64,000 nt of DNA, from positions 1-64,000 of the forward strand of contig JAAPAO010000078.1 in assembly GCA_013115145.1 (NCBI GenBank), written 5' to 3'. The notes beneath the pieces are model-generated. The model was not told the DNA's origin and did not search any database. It worked only from the letters and a program-made list of their open reading frames with translations. The DNA is from Perkinsus chesapeaki ATCC PRA-425. Taxonomy: Eukaryota > Protista > Perkinsozoa. Shown here in pieces: positions 1 to 64,000 of the stretch (position 1 is its first letter; each line of letters starts with the position of its first letter). A program made the position numbers and the translations under genes.

Positions 1-1
1 G

Positions 2-997
2 ATGCTCGTACACCTTAGCCACCCCATTGAGGTAGCGGTTCCCGAGGGTGTCCAACACTGTCCAACGGCCGAACTGGGATATCTCAAAATTGCTGATTCC
101 GGCTCGCCACATCCATTGAGACCCGCTGCGCCGCAGGGAGTGGGTCCCGTAACTTTCTGGGGACGCGCCACCGAACAGAGCTTTCACCCTCCTTAAAAGT
201 CCTGAGTATGTTAAACTATTGAATAGCATACCGTCTCTCTGTAGGGCTCCGCGTCCGTACCCGTCACACATGTAACTGTAGAGAGCGTGCACAGCGCAGA
301 GTGCGTCGCGGCAAACGGTGCCACGTGGCGTCACGCAGCCTATCCTTAAACACACGCCGCAACCAAATTGGTCTACTTTGCTCCTACGCACGTTGAGGCA
401 TGCCACAACTACGCCCTCCGTGGCTTCGAAGCGTACGTCGGCGCATCGCAGGGCTAGGCACTCTCGACACCTCAGCAGGCCAAAGAGGCAGAGGCGTATG
501 GCCACGATGTCGGCGGGCTCACCATCCGTGCCGGTGGTACCCGTGATGACAGCACCCCTGGCCTGCGCGACTGTCACGGCAATCTTGGCACCTGCGCGAT
601 CAGCTCCCTGCGGCTGCCCCCTTTTCACCGCAGTCAAAGCTCTTTTGACGTGCTCGGCCTCGATACGGCATAACTCGTATCCTTCCTCCAAGTTGCGCGT
701 CTTCAGTCCCGAGACGTATGTCCGGATCGTGCTGTAGGGGTAGCCCACCTTGTCCGTGACGTACACAAAAGCCAATAATATCCCTCCAGTCAGGGGGTAG
801 ATGTTACAAGGGTTGACGGACTGGCCGAAAAGGATGTCTCTCAGGAGCGTTTCTGCGGCTGTGTAAGTGCGGCGAGTACTGCCCGCCAATGCACCGTGCA
901 CCAGAACTGCGATCTCTCCCGCGACGTCCCTGCCGTCCTGAGCCGCACGGGCGAGGAAGCTCGCCGCATGCTGACGCCGCTCACGCCGGTCAGTCAT
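2..997 (-). CDS. Tyrosine recombinase (332 aa visible, C-terminus truncated by the window edge)
   Basis: Translated by hand and absent from the ORF track. ATG at 997; GALAGSTRRTY, LFGLLRCRECLAL (catalytic R), RSKVDQFG, LCAVHAL, YGTHSLRRSGS (H-x-x-R), GRWTVLDTLGNRYL (catalytic Y). Open to position 2. Confidence 0.93.
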   Translation of the reverse strand, partial: MTDRRERRQHAASFLARAAQDGRDVAGEIAVLVHGALAGSTRRTYTAAETLLRDILFGQSVNPCNIYPLTGGILLAFVYVTDKVGYPYSTIRTYVSGLKTRNLEEGYELCRIEAEHVKRALTAVKRGQPQGADRAGAKIAVTVAQARGAVITGTTGTDGEPADIVAIRLCLFGLLRCRECLALRCADVRFEATEGVVVACLNVRRSKVDQFGCGVCLRIGCVTPRGTVCRDALCAVHALYSYMCDGYGRGALQRDGMLFNSLTYSGLLRRVKALFGGASPESYGTHSLRRSGSQWMWRAGISNFEISQFGRWTVLDTLGNRYLNGVAKVYEH

Positions 998-1191
998 TCA
1001 GTCACGCAAGGGCCTTAGATGACCTAGAGATGAGACTGCGACCGAACAGAGCGCAACTCAATTCAAGGGTGACCAGAAACAGAACAGACATGTTGACCAC
1101 CGCATTCGGCACTACTGAGTTAGTAATACTCACCGCTGTCCATAAAACTAGGTACTCTGAGTACCGTACTCATATGGCCGGCAAAAGGCGT

Positions 1192-3201
1192 CTACGTTGA
1201 CCTCTGAATACTCTCTAAGGGTGCGGGGATCTCTAGCCAACCAGAAGGCATGCGTTGGCCGGAGCTCCTGGACAGCCGATCCGCGATGAGGTTTTCCTTG
1301 CTGGCAACTCTCCTTACTATAAAAGTGGTAAGCGTCAGTGCCGCGAGCGTCTCAACCATGCTTCGGAGCAGCTGTGCCAGGGCTGGCTTGGGGGAATACA
1401 TCTTCGTGAGAATGCCCTGTGTGGCAGTGTTGTCGGTGAACAGCACGACGTTGTAATCGGAACAGCTCCCGGCCGCTTTCTGAGCGACCGTTAGCGCTAA
1501 AGCGGCGGCCAGCAGCTCTAGCGCAACCATGTTGCGAGACTCCGTAGGCGCCGATACGTCTTTCAGCAAGCACTCCCATCCGCCTAACGCCGTGCCGCCC
1601 CCATGTTCTCGGACCGGCGTCCGGAAGAAAAAGACTTGCTCCGACCCGCCCGGGCCAGACAGTGCAATGACACCCCCCAAGGCGCTCAACGAGGCATCGC
1701 AGGCGATGGTTACCGTTCTCGATCTCGTGCAGACAACGCGAGAAAGAGCGCCCACTGGATGCCCCGAGTGTGGCTGATTGAGTAAAGACAAAAAGAAGGA
1801 AGATATGACGGCGACCTCACTGGTCCGTGGGCACTTTGCGACCTTCAAGAAGCGACCCTCCATCACGCCCTTCAGGCCGAAAAAAGGTTGAAGGTAAGGC
1901 TTCAGGAAGGGCCTCAGCTGACAATAGTGAGAGAGCTTCCCGGAAAGCGAGGCCAAATCCTCGATCTTTATCGACTCCGAGGCTAAGAGGGACGACAGCA
2001 AGAGCTTAGTTTTCGCCAGCTTGTCCGCCCCCAGGAAAAAGCTGGCCGAACCAGTGGGCTCCACCTCCAGAGTGACTCCGATGAACGTACCAGCACGCTG
2101 ACCCAGGCGCATCTTTTTAAAGCTGAGCCTCGACCCGAGGGCTGTCCATAGGAGCGATATCACGGTGCAAACCTCCGCGTAGTAGGTCGGGTCGACGAGC
2201 CAGAGGCCGTCGTCAACGTACATTAGCCCCGCGGCCGAACCGCAGGGCAGCCAAGAGCGCAAAATGCGGGACGCGCATATCTGGACAGCCCGCGCATAGC
2301 GCACGAACCAGAAGCCGCTCGAGTTCAGCCCGAAGGGCAGCGAACAATTCTCGAAATAGGAAGCCACCCCGCTGGCGTCCTCATGACAAAATGATAAATG
2401 TCGTCTCTCGTCAGGGTGGACTCTCAAGAAACGGTAGGCGCTCTCCAGGTCCAGCTCGAATATGAGCCATTTCCTGGTGGGGTATTGCTGCTGCAGCTCA
2501 CCAACCAATCTTCGTGTACAGGCGGTGGACGGAAGCTCGTTAGTGTTGGGCACGTTAGCCCGTAGGTTCACGTTGCCCCGGAGGTAATCGTCAATCACCC
2601 TCACGCCTCCGTCCTTCTTTGGGATTGCGCCTCTAGGGACGAAGCTGCGACCGCCGTCGTGCGCCTCCCTGTCATCCAACCGCTTAATGAAGCCTAACGC
2701 CTCCTCTTTCCGCAGCGTCTCCTCTACCGCATCGATGGCGATTGGATCCTTCATAGACGCATAATTCCTGAAACCCTCGCCAATCGCTTTGTTCGGGAAA
2801 GGAGGGTGGACTTTTTTGTTATACTTGGGAAAGAGGGGGCAGACGGCGATCTCTCGCGAGATGCCGATCGGCAAACCTTCTCGACAGAGCTCCCCGATGT
2901 CACCGTCGTCAACTCCCAATCTGTCAACTAGGATGCCGAGGAGCTTCCCGTCCACGCGATTCGCCGGCGACGCCGCATCAATCGCGAGGCCGAGTGAGCG
3001 GTGGAGCTCGACCCTCGCGCTCCCAGCGGCCACCTCGGCCAGGGCCCTCAAGCTGATAACCTGTGCTTCCGTGGGCTGCCCCTCCACGGCTTGGAGGGCC
3101 TCCACGAAACCCGATGACTGGCCTGCTCGCCATAAAATGGCGGCAAACTCGCTGCCGAAGGCTTGGTTAGCACCAGAAAGAGGGTCCTCCTTACCCGGCA
3201 T
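1192..3201 (-). CDS. Reverse transcriptase / RNase H (Pol) of the YR retroelement
   Basis: RT motifs PKKDGGVRVIDDY, LDLESAYRFL, LPFGLNSSG, YVDD; RNase H motifs ACDAS, ALELLA, FTDN, NLIADRLSR. The frame stays open upstream of the ATG to 3438. Confidence 0.95.
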   Translation of the reverse strand: MPGKEDPLSGANQAFGSEFAAILWRAGQSSGFVEALQAVEGQPTEAQVISLRALAEVAAGSARVELHRSLGLAIDAASPANRVDGKLLGILVDRLGVDDGDIGELCREGLPIGISREIAVCPLFPKYNKKVHPPFPNKAIGEGFRNYASMKDPIAIDAVEETLRKEEALGFIKRLDDREAHDGGRSFVPRGAIPKKDGGVRVIDDYLRGNVNLRANVPNTNELPSTACTRRLVGELQQQYPTRKWLIFELDLESAYRFLRVHPDERRHLSFCHEDASGVASYFENCSLPFGLNSSGFWFVRYARAVQICASRILRSWLPCGSAAGLMYVDDGLWLVDPTYYAEVCTVISLLWTALGSRLSFKKMRLGQRAGTFIGVTLEVEPTGSASFFLGADKLAKTKLLLSSLLASESIKIEDLASLSGKLSHYCQLRPFLKPYLQPFFGLKGVMEGRFLKVAKCPRTSEVAVISSFFLSLLNQPHSGHPVGALSRVVCTRSRTVTIACDASLSALGGVIALSGPGGSEQVFFFRTPVREHGGGTALGGWECLLKDVSAPTESRNMVALELLAAALALTVAQKAAGSCSDYNVVLFTDNTATQGILTKMYSPKPALAQLLRSMVETLAALTLTTFIVRRVASKENLIADRLSRSSGQRMPSGWLEIPAPLESIQRST

Positions 3202-3614
3202 CTGGCATGCGCCCCCATCCTTAAAATGGTCGTCGTCGAATATATCGCTATTTATGGCATCGGCGGCCTCCGCTTGGAGACCCCGGAGTGCGTCCTCGAA
3301 ATCATCGACGCAGTCGTGCTTACTCTCGAGTTGTGCGCGGAGGCGCTTCGCGATAGGCGCTGCATTGGCATCTGAGGGGAGGTGCCTCCGACCAACTTCG
3401 GTTACACAAAGCCACGAGATATACGGAAAAAAACTAAGCTATGCTGAGCATGTCTTGAGCACTGAGCGCTACGCCAGACGCGCGACGCCTTCGGAGGAGG
3501 CAGAGGCAGAGTAGAAAGGAATAGAAAAGGAAAGAAGAAAAGCAGTAAACGCTGGTTGACCAGACATCGCGATTAGAACAATTATAGTTCTATAGTTCAA
3601 CTATAGGCCTGCCC

Positions 3615-4920
3615 TTACTTACCGGAGGCTTGGAACTGAGCGTCGCTAGCACGACCGCGGCCGCGCTGCGGGCGACCGTCTTGGCCCTTCCCTCCGGTTC
3701 TGTGGGCGAAAATGCAGTTGTCACCGTAGGAGCACTTCCCGGTCCGCTCGAAACGTCGGCAAATTGTAGATGAAGGATTGGCAGATGAGCTTGTGCGCGG
3801 CCCGTGGCCGATGCCCAGAGCAGGCCTGAACGACTCCCTGTGGCAGGTGACGATGTCGGAGTTGCCGGTGATAAGCTGGGGGCCGATCTCAGTCGGATGG
3901 CTAACGGCTTCGAGTCTCAGCTCGGCGTCTAGCCGCCTAAGGGTGTGTATGTCAGACTGGAGACAGTTGTCACATAGGCGCATCAGGTAAAGTAACCCCT
4001 CGGCAGGGTTGAGTTTTTGCAAGATGCAATGACCGACCAACCAGCGCGAGATGTTGAGCAGGAGGTCCGCGGCTCCGAAAGAAGAGCGGGGCATGCCAAC
4101 CGCATCTTCAGCGACCTCGATGTCACCAGAAGCGGGGTTGTACCACATACGCCTCTTGATTTGCCCGCCCACCGGCGAGAAACTGCATTCGTCCTCCCTA
4201 ACGGGCTCGCCCCTGCGGATCTTCGCGAAAACCTTAGCAGAGAGCAGGAACCTCGAAGGGATATGCACGTTGTAGGTCTCTTCGAAACTCTGTCGCATGG
4301 ACTCCAGCGCCGGATCAGGTGGCACGTCCGAGGTTTGGGCCGTCGGACCAAAGACTCCGCCCAGCGCTCTCAAGGCGTAGATGTTGGAGGGGCAGCTGAG
4401 GCTGCCTGCCAGCTCGGCACAGTCACCCATGTTTTTGAAGAGCTCCGGCACCACGATACCATGACGCACCAGCACAGATGAGACGTCGTACTGGGCGGTA
4501 GGCACGAGCTTGTCGCGGATGAAGGTCACGACCTCCGCGGGTAGCATGAACTCAGCTCCTGGGTATAAACCCGACTGCTCGGCCGCATCGGCGTTCAGAG
4601 TAGGTACCTCATACGCGGCAAAAGTCCCCTGAGTAGCCGGAGGGGTGCTGCCAGCCTGACGCGCGAAACCCTCGCCCGCACCGGTGGGCGGGGGGGTCGA
4701 GTTAGGGGTAACCGACACCCCGGAAGCCGCGCCGGTCAGACCTGCCTCCACCGTTGCGCCGGTAGGAGTCGGACCAGTAGAAACTAGGGACGCTGCCCGA
4801 AGCCACAGGATGAGGCTGGACGACATTGCCCTGCTCGTCGACACGAATGGACCCACCGAGAGGACTCTGGCTGCCCTCGACCGCTCCAGCGGGGATGGTA
4901 CTGTTAGCTGGTGAGGACAT
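3615..4920 (-). CDS. Gag-like protein with C-terminal CCCH zinc finger; probable true start at 4920 with a 1-nt frameshift near 4781
   Basis: C-x8-C-x5-C-x3-H (CRRFERTGKCSYGDNCIFAH). The S/T/P/G-rich N-terminus MSSPANSTIPAG (ATG 4920) joins the 413-aa ORF if one T of AGTTTCT is removed. Confidence 0.75.
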
Positions 4921-5989
4921 TGTAGGCGGAAACGAAACCGAGGGGGAAAAAACCTGGTCAGCGGACCCGAATAAGAGGTTGGTGCCGCACGACACCACCG
5001 ACCGCCGTTGGCCGCGCGGAAACCCGATGTCCCTAGCCCAGCAAGCTGCCGCTAGGGACGAACCAGGTGCCTTAGCCACGGCCTAGGACCCAAGGAAACG
5101 GTAAGAGCCGCAGAACTGTTGGAAGCCTATGTTCAGGGTTCCTCGAGCTCGCGAATCTACCAGTGTCCTTGAACCCACACTCCCGGATGGGAGCGGTATA
5201 GCCCTCCGCCCGAGCTGGGGCGTAAAATAAGTCGCAAGCGGCGACAGTTATCGGGAAGCGACTGACCACGATACCGGTTGCCGCGAGCCGTTTCGCGAAA
5301 CCGCACGCAGACGATGAGCTGCGCACCACGGATGATACGATATTGTGTCGCGGAAGCGCGCTGCGTGCCGCGCCCATCCGCATCGGTATTTAACATGCGT
5401 TAACATGTTAACACTCAGAAATAGCAGCAGTGGTTTAACGACGGATGTATGAGTTTCTTTGACTTTAAGTGTAGATTCTGATGATACGTTACTAAGAAGA
5501 AGATGAGTTTAGTAGAATCTTGGAAGTCTCCAAAGTGTTACAACTTATACTTGCACTGGAGAGCGAGTCGAGAGTTCTTGGATTGGGAACTGCCCCTCAA
5601 GCATTGCTAATAAGGTTTGAGCTGGGTATTGGAGGTTTTCAGTCGCGGAAGTAGCTGCAAACAACAAGCCGGGCAATCCTTGCGAACTATCGCGCTCACC
5701 AGATCCGTGAGCAGGCGAGGTATCAGCCTACTTTCTACTAGAAAACATTCATTAACCCGACTCAATGGACATGAGAAATTCATGAAAGAGACTTCTATTC
5801 TAAAGTGGCCCGAAGCGCCCGGAGTTGCCGCAAGTATAGTATATCCATCATTGACAGTCGCCCAGATAGTGAGCCCGTAGCAACCATGAGCAGTCTCCTT
5901 AGTGCCCATTGGGCGCAGATGTAGACTTATATAGTACTGAGGTATTACTGATGCTAAACCGAGTTAGCAGAGCTCGCTAAACCGAACTA

Positions 5990-6442
5990 TCATTTGCTCA
6001 AATAAACAGGGAACATATAACCATCATCGAAATATACAGCATAATGACAGTCGGCAACGGAAACGTGAAGGACCTTAGTGGTCACATTGACCCGGTTACG
6101 CAGCAGATCGCAACAGGTTTCAGGAAGCGGGCATTCCGCTTCCGAATCAGTTCCGTAGCAGAACGTTTTGCAGATAACTTCAGGATCCTTGCCCCAGATG
6201 TAGATCTTCGTAGCATACTCTTTCGCCTTATCTACCGTTCTTAAAGCTTGGCCAAAGAACATGACGAAGTGATTCCCCTTCAGTTCTCCCTCATATAAGC
6301 CATTTTGCACTCTACATGGTGAAGGGCACCCCATCGCGAAAAATGATACAACCCATACAGCGAGCAGCAGAAGTGGTCGCTTGACCTTACCACGAATCTC
6401 GATGAACTCTCGGAGGCTTGAGGAAGAAGCGAAGAGGGCCAT
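5990..6442 (-). CDS. Intronless ~150-aa Cys-rich secreted/membrane-anchored protein (paralog of 8179..8634)
   Basis: Hydrophobic N-terminal segment then GCP..C....G.YEGE..GN, which aligns end to end with the 8179 ORF. Confidence 0.75.
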   Translation of the reverse strand: MALFASSSSLREFIEIRGKVKRPLLLLAVWVVSFFAMGCPSPCRVQNGLYEGELKGNHFVMFFGQALRTVDKAKEYATKIYIWGKDPEVICKTFCYGTDSEAECPLPETCCDLLRNRVNVTTKVLHVSVADCHYAVYFDDGYMFPVYLSK

Positions 6443-6646
6443 GATCGAGGACAATGTCAGCAACTTGACCGATGGAGATGGTCCCTCGTTGTGTCGTATA
6501 ATTCATGTGAAGCGTGGCATCTTACGGACTCCAGATTGCACAACGCGTAATTGTCCGATAATTGGACTCTGATTCCATTTACATAACGAGTAGACCGCAC
6601 GATATGTAAAAACACGTGGCCGAACCAGCTTGATACTACCAGATGA

Positions 6647-6698
6647 AAAGTTGCGACAATGACTCATTGTCGCAACTTTCCCCTCAGAGGGGAAAGTT
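6647..6698. repeat. Two overlapping perfect inverted repeats (16-bp and 12-bp arms, 1-nt loops)
   Basis: AAAGTTGCGACAATGA-C-TCATTGTCGCAACTTT and AACTTTCCCCTC-A-GAGGGGAAAGTT, sharing AACTTT. Confidence 0.95.
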
Positions 6699-8178
6699 CC
6701 ACATTTGCAAAATCAAGTTCGTCTAGGGTTGATCCTGGGAAATGATCCATAGAGCATCACCGATGCAGCATCGGTGTTAAACACTAGCAGCTAGTCTCTT
6801 GATGGTGCCCGAAATCGTAAGTAGCGGAAATGCGGCAGTGGCAGGCTACCCTACTTGGTTACCGACGAACACTATGAATGTGTTACCACAAGCTTTATCA
6901 CGCGCTATTACGTGTTGAAACGTGCGTTGAGCAGCATTCACAATAGTGTGCAGAACATGAAGAAAATTCAATGGTGATTCCCGAATTGGACATCTGAGCC
7001 GCTGTTTTTCGCTCTTCGTCCATATGAACGGAGAAAAAGCAACGATCCACATGGACGAACACACAGCGAGAAGAGAGCCAACAAATTCTTCTTCGCGCTT
7101 AGCTAACTCTCACAAGGGGAATTTGCTGTTGTATATTCAGTAGGCATAAGGAGTGTACAGAATAGTTTCTCTAATTATTTATTTAGGCCTTAGATCTTCG
7201 ATCAGGCCCCGAGGTTGGTGTCGATTATCAAAGCTTAAATTGAAGGGAGTAATCCCTCAAAGGATATGAGCCCGACTCATTTGCTCATAAGCATATATTG
7301 CCCACTGTCGACGCGACGCAAACCTATCGGCGTGCGTGAAAGTCCATAAACCGACCACAGATTACCGACGGGCCATCGGGAACAATAATATCGATGGCTT
7401 GGTGTTCAAGCCATCAACTATATATCTTACCTGATCTATGAACTTATCGGTAGTTAGGCATACAACGCTTTTGAACATCCACTGGAAGTTCGAAATTGCT
7501 CTCCGTACGCTGTGTTCTTGAGTGATGCACCGTTACCCCTCTTTTGTTCTGGTGGGGAAAGTAAACTCGTGACACTTGTTGCTTACGAATATTCAACGGT
7601 TCATCTCGGTATGAGAATCCACGTATACAGATCCACGACAGTTATTACCCACCAAAATTGAGCGAGTTAAGGACTGAATGTAAATCTTCAATCTCTGGGA
7701 TCATATATTCTTGCACGCATGATGGTTGGGTACGTATCATGGTCGATATGCGGGATCTATGGTCGATATGTTCGTATCTATGCGGGCCTCATAATGGCTT
7801 CCAAGGCGAATGTTTCGCCGGTCTATCCAAATATCTCCGATATGTCAGACTTGTTCGACCAAGCCTCGAGTTTGACCATGACAATCATGCAAGGCGAAAA
7901 TAGAGTAAAAAAGATCCGAACTCCTTTAGCGTTCTTTCAGAGAAGCTATAAGCTCAGCTTATTGAGATATATCCGCATGAGCAGGTGGCGAGCAGTGGTG
8001 CAGGCAATAAATAAATGATTTCAACAATCCATGGGAGATGACCGAACACCATGTGATAGTAAACTTACAATCCTATGGCACAAATTCGATTGTAGTAGAA
8101 TTCCCACAACCAGCGCTGCACCGTGGGTCTTGTCCCTAGGAACCAATTGCAGATGTTTATTCATACCTATTCCCGTTG

Positions 8179-8634
8179 ATGACTCTCTTCCCCACCTACC
8201 CAGATCCCCACGACTCCATCGTTAGGGACAGAAAGGTCAAATCTACTCTTGTGCTACTTACTATGTGGCTTGTATCATTTTGCGGGATAAAGGGGTGTCC
8301 TCCAAAATGTGTCATAAGCCATGGTGTGTACGAAGGAGAGTTTGATGGAAATGTCATGCATCTGACTATACCATTCGAGGCAAAGATAAAAGGTGAATTC
8401 ACTGCGGATCTGTTCATCAACAGCACTAAGTCCGCATTCACATGCTCAAAGATGAACTGCTACGGACAAGATTTGCCTATTAATTGTCAACTTGGAACAT
8501 GGTGCAGTAATAAGCTACGCGACAATACAGGTGTGAGCTCGGCCGGTGTCCACTTGACCCTCGACCCCGAAGCCTGCTATTATACTGCGTTCTTCGATAA
8601 CGGCCCAGACTTCCGAGTCGGTCTTATTGCATAA
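8179..8634 (+). CDS. Intronless ~150-aa Cys-rich secreted/membrane-anchored protein (paralog of 5990..6442)
   Basis: MTLF...RKVKSTLVLLTMWLVSFCGIKGCPPKCVISHGVYEGEFDGN; Cys pattern and the C-terminal Y...FD.G motif are shared with the paralog. Confidence 0.78.
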   Translation: MTLFPTYPDPHDSIVRDRKVKSTLVLLTMWLVSFCGIKGCPPKCVISHGVYEGEFDGNVMHLTIPFEAKIKGEFTADLFINSTKSAFTCSKMNCYGQDLPINCQLGTWCSNKLRDNTGVSSAGVHLTLDPEACYYTAFFDNGPDFRVGLIA

Positions 8635-8699
8635 GTCGTGCACATGAACCAACTCAACAACCTACCCAATCGTTGTCTCTATCTCAACCCCGCAAGTGC

Positions 8700-11600
8700 T
8701 TCCAGCAGCACTCATTATTTTCTTTGTTGTACGTGTTATGAAGGATCCTTCAAAGTTGAACATTCCCTCTATGGAACACCCTTACAGTTGAGGCCTCCTA
8801 GTTCATCACAACACAAATTTACCTTAGGTCCAATTTCACATCATGGCTATATGATTCTCGGAGACAGTTAGCTTTATCGAACCCAATGCATTCGTTGTAG
8901 TAGCTGATGGGTCGACCAGACAGTTACTGTCTCCTATGGCTTAAGTTCTGATGGATCCACCACACCGGAGGGACCACCTCCAAATAATCAACTTCCAGTC
9001 CTCTTGTCCACATTGCGTTATTCGATAACTTGAATGAACTTAGTTTATTGAGTGGTTTAAGATATGTGAGACCTCCTCCTCCGCCGGGACAGAACTGGGC
9101 TCTTAGGCCCATCTATGTACGATAGTGCAGGATTGCTCCCATGATGAGAGCTACATCAGTTCGTATCAATCTGGTGCAGGACCCTTCACTTTGACAGGTT
9201 CCGGTGGTGCCGCTGATGGCTTTATCGCATGATCTCTCCTCTCTCAAGTGCCCCACTACTACAACAAACCAACAGATTAAGGAAAAGCTATTCATCTCGA
9301 AGCATGCTAGAGTCGCACTACACCTCTAGTTCGAGACCGTTCATCTGAAGGACCTTCTCATCGGTCATGTAGGAGACTTTGGCTTACTAATGTTGCTCGG
9401 ACCAGTTCTTGATTTTTCTTTCTAAAGGACTCGCTAGCAGTTCGCCACCGTGAGGCCTGGCTCTCTAGGTGCTAAGAAAGATGTCAACGGCAACCAGACA
9501 TGAAACAGGCCGTGTTACACAACTGGTGGTCATCGAAAACAACAACAACTCACTTCAATTTTTTCCTGCATTTTCTTCTTCAAATCTTCCTCTCTCGATT
9601 GCCACTCTTGCTTCAATCCTTCAAGCTGCTTCCGAAGTTTAGCGGCTTCTTTGCGACTCGCAAGCAACTGCATCAGCCACAGTAACAAAGAAAAAGGAAT
9701 TTCCTATATTCCAACTAAGATTGCAGTCACCTTTCAAAAAACTAAAATCTGAACTTGGTAAAGTCTGACAGCAGCTAGACTCTAGATGGTTAGAATAATA
9801 CCTGGCTTTCACCTAGGCGTCCCGGGTTCGATTCCCGGTAGCGGAACATCCATTCAACTCGACCAGCTCACCGTTGCTTCATTGTGATGGGCCGCTGCCA
9901 ATACTTCTCCTTCTTTGCGCTCTACTGCACTCCTATGATGTGTTACCTCCTTCTCCAGTTGCTCTACAAGTCTGCTGTTTTCTATTCTTAAAGCCTGAAC
10001 AACTGAAGGCAGCATCGCTCATTGGCCATCACCTCACTTCGATTTCCTTTCGTGTCACAAGGGACTCCTCTTCAGCTTTGGCACATCTTTTTATCAGCTG
10101 CTCGTTCTCTCTGTTGAGCTCGGCTGCTCGAGCTGTTAGTATCTCCTCCCTGGCAGTAGGAGGTGTAAACCGATCTCATGAAAGGACAGGTGCTACTCTG
10201 TCTTGAATGAGTTGTTCTGCAACCCGAGTTCATCCTTCAAAGCTCGGATTTGCTTGTCCAGGTCATCGTTCTCGGACACAAGTGCCAACCTCGACGTCTG
10301 GAGCTCCTCGGACTCCTTGCTCCTAAGGTCTCTCTCACGGTCAAGCTCTCGGTTAAGCAAACCATTGGCTTTGCGCAAAGAAACATTCTCCTCTTCAACA
10401 GTACACAGTCGAGCCTACAAAGTGTTTGATGGTGATAGGCTTTGTGAGCGGGGAGTGAAGCGGTAAGTGGGAGAGTAAGCCGTTTAATGCTCACTCTGAG
10501 GCTCGCTGCTGCTTCATCACTGGACTCTAACTTATGCTCCATATCACCACACCTATAAAAGATCTCAATGCTGGACGCCAGGCAGTAGGTCACTTCCGAC
10601 GAGAAGCTTCTCTCTCGGTTGCCAACGCTTCGGACATCTCTTTCTTAAGTTGAGCTACGTCTGCCTTCCTGGCCCTAACCTCACATTGGAGCTTCTCGCT
10701 CAGCACCTGTTCCTGTCAACCACGTGGTTCCGGGTTTTGTCACAGGATAAGCGTGCTTACCTGTAGGCAGGCTCTGTCCCGAGCGGTTTGCATCTCGACC
10801 AGTTCATCTCGAGCTTCCATGAGTTCACCCTTGCAGTCGTCCAATCGGAAGTGAGTATCCGCTCGCCGCTTCTCCAGGGATTTCTAAACTAGATCCCACT
10901 AGTGCATGCCACACATGTGCCCACCAAAGTTTTGTTAGCTGACTCGGCTTCAGCTCTGGCCACGTTGAGGTCCGCTGTCAGCTGAGCTATCCGCGACTTA
11001 GCGTCCTCGACTTGCTCCTCGAGCTGAATAAATGATACCAGGATTAAAGATCCATGTCAGTGGTGAACTGTTTGCAGAAGCTCGCAACTTACAGAGGTCA
11101 TACGCCTCACGGTGCTAGATTCTAGAGACCGCATCCTTTCGGTAGCATTGCGTGCTCGGGAGTCGGCCTCTTGAAGGGCCTGTGGAGTTAGACATCTGCT
11201 CGCTCTGTTCGTGATTCGCTGCAACCTTGTTTTTGTGGTGTAGTTCCTCTCGCAGCTTTTGCAATGAGTCCTCGAGGTTCTTCCGCTGTAGCCTGGAAAG
11301 TCGCCGCAGTCACAGCTGTGCATAGCCTTGATCCATACCGGTCACCCTGAGCATCCCGTTCAACTTGAAATCGGCGCTCTTCGCTGGTCTGGGCTTCAGC
11401 GGACAGTTCTTCAAGACGGGTCTCTGCTATTGCTCGGCGTTCTTCAGATCGAGCCAACTGGCGTGCGAACTGCAGGAGAGAATTGTAAGGCACAGTTGAC
11501 CAGTCTTAGTTCCATCAACACACGGGACGTCAACCGTGTTTTAGTCGCACACTACTGAGAGTGAACTGCTCAGGTGACATGTGCTGGAGTTTAATTAAGC

Positions 11601-12930
11601 ATGAGACCTTTCCATTGAAAGCCTCATCTCATCAGCAACGGTTAAACGGTATCCAACAAGGGAACGGCGACATGGATAGCCTGGGGTCTACTCGGAGCTG
11701 AGCCACTGATGTTGGGTTACTAGACTACCCGTAAAGTAGTCACCACCGACCGCAAGAAGCAACAGCGAGAAGGAAGGTATAAGCATTGCGTGAGTCTGAA
11801 GCGACGCATCAGACTTTGCATCGAGTGAACCGGTCGAAAGGTTCTTCGCTGAACCAGCTCTATAAGAAATACATCTTGATCAAGAGAGCATCGGGCAGTG
11901 CCCGACGGGCACCGATGTTCTTGCTCTCTTCCAGGTCCGTGCACTGTGCACCACATCCACAACGTGGCGCACGAGCTGCGCACCATACTAAGAGAAGGCC
12001 ACTCGAAGCTTGTAAGACCTTGCTACAGGTTCACTGCAGCGCCTCGATCGTAGGTTTTGTTCACTACTAAACGGCTGGGCCGAAGTCTTCAGGCCGCCGT
12101 GTATCCGTGAACATAGAAGTGGCTTGCAGTGGAGTGCTTCTAAGTCACTGGGGTACATCGTTCTCCCCAGAAGTCGTAGTATGTACGTTGGCAGCTGGTA
12201 CGGTTCTAGCAGCGATGACGATAATCCAATGATCCATCAAACCGGAAATACAGACTTCTGTCGACAAGATTAAGTGGGCAATGATAACATGAATAACAGG
12301 CGAATAGCATCCTCACTTCTTGTGCTTTGCTCTCTGCTTGGTTTCGCCGAGCACTGTTCTCCTGTTGTTGCTCTTTCAAATGACTGATGGCGAGCTGAAC
12401 GAAACATTCCCATCGGCTGTGATAATTTCTGGGCCTACTTGTAACTTAGACACTTCCTCCTTCAATAAATGATTCTGACAAAAGATGCTTACCAAGCGAG
12501 TAGAGGATAGGTAGATGAGCCCACTTGGGTATCAAGAACATCATTTTGCTCTCGAACACATTGGGCCAATTCCTCTCCAGCGGCGCCTCCATCAGGACTC
12601 TCAACGGCAATTCTAAAACAACGGAGATTCGGCTCCGCCGCCTAGGCGACCCTACCTGAGAGCGTCCGTGAGCCGTCCGATCTCCCCTCGTAGCTCTTTA
12701 TTTTTAGCAAGGAGCTCGGCGGCCTCATCTGTGAGCACTTTAAGTATGAGTGAACTACAGGCCAGCTTACGCGTGAGTAGACGCAACTCTTCGGTGCGTT
12801 GTGCGAGCAGATCCTCGGCAGATTTCTTGTGGGGTGATCTGGATACCACGATATCACCACCAAGACGAACCCTTGCAGCTACGCCGATTCAGTGCCGCTG
12901 CTGTCGTGAAAGTACTCCACAGATGCTTGG
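8700..12930 (-). CDS. Multi-exon long coiled-coil protein (boundaries approximate)
   Basis: Many short E/K/R/L-rich exons (e.g. RKANGLLNRELDRERDLRSKESEELQ, RKEAAKLRKQLEGLKQEWQSREEDLKKKMQEKIE) separated by GT-AG introns. Confidence 0.55.
9771..9846 (+). pseudogene. tRNA-Glu(TTC) pseudogene, antisense within an intron of the coiled-coil gene
   Basis: Anticodon arm CCTGG-ctTTCac-CTAGG and T-arm CCGGG-TTCGATT-CCCGG intact; acceptor 5' strand and D-arm are degraded (3 extra nt). Confidence 0.75.
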
Positions 12931-13949
12931 GTGGAATTACGAGGCATTTGATAGCAGGCAAGCCTTAATTATCCAACTGCGCTCGTTAGCAAGGAGCAGC
13001 AGCGTCCAACCTGGACGGGCCTTAGGCGGTCCAAGCCCCCTCCTTATAAACCATTTAACCCTCTATATAGATATCCACGTGATCATGCCATCAACGAAAA
13101 AGAGCAATTGGAGACATCAGATGCAGCATGGAAAGGATCACATAGGTCTCTTGACCTTGTTCACTTGACGTGAATGCGGGCTCTGCGTCGATTGGGTCTG
13201 AGACTTTAGTAGACACTCGTACACAGCAGCCTACCGCTACCGTCGGCTCTTTCCTGGACGAGGATGCCGCACAGGTGGCGCTAGCTGCCCGGCGGCGCTT
13301 CATTATGGTTGACTCTGTTATGTTGTCACTCAAATAGGGAACATATCGAACGTATCCATTAGCTACAACGACAACGACCAGCACTATGGAGGGTCATACT
13401 GTACGCTTTCTAACCTGGAAAGTGAGAGTCGTGAATCTCAAGGACCTTCCGCAAGGCCATGGCTTCAGCTGGAGTTGGTCTATAAGTTAGCAATAATCCT
13501 ACCTCCACCGAGGCACTTACTCGTAGACGGTACTTGGCACAGTCGCCACTGTCGAGATGGAAGCCAGACGATCGGTGCGCATGCCTCTCTGAGATACGGC
13601 TTATTGCGGACACCAGTCTGCAGATTGCTACTATTTGAGGCAGCTTCGGTGATTCTACTCGATTGGTATCACTTCCCCTTGCTGCCGCGGGAGAGCTCCG
13701 ATTGCTGGCTTCCCGAGCTAGGCGTAGGTCTCTCGGGCTTTTCAACGAGCGTCGACGACGCATTCGAGATCCGTGGACACCCATACGGCAGAATCTGTCA
13801 GCCTGGCAATCATTCAACGACTTGGACACTATACTGCTGCGACACCAACGAAACTTTAATTATCAATCGGCACGTGGCAAATAAATCACTAATCGGTGAT
13901 CACATCGTCACATGGTAGGCTAAGACTGTCAGTGTCCAATCGCAATACG

Positions 13950-14737
13950 GAGGGGAACTGGATCAACCTGGAGGATATACGTCATCACATGTACGGCAAG
14001 GAGCTGCTTACATATTAGCCAGCTCGGTGTAGTTGATGCTGCCATCCTTATCCTTAGCCACACCAGTCAGGACAGCGTCCACCTAGGCAGCAACATTCAG
14101 AAGAAAATCGACGCTGTAGTCCAAACCTCGGACGGTTTGAGCTTATCCCCGAGGGTAGTAGTCAAACTTTTCAGCTTGTCACTATTAATCACACCTGCCA
14201 TTCCACGGTCTCAGGGGGCGCAATTGCAGATATTGTCACCAGTGGAGGTTGGGTCCAGAACCTTGAAGGCCTTGGTCAGCCTGTCATGTGGCACAGGCGA
14301 CTGGTAATGCTCGTCTACGAGAAGGCTGCCAGTTCCTAGAGTCGTGCTGACCTACTGAAGCTCGTGATGAATCTATCCAGGTTAACCTTTAGTGGCAGGT
14401 TACGCACAATCTCATCGCAATCCTTCTGTGTCGGCGTTTGCCCGAGGCCCCTACAGAAGCCGAGGGACGCAGATGTGCTTAACGACGACAGTGACGCAAA
14501 ACGACAAATGTCCTCCCATGAGTTAGAGCACATCGACACATAAACGCCGAGGAAGCTCACCACCTGAATAGCGTTATGACTTCCTCGTGAGTAAGGTAAC
14601 CATCGCCATCGCTGTCACAGAGACCAAATGTGCTCCTAAGAAAGGATCTGTGCTTGTTTGTATAATCGAGAATAATTTGACTCAATGGCTGAGAGTGCTG
14701 AATCAGGAATAACATGCTTCAATCGCGGAGGGTCCAT
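13950..14737 (-). CDS. EF-hand protein, calmodulin / myosin light chain-like (multi-exon)
   Basis: FGLCDSDGDGYLTHEEV, GLGQTPTQKDCDEIV, AFKVLDPTSTG, DKDGSINYTEL. Ends approximate. Confidence 0.75.
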
Positions 14738-15069
14738 TGAGACACACTCAAAATACTATAAACGATAAATAATAGACCAAGGCACCGCCGCCCGCTGCAA
14801 CCTCGCAACAGGATACTTCTCGAGCAATCCTCTGCAGCATGACGCCTATACAACACGATCATTATCCATAAGCGATGCTTCGCTCCGTCTAAAAAAATTG
14901 CCCATTTTAAATTGACAACACAAAGGTGTTATATTAGTGAAGTCACTCATCATCATTATCGTGGAGCTTGTTAGGCTGGGGAATGCCTGCACTCCAGACC
15001 ATAGGAGGAACACAACGTAATTGATGTTATCAACAACAAAACGCCACCGCCTTCATTGTTATGTAAAAC

Positions 15070-17015
<1,946 letters not shown>

Positions 17016-17639
17016 GAGAAATGGGCTACAATAACAGATAGGCTATCAGATATACGACATGCCCGACTTTCAGGTTGTGTGGTGCCCAGTAGTAGACCGT
17101 CCCCAGCGGAGCAATGATACCTGCAGTAACATGGACCCACCAAATAGGATATTCCATCACATAGACACACAAAAAGGGGACACTGCATAAACAGGAACAT
17201 TGTGTTTATGACACAAAGGCTGTCCCCGTCAGGTAGTTCACCACCCGACTTGTTCGATATCTCGGTAACTCCTGAATACTCGAGCTACCGCACTGCGCGC
17301 TTAGGGGGTGAATTTGTTGATTGGAAATAACACAAGTCAAATATGAACAGCGATGGAGGTGTAACGGATTGTAATAAGTGAAGATGGTGGTGGTGGTCGT
17401 TGTTGTGATTTATGTAAATGTGAAGATTACAACGACGACCGCCGCCGTCGACGATGCCAACGCCGCTAGACTGTATATGTCAATACCGACTCGATAAAGG
17501 CTTCCAATCTCACACCACAGCAGGATCAACAATCTATTACGAAGTATACAATATCAACAACAATATCTATGCACCGAAAACTGAGAGTGGTAAAGCGATG
17601 CTGCTGAGCACAAGTGAGGAAACCTATACGTCAATTTAG

Positions 17640-18330
17640 TTGCCTACGCAAGAGATATACGACAAAAGTAATGACGATGATCAGATGGACTTAGGCCTTC
17701 CAGCGGCGGCAAGCATATTAGCTTGATCTTCGAACTGAATCAGGACAGAATAAAAATGACCGTTCGAGCATCACGCTCGCTTACGTTAAGGAAGGTGTTC
17801 TTCACAGATACCGGGACTGCTGCACCACCGTCTCCACCGACATATCCTTCATCTTGCTGGCAATTTTGGCGCGTATTGGTGGATCCATCTGGAATGCTTC
17901 CAGAGTCGATCGATCCCCCCGGTGCAGCACTCGGGCCAGTCATGCCAAGCATTTGCTGCCAGTCGGCTAATCCAGTCAGATATCGGCCTGAAAAATGCAC
18001 TCATCAACAGCGGAGCGACGCAGAAACCTACTAGCGTCGGTTAAATGTTGCATATTGCTCGGGGTGAGACCATCTAAAACAGAAGCGTTGCCGCTCCCGA
18101 TGGCTTGTGTGTCGTCTGTCTCATGAGACGGCATTCTCGTGAAGGAGCCTATGGCGGCGCCACCACCAACAGCCATTTTCGACGACAGATGAGGACAGTG
18201 ACCAGTACCTGAATAAAGCGCAAAGTTATACGTCATACAAGCGGATAGATTCGAGCCCACATGGTAGTGGGTCAACTTCAGCGACACCGTCCAAGACGAC
18301 CATTGGCGATAAGGACGCATCATGCAGGGC
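17640..18330 (-). CDS. Hypothetical multi-exon protein with a VKNTFL motif (approximate)
   Basis: Low-complexity exons and a PVSVKNTFLNV motif near 17780. Confidence 0.4.
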
Positions 18331-18399
18331 AGGCGCATTAGATACACCTTCGAACCACACTGGAGAGGTGTTCATACCTACTAAAGCAATGATAACAAT

Positions 18400-21300
18400 C
18401 AAAAGCAGCAGAGATATACCAGTCTCTCTGAACGACCATCTCAAGCGACCTAGATCGTATTTGGTAACTTTACCGCAGGTACAATTCTCATCATCAACTC
18501 TAACAACCTGATCTGAGAATACCCCCGGCAGCTGCCGCCAGCCAAGAGGCCTACAAAAAGCATCGCAGCGATTCTCGTGAAAGAGTCCTTCAAAGATGGT
18601 ATCTCCCTGCACTTTTTGGCCAGGGCTGTGAGGACGTTAGCGTAGTCATGTATACAGAACTTGGTAACAGCCTTCACACAACATTCAGCCAGCTCTTCCC
18701 ACAGGCTCGGATCGCCGTATGTCGTATTAGCCAGCGCCCACATAGAGTTAGACAAGCAGTGGGGCGCCAATTCAGGAGCGTCGTCTCGGAGCTTCTTGGC
18801 GCATCCTTCGACCTGATGATAATCAACACGAACAATGACCGCTGCGCCACAAAATTGATGGCCTTACCAAGTCTGAGTAGTCGTTAACTTGGCCAAGTCT
18901 GACGAGACTCCAGAGGCACAGTGAGATGCTCTGAGCCGACAAAGTGCTCAAATTATCACGCAGTATATCACATATCTCTTCAATCAATGGCATAACCTAA
19001 CCAACGGTGATGTAATCCCACAATCCGCTGTCCCCCTTACCGAATTCGAACGAGTATGCCCGAGCTTCACTAGACCGTGAAGAAGCATGGCGGCATCTTG
19101 AGCACCCAAACCGGTAGTTGAATTTATCAGGTTCGCGCGATCTGCTAGGGCGTCGATGGCACAGCAATCGCAGACTCCCATACGAGCATACGCACTGAAT
19201 ATCGTGGCTGAAGTGGAAAGATGTTACCTTGTGCATGCGTACAGAAAGATACTATCTTACATATATCCGCTGTGCTGAATCGGAAGCTTTTGGATTTAAC
19301 ATAAGCGGCGGTGGCATCAACCAATTCTGGATCTTTAGCTGCAAGATCAACTCCCATGAACGCCAGAGCCCAAAGACATGTGCCTGAGCCAGGGATCGAA
19401 CCTCTGCGGGAAAGGACCACACGGGTTATTACTTAGCTGAGCGGGGGAGTACTTGTCCAGATGTTCGTCCATTTGCCTGGCGATCGCATCACAACACAGC
19501 GGGTCATGATATCCGAGCTTGCATAGGCCCCACGCCGCCGACGTGAGATCCTCACACGAGAATCTGATAGAAAAACCGTAAAATAGCTTCCGGCCTACAA
19601 CAGCGGACTCACTTCGATGCGAACTGGGCAACGTAAGCTTGGCAGGATTGTATGAGATCATCATGCTTTATCCCCACGCGGCCGAATGACTTTAAAATGG
19701 TCGCCACATCTTGGGGATTCAATCTTCCCGCCTGAAAGATGCCATACCGCAACTTCCTCAAACCAACCTGAAATGCAGCATAACCCACCTGTGCGTGCAT
19801 AAGTGCAACATATCCACATCTTTCAAAGACCATCTTAACTCTAGCTTGATCAGTAATATGTGGCATCAATCGACTTAACCCCCAAAGTGTCATAGATAGA
19901 TCTTGAGGGTTATACTTATCAGCTTGAGACAGTATCTAACAATAATACCACAACCTTTCCGTCACAACAAAAAACTGCTCAAGCAAATTTCCAATAACAA
20001 ATGATGCCACCGATTAAAGCCGTAGACTGAATGAACCCCTCAACGCGATGAGCTAACTGTGGCCAAATATTACCAGTACCGAGGACGGGCCACGAACCGG
20101 AGGCGGTAGCAGCTCATGAATACTTCTAATGCCGACGCCAAAGGCGTTTATATTACTCTATCACAGACTGCAGTGAAGTCTATTCCTTCATACCAATCGA
20201 TTTTAGCAAACGCCCAAATCGACCTTGAAATGTCTTGGGCGACATACTCGGATAGGTGGGCACAAAGATACCTATCATCAAGCTAACATTTCGAATGCAC
20301 TCATCAACCTAAGATACTACCCAACAACCGATCTTAAGAAGTTCGGCTCCTTAAGACCAACCTTTACATGTGCCCATAACATCTGTACAGCCACCCGAGG
20401 AGTACCTAAAAATACCGCTGCCGAAGATCGAACCCGCGACCCCCTACTATTTGCCAGCCTCGGTGTCGCATAGGTACACATATCCCTAACCGGTCCCTCA
20501 TAACCCAGCTTGCCGCATTGTTCACATATCCCCGTCAAAATCGCCAAGTCCAGGCCAGCCTCACTTTTAGCCTGACATCTCATCATCATCATCCACCACC
20601 ACCACCATCCGTAGTACATGGTCCGTGGAAAACACTCTATTGAGCTCATCTGTGATCCATTCTAGTGCATTACTGTTACTCGCTTTATTGCCACTGGTCA
20701 TCTTACGAAGTTGCCTGAAACAACAACAACAACAACAATCAATAAGGCTCTGCCTGTCAAGAAGATGATGATACAAAAGGGAAGATATATACACTAGCTT
20801 TAAACCCACTGTATAGTGCTGCCTTTACCCTATTTAAACCCACTGTATGATGCTGCCTTTACCCTATTTAAACCCACNNNNNNNNNNNNNNNNNNNNNNN
20901 NNNNNNNNNNNNNNNNNNNNNNNNNNNNNNNNNNNNNNNNNNNNNNNNNNNNNNNNNNNNNNNNNNNNNNNNNNAACTGTATAGTGCTGCCTTTACCCTA
21001 TTTAAACCCACTGTATAGTGCTGCCTTTACCCTATTTAAACCCACTGTATAGTGCTGCCTTTACCCTATTTAAACCCACTGTATGCCTATTACCTAAGAA
21101 CGTTATGTAGGTCCTCATCACCCGGGTCTCTATCAACCTGCGGTGGTGTCCTCTGCTGTTGCTGTTGCTGTTGTCTCTTTTGTGGAGGAGTCTGCGATCT
21201 GCGACCATCTGACACCAACAACAACAACTACATACGAAATGCTCAGGGCGAAAGCAGTCTCTAATAATCAGAATAAGCATGTGATCCCGTACGTTCAAAA

Positions 21301-22000
21301 CTCGTTCTAATCAGGATCAAGCAAACTAGAATTCGACATTTCCCACTTTCGAGTGACAGCTGCTGCTCCTCACACGCCCCATGAATATAGTATCCAGGCC
21401 TTTAAAACTCTCAAGAATAACCCTCAACATTTTTACAAACTATTCCACAAAGGAGTAATCCAATACAACCACATGTCCCCAATGATAACAGAATCTATGC
21501 TTTATATATTTTTATCAAATAAATTCCTATTGCATCTTCCCACTAGGAACTCGTTCGAGCTGTCGATGATAGACACCGTAATGCAGGATGAGCCACTACC
21601 TCTCACTCCCATAGCAAACAGTGAAGCTATTTTCACAAACGCCAGTGAAATCAACAACTGGGAGTCATCTACCACCCTAATCAAGCAAATGCGCAGGAGA
21701 TTCTTTGAAAATATTTCCTATATCAGAGACATTCCTTGTCGGTCCAGCAACAGCTTCTCCTCCATGACCCCCTACTGTCCACCTACTTCTTCCTCCACTA
21801 CTGCCCCGTCCGCCATGCTGTTGCTGGGAGTAATGACGCTGCTGCTGTTGGTAAGCACCCTGAGTAGCAGGCGACATCGGCCCATGTCCCAGGATGCTTG
21901 AGGTTGCGGATGGTGGCGGGGGGGTTGACGGTGACGATGACGATGATTGGAACTAAACGGGAGGAACGTGGACAAAATAACACTTCTTAACCTGCACACA
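18400..22000 (-). CDS. Helical-repeat (heptatricopeptide/RAP-associated-like) RNA-binding protein, multi-exon, probably organellar (ends approximate)
   Basis: Repeated units such as LTSAAWGLCKLGYHD, QLSTCLWALAFMG, SNSMWALANTTYGD, VATILKSFGRVG, VQMLWAHVKVG. Confidence 0.62.
19384..19432 (-). other. 49-nt intron with tRNA T-arm/3'-end-like sequence (sense)
   Basis: GTAAT...AGAG-GTTCGATC-CCTGGCTCAG|GCA; removal gives SPAQLSTCLWALAF. Confidence 0.7.
20406..20447 (-). other. 42-nt intron made of a tRNA 3' fragment plus oligo-T (sense)
   Basis: GTAGG-GGGTCGCGG-GTTCGATC-TTCGGCAGCGGTA-TTTTT-AG; removal gives RLANSTPRVAVQMLWAH. Confidence 0.8.
20799..21084 (+). repeat. 34-bp minisatellite flanking a 97-N assembly gap (20878-20974)
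   Basis: Unit CTGTATAGTGCTGCCTTTACCCTATTTAAACCCA, period 34 (20977, 21011, 21045), present on both sides of the gap. Confidence 0.95.
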
Positions 22001-22341
22001 ACCAATCAAGTCGATAGATCATCGCTAGATTAAATATTCGTCGCGTCGCCTAAAAATTACTAACGTCACTCCCGTGCGAGTGCACCGTCTTTTGTCGACG
22101 ACGCCAACTGGACGAGCAGACTCGAGTTCCGAGTTGGGTCCTTATCTAGTCTGGGTCGACTCAACCTTAAGTTGCTCTTCAATCAGACTGCCTCCTAGCA
22201 GTATGTCAACTGCGCCCATCTACTAAAGCATATTATGTGACCACAGAAGGTAATGAGATAAACGAGTAGATATAATAGATTATACTATTTCATAAAAGGG
22301 TCTTAATCATCATGGCCACATTATAACTGACCACATTTTAA

Positions 22342-25300
22342 TCAGATTTCATCAACCCTCGGCAGAAAGCTCAGCCGAAGCCCTCTTACCAGATTCCCAA
22401 AAAAACCCTTCGACTGATGATGATGACGCTGTTGCTGTTGTTGATGTGATCCAGATGGCGAGGCATATACCCCCGGCGGAGGTGCTGGAGGGGTCCCTCC
22501 TCCCCTCTGCTGCGACATCCTTTCCATCTGCCCAGGTCGGCCCGCCCCCCTCTGGTGGTGGTTGCCCGGTGCACTATTCCCTGTATCGTCGGAATCGCCT
22601 CCTCGACTGTTGCGGTGGAACGGCAAAGAAAAAGTCATTGGTTTTGATAATACAGATGGTGAAAGTGTACAGTAACTTGATCAGAAATTGGTCTGCACTA
22701 AACTCCAACTCGCCAGGTAACCGATGACAGAAATGCTTTCAAGGAACTGGGCTGGTCACAAATCAAAAATATCATTTTTGCTCCTCCGAATTCTCGCTCT
22801 TCGAGTTCACCGCTTTCGGACTTTCTATACCGTCATCTCCAACAAGATCGATAGAATCATTCATATTGCTCCCTTCCACAGTATCTACCCCACAGCTAGA
22901 GGTGTCAGAAAAGCATCTAGTGCTACTACTACCTGCCCCGAAGGGATCCCCTTTCCAGGCATCACCGGCCTCCCCCGGCACTTCATCTGTCGGCCATCCC
23001 TCGGGCGTTGATGAACCAGCCACCCATTTGGTATCCGCGACTGTGGGGGACGTGACCCAGCCAGAGCTCTCAGGCGGCCACCCTGCTACAACCGGTTCTC
23101 CGCTTTTTCCATCAGAATCTCCCCCTCCCCCTCCAGGCCAGACCGCATTTACTGGTGACTCCGCCCAATCACTCGTCACCGGTCCCGGCCACTCAGGTGT
23201 AGGAGATCTCCCTCTTGGTGATGCATCGTGGTGCGAGCCAGCTTGAAAGAACTCAGGAGAGTCGAAGGAGTCATCGCCGAGCATCGCTCCCGTAGTAGTA
23301 GTTGAGGGGGTCGTAGTGGCAGATGCCGTCGATGCCACAACTGGTGGAAGAGAGGTCACTGGCACCCCTGGACCACGACCTACCAACAACAACGTATCTT
23401 CCATATCCGCAATTCCCATCGGTTATATAACTTGCCGTCACTACAGTCATTTTAATATATATATAATGAATGTTACTTTTGCCATCTGCGGCAAATCCAG
23501 GAGGGCTGGAAAATGCAGTCTATTACATCAGAATCAATATCTAATCACACTTATTATAATTACACTTATTGCAATATACACAATTATATGTCACATCACC
23601 ACTGGCATGAACCCTTTACCATCCGAAATGGCTCTAACACCATCGATTCCCGCCATTTCCCCTCGTCCGAACCTCCCCATTTCTATTGCCTATTACCCAT
23701 ATCCATCGACGTGGCCTCCTCGGGCACAATCCTCGGTACTGTTATCGATCCCCCCAGATCGAGCTTCATTTCACGACATAGTCGCCACCGAGACAAGTAG
23801 GCCTCAGCCGCCGACGATTCTAGATGAAGGAACTCAGGCGATGTGGATGACTGAAAAATCGCCACGAACCTCGGCGGAGCGAAGGCCGAAAAATATTCAC
23901 CTGCGTCACTAGTAGGAGTATTTCTGCCACCTGAGGTCGACATCTGACAGAAAAAAGTATTATCTAATCATAACAACAGCGGGATGAATGGAACCCACGA
24001 CCTCTGGCTTACAAGGACACACGCTCTACCGCTCCACCATTACTACCCCATTATTATTCCTTCATCTCCCGCTAAACACTTTTCAATCATCTCCTTCTCC
24101 CTCTTAATTGCCCCAATTATATCATCATCATCCCCCAATTCATGCATCGCTCCGCTAAGCTCTAATACCGAATTTGCCAACAATGAGCAAGCCGAATGCC
24201 TCCGCAGCATCGCCTCCATCGCAACCGTCAAAAACTCGACACCGACCAACTTATCCGGCCGATCGCACTCGCTCGAAAATATCCGATTCGAGCACGCCGC
24301 CATTGCTGTCATCACAAGACATACTACCTGTAAACCACCATATTAATTTAGTGGCGCGTGACTTTTCCCTTACCTCAGTTAGCAGTTCTACATCTTCCTC
24401 CTCCTCCCCTTTTTCATCTCCGCCCACAATGTCTGTCATTTCCTTCATCCGGCTGCCAACCGCACCCGCGATGACTCCACCAGGAGATGTCTCTGTCACC
24501 TCTGCCACAGGGAGGCCGATGCCACTAGGGGTAGATGCCTGCAGCATTATGATGCCAGAGCATAATATGGAGGATGACCAGGAGACATGCGACACAATTC
24601 TAGTAGCGGGAAGGCCACACATTTCTACTTCAAACATGACTCCCGGAAAATCCATTACTCACACAAATAAAAGCATTAGGACACTCAGACCGCAGTCCTA
24701 AAAGCTTTCTTAACCACTATGGAAGAAACGGAAAGATTCCCCGCGCAGAAAATGGAAGAAGACCACCACCGCCAAAGATACTTACCAATCGACAGCAGCC
24801 ATCGTCCTCCCCTTGGCTCTCCTCCTCCTCATCATCATCACTGCTCTCCTCAAGAGCATCATCTTCGCAAAATTTCAAAAAGAATAATAAACTTGTTACG
24901 ACATTCGCAGCCCCTCCCTTCACAGGGGTATCTTTCGGCAGCGTCCCCGACACTATTCGACCTATTAACCTATCAATCTCATCAAGGAGGCCATTCGCCA
25001 ACTCTGGCACATACACTTGGTGCACATCCTCCGACGGGGAGCGATCTGATAATACCGACAACACTGTTAAGGATTGCTGTATCGATTAAATCAATAATCA
25101 AATTTGATTTGGTATTCACTGAAGTTCTATCCATTCACAACATCTTATAATATCGTCCTCATCTCCACCTCGGATTCCCCCCATACTCCAAAACCGAGGC
25201 AAATGGCACGGCTACGGTGAGTTACCAGCGAACTTCAAGTACAACCACAGATGGGCTCCAGGTGTTTATGAGAAGACCGCGCGCCCCAAAATCTCTCCAT

Positions 25301-26823
25301 CTCCAAGGTACGGGCTTTGGTACCACGAAGAGAGTTTCATGCGAGTCTTGAACCAACCAATACCGGACTGAATAACGCCAAAGAACCGAGACACATCCGC
25401 TCAAAATCGATTTTATACAAAATAGCTGTCACGTTATACTTACAGCATAACAGTTTCTGCAACAGCTCAGCACAGTTACGGGACACTTCTTCTCTGCCAG
25501 GCGCTTTGTCACAAATAACATCCACAAAGTCACGCGCCGTTAAATTACCAAATGGTACCTACGAAAGATACGCTCTTTAAATTCTTCCGAGTGCGCACCT
25601 ACCGCATTTTTATCCGAAGTTAAAAGCAAGTTGTATAGCATTTCGCAAGTAGACATATCATAAAGCAACGAGAGCAACGACGGTTTCAAGGATTCCTCCA
25701 TGCCCCCTAAAGCACGGGTCAACCTAAGATACGTCCAAACCTCCTACTGCATATTTTCGCCACATCTACCGGTCGCTTCTCAAAGATTGCCTGACAAGAA
25801 ATATTTTCCCGCCGAAATTGCATCTTACGCTGATCGCTCGGGACATGTAGCCTGCAATGACACAATTGAGAGCCTTTCCGGTTTGTGACGCCGTGACGTA
25901 CTGAAACAACAACAAGTCACTCGACGACCATCGGGACAATTCTGATGAGGAGAGCCGAACTGATCGACCGCACTAAAATCTAGGGTTGAACACGAGGGAA
26001 TGGTGATTCGCGTTTGGACGGGATCTTAAGGATGAGCCTCAGCCGACCCTTTCGTGACACGAGTCTTGTGCGCATCGCCGTCGAGTACGATGTCACCTGT
26101 AGGATCCGCGCACGAGATGGCGCGCCGCGCAACCAATTTTACAATGTCCATATGACAGTGAAAGACGTTTAATGAAGTCGGTAAAGCAAAGAGAAAGCTA
26201 CGCCGTCTCCTAGTAGTCCTCCTATAGAGCAACCTTCTTCTTACCGCTTTAAAAAGATTTCCCAATGCTGACTCTCCAGTGGAAACATCTTCATGGACCC
26301 ATGCATCCAGAAACGTATCATTTTCGCAACTTATAAGCTCAACGCATATATACGGGAGAACGTACTTTCCTGAAAGTGACTTTAGCGAAGCGAAGCGTTG
26401 CATGTTTACCGATTTTACGATCCAGACCCACCCCCTACCTACGAGTGTCGGACGCTCCATCTGGCGGCATTTCCGTTAGTATTTTAACCATACTCTGCAG
26501 ACTAGACTGAAAAAATATCTTTTCCGACCTCTCACAGAAAAAACCTGCTTCAACCTAAGATACCCCCTACTACCTTTTCACACAATCTGTCTACCAGCTT
26601 GCTAGACCCTGCTCTGAGCTCCTGAACGACTTCATCTGAGCTCAGTATTTCCTAACATTTCCATAACCACTCATCATTTTCCATCCACTACTTCAATTGA
26701 TGATTTATTTCCTTTATCCAGCAAATCATCCAGCCTGCTGAAGGATGACCCGCAACCGTGCAGCCAGCTGTTACCCCGGGAAGCTTTAGTCGAGAAAAAC
26801 GATCCAGCCCCGACGTACTCCAT
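22342..26823 (-). CDS. SIT4-phosphatase-associated (SAPS) / PP6 regulatory subunit-like protein, multi-exon
   Basis: N-terminal SRLDDLLDKG...EILSSDEVVQELRAGSSKLVDRL and KYVLPYICVELISCE match the SAPS N-terminal pattern; low-complexity C-terminal tail. Confidence 0.7.
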
Positions 26824-27290
26824 AGAAGAGGAGGAAACAACAAAAGTAACGACAACTACAAATAATACTATTATTTACCAGGGCTCAGGATGTATCACCA
26901 CTAATTGAAAGCCCAGGCCTGATGACACTTTTTTGACAGGGTCGCGGAGGCTACACCACATAGACGACTTCAAAGTGCCCCCGTCCACTGTAGCAAAGAC
27001 GCCACAGTACTTTTCAATATATCTAAAGGAGTAATAAAATATTATTTGTCAAACAAACCGGGTGAAATAGCAAACCACCGACACATTTAGAAGAACGAAA
27101 AAGCGTTAACGTGAATGCAACGGCAAGTCATAATAAATAAGTTGATAGGCGGAGGGTCAAATGTTATAATAAGATCACTCTATAGAGGATTAGTTCCAAA
27201 AACAAAAACTGTGGACCGCTTAAGTATCTACGAAAGACTCAACAAAACATCTGCCTTCTCGAGAAACCAAATAATTGTAGGAATCAATCT

Positions 27291-28673
27291 CTACGCCGCC
27301 TTGACCATTTTCGGTTCGTGTTTTCCGGTCTTGCATTTCGGTAGTGCCATAAAATCATCCCAATCATAGCTCCGTGCACCGCAGCATGACCACTCCTTCT
27401 TCAAGTCGTGGAAAACTGGCCTAAAATGCACCCCATGGGACTCGAACCCAAGCCAGTGGCTTCCCGTAAAGCGGCTGCATGCTCTACTGCTCCACTATTC
27501 CTCCAGTAGATTACTTCCCATCATGATAGTGGCAGCAACCTTCCACGTTATCCTCTGGATCATACTCCTTTCCGCAGCCAACGTGACAGCAGCGATATTT
27601 ACCAGACGGTGTAACCTAAGCCACATTCTTCACAGTGCGCAAAAGACTCCACCACAAATTATTCACAGTGCGCAAAAGATTCTACCACAAATTATTCACA
27701 GTGCGCAATCCTCCGAAGATCCCCCCATTACAAGCGGTTTCATTTCGACCTGCGGCTTTTCCTCAACCTTCTCCACTGACAAGGCCGGAGCTGGAGTATC
27801 TAAGGTCGAAGCCATCCGTCTGGACTATGAGCTCACAAAGATACTCTTGCTCTCCTTCTCAGTTGTGTCTATTCTAACAGGTGCAGACGACGGCATGGTC
27901 ACCAAGCCGCTCGAATTAGTATCTATCCGTTGTGGGGTAGATGACTGTACTGATGCTGCCTGATCCTCAGCTTTGGCTTGACCAACACCTGAAATGCATC
28001 CACTGGGAATCGAACCCACGACCTTCAGCTTGTAATCCGCATTGCACACAGAAAACTTCGGCCTATGTTTTTGGATCCCTCCTCTGCGTTCCCGTACATA
28101 TTCATCGAGCAATTCGCGCAGCTCAGCCGAGGACGCTCCCTTCGTACAACACAATCGGATTGTGTTGTTGTGTTGTGACAATCCCAACACTAGCCAGTGG
28201 CTAGTAGCCACCAATTCTATGCGAATTTAATAACGAAACTTCACAGCCCCACTGCTGAAAGATATTCCACCCTATTACCCGGCTTCACTGGTTTAACATC
28301 CGTATGCTCCCCAACTGCACACCCCGGAATCTGCATGAACTCATCCCAGTCATACTTTACTGCCTGCCATCCACAAATCTTACACTAACCTCGCTATAAC
28401 CCCACCTACCCCACAGCACGTCCATGTCTTTTTTATATCTTGGAACACGGGCCACCCTGGATGATACCGACATGCCTCAGGACCGTTGGTCGCATCAGTA
28501 TACCTATTCACCACATCACCAAAGCTCACACAACCATCCTATCACTTTTTACCGCACCCGTGGTGCCGACATGTCTTAACAACTTCACTGCTATCAGTCA
28601 TTATTCAACAGGAACTGTAAAACCCGAAACCCAAAACCCGAAACCCGAAAATAAAACCCGACAAGTGATCCAT
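27291..28673 (-). CDS. Protein with two CHORD zinc-binding domains (multi-exon)
   Basis: CRYHPGWPVFQDIKKTWTCCG...FMQIPGCAVGEH and CCHVGCGKEYDPEDNVEGCCHYHDGK|PVFHDLKKEWSCCG...FMALPKCKTGKH. Start is tentative. Confidence 0.85.
27421..27514 (-). other. 94-nt intron ending in a tRNA 3' end plus oligo-T (sense)
   Basis: ...TAGAGCA...TTGG-GTTCGAGT-CCCATGGGGTGCA-TTTT-AG; removal restores CHORD HDGKPVFHD. Confidence 0.82.
27629..27708 (+). repeat. 33-bp tandem repeat (about 2.4 copies) in a CHORD gene intron
   Basis: TTCACAGTGCGCAAAAGA starts at 27629 and 27662; the partial third copy starts at 27695. Confidence 0.9.
27989..28045 (-). other. Intron 3' end made of a tRNA-Val(TAC)-like fragment plus oligo-T (sense); donor not fixed
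   Basis: atTACaa-GCTGA-AGGTC-GTGG-GTTCGATT-CCCAGTGGATGCA-TTT-CAG|GT. Confidence 0.65.
28619..28660 (-). repeat. Short interstitial telomere-like tract (TTTCGGG/TTTTGGG variants)
   Basis: + strand aaaacccg aaaccc aaaacccg aaacccg aaaat aaaacccg, inside the putative first CHORD intron. Confidence 0.55.
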
Positions 28674-28769
28674 GAGTAAGAAACCGTAAACTGGACACGT
28701 CTCTTGCCTATGACGCCTCATCGGTTAGTGGTAAAGGAGACAACAACAGCAGCAAGCGAGGACCGCTTT

Positions 28770-30428
28770 TCAATTTTCAAACTTAGAGTTAGGAGTCTTC
28801 GGACTCGCCATTATTTTCATTCTTTCCTCCCCCATGCTATCCCCACTCTTTGGTGCGCTCAACAGACTCTCTGTGAACGTGAATTTCTCCTCTTTTGGGA
28901 CCTGAAAAATACCTTTACCAGGATTCGAACCCGCGACCTCTTACCAATTTCAACAACGGTAATCGCATGACCAGTGCGACCAAATAAATATACGCCGTCA
29001 CCACAAACGTGTAACGATAATCATGATTATCCATCAAATACCCCCCAATAACAGCCGAGCCAGACCAAGTCATCGACGACAGAGACTCCAAAGCATTCCA
29101 CCTGCCACGTTGATGAGATGGCACGAAGTCCATAATAATCGATCTATCTACCGGATAGATAGCATTCTGCACCGCACCACGGATCAGAAAAGTAAAGACG
29201 ACCGCCGGCAGCCATCTGACCCAGGCCAGACAGAACAGGCATATCACACCCATTGACGAGAAAAGTATCCCAGCTTGGACTCGACCGATGTGATTAGCAA
29301 CTTTATCACAAAACCAAGTGAACAAGCCAAATGTTAGGCCGTAAAATGCCCACAGTAGCTGCACTTGAGTTGGACTGAAATTGTAGTCGTTCTTGAAGAA
29401 TAGAGGGAAGAACTTCACTGTCATTCCAGCTCCTATACAAGTGATAAAATCATTGGCACACATCAGATAAGGAATCGTCCATGTCCATTTAGACGTAACT
29501 TTCCTGTGCACGCGTCCACCTAAGATTCATACAGCTTCTCAACAATCTATGTAATATTCCCTATCACCTTCACGGTTGCCGCTGTTGCCGCCGAGGCCAT
29601 CCTCATGGCTCACATCTGTCCATCCAAACAAGAATAAATTAGCCGGTATAAAGCCCAGGAAGCCAATAATCAACACCGTATGCAGCACACTGAGCCTCCA
29701 TGCATTCCCAAAGTAAACAAACAGGAAGAGCCCGATGAATGGACCGATTCCCGAGGCTAGCTGATTCACCACAGAGGCCCAGGTCAGCCACTTGGCTCTG
29801 TGGCCTTGAGGGATCGAGTCCGCGAAAAGGGAATATGTTGCGCAGTTTTGGGTGGCGAAATAACCACCGGCAACGGCGAGTGCAAAACATAAAACTATAA
29901 TCTGAAGAAGATATCTTCTGGAGGTCTTATGTGCACGCTTCGAGCTAAGATGCCATGATCATCCCCGTTATTACGTTATCGAAGTGTATTCCGTATATTG
30001 ATAGAGCAACCATCACCAGTGATGCCCATCCGCATAAGCGACAAATCCGAGCTCGAGAGAATCTTTTAAAAAATATCCGACCTAAGATACCATCTGCATT
30101 AGCCTACTTATCAACCAAGATTCCTGCGGGTATGGCCGCAATGACCTGACTCAACCCAGAAATAGATTCAGCCCAACCGACAGCTTTATTGGAATCACCA
30201 GCCATCACGTAAAGGTAGGCGTCAAATATACCCATTTGGGCGATAGCTTGACAAATACCTTGAAGAGCTGAGAACCTAAAGAGTATCTATGTCGACCGTG
30301 CAAGATACAAAATAGGTTGATGTCTACATCAACATGTGATAAATGTTCTTCTTGCATGCCTTTTCAAAGTCCTCTTTATCTGTTATTGGAGATAAGACTT
30401 GATGTCCCAGATGATTGGTAGTGGGCAT
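28770..30428 (-). CDS. Major facilitator superfamily transporter (multi-exon)
   Basis: Multiple TM helices; motifs CDKVANHIGRV, DFVPSHQRGRWNALESL, IPAGILVDK. Confidence 0.85.
28902..28944 (-). other. 43-nt intron made of a tRNA 3' fragment plus oligo-T (sense)
   Basis: GTAAG-AGGTC-GCGG-GTTCGAAT-CCTGGTAAAGGTA-TTTTT-CAG; removal skips an in-frame stop and gives LPLLKL|VPKEEKF. Confidence 0.85.
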
Positions 30429-30439
30429 CCTCACAGAGA

Positions 30440-31900
30440 ATTATAGATACACTGCAAGAATAACAACAACCCCGATTACCCAACGCGCATGACTAGCAAC
30501 AAGCAGTACCGTGTCAGAATCGCTACGCCCCGGTAATCGATTATGGTTCGTGCCTGCTGCTGCACTGTGACAGCTAGAGAACGTGACAGTTGAATTGTCA
30601 TAGGCCAAGCGGACATCGTTCCGCTGATCGAGAATTATAGGTCTCACCGTATGCGGTAATCAACGAACACATCGTTCAACACTCACGGCATATACGCGAC
30701 AGTCCAACTTCCTTCTTAAATGGAGACACATTGTACACATGCCAACACCATGACTGCCTTATCAAGCATGAACAAACAGCTAGAAAAGGCGTGATCCATA
30801 AAATGGGTATTACCCTGAGAGTAATTGAAAACTGTCCGAATTTACGTATATTCCATATATCAGCAAAACCTCGTGGGCCCAGTGTGTTCATGTTCATTTT
30901 GAATTTATAAATCTAGCGTGGGCGCAATCGGCAAACAACCTTGAGGTGACATGGTACAAGGAAGTCTCACTGATGGTGATCATAATATCAATCCAATGCT
31001 CTCAATGGCAGGAGAGATAACGGTGACAATGGGCAGGAGAACAAAGCGAGGTACGCCTATGATGCCGCTCTTTGCAATTCCGAGACAGGCCTGCCGCCGT
31101 GTCAGTATCACCACCCGCCACCACGGTGTCACGGCCTTACTGGGTGATACTGTGAAGAAGGGTCCCAAGGGCTCTATACGATTTAGTGATTTTCGGACAG
31201 CCAATACAGGTCCGTAATAGAAATATAATCTTATACATCTGGTCCGGTTGTGTTCGTCATTACGTGCCAACTACAAAACGTCCCGCGGAAAAATGTAAGG
31301 ATCGAGGAATGGCAGAGTGGTTATGATCTCGCGACCGCTACTTACCCTACTAAATCTTTTTACGCCCAGTGGTTGTCACCCACTGCGATGTCACAAGGTA
31401 CGCAGTCGGTGGCACCGACTCGGTGCTGCATTCATACGAGGAGCTGAGACATATTTGCCAACATTTGTATTATCCAGACTGTGACTGTCGTTATTCCATG
31501 CCTCCTGGTATCAAAGAAAGCCAACAAGGGGTGACAGCCGATCACCCATTCTCGATGCCGCGAATGACAACACAACGCGCCTTTGTGAATGCTTGATAGG
31601 CTTCTCTAAGGCGTCGCTTCAGAGGAGATGTTCAGGCATTGGTGTGCAACAGTAGCGATATTCTTCCGAACGACCGGACTACAGAAGACATCAGTTTCAC
31701 AATGAATCATTCACTAAACCCAACTTCCAGACACCTAAGGTTCCCTCACTTCAAGAGCGCGACTGTGACTACTTTTCCCTCAGACTTGGAATTGTCCTGC
31801 CAAGGTATATTTTACTGGAACATGCATCGTTATACCGCTGGACTTTGTTGGGCTGACTCTTACTTGGCGAGCAGGGATTCCAGACAAAAGCTACATCGTC
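30440..31900 (-). CDS. Possible multi-exon membrane protein (not resolved)
   Basis: Hydrophobic ORF fragments (RVIPILWITPFLAVCSC, HARWVIGVVVILAV) between splice-like signals. Confidence 0.3.
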
Positions 31901-32238
31901 ATCAATGATAACGTATCAATTCTGGCATCTTCAGGGAATTGTAAAAGTTCGGTGCCATTCCTTAATTCGACAGTCGGCTTCCAGTGCTCTCCCGAGAAAA
32001 AGGCTCCACGCAGTTCTCAGTGGAGAGGAAGCTGTCACACACATCTTCAATAATCATCAACCCCCATAATCATTGCGCGTCTGCGAGGTGATACTCGCGG
32101 TATCATTCTTGACCGTCGTGATTAAGACGGGTTAAAGGGTTAGAGGTTGGGTTACGGATCACTCGTCTTCGTCCACGTAGAGGAATTCCGAAAAAAATAC
32201 CACGGAGCACTGGGAATGGTTCCCGCGGCTCCCACCCG

Positions 32239-32267
32239 TATTGTGGTCTTAGGCTAAGACCACAATA
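32239..32267. repeat. Perfect inverted repeat, 14-bp arms, 1-nt loop
   Basis: TATTGTGGTCTTAG-G-CTAAGACCACAATA. Confidence 0.95.
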
Positions 32268-32507
32268 TTAAGTCGCAGTTAAGCCATTTTACTGCGAAGC
32301 TTGGATGCCTTCTAGAAAGAAGGGCGATCGACACGGTACATCATAGAGCCCGGGTATGGAAGATGAAACTTTCGTCATGAAAGGCCTATTCCCCGAGAGA
32401 CAAGATCTCCGGGACCCTGAATTCTACACGAAGTTCTCGTCAGGAACCACAGCCCAGGTTACTCTCGAGCTTCAATCCACTCACCAACTCAAGCTTTCGG
32501 CCTATCA

Positions 32508-33251
32508 ATGAGATCTACATCAACTTGGTTATTGGCAGCTGCTTATATTATCATCGCCGCTGCAGCTCAGCCAGTGGGAAGATATGTTTATGCTGAAGAA
32601 AACGGTGCCTACACCCTCGCCTTCGACATCGATGAGGATAAGCGCGCCAGAATCAATTTCACTTCCCCTTTCGGTAGTTACTCCGAGGGTTCATACCCGT
32701 TGGTGAAGGAAAACTCAAGCGCGTATACTATAAACTTCACCGGCAGAATCGAAGGAGCGGGCTACTGGTACCTACGAATCGGGTTACTCTACGAGGACTA
32801 CGCCTACCAACCTGGTGACTTAAGGACTTTGACGTTCACGGGCAGAAATTCTCTGTATGTTATATTTGGTGGTAAAAGACTCAACTTGGTTAGACAGGCC
32901 TTCGGCGTGCAACAGGGTACTTTTATCTACAGTTCTGAGGGTCTTCATATGAACTACACAATCCAGCAAATCCCCTTACTACTGCCATTCCGTTTGCTTT
33001 ATGTACAATTTCATTGTGATAACACTGCGATGCCACCTACGCCGTTCTTCCTCTTTGAGAACAATACGGCTCGTCCCTACAAATCCTACACTCTTTTTCC
33101 ACCGCCTGCCGGCTTACAGAGAGACGTCTCGAGGTTCTGTCTCAGAGACCGCCCTCTACTACCAAATGATCTGAGCTTCATCGTTTTTGCCACCGAGAAG
33201 ACGATTACCATCAACATGATCGGCACGTACCTTTCGCTCACCAAGGTGTGA
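32508..33251 (+). CDS. Intronless secreted protein, 247 aa, apparent internal two-domain duplication
   Basis: Signal peptide MRSTSTWLLAAAYIIIAAAA-QPVGRY; both halves end with DL..L/I.F...L.L.R/K patterns. Confidence 0.8.
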   Translation: MRSTSTWLLAAAYIIIAAAAQPVGRYVYAEENGAYTLAFDIDEDKRARINFTSPFGSYSEGSYPLVKENSSAYTINFTGRIEGAGYWYLRIGLLYEDYAYQPGDLRTLTFTGRNSLYVIFGGKRLNLVRQAFGVQQGTFIYSSEGLHMNYTIQQIPLLLPFRLLYVQFHCDNTAMPPTPFFLFENNTARPYKSYTLFPPPAGLQRDVSRFCLRDRPLLPNDLSFIVFATEKTITINMIGTYLSLTKV

Positions 33252-34078
33252 ACAATACGTCTTGATGGCCTAGACACTTGAACTGCAACTCACTTGCGCG
33301 GCTGCTGTTCTATCACTTATTAGATACAACGCTGTAGAAGGCTCTATTCTTTTGTTGCCATGAGATCTTTATCTTCTTAACTAACTGAATCCAGTGCTTG
33401 CGTCGTGTCAATGTTTTGTCGTTCAAAGAATCAGCCATATATTCCTCCTATGTCATCGTAGGTTTTCCACACTCCCTCAAAAGCGAATCATCGTCAGGTT
33501 ACTGGCATACAAAATAAGTGGGTTTTCTCTTAGTTCCCCATAGACTCGTATGGGCTAAACGACGAGTCGTGATCTGTACACTTAGTCCGCTCCTGGGCAT
33601 CACCCGTTTCCCTACTATTGTGTAAATGGCTGTCTGGCAACTAGACTCCAACGGGGGGAAATTCCGGCCCGTCAGGCGGCCGCCAGTGACGTGACATTAT
33701 TGGACCAATCCAATAACACGGTGTCTCCGGCACTCCAGTCCCCAAGTTTGTCTGGGAGCCTGAGATTTCTTGGGGTAAGCTAGATTATTATCACTTAAGT
33801 GCGACTGGAATAGATACATCGCTATGAGCCATTCCTGTCGGTACTGGGTGAATTGTACCGATTATCACAACACACATTGTCTATATGAAGATTATCCTGT
33901 CATAAGTTGTGACTCACAACGTTGCAGTTGCCCTGTTACTGGTGTAACGCAAAAGAGTATCTTAGGTGAAGAGTACAGAACAGAGAAGTGAACGACAGAT
34001 ACTTCTTACACCAATGTGCGGAGTCTTACATTGGTTTTCCAGCCTCTTTCACGGATAAACAAAGAGCATGCGTACAGA

Positions 34079-34146
34079 ACTGTGACAGCATGCTGTCACA
34101 GTGCTCAGAGCACAGTGCACAGTAGTCAGCAGTGCTAGCACTGCTG
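34079..34146. repeat. Two perfect palindromes (24 bp and 20 bp)
   Basis: ACTGTGACAGCATGCTGTCACAGT (34079-34102) and CAGCAGTGCTAGCACTGCTG (34127-34146). Confidence 0.95.
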
Positions 34147-34279
34147 TCTACTTGCTTATTTGCTCAATGACTGCCAAGACTATTTTGTCCTGGGGGCTAT
34201 ATGAGGATAGCCAATGCGATACCTGTAGAAACCATACTCTGGTAGTGTTCATAAGATTTGACGACTTGTTACCTCTTTA

Positions 34280-34669
34280 ATGAGATATCGTCTGAACTTC
34301 ATTTCCTACCTGGCCGTGATTATAATCTATGCGAAGTGTATATGTAAGGTTTATGGAGTGGCTCCGAACGGGAAGTATTGTAAGAAAGTTCCCCTAGTCT
34401 GCAAAGTCGAACTAACCTTTCATGGAAACACCTTCGATGTATCTGCTACTTATGGGCTCAAGAAAGGATCGGCTATGGGTATCCCTTATACCATGCCTAA
34501 CCCGGAAGTGGTGGAGATACCCATAAAGAACGAAGCTATTGTGAAGCTGTTTAATGATTTAAAGCCACCGGTGAAACTAGAGGAGCTACGATCCCTCGAG
34601 TATACTAAGAATAGATTAAAAGCTCACACGAGCAAAGGCAACATAGCCTTCAAGAAAGAGAGTTGCTGA
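34280..34669 (+). CDS. Small secreted protein, tandem family copy 1 (intronless)
   Basis: Signal peptide; P.G.YCKK, TFD..A.Y..KGSA...PYTMP.P, terminal Cys. Confidence 0.85.
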   Translation: MRYRLNFISYLAVIIIYAKCICKVYGVAPNGKYCKKVPLVCKVELTFHGNTFDVSATYGLKKGSAMGIPYTMPNPEVVEIPIKNEAIVKLFNDLKPPVKLEELRSLEYTKNRLKAHTSKGNIAFKKESC

Positions 34670-36969
34670 AGGCTTGTCCGCTAGAGTCCTTAACCGCCTT
34701 CTAGTAGAAGGCTTTTAGTATATCAGTCGCGTAACTGAGTACACATTGTCAGAGTGTAATTTCAGTGGGACTCACCGGTGCTCCACCATTGGTGCAAGTT
34801 CTCAACTGAGGAGAATACGTGGCTGAGATGTATTCTTGTGTAAATCCACCGGCTTTTTGATTCCGTGTACATTAGTCACCTCAGTAACATCCAATCCACT
34901 TCAGGGTGCCTACTTTAGTGGGTGCTCCCAAGTTGCTAATGCTGCTGCGGTATTATAGACTTGCGTTAATTCGCAGTGAGCCAGCAACAATCAGTAACTT
35001 TGCCAACCCAAACTAGCCAGCGCTCGAAGTTATACCGACTACACGTCTTGGCGATGAAGAAATATTTTCAATCCCAGCACAATAATTGTGCCACAATTTT
35101 CCTTGAACTCTTTCTGGGGAGTTTCTCAAATACCCTGTCACCTTATCCTAGCACTTGAAGCATCGATACCCTGCGGAGCGATGTAATCGAGAAGCCGTTC
35201 TTCGCGAACTTGCTCTAACTAGTGCCATGTCCGGGACATTGTTATGATTGTAGGCCCTTTGGATGCAGCCGATACGTTCTAAGTTTGTGTTGTTTTATGT
35301 CCCATTATGTCTGTGTAAACTTTTCCACTTAACCTTGTTCCGTTTATGAAGCTAGTGGATCGAGTGTAAACATATACGAATTACGTCAAGTTTTTATTTA
35401 TTTCAATATGATCAATCTTTTGAGTTCCAGCGCAAACGGTACGGATCACAACATATAACGTTGCTTATTCTGGGTAAGGAGTCGCGGAGCGTATAGGGTC
35501 TATTCCAGTACAAACTTGTTAATCTTAGTTAATATTGTTGATACTGTTAATTGTTGCTAACCCAATAGTCGCGGATGGGGATTTCCCGGGCGGCCTCAAC
35601 CGGGAGCCAGCGATGCCTTTGTGGAGGCATAGAAGGATCCCTTCTCTTGTGAAACTTCCACGGCGAAAGTTGTCAAAAGATGAAGTTATGTTTGCAACTC
35701 TCCACAATATGTCATCAATCTGCTGTTGCAGTGACGAGATGAGCGCTAGTGGCTCCTCGCTAACCCTGGTCCAGGATTCCTGGAGGCGATTAAAGTGAAA
35801 TGGGCTTCCAAGTTCCGAGTCCGAGTGGTCGGACCCGAGGCACTTTAATTCGTACTTTTAACCCGAGCTCGGAAAACGACCTTTTCCGAGTACTTGGACT
35901 CGGAAAACCGAGCACTTTGATTGCCTCCTGGATGTTACATCCACAATGCCAATGCCATTGCAGGCTGGGCTGCTCTGTTACCCGTTTTGTAGCTGGATCA
36001 CGTCAACTCGCGTCAAGGAATTCTAATGATTGTGGATTGACCAAAGAAAAACTAGCCTCCACCATAAGAAAGCGTGACAATCAGACTAAGTGTGGAAAAC
36101 TCCACTACTTCAAACAAAGGAGAACCCCACCGACGGTCGATGATCGACCAGTCTGTTCAGTACAGCACAGCGACTACAGCGCAGGCTCGAGATCCCAATC
36201 ATACTTCCTGGCAGGAGGTTCCTGCCAGACCACCCTGATACAAACGTGACCGTGAAGCGCGGCGCAGTATACGAAACTACATGGAGCCTACATGTATCCC
36301 GTCGGGATAGGTTGGGGATAATCCCGAACCTAGCTAAGAGAAAGGCATCATCATAGTAAACTCTAGGGCGTTGACATAAAAAGGAAGAATGGTAACAGAT
36401 AAGCCACAATGCGTGTGGCGAGCCAGCGGCGTTGTGAGTCACATCCTAAAGGTGGAGTAACTTTTCTGAACAATGCAATGTCCCCTCTTTTACCCTACTT
36501 TCTCGTGCAAGATGATGCCTCCTCGCTACCTTTGGAGGCTTGAAACTGCTACAGTAGCAACTCGCCATGCCGTCTCCGTGTTTTTGTGGTCTTCTGGAGT
36601 GTGGCAGTCACGCGGTTCACTCCTCGCGGTGAGATTTGCAGCGGGCCGCCGCCGTCGCCGCCGGCGGCGGCTGATGCACTTCGCGGCGCCGCACCACCGA
36701 GCCCGCGCGTACTTTTGGTTCCGCGTTCGCATTCAGAATATCACTCTGCAACTACTGCCAGAGTCTGCAGTCTACTATTGCTCATTCCTCGTTCATATGG
36801 ATGAACACAAGACGATAAGGGAGCCAATAAAGGCTTCTTACTCACCTCACACCCGCAAGGGGAATGGGCTACGTGACGTATATACAAGGGAGCGGGCGTC
36901 GCACAATGAATAATAAAGTAGCAGTTCCTACTAATCTCCTCCTTTGCAGTTGTTGGAAGAACTGTCCCA

Positions 36970-37368
36970 ATGGTCTGCCTTCTCAACTTCATTTGCTTTC
37001 TACTTGTCGTTACGCTCTATGGAGATACATCGAATAATGTTACGGCTCCATGGCAGCCTGAGGGTTGGTATTGCAAGAAATTCCTCGTGGTGTACAAAGT
37101 TAACATAACTTTCCGGGACGATACTTTTGATATAAAAGCATCTTATCTGTTGAGGAAAGGCTCTGCTACCAACCTTCCTTATACTATGCCACGTCCGAAG
37201 CTGATGGAGATGCCAATCGACAACGAAGTCTTCATCAATCTTTTCGCGGCTGTAGATCCACCGTTCCCGATCGATGAGGTAAAATACCTTGATTATGATC
37301 ATGAGAAGGAGGTATTGACAGCTTATACGAGAAAGGGTCAAGCGATTTTGACGCACGGGAAGTGCTAA
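36970..37368 (+). CDS. Small secreted protein, tandem family copy 2 (intronless)
   Basis: PEGWYCKK...TFDIKASYLLRKGSATNLPYTMPRP...GKC*. Confidence 0.87.
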   Translation: MVCLLNFICFLLVVTLYGDTSNNVTAPWQPEGWYCKKFLVVYKVNITFRDDTFDIKASYLLRKGSATNLPYTMPRPKLMEMPIDNEVFINLFAAVDPPFPIDEVKYLDYDHEKEVLTAYTRKGQAILTHGKC

Positions 37369-38963
37369 AACACTTAGTGAGGGTCCCTTACCGTTAACTA
37401 TGAGTGCCGCTTTCTATGAGGTTACTGGGATGCATTGGTATTCAGTTGCCTAGATTTAGGTGGTAGTATATACATTTCCTACTGCCCGTAGTGTACTCAT
37501 TTCATTGCGATGGCACTTTGGATTCATTAGTACTACCCTGAAGCTCATATCAGTTCAGCTCTTTCTAAGAGCTTTTCATTTGCCTATGCAGTAACGACTT
37601 GTGTTGCATTCAACGTTTGCTATTGATGTGTGTGAGCTCATAGTCCAGCGCCGAAATGTCATAGTTACATCAACTAGTCCTTATGATACATTTCATGCGA
37701 CTTCCAACAGGGTCCGATGCCTAGCCACGGAATTACGCAACAGAGAGCATGTGTACAACTACCTAAACACAGTAGCTCCAATCACTAGAGTCTACTGGTG
37801 CGACAGCACAAGCTTTATTTCTAGGCCACCAAGTATTCAGTCTTAGCATGCAGGAACACTCTTTTAGGGTCCCCAATATGAACCCAGTCACATCAACTCG
37901 AACAAATTGTTATTTCCGTTCCGTTCTCATCTAGAGAAGGAGGCCAGAACGTAACCGATGATTTGGTCGCTTACAAATGAGCAGTAGATGTGAGCTATCA
38001 TCCTCCACTCCACGGTAGTTCCATGAGCCGCAGCATCTATGCCACGGTGGTACTATACCGCCGAGTGTACCACCGGGCATTCAGCAGGCGAGAGAGTCTC
38101 GATAATACTGTGAGAACGCACCGGTTCTCCACTCTACACAACGCGCTGTAAGAATTCCCTCGGCCTCGTGTTCCGAAGGGGTTCTAAAGAACAGAGTTAG
38201 GATCACATTCACGGCTTATATAAAGTGCAGCGATAATAACACTGTACAAAAATTGTACTACTGTTAATTTAACAGTGTTAAATAGCATCGTGGTACTACA
38301 GACTGAGATATTATGTGTATGTCTTCTGTCTACGAGAACGCATGAGCAATATCAATCTGAGTCTCTGATCAGCAATTACCCTCCCAAATCGATTTTACGG
38401 GCTGGATATCAGAAAAGAATCATGCAGCGAGGGCAAACTGAGGTTTACGACAACAAAGCTATAAGAAATTGAATAGCATATCTGATTAAAAATGCCACCT
38501 CTGAATGGAAATGAACTATCAGAGTCACCATAGTCTGTCATTGCTAGTTTCACACGCAAATGTTTGAGTTAGATCACATCACATAATCCACCAAATGAAG
38601 CATTATGCACTCAGAGCGCAGCACTCTACGCTTACATAGAGTACTGGTCCTCTTTCGGGCATTTTCCCACCCAATGTCCTGACAACATTGTTGTCCGCCG
38701 CATAACCGGCGACTTAAGTTCAATACACAAAACGCCCGCTATTATCACGTCTGACAGATTGACTCAATCCCCGTGACACACACATGATACATTCTGTGAC
38801 AGAATTACTGTCCCCATCTTGCCTTTACCCTGTTCCACAAAGCTAACCATATTTATAGTGAACTGTAAAAATTATCTATTAAAGGGGCCCCTTCGAATAT
38901 CTTTTATCCTTGTGTTGTTCGTAATACTGCACGCCCGCAGCTTATCCCAAATTGAGAATCCCA

Positions 38964-39353
38964 ATGGGCTCTACGAATGTCAACTGCGCTCGCTGGTTGT
39001 TGGTTTGGATATATGCCGAGTGTGAGTGTTTAGCCATTACCACGGTTCCACATGGTATGTACTGTAAGACGGTTAGGCCAGTGTATAGTGTTAACCTTAC
39101 TTTCCACGGCAGCAGCTTTGATATAGAAGCGAGCTACTGGGAGCACAGAGGGTCGGCTACAGGTATGCCTTATACCATGCCTAGGCCGGAAGTCGTGAAG
39201 ATCCCCATCGGGAATGAGGACCTTCAAAAGCTGTATTATGCCTTAGACCCGCCAATAGTACCATTTCAACTAGAGTATGCGGAGTACATAAAGGATAGAT
39301 TGAAGTTCTATACCAGCGCAGGTAACCCCGTTTTGACGAAGTACAATTGCTGA
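38964..39353 (+). CDS. Small secreted protein, tandem family copy 3 (intronless)
   Basis: PHGMYCKT...SFDIEASYWEHRGSATGMPYTMPRP...YNC*; first in-frame ATG at 38964. Confidence 0.83.
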   Translation: MGSTNVNCARWLLVWIYAECECLAITTVPHGMYCKTVRPVYSVNLTFHGSSFDIEASYWEHRGSATGMPYTMPRPEVVKIPIGNEDLQKLYYALDPPIVPFQLEYAEYIKDRLKFYTSAGNPVLTKYNC

Positions 39354-40928
39354 GGCTTGTGATGAAGATGCACTTTTATTCATCTTGTCTTAAATGTACT
39401 TAATTTATTGATGCCCTCGCTGGGAAAGCTTTGCAATTAACCTTGTTAGCAAAGCGCAATGATTTGCTACTAGCAAAGGTTCATACTCGCGAGTATAACC
39501 TTAGTAATTGTTACACCAAAGGTGTTTTGCGTTCCGCGCAGTGTATTATCTCGCGCCAACTCTTCCAGTTGAACTAACTCAACACGCTTGCTTCATATGT
39601 CTCAACAGTCACCAGCATTCAGTGACGGCTACCCACCAACCATCATTAATGGAAGACTCATTATGAGACTAGGGGTATTGCTGTCGCACCACGAAGAAGG
39701 TGTGTAAGGGCACGGGTTCCATCGAGAATCTTAGTTTGAGAAGGCGAGGAAAATTGGATAGTATCCAAGTAATCGTTGATCACTCGGATACTAGCTAATT
39801 GCTAGTAGCAATTACTAATCGATTACTAATCGAGTTCTTCACAATATATGTGACTGATCCATCCTACATAGTGTAAGGCTACATTAGCCTCCATGACGGA
39901 GGATTCAGTTGGGTACTCAAATGTTGGTACATTGTGCGCTAGATGACATGTCTTCCTCCCTCGCCAGTTAGTGGGGACTGCATACTATAAGCGAGATCTA
40001 CATACAATGTACATTGCAAATAGGTTGTCCGCAATTATGGCGCGCCACTGGGATTTACTCACCAGTCTTTTTGGAACCACTAGCAGTCATGATACATGTG
40101 CTGCCATGCTTGCTGCCCGTGGTAAAGCGTCCTCAATCACGGAAGGTCTGCCCACCGAGAAGTCGGCCCTGCAGCACTGGGCGGTTACGGGTCGAGGTGG
40201 TAGACAGCCGACTCGCCACGAGAAACTCTCTCTTGTCGCTTAACATGAGTGTTGTGAAAGTAAGTTTCAATTTAGGGCAGGGATTTCACGTGGAATACGC
40301 CCAGAATCTGTATGTCTCATAGAGCAGACTCTGCTCAGCAAAGAGTTATTCAGGAGAGGGCGCTTAAGGAGCTTCACTATGCTGGTGTCCCATCGTACCA
40401 TTCTTGCACCGCGTTCTCAGAGAGAACCATGAATGAAAAATATACTATATGGAGAGTGAGCATTTGTGTGGGTTTATAGTCCAACGCCGAAAAGGCCATG
40501 ATCGGACTATTCATTCTATGGTTGAGTCGGGTACGAGTACAAGAAGATAGATGTAGATGTGTATGCGGCTTGACACAACAGACCGTCCCCAATGGAGACT
40601 CTCCATAGTTCCATTCGCACGTGTATACAAAAGTTGAAAGCTTTAAAATAAAATCTTGAATATAATATTAAATTTATATAATTTTAAGCTATATATGCTC
40701 AGAAATGAAGCTTAGCAGGAATAAAGGGATCTCGTCACACGGTGTGAGTCAAACCTTCAGGATCGATTTGCTTATAGTGTCGCGTACCAGCAATTCTCGA
40801 GTCGATCGAGTGTTTGCCGTCGTCGACCAGCGGGCCCCGGTGACCGGGGAAAAGCAGTGTTTTTTCAGCTCTCAACTCGAGAATCTCAATTCGACAGTTG
40901 TCGGTTAACCTTGTCGGAACTCACTCCA

Positions 40929-41327
40929 ATGCTGTTCGTTGTCAACTCAATTGGCTTCCTGCTCATCGCTATGTTCTGTGGGAGCTGTTCGGAATGCGTT
41001 ACATCTCCATGGAAACCAACGGGGTCGTATTGCAAGAAGGTGCTCTTGGTGTACAAAGTCAACGTAACTTTCGGTGACAAGACCTTTGATATTAAAGCGT
41101 CTTATCTGTTGAGGAAAGGCTCTGCTACCAACCTTCCTTATACTATGCCAAGTCCGAAGCTGGTGGAGATGCCAATCGACAACGAAGTCTTCATTAATCT
41201 TTTCAGGACCCTAAATCCACCCTTTCCGATAGATGATTTGAATTATCTTGAGTATGATCATGAGAGGGAATTTTTAGCAGTCTATACGGGCAAGGGTGCC
41301 ATCAACTTGACGCGTGCGGATTGCTAA
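40929..41327 (+). CDS. Small secreted protein, tandem family copy 4 (intronless)
   Basis: PTGSYCKK...TFDIKASYLLRKGSATNLPYTMPSP...ADC*; the 3' flank is homologous to that of copy 2. Confidence 0.87.
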   Translation: MLFVVNSIGFLLIAMFCGSCSECVTSPWKPTGSYCKKVLLVYKVNVTFGDKTFDIKASYLLRKGSATNLPYTMPSPKLVEMPIDNEVFINLFRTLNPPFPIDDLNYLEYDHEREFLAVYTGKGAINLTRADC

Positions 41328-42243
41328 AATGCTTACCGTCAACTGTAAGCGTCACTCTCGGCATTGGTATTCAGTTGGAAACTAATAGTTGCCTTCATTT
41401 AGTTGGTCGTAGATACATTCCGTACTGCCTGTATTGTATTGCAGTGCACTCATTTCATTTCGGTTATTGGTCTCAATTCTACTTAGAAGTATCTATTCAG
41501 CTATTAGCATTTGATCTAGTATTCAAGTGTTGGAGTTCAAATGTGATTGATTAAATCTTAAATGCCAGTTGATTAACGGTTAAGCCGGTATAAAAGCTCC
41601 GGCTGTAATAGTCAAACTCCAGTGTTGGGCTCAACGCTTTTACATTTCGAGTACCCTTTGATGAAGGCATCAAACCAATACAACAAGGCTTCAAGTTCTT
41701 ATCTCCGTGGTTACTTATAAGTTATAAAAACGAGTGCCGGTCTTGCTGTGGATGGGAATGACAGAATTGTTTCCATGAGGAACTCTTGACTGGAGCCCGG
41801 CTGGCTCCAGTCACCAGTCTTGATAGCCGTAACTCCGCCAGCCTCGTTCATCGAACGAGAAACCGAGGACGGAGGAATCAATCTAGGGCCCATCGGTGCA
41901 GCTGACGGGATTGCGTGACTCTAGGTGCACATAGGACCCGGGTAAGGGTAACCAATACCATTCGTTGGAATCGGCCAGTTGTTATTAACACTCAATATGC
42001 TATTCACACGAGACAGTAGAGACAGTAAAGTGTATCATACATATACAAGCATCGTCTATTGTACATCATAACCCTCAGCAGCACTGAGGATTCCTCTCAT
42101 TGCTGCCGTAGCTGTTCCTGACAAAAGTTAGGATCATACGGTACCAAGGTCATTGAATCGATTCCTACTACGTTATATACTACCTTTGCGCCGTAATATG
42201 CGTCTTCGGATACATTTGCCTATCACCACCACGCGGAGGTTTA

Positions 42244-43951
42244 TTGATCAATGGCTTGAAACTGCATTCGGCCATCTCTAGAGCCTCCTGCTCTGCCTCC
42301 CGTAGCCTCCGTGCCTGCCTCAACTTTTCATCCCATCTTCATTGGACCCCTTACTTCATCGCGTCGTTCTCTCTCTTTTGCCACTCGTCTCATGTAATCG
42401 CTTCCAGAATCAATCTCCAACCTCAGCCGCGATGGCACCTGTACCGTTGCTGCTCACTATGTAAGCAGCAGTCTTCACTTCGCTAAACAGTCGTCCCGCC
42501 TCCGAGGCCTTGGCCGGTGTTGATGCCATCATATTGGCTTCCTTCTCCGCCTTTCTCTTTTTCAAGTCAATTGACAGTCGCTCGATATTCTCCTCCTTCT
42601 TCCGAAGATCACCATATGATCGCTCGAATATCTGAGACTCTATCTGAGGCTTGGCCTATTGATGCCTATTCCGGTACCGTTCTTGAAGGAGCACTCTTGG
42701 CCTTGGCTGTTACCGTTGGTGTCTGATCACGTTCGAGTTCGAACTCATAAAGAGTTGGATATCTTTACAAACGGTTGACTCCTGTTTATCTCCCTCATCA
42801 TCGCCTCTCTTGAAAGAGATCGTTTGTGTGCCATTTTTCGGGCGACTTTTGATCTTGACACTCGACGAGAGCGGCTGGGCGCAGAACGCTCAGTGGTGGG
42901 AGCTTCGGCATATACCCCAAGCCTCACTCGCATATCCTAGGTTCATGCGTGCACTCTGCTCGTGCCTTCCTCTCGGCATTTGCCAGATGTTCTTTCCTTC
43001 GTGTCTCCCGCTCTTCTTGGCGCTGTAGGAAATTGTGCCTAGATTGACTCCGGAATTTCATCAAAGGTCTCCGCTACATTATTTTCTGTATTTGCTCTTC
43101 AGAAAGGCCTCCCACGCGCTGTTCGATAGACTTCTTTTTTTCTTCTAATCTTTTCCCACCATGCGACGCCAGTCGATGAAATACCTGTCCCACGGTTGGT
43201 GGAGGTGGCAAGGGCATCAGCTACCCACATTGTTGTTAGTGTACTGGCGGGCATGTCTCATGCTGTGCCTTACGGGATTGGTCGATGGCTTGAATGTATT
43301 CTTAGTGGCATCCTCTGCCGCAAGAAGTAGTGCCGAGGAGCCTGTCAACTGGTACGTGAAGACTCCCAATTTAGGATCTGTCTTCACTCCGGCGGTCCTC
43401 AAAGATTCTACTGCTGCCCTTCCTCTTTCTCTGAGATTTCCCTATATCCGGCTCGAAGGTACCTTGTATGCCAGGTATTGCCAAAGTTGCAAGACTAGCT
43501 TACATGCTGCAATTTCTTGCTCTTCTTTAGCTTCCTCCCTCTCTCTTTCACGTGCCTTTCGACGTTGTTCCCATTCCTTAGTCTGACGAGGACCACAAGC
43601 TATCAATCGGAAAGGTAGTTGGGCGAGACCCTTCCCAAAGTTCGTATCAAATTCATAACACATTGAAGCAAGAAACCAACCCGGATTCATCGGCTTGGTA
43701 GTTTTTCACTGTTTGGTTATTATCCGCCCCGTACAGCGGAGACCATCCCTCACCTGCTGCGGTCCTATTCTTGTCTTTATCTCACTATGATGAGTGGTGC
43801 GCGGTTTGAAATGACAATCTTGCATTGACCTGTCTTCCTTCTCTCTTCGTCTTTCCTCTATCTTTTGCCTTCTTTTCATCGCCCATGCCTCATGACGGTC
43901 GTAGAGCGACGAGAAGGAACGCGATGATGATGAGGTATTCATGGCATTCAC
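42244..43951 (-). CDS. Multi-exon charged coiled-coil protein (approximate)
   Basis: YDRHEAWAMKRRQKIEERRREKEDRSMQDCHFKP and EWEQRRKAREREREEAKEEQE exons. Confidence 0.5.
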
Positions 43952-44171
43952 GCTTCTGCTAGAGTTTCGCCGGAGTCTCTGTTGGGAATGAAGGAGAGCT
44001 GGTGTCGATGCCTTCGGCTCTGAGGGGGTATCAAGGATACCGACACGTAGACGTTCTACTCGCTCTGGGCAATAGCTCTGGGGCCACTAGATCAAACAAA
44101 CCGAAAATTAAACTTCATTATTCCCGATCGAACTCGTTGGGGGATCGGGAACGTGGGGAACGTTAGACTAA

Positions 44172-45075
44172 TTAATTCACGTTCCCTGTGTATGATAACT
44201 TATCGTTGATACGATTTTCATCGTCACATGCCGTCGTGCCTTCTGAGTTGATGGTTTCCTCACCAGTCTGCCACCGTGTGCCCATGTCTCGTTCACTGTG
44301 GTCGACGGCATCTCCAATGTAGGAAGACGTGAAGCTCTCAGAGTAGAGTGAAGATGGTGTGATGCTTGGTGATGAAAGCAAATCAGTGCTGGAGAAGTAG
44401 CTAACGCTCGTTAAGGCTCCCAAATCAGCTGCGGTGACTCTATGTTCATAAGCCTCGGAACTGATGGTCTGCATCTTCGACCGGGGGTTGGCTATCGTAC
44501 ATTACTTCCTAAGAGTATCGTTTGGCATGCCTCTATAGCGTGCTGCGTATTGCCCCGCTGCCACAGTGGTTGCCCCACTTGATGAGCTTGTCTTAGCTGT
44601 CAATGGTGCCGATAGCGGACGGTACGATGTATGGTACACCCGACTGAAGAGGAGCAGCCACTACCAGCCGTGCACGTGAACTATGCAAATCGCTGACGCT
44701 CTCCACTGAAACTTTTTGTCGCAAATTTTTTAACCCTCACAGTGTGCACGATGAACTGGGGACAAGCTATACAGGGAGCCCAATGTTTTTAAATGACACG
44801 AGAGCTCACCTTGGATCACCCGTAGGTGGTGGCCTCAAATAGGACCAGTCTGGCCTATAGACGCCGTCACTAGGCTCGTGGCTAAATAGATGGTGACTTC
44901 TTTCGTATGCTGCAGTTGCTAATCTATTTGCTGTATCGAGTGACTCAAGCAATATGTCATCTAACAATAACCACGCCTGTCCCTTTGACCAATCCGAAAG
45001 CAACCAGTCAGCAGCGATCATTTTAGACTCTTCGTTTAACCGCGCCAGTTTGCTGTAGCTTTGCTCTGAGCCCAA
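44172..45075 (-). CDS. Hypothetical multi-exon protein (approximate)
   Basis: ORF fragments LLLDDILLESLDTANRLATAAYER and a Ser/Thr-rich terminal exon. Confidence 0.35.
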
Positions 45076-45399
45076 CGCTAGCAGCTTAACTGTGCAATTA
45101 CTTCTAGAACTAATTAAGGCACAGTTAAGTAGTTACTTGTCAGATTTCTTTACAGTGCGAATGGATTCATCTAATGTGCAGGCTCTTGAACGCCTGTGGT
45201 TTGGTGATTCACCAATGTGGAAAGCCGGTATTTTATCTTAATACAAAATACATCGAAAACCCGTTGCTTGCTGATAACGCAAGTGAATTTCGCATCTTTA
45301 TTGACCCTGTCAAAGATACCAAATAGGTTCATCATCACCTGTATCTCGTGTCATAACATGCCCATAGACGACCCCATCTCGCTGTTCCTACACTCCAAC

Positions 45400-46400
45400 A
45401 GTCCATGAAGAAGCCTCTAGTGCTCTCCTTACCAGAAGTCTCTCTGCTGCTTCTGGTGTTAGTAGTTTGGGAACTATAGGAGATGCTTCATTAAAACTCA
45501 TCGCCGTATGGGCGCCTATACAGCTGATGCACTGCAACGCAACCAAAGCGTCGATGAGATGTAATGTACGATATCAATTTTGCGGAGCATTGTCGAGCTC
45601 CGAGAGATGCTTAGCGTACTTGTTATATAATTCTGGATGCTCCTTTTCCAGCTACATGCCCACAGTTGTGTCGGTAAGAGGTTGGATGTATCTTACTTTA
45701 GGGTAGAGGTCGCTCCATGGGTCGATGACCATGTCATCTTGAATGAATCGTTCAATCGGTAATTCTCGCAAGGATTCGGCGTCATTATTCCATCGGTGAC
45801 CTTTGCCTTTACCTGATTATGATACCACTCTTCGCTGAAATCGCGCGTCAGATTACCCTTCCTGCCGCCTTTATTGTAGCTGCGATACGCTGGTTGTGTC
45901 CAATCACCGTACCAAGACCCTTTACCTCCGTTCAACCTATTAAGGATCTTACCAGGTTGAAGCTGAGATACTACCTCTGAGCAGGCTGATAACCTCCACC
46001 GTACTGTTGTTGCTGTTGCCAATAGCCGGCTCCTTTACCATACATCACAACAACTACCTTCCACCTAGTAAAGATTCCTTCGAGGTTGATTCGCGTACCA
46101 TCCTCACATGGCGCTTCCTCCCATTCAACCCAAAGTAACATTGTACCCCCAAAAAGAATTTTCGAGATCTTATTATTTTTTGACAAATTGCTGTGCAAAG
46201 TAGCGCTCGCCCACTTAATCGTTGAGCGCACTGTCGCCGCCTCCGCCTCTTCTGCATTCACCAACTAAGAGACTAGTTCCCAACCTTCTTTGTATCTTTC
46301 AGCGATGAGCTTGAGATCCTTGCAACTCTAAGCTTCGAGTCACCGTCTTTTAGCCTCTCCTATAGGAAGGTCCTTGAATGTACCCTAGGGACGGGAATGG
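45400..46400 (-). CDS. Hypothetical multi-exon protein with G/Y/Q-rich region (approximate)
   Basis: YGKGAGYWQQQQQYGGGYQ, GGKGSWYGDWTQPAYRSYNKGGRKG exons. Confidence 0.35.
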
Positions 46401-46458
46401 TTTCGGCAGGGTTGTTGTGGAGTACTGTTGGTAGTAGCCCTGAACGTTTCATTATCCA

Positions 46459-48175
46459 ATGCCAGAAGTAGAATCAAAAAAGAGATCTTTAGATTCCGAC
46501 AAGGTTAAGTCGAGCACACCCGAAGTTATCTTTGGTGATTCCAAAATCGAAGTTGCCGGTAAAATATCTATCTCACATTAATGCACAGTCCCCATCAGGT
46601 TTATCGGACCCCACAGAGGTCCCTCTTGCCCGGACGTTCGACGAGTCTGGTCTGAGAAAGTCTCTTAAGGAGTATCTTAGCTCCAAGTTTTCCACTCCTT
46701 CCGCCATCCAAGCTGCCTGCTGGCCCCTCTTGCTTTCTGGTCTCGATGTCGTCGGTGTCGCTGAGACCGGCAGCGGCAAGACCCTCGGTTTCGCATTGCC
46801 TTTCATGTCGAAGGCTATGAATAAAGGAAATGACGGTATGATGATGGTGTTATCTCCCACTAGAGAGCTGGCGAGGCAAATCCACGAGGTTATCGTTGAC
46901 GTTGACAAGAAGAAGCAAAAGTTGCCTTCAATTTGCCTGTACGGCGGCACTCCTAAGTGGGAGCAGCAGAAACAGTTGAAGGCTGATAAGCCTCGAATAG
47001 TGATTGGCACCCCCGGAAGGGTCTTAGATCTCCTCCAGGACGGCTCATTGGACTTCTCTAAGGTTAACTATGCAGTTTTGGACGAAGCTGATCGAATGCT
47101 CGACATGGGGTTCCTACCGAGTGTCACGCAGATCTTCGGATATCTTCCATCGGCTGATAAGAGACAATCTCTTATGTTCTCAGCTACGTGGAATAAGGAG
47201 GTAATAAGGTAATTTCGTGGCGAGTGAGGATTGGTCACAGGTACGAAGATTATCTAGAAAGTTGATGAAGCGTGAGCGCATTACTGTTACTGTTATGGGC
47301 AGCAATGAGACCAAAAGCAACCAGGATGAGTTGACCGCCAATACTCGTATCACCCAGATGATCGATGTGGTCCACGATAGGAAGCCTAAGATGGACCGTC
47401 TATGGCATCATCTTGGTAACCTATGCCCTAATAAGGGAGTGTGGAAGGTAATATAAAGGGGATCGGAAGAGGAGGACTCAGCAATCGCCGGGATGTTGGA
47501 AATCTGTCACAAAGTCTATTTTTATACGAAGAGTGTTGGCTATCAGGTTATTGTGTTCGCACTGTATAAGAAGGAGGCAGCCCATCTCGAGCGATGCCTC
47601 AGGGACTACTATGATGTAGTGGGTCTTCATGGCGACATGACACAGTCCGCTCGGGAGGCCTCTATTAAGCGGTTTACCGAGGGGCAAAATCTTATATTAG
47701 TAGCTACTGATGTAGCAGCTAGAGGCTTGGATGTTAAGGACGTCACTGGTGTTATTAACTACACTTTCCCTTTGGTTATTGAAGATTACGTTCATAGGTG
47801 AGAGAGCGACGCAGGTTCGAATCCCAGGGAGGGCATTTTTCAGGATTGGCCGTACTGGACGTGCAGGGCGGACGGGCAAGGCTGTTACCATCTTGAATGC
47901 TGATGAGGAGAAGCAGTTCGCCTTCGATCTTAAGGGACTTCTTGAGCGATGTGGCCAGGAGGTAACTTCGGTAGCGGTTGATGGGGAGTACTTGGTATGG
48001 CCAGGTACCTGAGGCTTTGAGTAAGTTGGCAAACCAGACGGGTGGGTTCAAGGCGAGCAAGAAGAAGGTTCATCCCATTTATGGGGCATTCTTCAAGGAT
48101 GAAGAGGAGATGGCAAAGTTAGAGGCGAAGAAGACTCATATTACCTTCTCGGATGATGATGAAGATGACGACTAG
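46459..48175 (+). CDS. DBP3: DEAD-box RNA helicase, Dbp3-like (multi-exon)
   Basis: AETGSGKT, PTRELA, TPGR, DEAD, SAT, LHGDM, ATDVAARGLD, HRIGRTGRAG (after splicing); Dbp3-type tail YGAFFKD...HITFSD. Confidence 0.85.
47798..47843 (+). other. 46-nt intron made of a tRNA 3' fragment plus oligo-T (sense)
   Basis: GTGAGAGAGCGACGCAG-GTTCGAAT-CCCAGGGAGGGCA-TTTTT-CAG; splits helicase motif VI (HR|IGRTGRAG). Confidence 0.9.
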
Positions 48176-48623
48176 GCGTGCTGCGATTTTACGGTGGTCG
48201 AAACTGATAGAAAAACAGTAAAATGATGACCATCGTCTTCATTATCTAGTCCTAGAGATTACACATCGCTTATGTATTAGTTACTAGTTTCATTATTGGA
48301 TAATTCGCCACTAAATTACGTCTGAGGGCTGATGATGATGATGAGCTACAACGTTCCTGTTAAATATATAACAGCCACCACCACCTCCACACATGGTGGT
48401 GGTGGCTGCCTACGTACTGGAACCTGCGTCCGAAAGGATGATATCGTAACTGTCCTATTATACGCGGGTTTCAAGAGGCTTTGCTTGTGTAGAGTGACGG
48501 GGTGGTGGGAAGTTGAGCTGGAATGTATCTTACCTGGTTGAAGCTAAGATACCATATCACCAGTTGTTATTTAATTTTAAGTTGGCTGCTCTTGCCGCCT
48601 TCACTGCTACATCAAACTAGCAT

Positions 48624-51600
48624 ATGCCTAGAGTCCAGGAGTATCGAATAGTCCTTCCAATGGAGGTCGAGCAATACCATGTTGCCCAGCTCTACATGGT
48701 CGCCAAGTCTAGCCTGGAAGATACTACTGGCGGGGCTGGAGTGGAAGTGGTTACAAACGAACCATATGATGATGGTAGTAGTGGTTTGGTGTAGTGGTTA
48801 GTATGTCAGCCTTTCTCAGGGGAGACCCAGGGTCAATTCACTCATAAGCGCATTTCTATCGCACCGTATTTGCCGTCTTGGGTAACATCATTGGTGAATC
48901 CTGATTGGCTGGTATTCGACGAGAAGAGTTGGAATGCCTTCCCTCGGTGCCGTACGGTCTACTCTTGTCCGATGCTTAGTGAGTTCTCGATGGAGATTGA
49001 TAGTATGCATATTGAAGGCAATTGTACAGATGATAACGCTCTTAAATTGGATGGTAACAAGCCGACAGTTTTTACGCTTTTTCTATCAGTTTTTGCCAGA
49101 TGCGGATCTTGCTAAGCGTAAAATTGACTTCATCGATATCGTAAACGATCACATATCCAGCAGGGATTATAATGAAGAAGAAGACCCGTCAAAATGGCAT
49201 AGCGAGAAGGTAGATGGAGACAAGCGTTCGGACGGGGAGATGCTGTTTGCAGCTCGACATGGGACCTTTGGAGTCTGACTGGATGCAGACGACTCAGCCG
49301 ATCATGACGTGTTACAAGGTACTAAGGGGAAGGGGGTTTGGTCACCTGGGGGCGGCGTCGGCGGGGGGGAGGTGTTATTACGTGCTGCTGCGATGTGATA
49401 ATACGATTTGATTGTCGATTCGGTGCTTAATAGTGCGGAGTGGAAGAAGCATGGAATAGTTACATTCGTTGCATGTGGACGTAGTTTATATCGAGTGTCA
49501 TTCATTTGAGTGGTTATCAGGTTATTCATGTTACCTGTAATCCTGGGTTTATGATGCAGAACAGAGTTGAAAGTTTTATAGTTAAAGCGACTAAGACAAC
49601 TCTATTCAAGTAGTAAGGGGATGGATACTTGATAAAGGGGCGAATCCTGCCCAGTCGAGAGGACATGACAATAATGCCAATGTAGAGTGTATTCAGCGAT
49701 GGTCTGAAGCTGAATAACTGAGTTGAGTAGTTCAATTACTAACCATTATTTCCTTCGCCACATTGAGGCCGATATCAATTGGTTTCGATTGCCGTCGTTG
49801 GAAGGCTGTCGTTGGCCTTGCCGTTTTTAACAGCGTACATCACCATTTCTCGAAATTTACGCATTCTCTGTTGGCGTGGAAAGCATTGGTATTAAAGGAC
49901 GTATGGGCTCCATAAGCAGCAGGAGTCGGATTGATTATTACCGTGGTTGGCTACCTTTACGCTACGTAGCTGGGGGGAGCAGGGTGGAATCTCGAACCTC
50001 GCAGGTATCATCGAAAATGTGTGTGCTGGGCGGATGAATGGGCCGATCTGACGATGGATGATATTCGATTGATGGAGGATAAAGTCCAGAAGAAGCTGCG
50101 GAAGTTCTGGAGGGACAAACGGATTGAGGAAGGCTTGGAAGTTGCCAGCGATTCTGACGCCAGCGAAGTGCAGGGGGAGCTGGAGGGCACCCCTACTGCG
50201 GATGAGGATGCCTCACCCGGCAGCGCAACTGGCCGCCGATCTCGAACTGCTAGTCGAGCATCAAGCAAAGATACCACCGGGTTGCTAACAGTTACGGCAT
50301 CACCGGTGGATCCGGCTAGGACTAGTGTGAGTGCGAGTGTTAATAATGACATAGCGGCGAGCGGTAGAGTTGGGGCTAGCCATAAGTGCAGCAGCATCAC
50401 TGGTGGAGGAAGCGGTGTGGAGGTTATGAGGGCTGGATCGCTGTTTAAATTGGGGGATGGTATTATAAATACCAGCTGGAATGAGAGGTAGTAGTGGGGG
50501 GAGGGAGGGTTGGTAATTTCGTGGCGCGTGACAAGGAATTGGGAATACTGTTGTAGGGAGGTAGTATGGGAATAGGATTTAATCTATTTTGTTACTCGTT
50601 GATGGGGTGCATGTTCGATCTTTACGTCGCGCGCCACGAAATTAGTTGGTGACGTGAACTCTGCTCTTCAAGGTTGGTGAAAAAGCATTTAGTAGGGTTA
50701 TGATTTTGAGAATATCGTCGAATAGGTGGAGAGTCATCTCAATTACGATAATGCCGATCGGTGTTCGATGACCGAGAGGTGGGCAAGCATGCAGTCTGGC
50801 AACTGCTGCTGCTACCAGCTTATCGATCGAGAAAGGAAGGGGCGTAGTGCGTAAACAACTGCGAGGTGTTACTGCTTTTGGCATTCAAACTAGCACTGAT
50901 GTGTTGTGAAGTGGGGCCTTGAATGATGTATGTTTAGATACTTTGTGCTGTCGGGATCTGTCCTGAGCTATTATAGAGATTCGAGGGAAGTACGACCGAG
51001 GGAGAGTATACCGATGAAAGGGGCTGTAGTGCAGTGGTGTGGCTCACATAAGGGAAGAGAGCATGCCTTTATAGTCGTAATAACGTCACGCGCCATGAAA
51101 TTGTACGGTTATTCAGATGCCCAAGGACCATCGCAGACAGGTTGTTGTGTCTGGTGGAAGCGAGGGCGAGACGCGTCAGTGGATGCTTTGGTGTCAGGAG
51201 GCCGCAGATAGGGCTACGGCCTCAACGACACCTGGGCCAACCATGGAGGCATCTCCTAAGGTGGCTATGGTAGCTGAAGGAGAGCCAAAGGGGGGCGAGG
51301 GAAAGGTGAGTGGCGGTCTTTGGAGGGAAAAAGCAGTGTCTATCTTAGGTTGAAGCGCGCTCTTCGGGTGGTGGAGTAGTTCGCGAGAAGTCTGTTGATA
51401 AGGCTGGGCCGTCGGTGTCGTCTTCGTCAGGGGGCCTTCTGCCAGATGCCTGTACGCGGTATTTGCCTAAAGACCCTTTAAGAGGAATGGAGAGCCTTCT
51501 GAGGTTTGCTAGATGTGGATATCAAAGGAATGATATGTGTATGGTGTAAGTTGCCGGGGGTGGGGATCGAACTCGGGTGGGATGCCTCTGAGCAGGTCAA

Positions 51601-52682
51601 CTGATCGAGGGTTGAGGATTTGGCGGCAAATGGACCCTGTTGATGAGGAGGCCGGTTTGACGGTTTTTCTATCAAAAGTGTGGTCTGAGGCTACCAGAGT
51701 GGATTTCTATTCCGTCCCTTTGTCTATCGCCTTTGCAATAACTACCCTCTCCGTTTTCGTCATCCTCACACTCGGTGCTTTACTGACACCTCTAGCTGCA
51801 TTCATCCTCGTAGTGTGGTCCAAATGCCTGCTGGAAGTGTTCCCTATTGCCGAGGCCGTCAGGGAGGGTACTTCCAGTGGTGTTGTGATCGGTGAGGTTG
51901 TTGTGCCCACCACCGACAGCAGCATGGTCGAAGCCGCTCTTTTGGATGTATCCGAGTGGCATCGTTGGAGTCCGGCGCTGAAGTCTGCCGCTGCCTACAG
52001 GCTGTCTACTACTGGTCTGGGTCTTGTTAAATACGGCGGAGCGGAGCTTACTGAGCGAATTATTCGTCCTAGAGAGGAGGGGCCACCTAGCGTAGGTCCA
52101 TGCCAGGAACAGCAAGCTTGCCTGCCATCACTAATAGTGTTGCATTACGATAGCAAGGCAAATGAGAAGTACTTTTGCTGGGCGGTGTTCCCGGGCCCTA
52201 AGTCAGTGTCGGTGCTGATGCTGAGCGCTGGTGGCCCCGGGAGAGCCATAAGGGGCCTGAGGTTTGTGCGAGAGTATCTTAGCTCGCTGCAAGTTGCCCC
52301 TGTAGTGTGGCCGAGACCCTTGCCATCACTACCGGATATGTTTATGCCACGAGGGAGCCAACATGTTCATGCGAGAAGGAGAGGGTCTGGTGGATGGGTG
52401 GAGCTACCGGTGCCTTATGGTGTTAAAGGCCTCGACTCGGCATTAAAGAGGGCATTGTTGCACAACTCAGAGGAGGCTATTGTTGGCGGTAGGGTAATGG
52501 CTGATGAAGATGACCGTGGTGGAGCGGACGTGATGCCGACTCTTATGGGTGGGAGAGGAGGCGGAGCGAAGTTTTTTTATGGTTTTTGGTTTCAGCGTTG
52601 TCGCATCTATTCATCCAATCGAGTGCGTATATGCCAAGAGCGAGCACGGCTATTGTTAATAACGATAGTTGCCGAGCGGTAG
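48624..52682 (+). CDS. Phosphatidylinositol transfer protein fused to a PH domain and a TM/START(SRPBCC)-like C-terminal region (multi-exon)
   Basis: PITP: QEYRIVLPMEVEQYHVAQLYMVAK, NEPY, GQFTHK, YHRKCVCWADEWADLTMDDIRLME. PH: GSLFKLG..WNER|YFVLSGSVLSYY...ETRQWMLWCQEA. The C-terminal START-like call and the 3' end are less certain. Confidence 0.8.
48775..48819 (+). other. 45-nt intron containing a tRNA 5'-half/A-box-like sequence (sense)
   Basis: GTAGTA-GTGGTTTGGTGTAGTGGTTAGTATGTCAGCCTTTCT-CAG; removal gives PITP YDDG|ETQGQFTHK. Confidence 0.65.
50514..50644. mobile_element. 131-bp MITE with 19-bp TIRs and 5-bp target-site duplication, in the PH-domain intron
   Basis: TAATTTCGTGGCGCGTGAC ... 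GTCGCGCGCCACGAAATTA (18/19 match); GTTGG on both sides (50509-50513, 50645-50649). Confidence 0.85.
51546..51594 (+). other. 49-nt intron with antisense tRNA T-arm/3' end
   Basis: Reverse complement reads CCGA-GTTCGATC-CCCACCCCGGCAA-CTTAC; splicing keeps the frame (DMCMV|STDRG). Confidence 0.55.
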
Positions 52683-52749
52683 GTTTGAACCGGGGTCTTT
52701 TGGATAGCAGTTGGGCGCTTCCCCCGCTGGGCTATAAATGTGTATTTCA

Positions 52750-53822
52750 GTTACAACTGGTGGGAGCGTGCATAGTGGCCAGTCTACAACGTCTTCTTTG
52801 TGCCCTTGAAAGCAGTGATGCCTTCCTAACCACATCTGCAGCAGCTGCCCGGACCCCTGGTTACCGAGCCATCATAACTCCTGGAGACACATGCCAATGC
52901 AAGACGATCCCTCGAGCTGGTCGAGGCCATGGAGCTGATATTTGCTGGGAGGCAGTGGCGCCCGATTGTGCTCATTATTTAGTGACAGAGGAAGAGGGCT
53001 GCGGGAGATGGACGCAACGAGGCACGATAAAGTGAGAAAAATACCCTCGGTGGGATTCGAACCCGAGTCGTGCTACTGCAGGTTTGGTGTATCATTATTG
53101 CCTCCTACATTGAAGTACAGAACTACTGGGATAGCTCTCAACCTCACCGGAAAGCACTATATCGACTTCCTCAGTAGTGAAGTCAAAAATGCAGCGGAGC
53201 GGAGCTCTAAGAGAACTGCAAATAAAGGCATTACCGCCTTCGTGACAGAGCTACCACGGCTGGTAAAAATGCCTGTTGCCGGAATCGAACTCGAGACCTT
53301 CTTCCTCTCGTAGGTCTGTCGCCCATTGAGTGGTTCCTCCAAGCATTGCTTGTTACGTTGGGAGGGCAAAGTATCTATCAACATTCCCGGAGCCAACGGT
53401 GGCATTTGCGAGCTCTCCATTGTGGATCCATCCAGCGGTAAGTTATCTCGCTGTTCTTGTTCAACCCGGATGAGGGAGGATTCAGGCCGAGTGGCTGGAG
53501 AAGTCCGAAACGGTCGTGGTGGCCTGCATAGTGTTGGAGAGGGCAATATATTCGACCGTGTGTGCTTCGATGGCGAGCCACTTTGGGTTAGCGGCCTGTG
53601 CCCCGAGGATTTAGCGGCGTCTTCCGAGCATGCCGCTGAAGCCTTCCCTCCAACGTCCCCAGTTGTCGAGATAAAGGTAGGGTGCCGGGATCGAACTTGG
53701 GACCTTTCAATCGCATACTTCAGGTTGAATCTAGCAAGCGTCTCTTGCCGACTGATTGTCATACTCATCGATTGATTGGTCGCCGGCGCCGGGTCCAGTC
53801 GACCAAACCATTACAGGAATAA
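52750..53822 (+). CDS. Hypothetical Cys-containing protein with three tRNA-derived introns (start not resolved)
   Basis: A continuous frame appears only after removing 53032-53081, 53263-53313 and 53677-53723: GTIK|FGVSLL...LPRL|VCRPLSG...VEIK|VESSKRLL...QE*. Confidence 0.6.
53032..53081 (+). other. 50-nt intron, antisense tRNA 3' end plus oligo-T
   Basis: Reverse complement GACTCGG-GTTCGAAT-CCCACCGAGGGTA-TTTTT-CTCAC; removes an in-frame TGA. Confidence 0.8.
53263..53313 (+). other. 51-nt intron, antisense tRNA 3' end plus oligo-T
   Basis: GT-AAAAA-TGCCTGTTGCCGG-AATCGAAC-TCGAGACC...TAG; links two ORF-track ORFs in frame. Confidence 0.82.
53677..53723 (+). other. 47-nt intron, antisense tRNA-Phe-like 3' half
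   Basis: Reverse complement CTGAAG-tatgcg-ATTGAA-AGGTC-CCAA-GTTCGATC-CCGGCACCCTAC. Confidence 0.7.
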
Positions 53823-53940
53823 TTGCCTCTATCATCCACTGCCTTATTGTAGCATTTCTACCACTTTTTTCAACTCCTTGGCATTTGAGTTAACCAAGTG
53901 GGAGGGGGTCGGGCCCGCTGCAGTCCCTAATTCGCTCACT

Positions 53941-54665
53941 ATGCTCCTCACCGGCTCACTCCTCTTTTTTTGCTCGGTGTACGGAGCACCCTTGTGGGAC
54001 TCTGAGACTTGTCTGGAGGAATGCCCCGAGCTGGCTCAATCCGTGGCACTGCTGGAAGCTTTGGTTCTATCTCCTAAACTAGCCGCGGCCGCTCTATCGG
54101 GGAGCTATCAAGCCGGGTGGGAGGAGTATTTGACGCTTCGATCAGATTGATTGCCGTGTGTAGGTATAAGGCGGTCCGCGAGGACAAGGTGTACTCATGT
54201 GTGGCGGAAAAGCTATGTGGAACGTGTTTAGAGGTGAGCAGGGATCGAACTTGGGACCTTTGGATGAGGATTAATAAGTTTGTTGCTCTACCGTTCGGCC
54301 AGGAATCCACGTGCACGATTGGGCGATGCATTGTCGAGAATGTCGCATGTCGGGCCTTAACCGATTTCACCTCGGATCTAGTTAAGATATGTTACTGCTC
54401 GATTGGTGAGCCACGACCCTACCCTTCCCTCTCAACCATCACTTCAGGTTACAACATCGCTGTCTTAAATGGGATGGTTGACCCCCAGTGGTCATCAACT
54501 GACCCTCCCTTCTGCGAAGGTGGTGTGAATGCTCCTCAAGGAACAGCAGAGACTGTTCAGGAATCATGCAGAGGTCGGTCACCTCGTTGGTTTAAGTATC
54601 CAGTATTTTGCATTGTTGGACAGCGCCGCAGTGTTGGCTATATGCGGCCGTTGCCACTCGGCTGA
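53941..54665 (+). CDS. Secreted Cys-rich protein (multi-exon)
   Basis: Signal peptide MLLTGSLLFFCSVYGAP; Cys-rich exons YSCVAEKLCGTCLE|ESTCTIGRCIVENVAC. Confidence 0.6.
54234..54302 (+). other. 69-nt intron consisting of a near full-length antisense tRNA-like sequence
   Basis: Reverse complement GGCCGAACGGTAGAGC (D-arm-like) ... AAAGGTCCCAA-GTTCGATC-CCTGCTCAC. The length is a multiple of 3, so splicing is inferred, not forced. Confidence 0.6.
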
Positions 54666-55386
54666 GAGGGAAAGGAAGTTCCAGAGGAATAATTTGCCTA
54701 ATTTTTTCGCGAAATTTGTAGATACTTGTCAGAATTCCGGTAGACTTTCGGATAGGATATGAATCGCAGCCACTCGATTGGTAAATATTAGGCCACGGTG
54801 ACGGAAGGCGGAGAAGAATCCAAAGGATACAATCGGGATACAGTCCGTTCAGTTGTTGCATGTGTATTGTTGATGCGCATTACGTCGCCAACCTAAGGCT
54901 GTGGTTGGGGTCAGAGGCCCCATTTATTTTCCTGTTGTCATGTCACAACAGCCAGTTCGACTCGATAACCTTATGTAGCGACACACCTATACTGTCGACT
55001 ATCTCCAATACAACAGCTGCTCATAATGTTAATTTCGAACCGGCTGCGGCGGCGGTGGTCCTATGGCTACGCCATGACTTATATGGTTGAATTTTAAACC
55101 GTAAATAATTCCATGTGTGTGAAACATATCCGTAGAGACAACAGCTTCTCGCTCGCTTCCCCTTCAGATTTCAGTATTTCCGACTTCATCGGTGGTTCAC
55201 CGCAGACAGAGGAGCCAACCGAAAATGCCAAGGGGAGTTCAGCGGAGCGAAGCAGCAGATTACGCATATACCTGATATCACTCTTCAGCTTCCTGTGGGG
55301 CGTGTTCATGCTTTTATAGCTTTGATGTTGTTACTTACTATCTCGAGTTCTGCGGGGCACCGCGGTATGGTATTAGCCGTTTGTAA

Positions 55387-56496
55387 ATGTCATTCAACGG
55401 CAGCCCGATTCGGCAACAACCGGAGGAGGCAGCCCTCCCCGTCATACCACAGCAAGGGGAAATACACCACCCCATAGTGCTCCAGCAGCAGCAGGGGACA
55501 GATGCCGCACCACAAAGCCCAAATGAATTGGTCATCGGTTCAGTGGCAAGCAATAGTCCTTCTGGAAGCCCACTGCCACCTGCCCCGCCTCAACACCCAC
55601 AGATTCCAACCCCAGCCACTAGTAGCAGGCCGGCCAGTGCTGGTACCAGTACGATGAGCACACAAGGGGGCAGCAGCGGTATAAGGCTGCAAGTGGAGGA
55701 AATGAAGCAGTACCTCGATCAGGCTAAATGCATGTAAGGTTGGATGAATAAAATATTATATAGTTGGAAGTAAATTCTTCGGAAAGTGGTACCGGCAACC
55801 GCGCTTGGGCGGAGTTGTAGAAATAGGAGATAACTTCGGAAGAGGCGCTCTATTATAATTATGAGGCTTCTGGGCTTCAACCCACGCGAGTTGCGTTCTT
55901 TGTGTGTTTTTCGAAACAAGTTCTTTTTCAGGTTCGCAGATTCTCCCGATAAATACGAGCAGTTGCTAGAGGTCATTGCCGGTAGCAATGACAACTGCTC
56001 CCTTATAATTACTACCTTGTAGGTATGTCTAAAAGAACCCGTCCGCATCAGCCGGCCCCACCAAGCACTGCAGCCTCGACTCCCTCTGGTACAGTGACCG
56101 GCATCGGGGCACTAGTGGGGCAACTTCAACAACTCAATCACAGTCCTGACCAACAACAGCAACAACCCGCGGCAGCAGGCGTCCAGATGATACAGGCTCT
56201 GCAGGGTCTGATGCAGCATCAATCACAACAACAGCAGCAACAAGCAGTGGTGCCACAGCCAACACCTATGGATATTGCCAGACAGGAGGATGATATATCG
56301 GAACTGTGGGGCTTGCTCTATTTCACTACCGCCAATTTCACTTGTGTGTTTTAGGGACAACTTGGATGTTGGTGGTCTTATCGACAGGCTACTGGAGATC
56401 TTTGAGGGCCAAGGCGCGGCTAAATCCATGGTGAGGACGGGAGGGTATAGAAAGATCGACTTAGTCGATTCATCGCACGAGCTGCATGGGGCGTAG
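55387..56496 (+). CDS. Q/P-rich protein with PAH (Sin3-type paired amphipathic helix)-like segments (multi-exon)
   Basis: LQVEEMKQYLDQAK / RFADSPDKYEQLLEVI and DNLDVGGLIDRLLEIFEGQ resemble the PAH consensus (L.VEDAL.YLDQVK..F...P.VY..FL.IM; IDT.GVI.RV..LF.GH). Confidence 0.5.
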
Positions 56497-56588
56497 TTGA
56501 TCTCCCTCCTCGAGAAACATTAAGAAGTGGAGATATAATAGAAACCCTTGTTCGCGCTCAACATTTAATATTGCAGTGTGTGAGCGCC

Positions 56589-58300
56589 ATGCCGCCGGTT
56601 TGGTTAATCTACTAGGGATTACTTTAATATTAGTTATCAATCTCCATTGTTCTATCGCTCACTGATAATATTGTTAGTATCTAGCACGGCACCTGTCCAG
56701 GTCATGGTATAGTCCCGGATGTTTTGAGATTCATTATCATCCTTGCAATCAGGTCCTATGCTTCCTACAACTCTGTCGGCTATCAAACCATCCAGCAGCC
56801 AGTTGGCTATTCGAAGAAGCTGAGAGACTTCGAGAAGCAGAAGTTAAAAGGCAAAAAGAGACCGAGGAGAAAGAAGCGGTAAATTGATTTAAAATGCCGC
56901 GTGCCGGGTTCGAACCCACGCCATTTTAGTTTGCAGCAGTCAGTGCAGCTGCTCGCGCTACTGCTGACGTAATAGGGCCTCCTGGACCGCCAATCTGTCT
57001 GGACCGCGCGGCCACTATGGCGTTTTTGACAGCAGGTGAGCGTCACTCTGCCAATCGATTGATGTCACTCATGTCGTTTCAGTTCTTCCAACTCTTCCGA
57101 GCAACGTCTATGCGGTAGGCATTGACTCGGGTTCGATCCTCGGCAGAGGTGTTTCTTTTATCAGGTTCTTAGCTCTGGTGTCTACCAAGGCCTTGAAGCT
57201 GGTATAGTTAATAGCAACTTCGATGAGGGTATGAGGAGGGTCCTGCAGAACTATGCCATGGCTACCTCAGTGTAAGACACATATCGCCATTCTCAAAAGT
57301 ACGGGCATTTGAAAATAAAATGCCGTACCTGGGATTCGAACCCGAGATCTCCGTCCCTGTACAAAGGGTGTGGCAAGAATGATGGGTTCTGATGGTAGGT
57401 ACCTGGCTCACCGTAAATCGATGATAAGGGTTCATGGGACTAACGAGTCGGCGTTCCCAAGTAGATCCACTGGAACCAGACGAGCTCCGGCTGCAAAGGG
57501 AAAGAGGAAACGAGCAACAACAGGAAGAGGAGCAGCAGCAGCCAAACAAGCTTCTACTAGCTCTGAGGAGGTATGTGAGAGATAACGGCTGATAATTATA
57601 CCAAATTTCCGTCGAATCTACGGGCATATCCCTGTCCTAGCTGACATTAGTTATACCACAAGTGTTGCCATGATTTCCTGAAGAGCGCGCGTTGTCCTAG
57701 AGTGTGACGTGGGAAGATTTCCTGAGGGAGATTCGAGGCAGATTTCCGAGAGCAATGTCAACACCCTAAAGAGAGTGAAGGGTAGTTATTGCGAAAATAT
57801 TTCAGAACGGTCAAGGTTCGAGCGAGGAGGCCAGCGTTGAGGCTACAACACCTGAATCGGATGAGAGTACTGAGCTATCAAGGCAACCGGTTCGGCAAGC
57901 TAGGAAGAAAAGGGTAACTTTTGACGGAAAAAACGTAAAAACTGTCTCGTTAAGGCGAAGGCGTCTTCATCCTCCGAAGTATCTGATGACGATGCGGCGG
58001 TGCCAAAGAGACGGTCAACTCGCCGGACTCGTGCAGCTGTGAAGGTAAGTAAGGTATTTCTGGACGCTCCTATGCAGCATTTAGACCGAGAGAGGAGCAT
58101 CATCATCTGAAGCTGAGGAGCCAGTTGCTAAGCGTGGTCGAACAAACAGGAGAAAAGGCAAATCAGCTGGCAGCGCGGGGGACAGCTCGGTGGTGAGCGC
58201 TACACAAAGACTAGGGGAGGAACCGACAATGGAAGGCCGAGAACGAGTTGCGCTTGAGATGCTGGTGGAGATTCTACCCCCTACACTTGCACATGAGATG
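56589..58300 (+). CDS. Hypothetical multi-exon charged protein hosting tRNA-derived introns (approximate)
   Basis: VLCFLQLCRLSNHPAASWLFEEAERLREAEVKRQKETEEKEA|FAAVSAAARA...; FFQLFRATSMR|FLALVSTKAL. Confidence 0.5.
56879..56929 (+). other. 51-nt intron, antisense tRNA (Leu-like) 3' end plus oligo-T
   Basis: Reverse complement GGCGTGG-GTTCGAAC-CCGGCACGCGGCA-TTTT; removal gives EKEA|FAAV in frame. Confidence 0.75.
57115..57164 (+). other. 50-nt intron made of a tRNA 3' fragment plus T-rich tract (sense)
   Basis: GTAGGCATTGACTCGG-GTTCGATC-CTCGGCAGAGGTG-TTTCTTTTAT-CAG; removal gives TSMR|FLAL. Confidence 0.75.
57311..57365 (-). pseudogene. tRNA 3'-half fragment, antisense within a probable intron starting at 57272
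   Basis: CCCT-TTGTAC-AGGG-ACGGAGATCTCGG-GTTCGAAT-CCCAGGTACGGCA-TTTTATTTT. Confidence 0.65.
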
Positions 58301-58444
58301 TAACCAGCCAACACACGAGACTTAGTCGTGTTTAACCGTTTGGCCATCAGGTTCAAGACTTTGTCCATCTGGCTTGATGGAGGGTTCGAAGTCTCCACGG
58401 TCACCAGCTTTTTCGAGTAGACCGGAACAGGGAAGTCTGTCATC

Positions 58445-59880
58445 ATGATTTATAATTTTAGGAGGATTATCGGTCATTTAAGGGGCTGCGCTACAGTACC
58501 GATGCCAACTGATGGCGAACAAGATGATATAGATATTCACAAGGAGCACAGTGCCTTATTTGATACTTATACTGAACAGGAGCGTAGGGCGGAGCGAAGC
58601 GTTTCATGTTTACACATTTGCCCTTAGGCACAGTGCTCTTTAATAGGCTGTATGATTTGGACCGTGCCGTTATGGAGGTATGCAATCGGCATCTGACTGA
58701 CCTAATCAGTGGAATACTTCTCAAACGGGAAGGTTCCAAGCAGCGGAAGGTGAGGGACGCTCCTTCCTGATGGGAAAGTATTGGATTCATCTTTCGGTGG
58801 GGAAAATCAAGCGTAAATAAAAGATTCTATGTTCTGCGGTGGCTCATTGTGCGGCGCAATAGTGTACCGCTGTCAATTCTTGTGCCAGGTCATCAGCCAA
58901 GCGCCAAAGGCTGAAGGATGTAGAAGTTATGTTAGCCATTTGTAGGTTGAAAAGATACAATCAGTTTGTACTGGTCATTGTGTTAGATGCTTCCCATGCG
59001 AGAGCGCGGAGGCAGCAGTCTGCAAGGAGAGGCTTCTGAGGACGCCTCCTGGGATAATAAACAACACATGGTTGGGCGTGTCACTTGGTAAGCTGTAATT
59101 CATACCGTATTTCCCTCGCATTCTCGTTCAATAAGGCACAGAGGAGGCACAAGACTTTAAGTATTTCCGTCGAAATCATAACGAGGAGGCTTTGTTCAAT
59201 AATGAGGATCATAAATACGCTACCACTCTCACGGTGAAGTGTGTCTCATTGACGGTAGGCTCTCATGCGCATGCGTGCGCATTTTTCATACCGTATTTTC
59301 GTAGGTTCGTCGTCTAGAGAAGCTCCGAAAGAGGTTGGATGGGATGTCGCAGGAGCAAAAAGAAGCTTATCAGCTTAAAATGCCTGGCGACATCACAAGC
59401 CAGTATATCGAACAAATCATTAATAGGCATGTATCTTATTCCGCTGTGGAATGCATGCTTCAACCCAGTTACGCATCAACAGCTATGGGTCAGAAGATGG
59501 CGGAAGATCTGATGAAGCATCCTGCCAAGTTTTTGCCCCAACTCGTGCGTTCCTCGCCCCACCGAAGATCGGTATCCATTACTTTAGATATCACGATTGA
59601 AAGACACACAGGCGTCGCTGACATCACCTTCAACGGGGCTTATTGCCGCAGCATCTAAGGCATGGCTAAAGGTGGACAAGAGAAGCTTCCTACCTGGCTT
59701 GGACCATAGAAGCTATTATTTCCGAGGGCACTGTAAGACAATGTCGTACTCCTTGATGAGCGGATTTTTATCAGGTCTCAAGAACTCTACAAGTAGAGCC
59801 TTCCTCAGTAATTTACAAGCTAGTGCCCCAATTGGCATAGTCGAGGAGGAAAGAGAATGGGCATCCTGGGGGTAGGCGCT
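58445..59880 (+). CDS. Hypothetical multi-exon protein(s); first exon weakly BART/ARL2-binding-like
   Basis: DIHKEHSALFDTYTEQ exon and a later MSQEQKEAYQLKMPGDITSQYIEQII exon; linkage not resolved. Confidence 0.3.
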
Positions 59881-59899
59881 CTACATTAGCAACAGCAGC

Positions 59900-61330
59900 T
59901 ACTGCAGAGGTGCCTGTGTTAGGCCTCACTGGCTCGCCAGCAGCACCAATGGCCGCTACCCTCTTACGGTCATTGGTGATGATGCTGTGACCTTTGAGGA
60001 CGCCATAAGTGAGGAGACGAATAGTGCAGCTGCGGCAAGTGGTGAGGATACTATTAAGCCGTCACCTGTTCTTTTGTGCATGCCGGATCCTAAGGTACCC
60101 TGTAGGATATATATTGTGTCACAGTCTCGGACAGGTACATGAATTGGCACTCGAAGTGGTTCGGTGTAAAGTTGAAGGAACGTTCTCCGAAGAGCCACCG
60201 GAGGGGGTATCCGCTGGAACAGCCATGGAGGAGCTCGAGAAGGTGACCCTGGACGTTGCGATCGTATGGCATTCTCTCCTAAAGGTTCTTCGACCATTCT
60301 TACCATCTACTGTACTGCCATCAGTTCACAGCTCGTCGACAACTACAATTCAGCAAGGAAATCATACCACTCGTTTGTTTGATGATGTCACCAACGACGC
60401 GGCGGATGCAGCCACTAAGCCTAAACCTGTGTTCCTGACCCAGACTCAGTAGGTGTAGTCGTTGGCAAGCGTCGAGATACATCACTTCCTTCTCTTAGAT
60501 ACTTCCTGCTGCGCTTCTATCATATAGTCTACTCACGCTTGGCCAGAGCTTCCTCGGACATCACTCGTTTACAGAAACAGTACAAGCAACACAAGGAGGG
60601 ACATTTCAGCAATGACGGCGGTCGAGGATGTGATCGAGACGGCCCCGTCTCGGTGCCCGACTCTCCTGAGCAGCCCCCTCCGGGTAAGCCCTTGGTGACT
60701 CTCGTAGCCCACAGTGGGCAGAAATATCTCACGTGGTTGACTAGTTACCGTCTTGTCAGATACGACGCCATCGACAGATAGTATGAACGGTGGGAATGCA
60801 ATAGAACCTGGCAGCAGAGGAATGGACTCCTTAGTATCCCAGATGGCACAGGTCGGAGGTCGTTCACCCTCGGCCTTGTATGAAGTACTACCTCAGATAT
60901 TCTCTTCATCACAGGACTCCGCATCACAGCCAGCGGCGGGCTCCAATAGCACCCCGGCCCCGAGCTTCAATAATATCGTTCGAGAACACTTGGGCTTCAA
61001 TAGAGGTTATTATCTCTATACCATGCCGAAGGTATGCCCAAGCCTCCCACTGCTGCTTCATTTAGCAGTCGTTTCAGGTGCTAGCTCGCATGGCCGATGT
61101 CTTGCATCTTGTCTGTCTGGGTCGAGCCGATATCGTCGTAAAACGGAAAAGCGTCGACTCTGGTGAGCAGCAAAGACCAGATGTAGGAGTTTGATACCTT
61201 CCGCTAGGTGGCCCACGAACACCCAGAAAAGATGCGGTCACCGAACGTATACTGGCATTGAACCAATCGGTGCAAAGTGTCGGTTTGAGCCATGAAACCG
61301 CCAAAGAGCTTGCCTCCCTTGGCCTAGAGT
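59900..61330 (+). CDS. Hypothetical multi-exon protein (approximate)
   Basis: Chained + strand ORFs 60009-60452, 60539-60781 and 60753-61166 with protein-like composition. Confidence 0.35.
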
Positions 61331-62987
61331 GGTAGGCTATCATTGCTATGTCTTAATTAGGGTTTTAACTTAGCTATCGGCACTACAACTACTATGACGC
61401 TGGCCCAGATCCTGAAGGCCTTGGTGGATCTATTATTGCCGCCAGTATTCATAATAATGGATGGTTTGCATGCTGCGAGTTGAAGGCGGTCTGACGTATA
61501 TCTTATTAGAATCGTATTAGAATCAGTTTTCACTGTTAATATTTTACTCCCTCGACTACTTGTACACTTGTTGTTGTTAACCATCCTATCATCAAGTCGG
61601 CTATCTTTTGCTGCTGTTGTTATCATTGTCGCTATACAGGGGCGTACATTGACCAAAGTTATTACCCCAACGTGATGATGATACTAGCACAATATTCCAT
61701 ACGAAATCTACCACCGTTTGTGTTGTCAATGATGATGATGATGATGATGCTGAGTTACCCCTCCCACCGCGCTACGCCCCGACGTCTCCGTCCTCGAGCG
61801 CCCACAGATTCCACCACCACCTCACAGGAGTCCCCTAGGATATTCCTCGACATTTCCGCGCTTTAGCTTTTGGTTCATACAGTATTAGCATACCCCCATT
61901 TATGAAATCTCGACTAATTGTCGTTAATGCGTGTGTGGCTGTCGGACTGAGCGCCGGAGCTTTTATCCGGAGTATCTCTCCTGAGGCTGGCGGATCTCGG
62001 CTTTGTGATTGGATTGCTAAACTCCTGTGTGAATATATCACTCGAGGAGGGAACAATAAACCTGCTGAGGTAAATTAGTTAGAGGCCGAAGAAGTGCCTT
62101 CTTCGTTTGCCGCGCTTATGCATTTGTTTTCAGCTCCCGCTTACTGTCTGGGGGGAGAGGCAATGGGTAAGTAGAGTGGTATCTAAGCTGCTGCCCCCTG
62201 CGTTACTGCCACCACTCTTGACATTCACTCATATCTAGTTCATTCTGCTAAGATTCAAGCCAGCATTGGAGTTGATAAATTCGGCCGTTCAGAGTTGCGT
62301 GAAATAGCACGCTTCTCCAGCGGTGTTCCGGAGGGGAAGTAAGTGAAGAAGCCAGTGGCGAGATAATCACCATCTTCATAATAATGACTCATCTTAGCCT
62401 CGATCATTTGAGCATCATCACCGATGATCCTTTGATGAATAAGTGTCATGAGGGTTCCATCAAGGACTTCTGGAAGGATAAAGACACTATTAAAAAATGC
62501 AAGGAAATGAGGTCCTTGCAGGGCATAATTCTTGATCAAATTTGGGATGGAATTGATGAAGCGGTGGCCAAGCAGTATCAGGTTATGTGTACGTTGGAAA
62601 CTGCTGCTAGGCCGGCCATGGTGAGCTCATGCTTCAATGCCTCCGAATAACTTTGTCGGTATTGTTGTTGCCGCCTATTGCAGGGCATCGCATACCACTT
62701 TAATCTCGCTTGGGACGCAAAGCAAAGGCGGTTTACGCTCAATCAACTCATTGGAGGTGACAGGAATAACAGTATCACTATGTAAGCTCTTGTCATCATC
62801 ATCTCCTTCTCACAGCTTCGGTATAGCAGGCTGCGTCGTCGATGCTATCTGTCGTTTTAGTTTGGTATACATGGTTTCTGCATGAACCACTTTATCGACG
62901 TATTGAACCGATAAGTTATACAAATCGACCAGCCTTCTAGGCACCACGTTCGCGCGTTGACCATCCCCCGATAACTTTGAGTTCAAT

Positions 62988-63548
62988 GTGTTAGACCCCT
63001 CATACCCTACCTCTTACCATCATTCGGGTCTGATCGATATCTCGGAGATGGGTTTGAGCGAGTGTGCTTGGTGTTCACACGATCAGCTTTTGCCCTTTAC
63101 CCCTTGCTGTTTTATCAAGGTGGCTACCACCACCACCATCACAGTATGTTCATCTCTGCATCCTTCTGTTGTCATATCGTCATACCACGTGAATGATATT
63201 CTATTATATTTCAGGCTCAAGTATGGTATCGTCAATATCGATAGACTGCGGCGCATGCTATCTGACTCGAGGAAGGAAACTCTCGGGTATTTCCAAAGAG
63301 GAAATGAAGCCAATCTGCAATCCTTGTGCATAAAGCAAGTCGAACGCTTTGTCGAATATGTTATGGGTGTTAGTGGTGAAACATTGCCAAGTCCAAAGTT
63401 GGCGTACGTTCCGAAGATATTCAGATGGCTGACAAATGGCAAATTTATGATTTATGATAACAATGAGCTGGGGGAAACCTACGAAAGACACGAATATCCG
63501 CCGTTCGCTCGAATCGATTATCAGAGACGAGAACAGCCACCATACTGA
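62988..63548 (+). CDS. Terminal exon(s) of a hypothetical protein
   Basis: After the TTTCAG acceptor near 63214 the frame LKYGIVNIDRLRRMLSD...PPY* looks coding. Confidence 0.4.
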   Translation: MLDPSYPTSYHHSGLIDISEMGLSECAWCSHDQLLPFTPCCFIKVATTTTITVCSSLHPSVVISSYHVNDILLYFRLKYGIVNIDRLRRMLSDSRKETLGYFQRGNEANLQSLCIKQVERFVEYVMGVSGETLPSPKLAYVPKIFRWLTNGKFMIYDNNELGETYERHEYPPFARIDYQRREQPPY

Positions 63549-64000
63549 TAGGTTTAACTTATTGTTGGGTTCATGATGTTTGACATGGAACCTTGTTAAG
63601 ATGTTAAGTCAATCTTGTCGCGTTTTGAGTTTACTTTATTCATCCACTTTTGTCTGACGCTGCCAGCCGTGTTTCTGGCCGTCGAAAAACTAGTTCATTG
63701 AGACGGCAACTAGCATGGGCTGTTACATGTACCTCCTCCTCCTCCTCTTTCTCATCCTTTTGTCATTATTCTCCCGGAAAGCCACGTCGATCTGTCGGAT
63801 GCATTTAAAAGTGTCACCACATCTACTAAATAAAATTGAACACAAACGATGCCAGCTTGGAATGTCCACAGTGTACATGTCCAAAATTATTGGCTGAATG
63901 AAATACTGTAGTTTCCCGACATATGGTGGTTGGTGATCCGAGTGGTAGAGTTCCTCGAGTTCAAGACTAGTAACGCCGGCAGGTCTGGGGAGTAGGTCTC

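Follow-up and report, generated by a model that had tools for sequence, protein, structure and literature searches.

Tiny spliceosomal introns of Perkinsus chesapeaki contain the eroded 3' parts of tRNA genes, and the B box of these relics appears to be under purifying selection in sense and antisense copies alike. We analysed a window of 64,000 nucleotides (P. chesapeaki ATCC PRA-425, contig JAAPAO010000078.1, positions 1 to 64,000) and counted 16 introns with a relic in the interval from 19.4 to 57.4 kb; about one eighth of the tiny introns consist mostly of an eroded tRNA-gene 3' part. The reading that we favour, and consider probable, is that these are worn tRNA-gene relics with a B box selected as a DNA site, TFIIIC being its likeliest reader. 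A preliminary description of this DNA had recognised the tRNA origin, the intronic location and the lack of a single repeat family, all of which stand. The retrocopy truncation and recent gain that it also proposed do not, and it overlooked the main point reported here, that selection appears to maintain the B box.

The pattern GTTCGA-N15-TTT has 12 matches in the whole window, where 0.56 are expected, and none of 100 shuffles reaches 12. All ten sites named in the preliminary description have this form (GTTCGA, N2, 13 nt, TTT), with correct coordinates and strands, and the acceptor ends it quoted are correct and unlike one another. An extra match at 53673 is another relic, and one at 44110 has no tRNA likeness. 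The exact B box GGTTCGANNCC has 10 matches, corresponding to 9 distinct sites, in the window (0.44 expected). Predicted introns cover 15% of the window and hold 8 of the 9 (p = 2e-6), and the ninth, at 28006, is intronic too by exon ends later obtained from orthologues; none of the 9 distinct sites in the window lies between genes. By our own gene model of the window, relics are located in introns only. Their orientation agrees along the chromosome, not with that of the genes around them, a hint of some connection with replication or domain structure.

B boxes occur at 9 exact sites and 5 sites with one mismatch, all in relics that are not tRNAs. As described earlier, the T arm, acceptor strand, discriminator and oligo-T of a tRNA gene are present. 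Thirteen relics have a B box with at most one mismatch; in 9 of them the discriminator base is followed at once by the T run, and CCA after the acceptor is absent from all 13. Most relics begin after the anticodon arm. ARAGORN found no tRNA genes in the window or in L001-L003, and the Rfam tRNA model gave a single partial match (9786-9839) and detected no other relic, even on short stretches. Functional tRNA genes were rejected as an identity because the tRNA finders report no cloverleaf and the T stem is not fully paired. The relic at 9786..9849 (plus strand), outside the range of the preliminary description, is the best preserved; it lies antisense in predicted intron 9704-9871 and matches Rfam tRNA positions 7-64.

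The hosts are real spliceosomal introns of unrelated genes, with relics in both orientations, as had been claimed. RNA contigs of two runs show U2-type GT-AG splicing of 47798-47843, the one relic intron that RNA contigs cover, and of four neighbouring introns. Splicing out 47798-47843 restores the DEAD-box motif VI HRIGRTGR. For 12 further introns, restoration of the reading frame is backed by orthologous proteins and exon conservation, and at 28902, 23944, 51546, 52679, 53032, 53263, 53677 and 54234 the exons on both sides are conserved in P. marinus and/or a third Perkinsus species. Three introns at 56.9-57.4 kb come solely from our own gene model. An assembly gap (20878..20974) is outside every relic, within a 34-nt tandem repeat (20799-21084) inside a 379-nt intron (20715-21093); the exons on either side of this intron are colinear with those of the third species. 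In two runs, DNA contigs end at 20828 and restart at 21055, so the gap is unbridged.

Six sense relics are in minus-strand introns. Intron 19384..19432 (49 nt) of a FAST/HPR-like gene carries an exact B box at 19392-19402, and its 3' splice site falls in the former acceptor strand; it is supported by the gene model, splicing gives a continuous SPAQLS/TCLWALA, and the 54-nt orthologue in the third species is ~88% identical over its full length. In the relic of intron 20406..20447 (42 nt) the B box is weakened (GGTTCGATCTT) and AG directly follows the T run. This intron is in frame in the window; its orthologue in the third species, also a relic intron, has a length of 52 nt, which requires splicing. 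A three-way alignment shows intron 23944..24046 (103 nt) to be a decayed, almost full-length tRNA, with a decayed B box in the window (GGTTCCATTCA) and an intact one in both other species. Intron 27421..27514 (94 nt), in the second CHORD domain, contains a long relic whose exact B box is at 27438-27448 and whose T run leads into AG; the CHORD Pfam match runs through the junction (E = 6e-13), and the third-species orthologue has the relic with a weakened B box. The exon ends of intron 27989..28278 (290 nt), in the CHORD linker, were set from orthologous CHORD proteins. Its last 85 nt (27994-28078) are a full-length relic with 6/7 acceptor pairs and an exact B box (28006-28016), ending TTTCAG, and the third and fourth genomes each have a relic at the corresponding position. 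Intron 28902..28944 (43 nt) of an MFS gene is nearly all relic, its T run doubling as the pyrimidine tract; the flanking exons have 82-95% protein identity, and GAGGTCG.GGGTTCGA..CCTGGT is invariant in the three-species alignment. On the plus strand, the sense relic of intron 47798..47843 (46 nt), which splits DEAD-box motif VI (H-R/IGRTGR), has an exact B box at 47814-47824 and an orthologous relic intron in the third species; the P. marinus assembly has a gap there. Predicted intron 57115..57164 (plus strand, 50 nt), taken from the gene model only, also contains a sense relic.

The antisense relics are in plus-strand introns. Intron 48778..48819 (42 nt) of a PITP gene holds a decayed relic whose B box survives in the third species only (L002 1170-1180). 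In intron 51546..51595 (50 nt) the 5' splice site adjoins the former trailer, and a 27-nt block is shared with P. marinus. Intron 52679..52750 (72 nt) is a nearly full-length relic. Intron 53032..53081 (50 nt) starts with GTGAG followed by the complement of the T run and has an exact B box at 53053-53063. The 5' splice site of intron 53263..53313 (51 nt), GTAAAAA, is the terminator complement, and that of intron 53677..53723 (47 nt) is supplied by the acceptor strand. Intron 54234..54302 (69 nt) is a nearly whole tRNA with a B box that is intact in the window and decayed in P. marinus. Two more are gene-model predictions only: 56879..56929 (51 nt), with a palindromic exact B box at 56906-56917, and 57272..57377, with uncertain boundaries and an exact B box at 57332-57342.

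Orthologous introns in P. marinus and/or the third genome could be compared for 13 relic introns, and for every one of the 13 the orthologous intron carries a relic too. Fourfold-site identity between the compared species is 0.36-0.38, which is saturated, and ordinary introns align between species no better than shuffled ones. Because the relics are shared across saturated synonymous divergence, they are, on this comparative evidence, not recent insertions, and they predate the split of the three compared species. The earlier proposal of recent gains with empty sites is thus refuted, no empty site having been found at the 13 testable positions. Nor do the relics look like 5'-truncated retrocopies, since how much of a given relic survives differs between orthologous introns. 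Some 40 nt of 5' body persist at 23944 in the window and are gone from P. marinus; at 52679 it is P. marinus that retains the acceptor and terminator, and the 19 nt concerned are missing from the window. These differences indicate that truncation is later erosion of once full-length tRNA genes, differing by species.

We measured constraint by ascertaining relics in one species and scoring identity in the other. The sample is ~13 loci, and for each species pair the two directions of scoring depend on one another. In two species pairs, identity at the nine fixed B-box positions is 91-92%, with backgrounds of 55-57%: 98/108 against 55% for the window and P. marinus (p = 2e-15, mostly antisense relics), and 97/106 against 57% for the window and the third species (p = 2e-14, all sense). 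Positions 63-65 are 82-85% identical between species and the acceptor strand (66-73) is at background; positions 59-60 are at background with P. marinus and identical in 18/22 cases with the third species. In an unbiased scan, 41 intron pairs yielded 7 conserved blocks; 6 of these are B-box relics, and ordinary introns have no conserved internal motif. The outer T-stem pairs (49-65, 50-64, 51-63) are paired in 26/60 cases, indistinguishable from the chance level of 37.5%, and relic intron RNAs fold no better than shuffles. Conservation of the B box, with positions 59-60, the acceptor and the outer T stem mostly at background, points to a DNA-level protein site and not RNA structure. Since the 11-nt B box is nearly unchanged in three deeply diverged species, it is probably still used.

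The origin first suggested for these introns, in which 5'-truncated pre-tRNA retrocopies or captured tRNA-gene pieces made or remodelled them and conservation is incidental, now seems unlikely. It accommodates the retained terminators without CCA, the confinement of relics to introns and the terminators directly at splice sites in both orientations. The ~35 relics and zero intact tRNA genes in 110 kb of Perkinsus DNA suggest past amplification, and two non-Perkinsus CHORD genes are intronless at both relic positions, but both are intron-poor. The shared positions and the species-specific erosion described above count against it, as does the existence of full-length relics (27994-28078, 54234-54302), and it leaves the constancy of the B box alone unexplained.

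It is more doubtful still that the motif acts in the pre-mRNA, as a branch site (UUCGAAC resembling UACUAAC) or as a splicing enhancer for very short introns. The TTCGAA core is palindromic and would give similar RNA from both orientations, several introns have an adenosine 20-25 nt upstream of the 3' splice site, and the elements are found in introns only. Many copies, however, are GTTCGATCC, which is not palindromic, and conservation is equal in sense and antisense relics although RNA would be orientation-dependent. Conservation follows the asymmetric pattern of a tRNA B box, in which positions 59-60 are less constrained, and not a symmetric or branch-site pattern; the lack of any conserved motif in ordinary introns and of excess RNA folding also speaks against a role in RNA.

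Neutral relics kept tRNA-like by repeated gene conversion, or periodically replaced at the same introns, are very improbable. Other loci of the same genome do match 20401-20440 with only 4-5 differences, and bases at 63-65 and 44-51 are locus-specific with no consensus across loci. Conversion would, however, restore T-stem pairing and the acceptor, and the pairs are random and the acceptor at background; its tracts would need to be only ~20 nt long. Derived mismatches are also held in common, such as CCTGGT in all three MFS relics, which indicates common descent of an already decayed copy. A tRNA-derived SINE or introner family spread through introns would explain many intronic copies in both orientations and is the least credible account, as the A-box pattern is not enriched (3 matches, 1.9 expected), there is no family consensus and no shared tRNA-unrelated body or tail, for which 43-51-nt introns have no room, the dissimilar copies are alike only at tRNA-universal positions, and no difference in presence was seen between species whose silent sites are saturated. 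As the preliminary description held, this is not one repeat family: positions 63-65 are constant between species and variable between copies, so the copies stem from different tRNAs.

In our preferred reading, several kinds of complete tRNA genes would have come to lie inside ordinary GT-AG introns before the species split, and deletions and substitutions would have worn them toward a minimum intron size of ~45 nt. The block that resisted would be the B box (GGTTCGANNCC, tRNA positions 52-62) with flanks at ~44-51 and 63-65, held by purifying selection on the DNA sequence and not on an RNA fold. The T run would be kept where splicing uses it, in sense copies as the pyrimidine tract before AG and in antisense copies as a complement that forms or adjoins the 5' splice site (GTAAAAA, GTGAGAAAAA). 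The data show the tRNA origin, intronic location, age, differential erosion and constraint pattern of the relics; TFIIIC as the binder and the effect of its binding we infer. The tau-B module recognises the B box, the counterpart of the T stem and loop, with nanomolar affinity and makes extra contacts just downstream, and ETC sites are B boxes without TFIIIB and Pol III (PMC12409998). The relic B boxes resemble ETC sites in matching the consensus where no functional Pol III gene exists and in being conserved above their surroundings. The likeliest reader of the block would be the B-box-binding module of TFIIIC, making the relics ETC-like sites in Pol II gene bodies, and binding may provide insulation, chromatin or condensin organisation, or residual Pol III transcription.

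Several observations count against TFIIIC. Positions 63-65 are constant per locus with no consensus between loci, which a simple binding site does not predict, and positions 59-60 show some conservation between the window and the third species. Some loci have a decayed B box in one species (the window at 23944 and 48778, P. marinus at 54234), which makes any one site dispensable. We know of nothing that accounts for a site in ~1/8 of introns and no exact B box between genes here. A 2006 survey found only the TFIIIC subunits Tfc1 and Tfc4 by homology in alveolates (PMC1540719). Tentatively, B-box landing pads from dead tRNA genes may be maintained in tiny introns throughout the Perkinsus genome, perhaps by the thousand. 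With them, TFIIIC or another B-box reader would organise chromatin or modulate Pol II/Pol III traffic across gene bodies. In a stronger version, tRNA-gene copies would also be a major raw material for these introns.

The ETC sites of yeasts and humans and the chromosome-organising clamps of S. pombe are, like the relics, isolated and sometimes extended B boxes with no working tRNA gene; ETC sites are kept by selection, read as DNA and work either way round (PMC12409998), as we propose here. ETC sites are few (eight in yeast) and lie between genes or near promoters, whereas the Perkinsus sites are in ~1/8 of tiny introns, visibly derive from decayed tRNA genes, often retain the terminator as a splice signal, and have putative TFIIIC occupancy. 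Nested intronic tRNA genes and pseudogenes of animals and nematodes likewise place Pol III genes inside Pol II introns regardless of orientation, and the copies decay once dead. Those pseudogenes decay uniformly; in Perkinsus one promoter block outlives saturated divergence, and almost all of the intron is relic. Introners (Micromonas, Aureococcus, fungi, Amoebophrya; PMC7789003) resemble the relics in that a recognisable sequence makes up whole introns in many unrelated genes, but they are young, near-identical, often bear inverted and direct repeats and vary in presence between strains, whereas the relics are old, dissimilar and shared between species. Closest to the proposed reuse are exapted tRNA-derived SINE insulators (mammalian B2, MIR and Alu B boxes), in which dispersed Pol III promoter boxes serve as protein landing sites; unlike them, the Perkinsus relics have no SINE body or tail and no A box, come from several source tRNAs and are strictly intronic.

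The motif GTTCGA-N15-TTT occurs 12 times in the window against an expectation of 0.56, and all ten of the places named in the preliminary description are among these matches. The exact B box GGTTCGANNCC, the internal promoter element at tRNA positions 52-62, has 10 matches at 9 distinct sites in the window as compared to 0.44 expected, and five more copies with one mismatch lie in the same tRNA-like context. A T run directly follows the discriminator base in 9 of 13 relics, the eroded remnants of tRNA genes, and CCA, already described as missing, is found in none of the 13 relics examined. ARAGORN and Rfam scans of the whole window and of short stretches did not call the relics as tRNA, and an A-box pattern was not enriched across the window. 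The PITP intron 48778-48819 was first read as a conserved 5′-half (A-box) relic; comparison with the third species led us to reject this reading and identified the intron as a decayed antisense B-box relic.

Introns were predicted with our own dynamic-programming gene finder, re-tuned, which recovers 35 introns defined by comparison as well as the full set of five DBP3 introns with RNA support. It predicts 133 introns (15% of the window) with a median of 49 nt, and all but four of 34 comparatively defined introns measure 40-51 nt. Eight of the nine exact B boxes fall within predicted introns (p = 2e-6) and the ninth proved to be intronic as well in a later comparison with orthologous CHORD proteins, so that about 16 of roughly 133 introns bear a relic. 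RNA contig coverage is confined to the DBP3 gene, with none on 19.1-25.1 kb and none listed for 52.5-58.4 kb. In that gene, intron 47798-47843 and four other introns are skipped in the RNA contigs of two runs, and splicing out 47798-47843 restores DEAD-box motif VI. For 27421-27514, the spliced peptide matches the CHORD model unbroken across the junction (E = 6e-13). The 290-nt intron 27989-28278, whose bounds come from two CHORD proteins of other Perkinsus genomes, ends in 85 nt that form a full-length relic. The 19384 intron was placed by the gene model and hand alignment, and those at 56879, 57115 and ~57272-57377 by our gene model only; codon bias is weak in this DNA, and the calls at 56-58 kb are therefore provisional. 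An assembly gap at 20878-20974 lies inside a 34-nt tandem repeat, and DNA contigs of two runs stop at 20828 and restart at 21055. This repeat is within a 379-nt intron whose exons on both sides are colinear with the third species, and the relic finding is independent of the gap.

The P. marinus locus is colinear with 17.7-24.5, 28.8-30.5 and 46.4-61.6 kb of the window, and the locus of a third Perkinsus genome (GCA_013115135.1), found with a CHORD exon as query, with 16.7-50.3 kb. In protein searches, a P. marinus protein was the sole database relative of a 381-aa window exon (55% identity) and the sole match to the protein P0001. Protein and fourfold-site identities are 0.76 and 0.36 between the window and P. 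marinus, 0.79 and 0.38 between the window and the third species, and 0.84 and 0.49 between P. marinus and the third species. The window's species is thus the outlier of the three, and silent sites are saturated between it and each of the other two. Large differences in gene content between species are seen at 24.5-28.8, 30.6-42 and 56.06-57.97 kb: ~11 kb of the window is missing in the third species and ~16 kb in P. marinus, whose locus is without the CHORD gene and its neighbours and without the 56-58 kb gene. ORFs of the window-specific 30.6-42 kb (32.5-43.6 kb) and a few other unannotated ORFs had no Pfam match; the C/D box snoRNA family snR40 matched weakly at 31624-31733, below the cut-off (25.9 bits against 50).

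Every relic intron with an available ortholog, 13 distinct loci in all, has a relic in the orthologous intron. Eight are shared with P. marinus (23944, 28902, 51546, 52679, 53032, 53263, 53677 and 54234), all with conserved flanking exons and matching phase. Seven are shared with the third species (19384, 20406, 23944, 27421, 27989, 28902 and 47798), and in this comparison flanking exons and phase are conserved for 20406, 23944, 28902 and 47798. No relic intron is present in one compared species and missing in another, which speaks against the recent gain raised for checking initially. For ordinary introns, alignments between orthologs are no better than those of shuffled sequence. Two non-Perkinsus CHORD loci compared as outgroups are both intron-poor.

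For conservation scoring, relics were ascertained in one species and the aligned bases read in the other; the P. marinus comparison holds mostly antisense relics (relative to the host gene) and the third-species comparison sense relics only. At the nine fixed B-box positions the window matches P. marinus in 98/108 bases (p = 2e-15) and the third species in 97/106 (p = 2e-14), over an ordinary intron background of 55% and 57%. Identity with P. marinus and the third species, respectively, is 85% and 82% at tRNA positions 63-65, 69% and 65% at 44-51, 54% and 82% (n = 22) at 59-60, and 58% and 57% in the acceptor strand 66-73; the remainder of the relic introns is at background level in both species pairs. 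When 41 intron pairs were searched without bias for conserved blocks, seven emerged, and six of these are B-box relics. The only conserved intron block other than the tRNA relics, CGTCACGCGCCAYGAAATTRTA at 51077-51116, is identical to P. marinus (L001 9950-10000) in 20 of 22 bases. When the MFS intron (28902) is aligned across the three species, the block GAGGTCG.GGGTTCGA..CCTGGT is invariant. Between the third genome and a further Perkinsus genome, ~90% identical overall, one relic intron (L002 11796-11851, L003 1414-1465) is ~60% identical with its B box kept, beside exons that are ~97% identical; its window ortholog at ~26500-26570 has lost the B box (GGTTGAAGC).

The idea that the box serves as a branch site was rejected on orientation and conservation pattern. 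RNA structure as the conserved feature was also rejected, as folding of the relic introns does not exceed that of shuffled sequences. Pairing in the outer T stem is at random level (26/60), and conservation takes the form of an asymmetric B-box pattern in both relic orientations. Together with the failure of the tRNA finders, these observations point to recognition of double-stranded DNA as the constraint on the B box.

In sense relics an AG follows the terminator T run by 0-3 nt (TTTTAG, TTTCAG, TTTTTCAG), and in antisense relics the complement of the T run either makes up the donor or lies next to it (GTAAAAA, GTGAGAAAAA). Retention of the T run in antisense orthologues is inconsistent, which suggests that the run is kept for the sake of splicing and not of termination. 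Relic orientation follows the chromosome, not the host gene (window 9.8-57.4 kb, L001 and L002). The minus strand holds 14 of 17 window relics, the exceptions being 47798, 57115 and 9825; the sense to antisense ratio is 6:1 in minus-strand genes and the antisense to sense ratio 8:2 in plus-strand genes (Fisher p = 0.015, binomial p = 0.013, with loci that are clustered and so not independent).

Orthologous relics differ in extent. A D-arm-like 5′ body is kept at 23944-24046 in the window, partly in the third species and not at all in P. marinus; at 52679 the acceptor and terminator are gone in the window and retained in P. marinus; decay in one or two species reaches the B box itself at 54234, 23944 and 48778. 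It follows that the relics descend from full-length genes, and what the preliminary description took for an original 5′ truncation is erosion that came later. Its view that many different tRNAs contributed stands: positions 63-65 are stable between species and differ between loci, indicating several source tRNAs. The 110 kb of Perkinsus DNA scanned contain some 35 relics and not a single live tRNA gene, a copy number that may reflect either an ancient copying burst or a long accumulation of selected relics. The 20401-20440 relic (terminator, acceptor and T arm) has counterparts in DNA contigs from other parts of this genome that differ at only 4-5 positions, so close paralogues or a source tRNA gene exist. 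The relic introns are a detailed case of resident Pol III genes eroded to minimal intron size, with the terminator passing to splicing signals.

In RNA contigs of the window's own species, spliced leaders of both Perkinsus types (one with the extra T, one lacking it; compared with the sequences in PMC3101222) are joined to the DBP3 5′ end at 46433-46436, and a second leader-like loose end lies within the coding region at 46833. One RNA contig differs from the DBP3 exon at 13 positions (47060-47203), so an expressed paralogue or divergent allele exists. An N gap in the P. marinus assembly (L001 7332-7431) falls exactly at the expected motif VI relic intron and accounts for the truncated P. marinus DBP3 gene model (248 aa).

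Perkinsus is an economically important shellfish parasite, and relic introns offer a practical marker for gene annotation in this genome and for gene-finder training. Paper searches turned up no account of tRNA-relic introns, whether in Perkinsus or in other organisms. Short introns are usually regarded as neutral spacers; here, with one exception, the sole intron content conserved among three deeply diverged species is a Pol III promoter box from dead tRNA genes. The B box, which corresponds to the T stem and loop, is the high-affinity site of the TFIIIC tau-B module, which also contacts the DNA immediately downstream (PMC12409998). In a 2006 homology survey only tau-A subunits of TFIIIC were detected in alveolates (PMC1540719). 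Extra TFIIIC (ETC) sites, at which a B box is bound in the absence of TFIIIB and Pol III, have insulator roles (PMC12409998). TFIIIC is the putative binder of the relic B boxes. If it does bind them, Perkinsus would have a far denser set of ETC sites than any known so far and the first placed systematically within Pol II genes; it would also be a tractable system for ETC-site function, since culture and transfection are possible in P. marinus.
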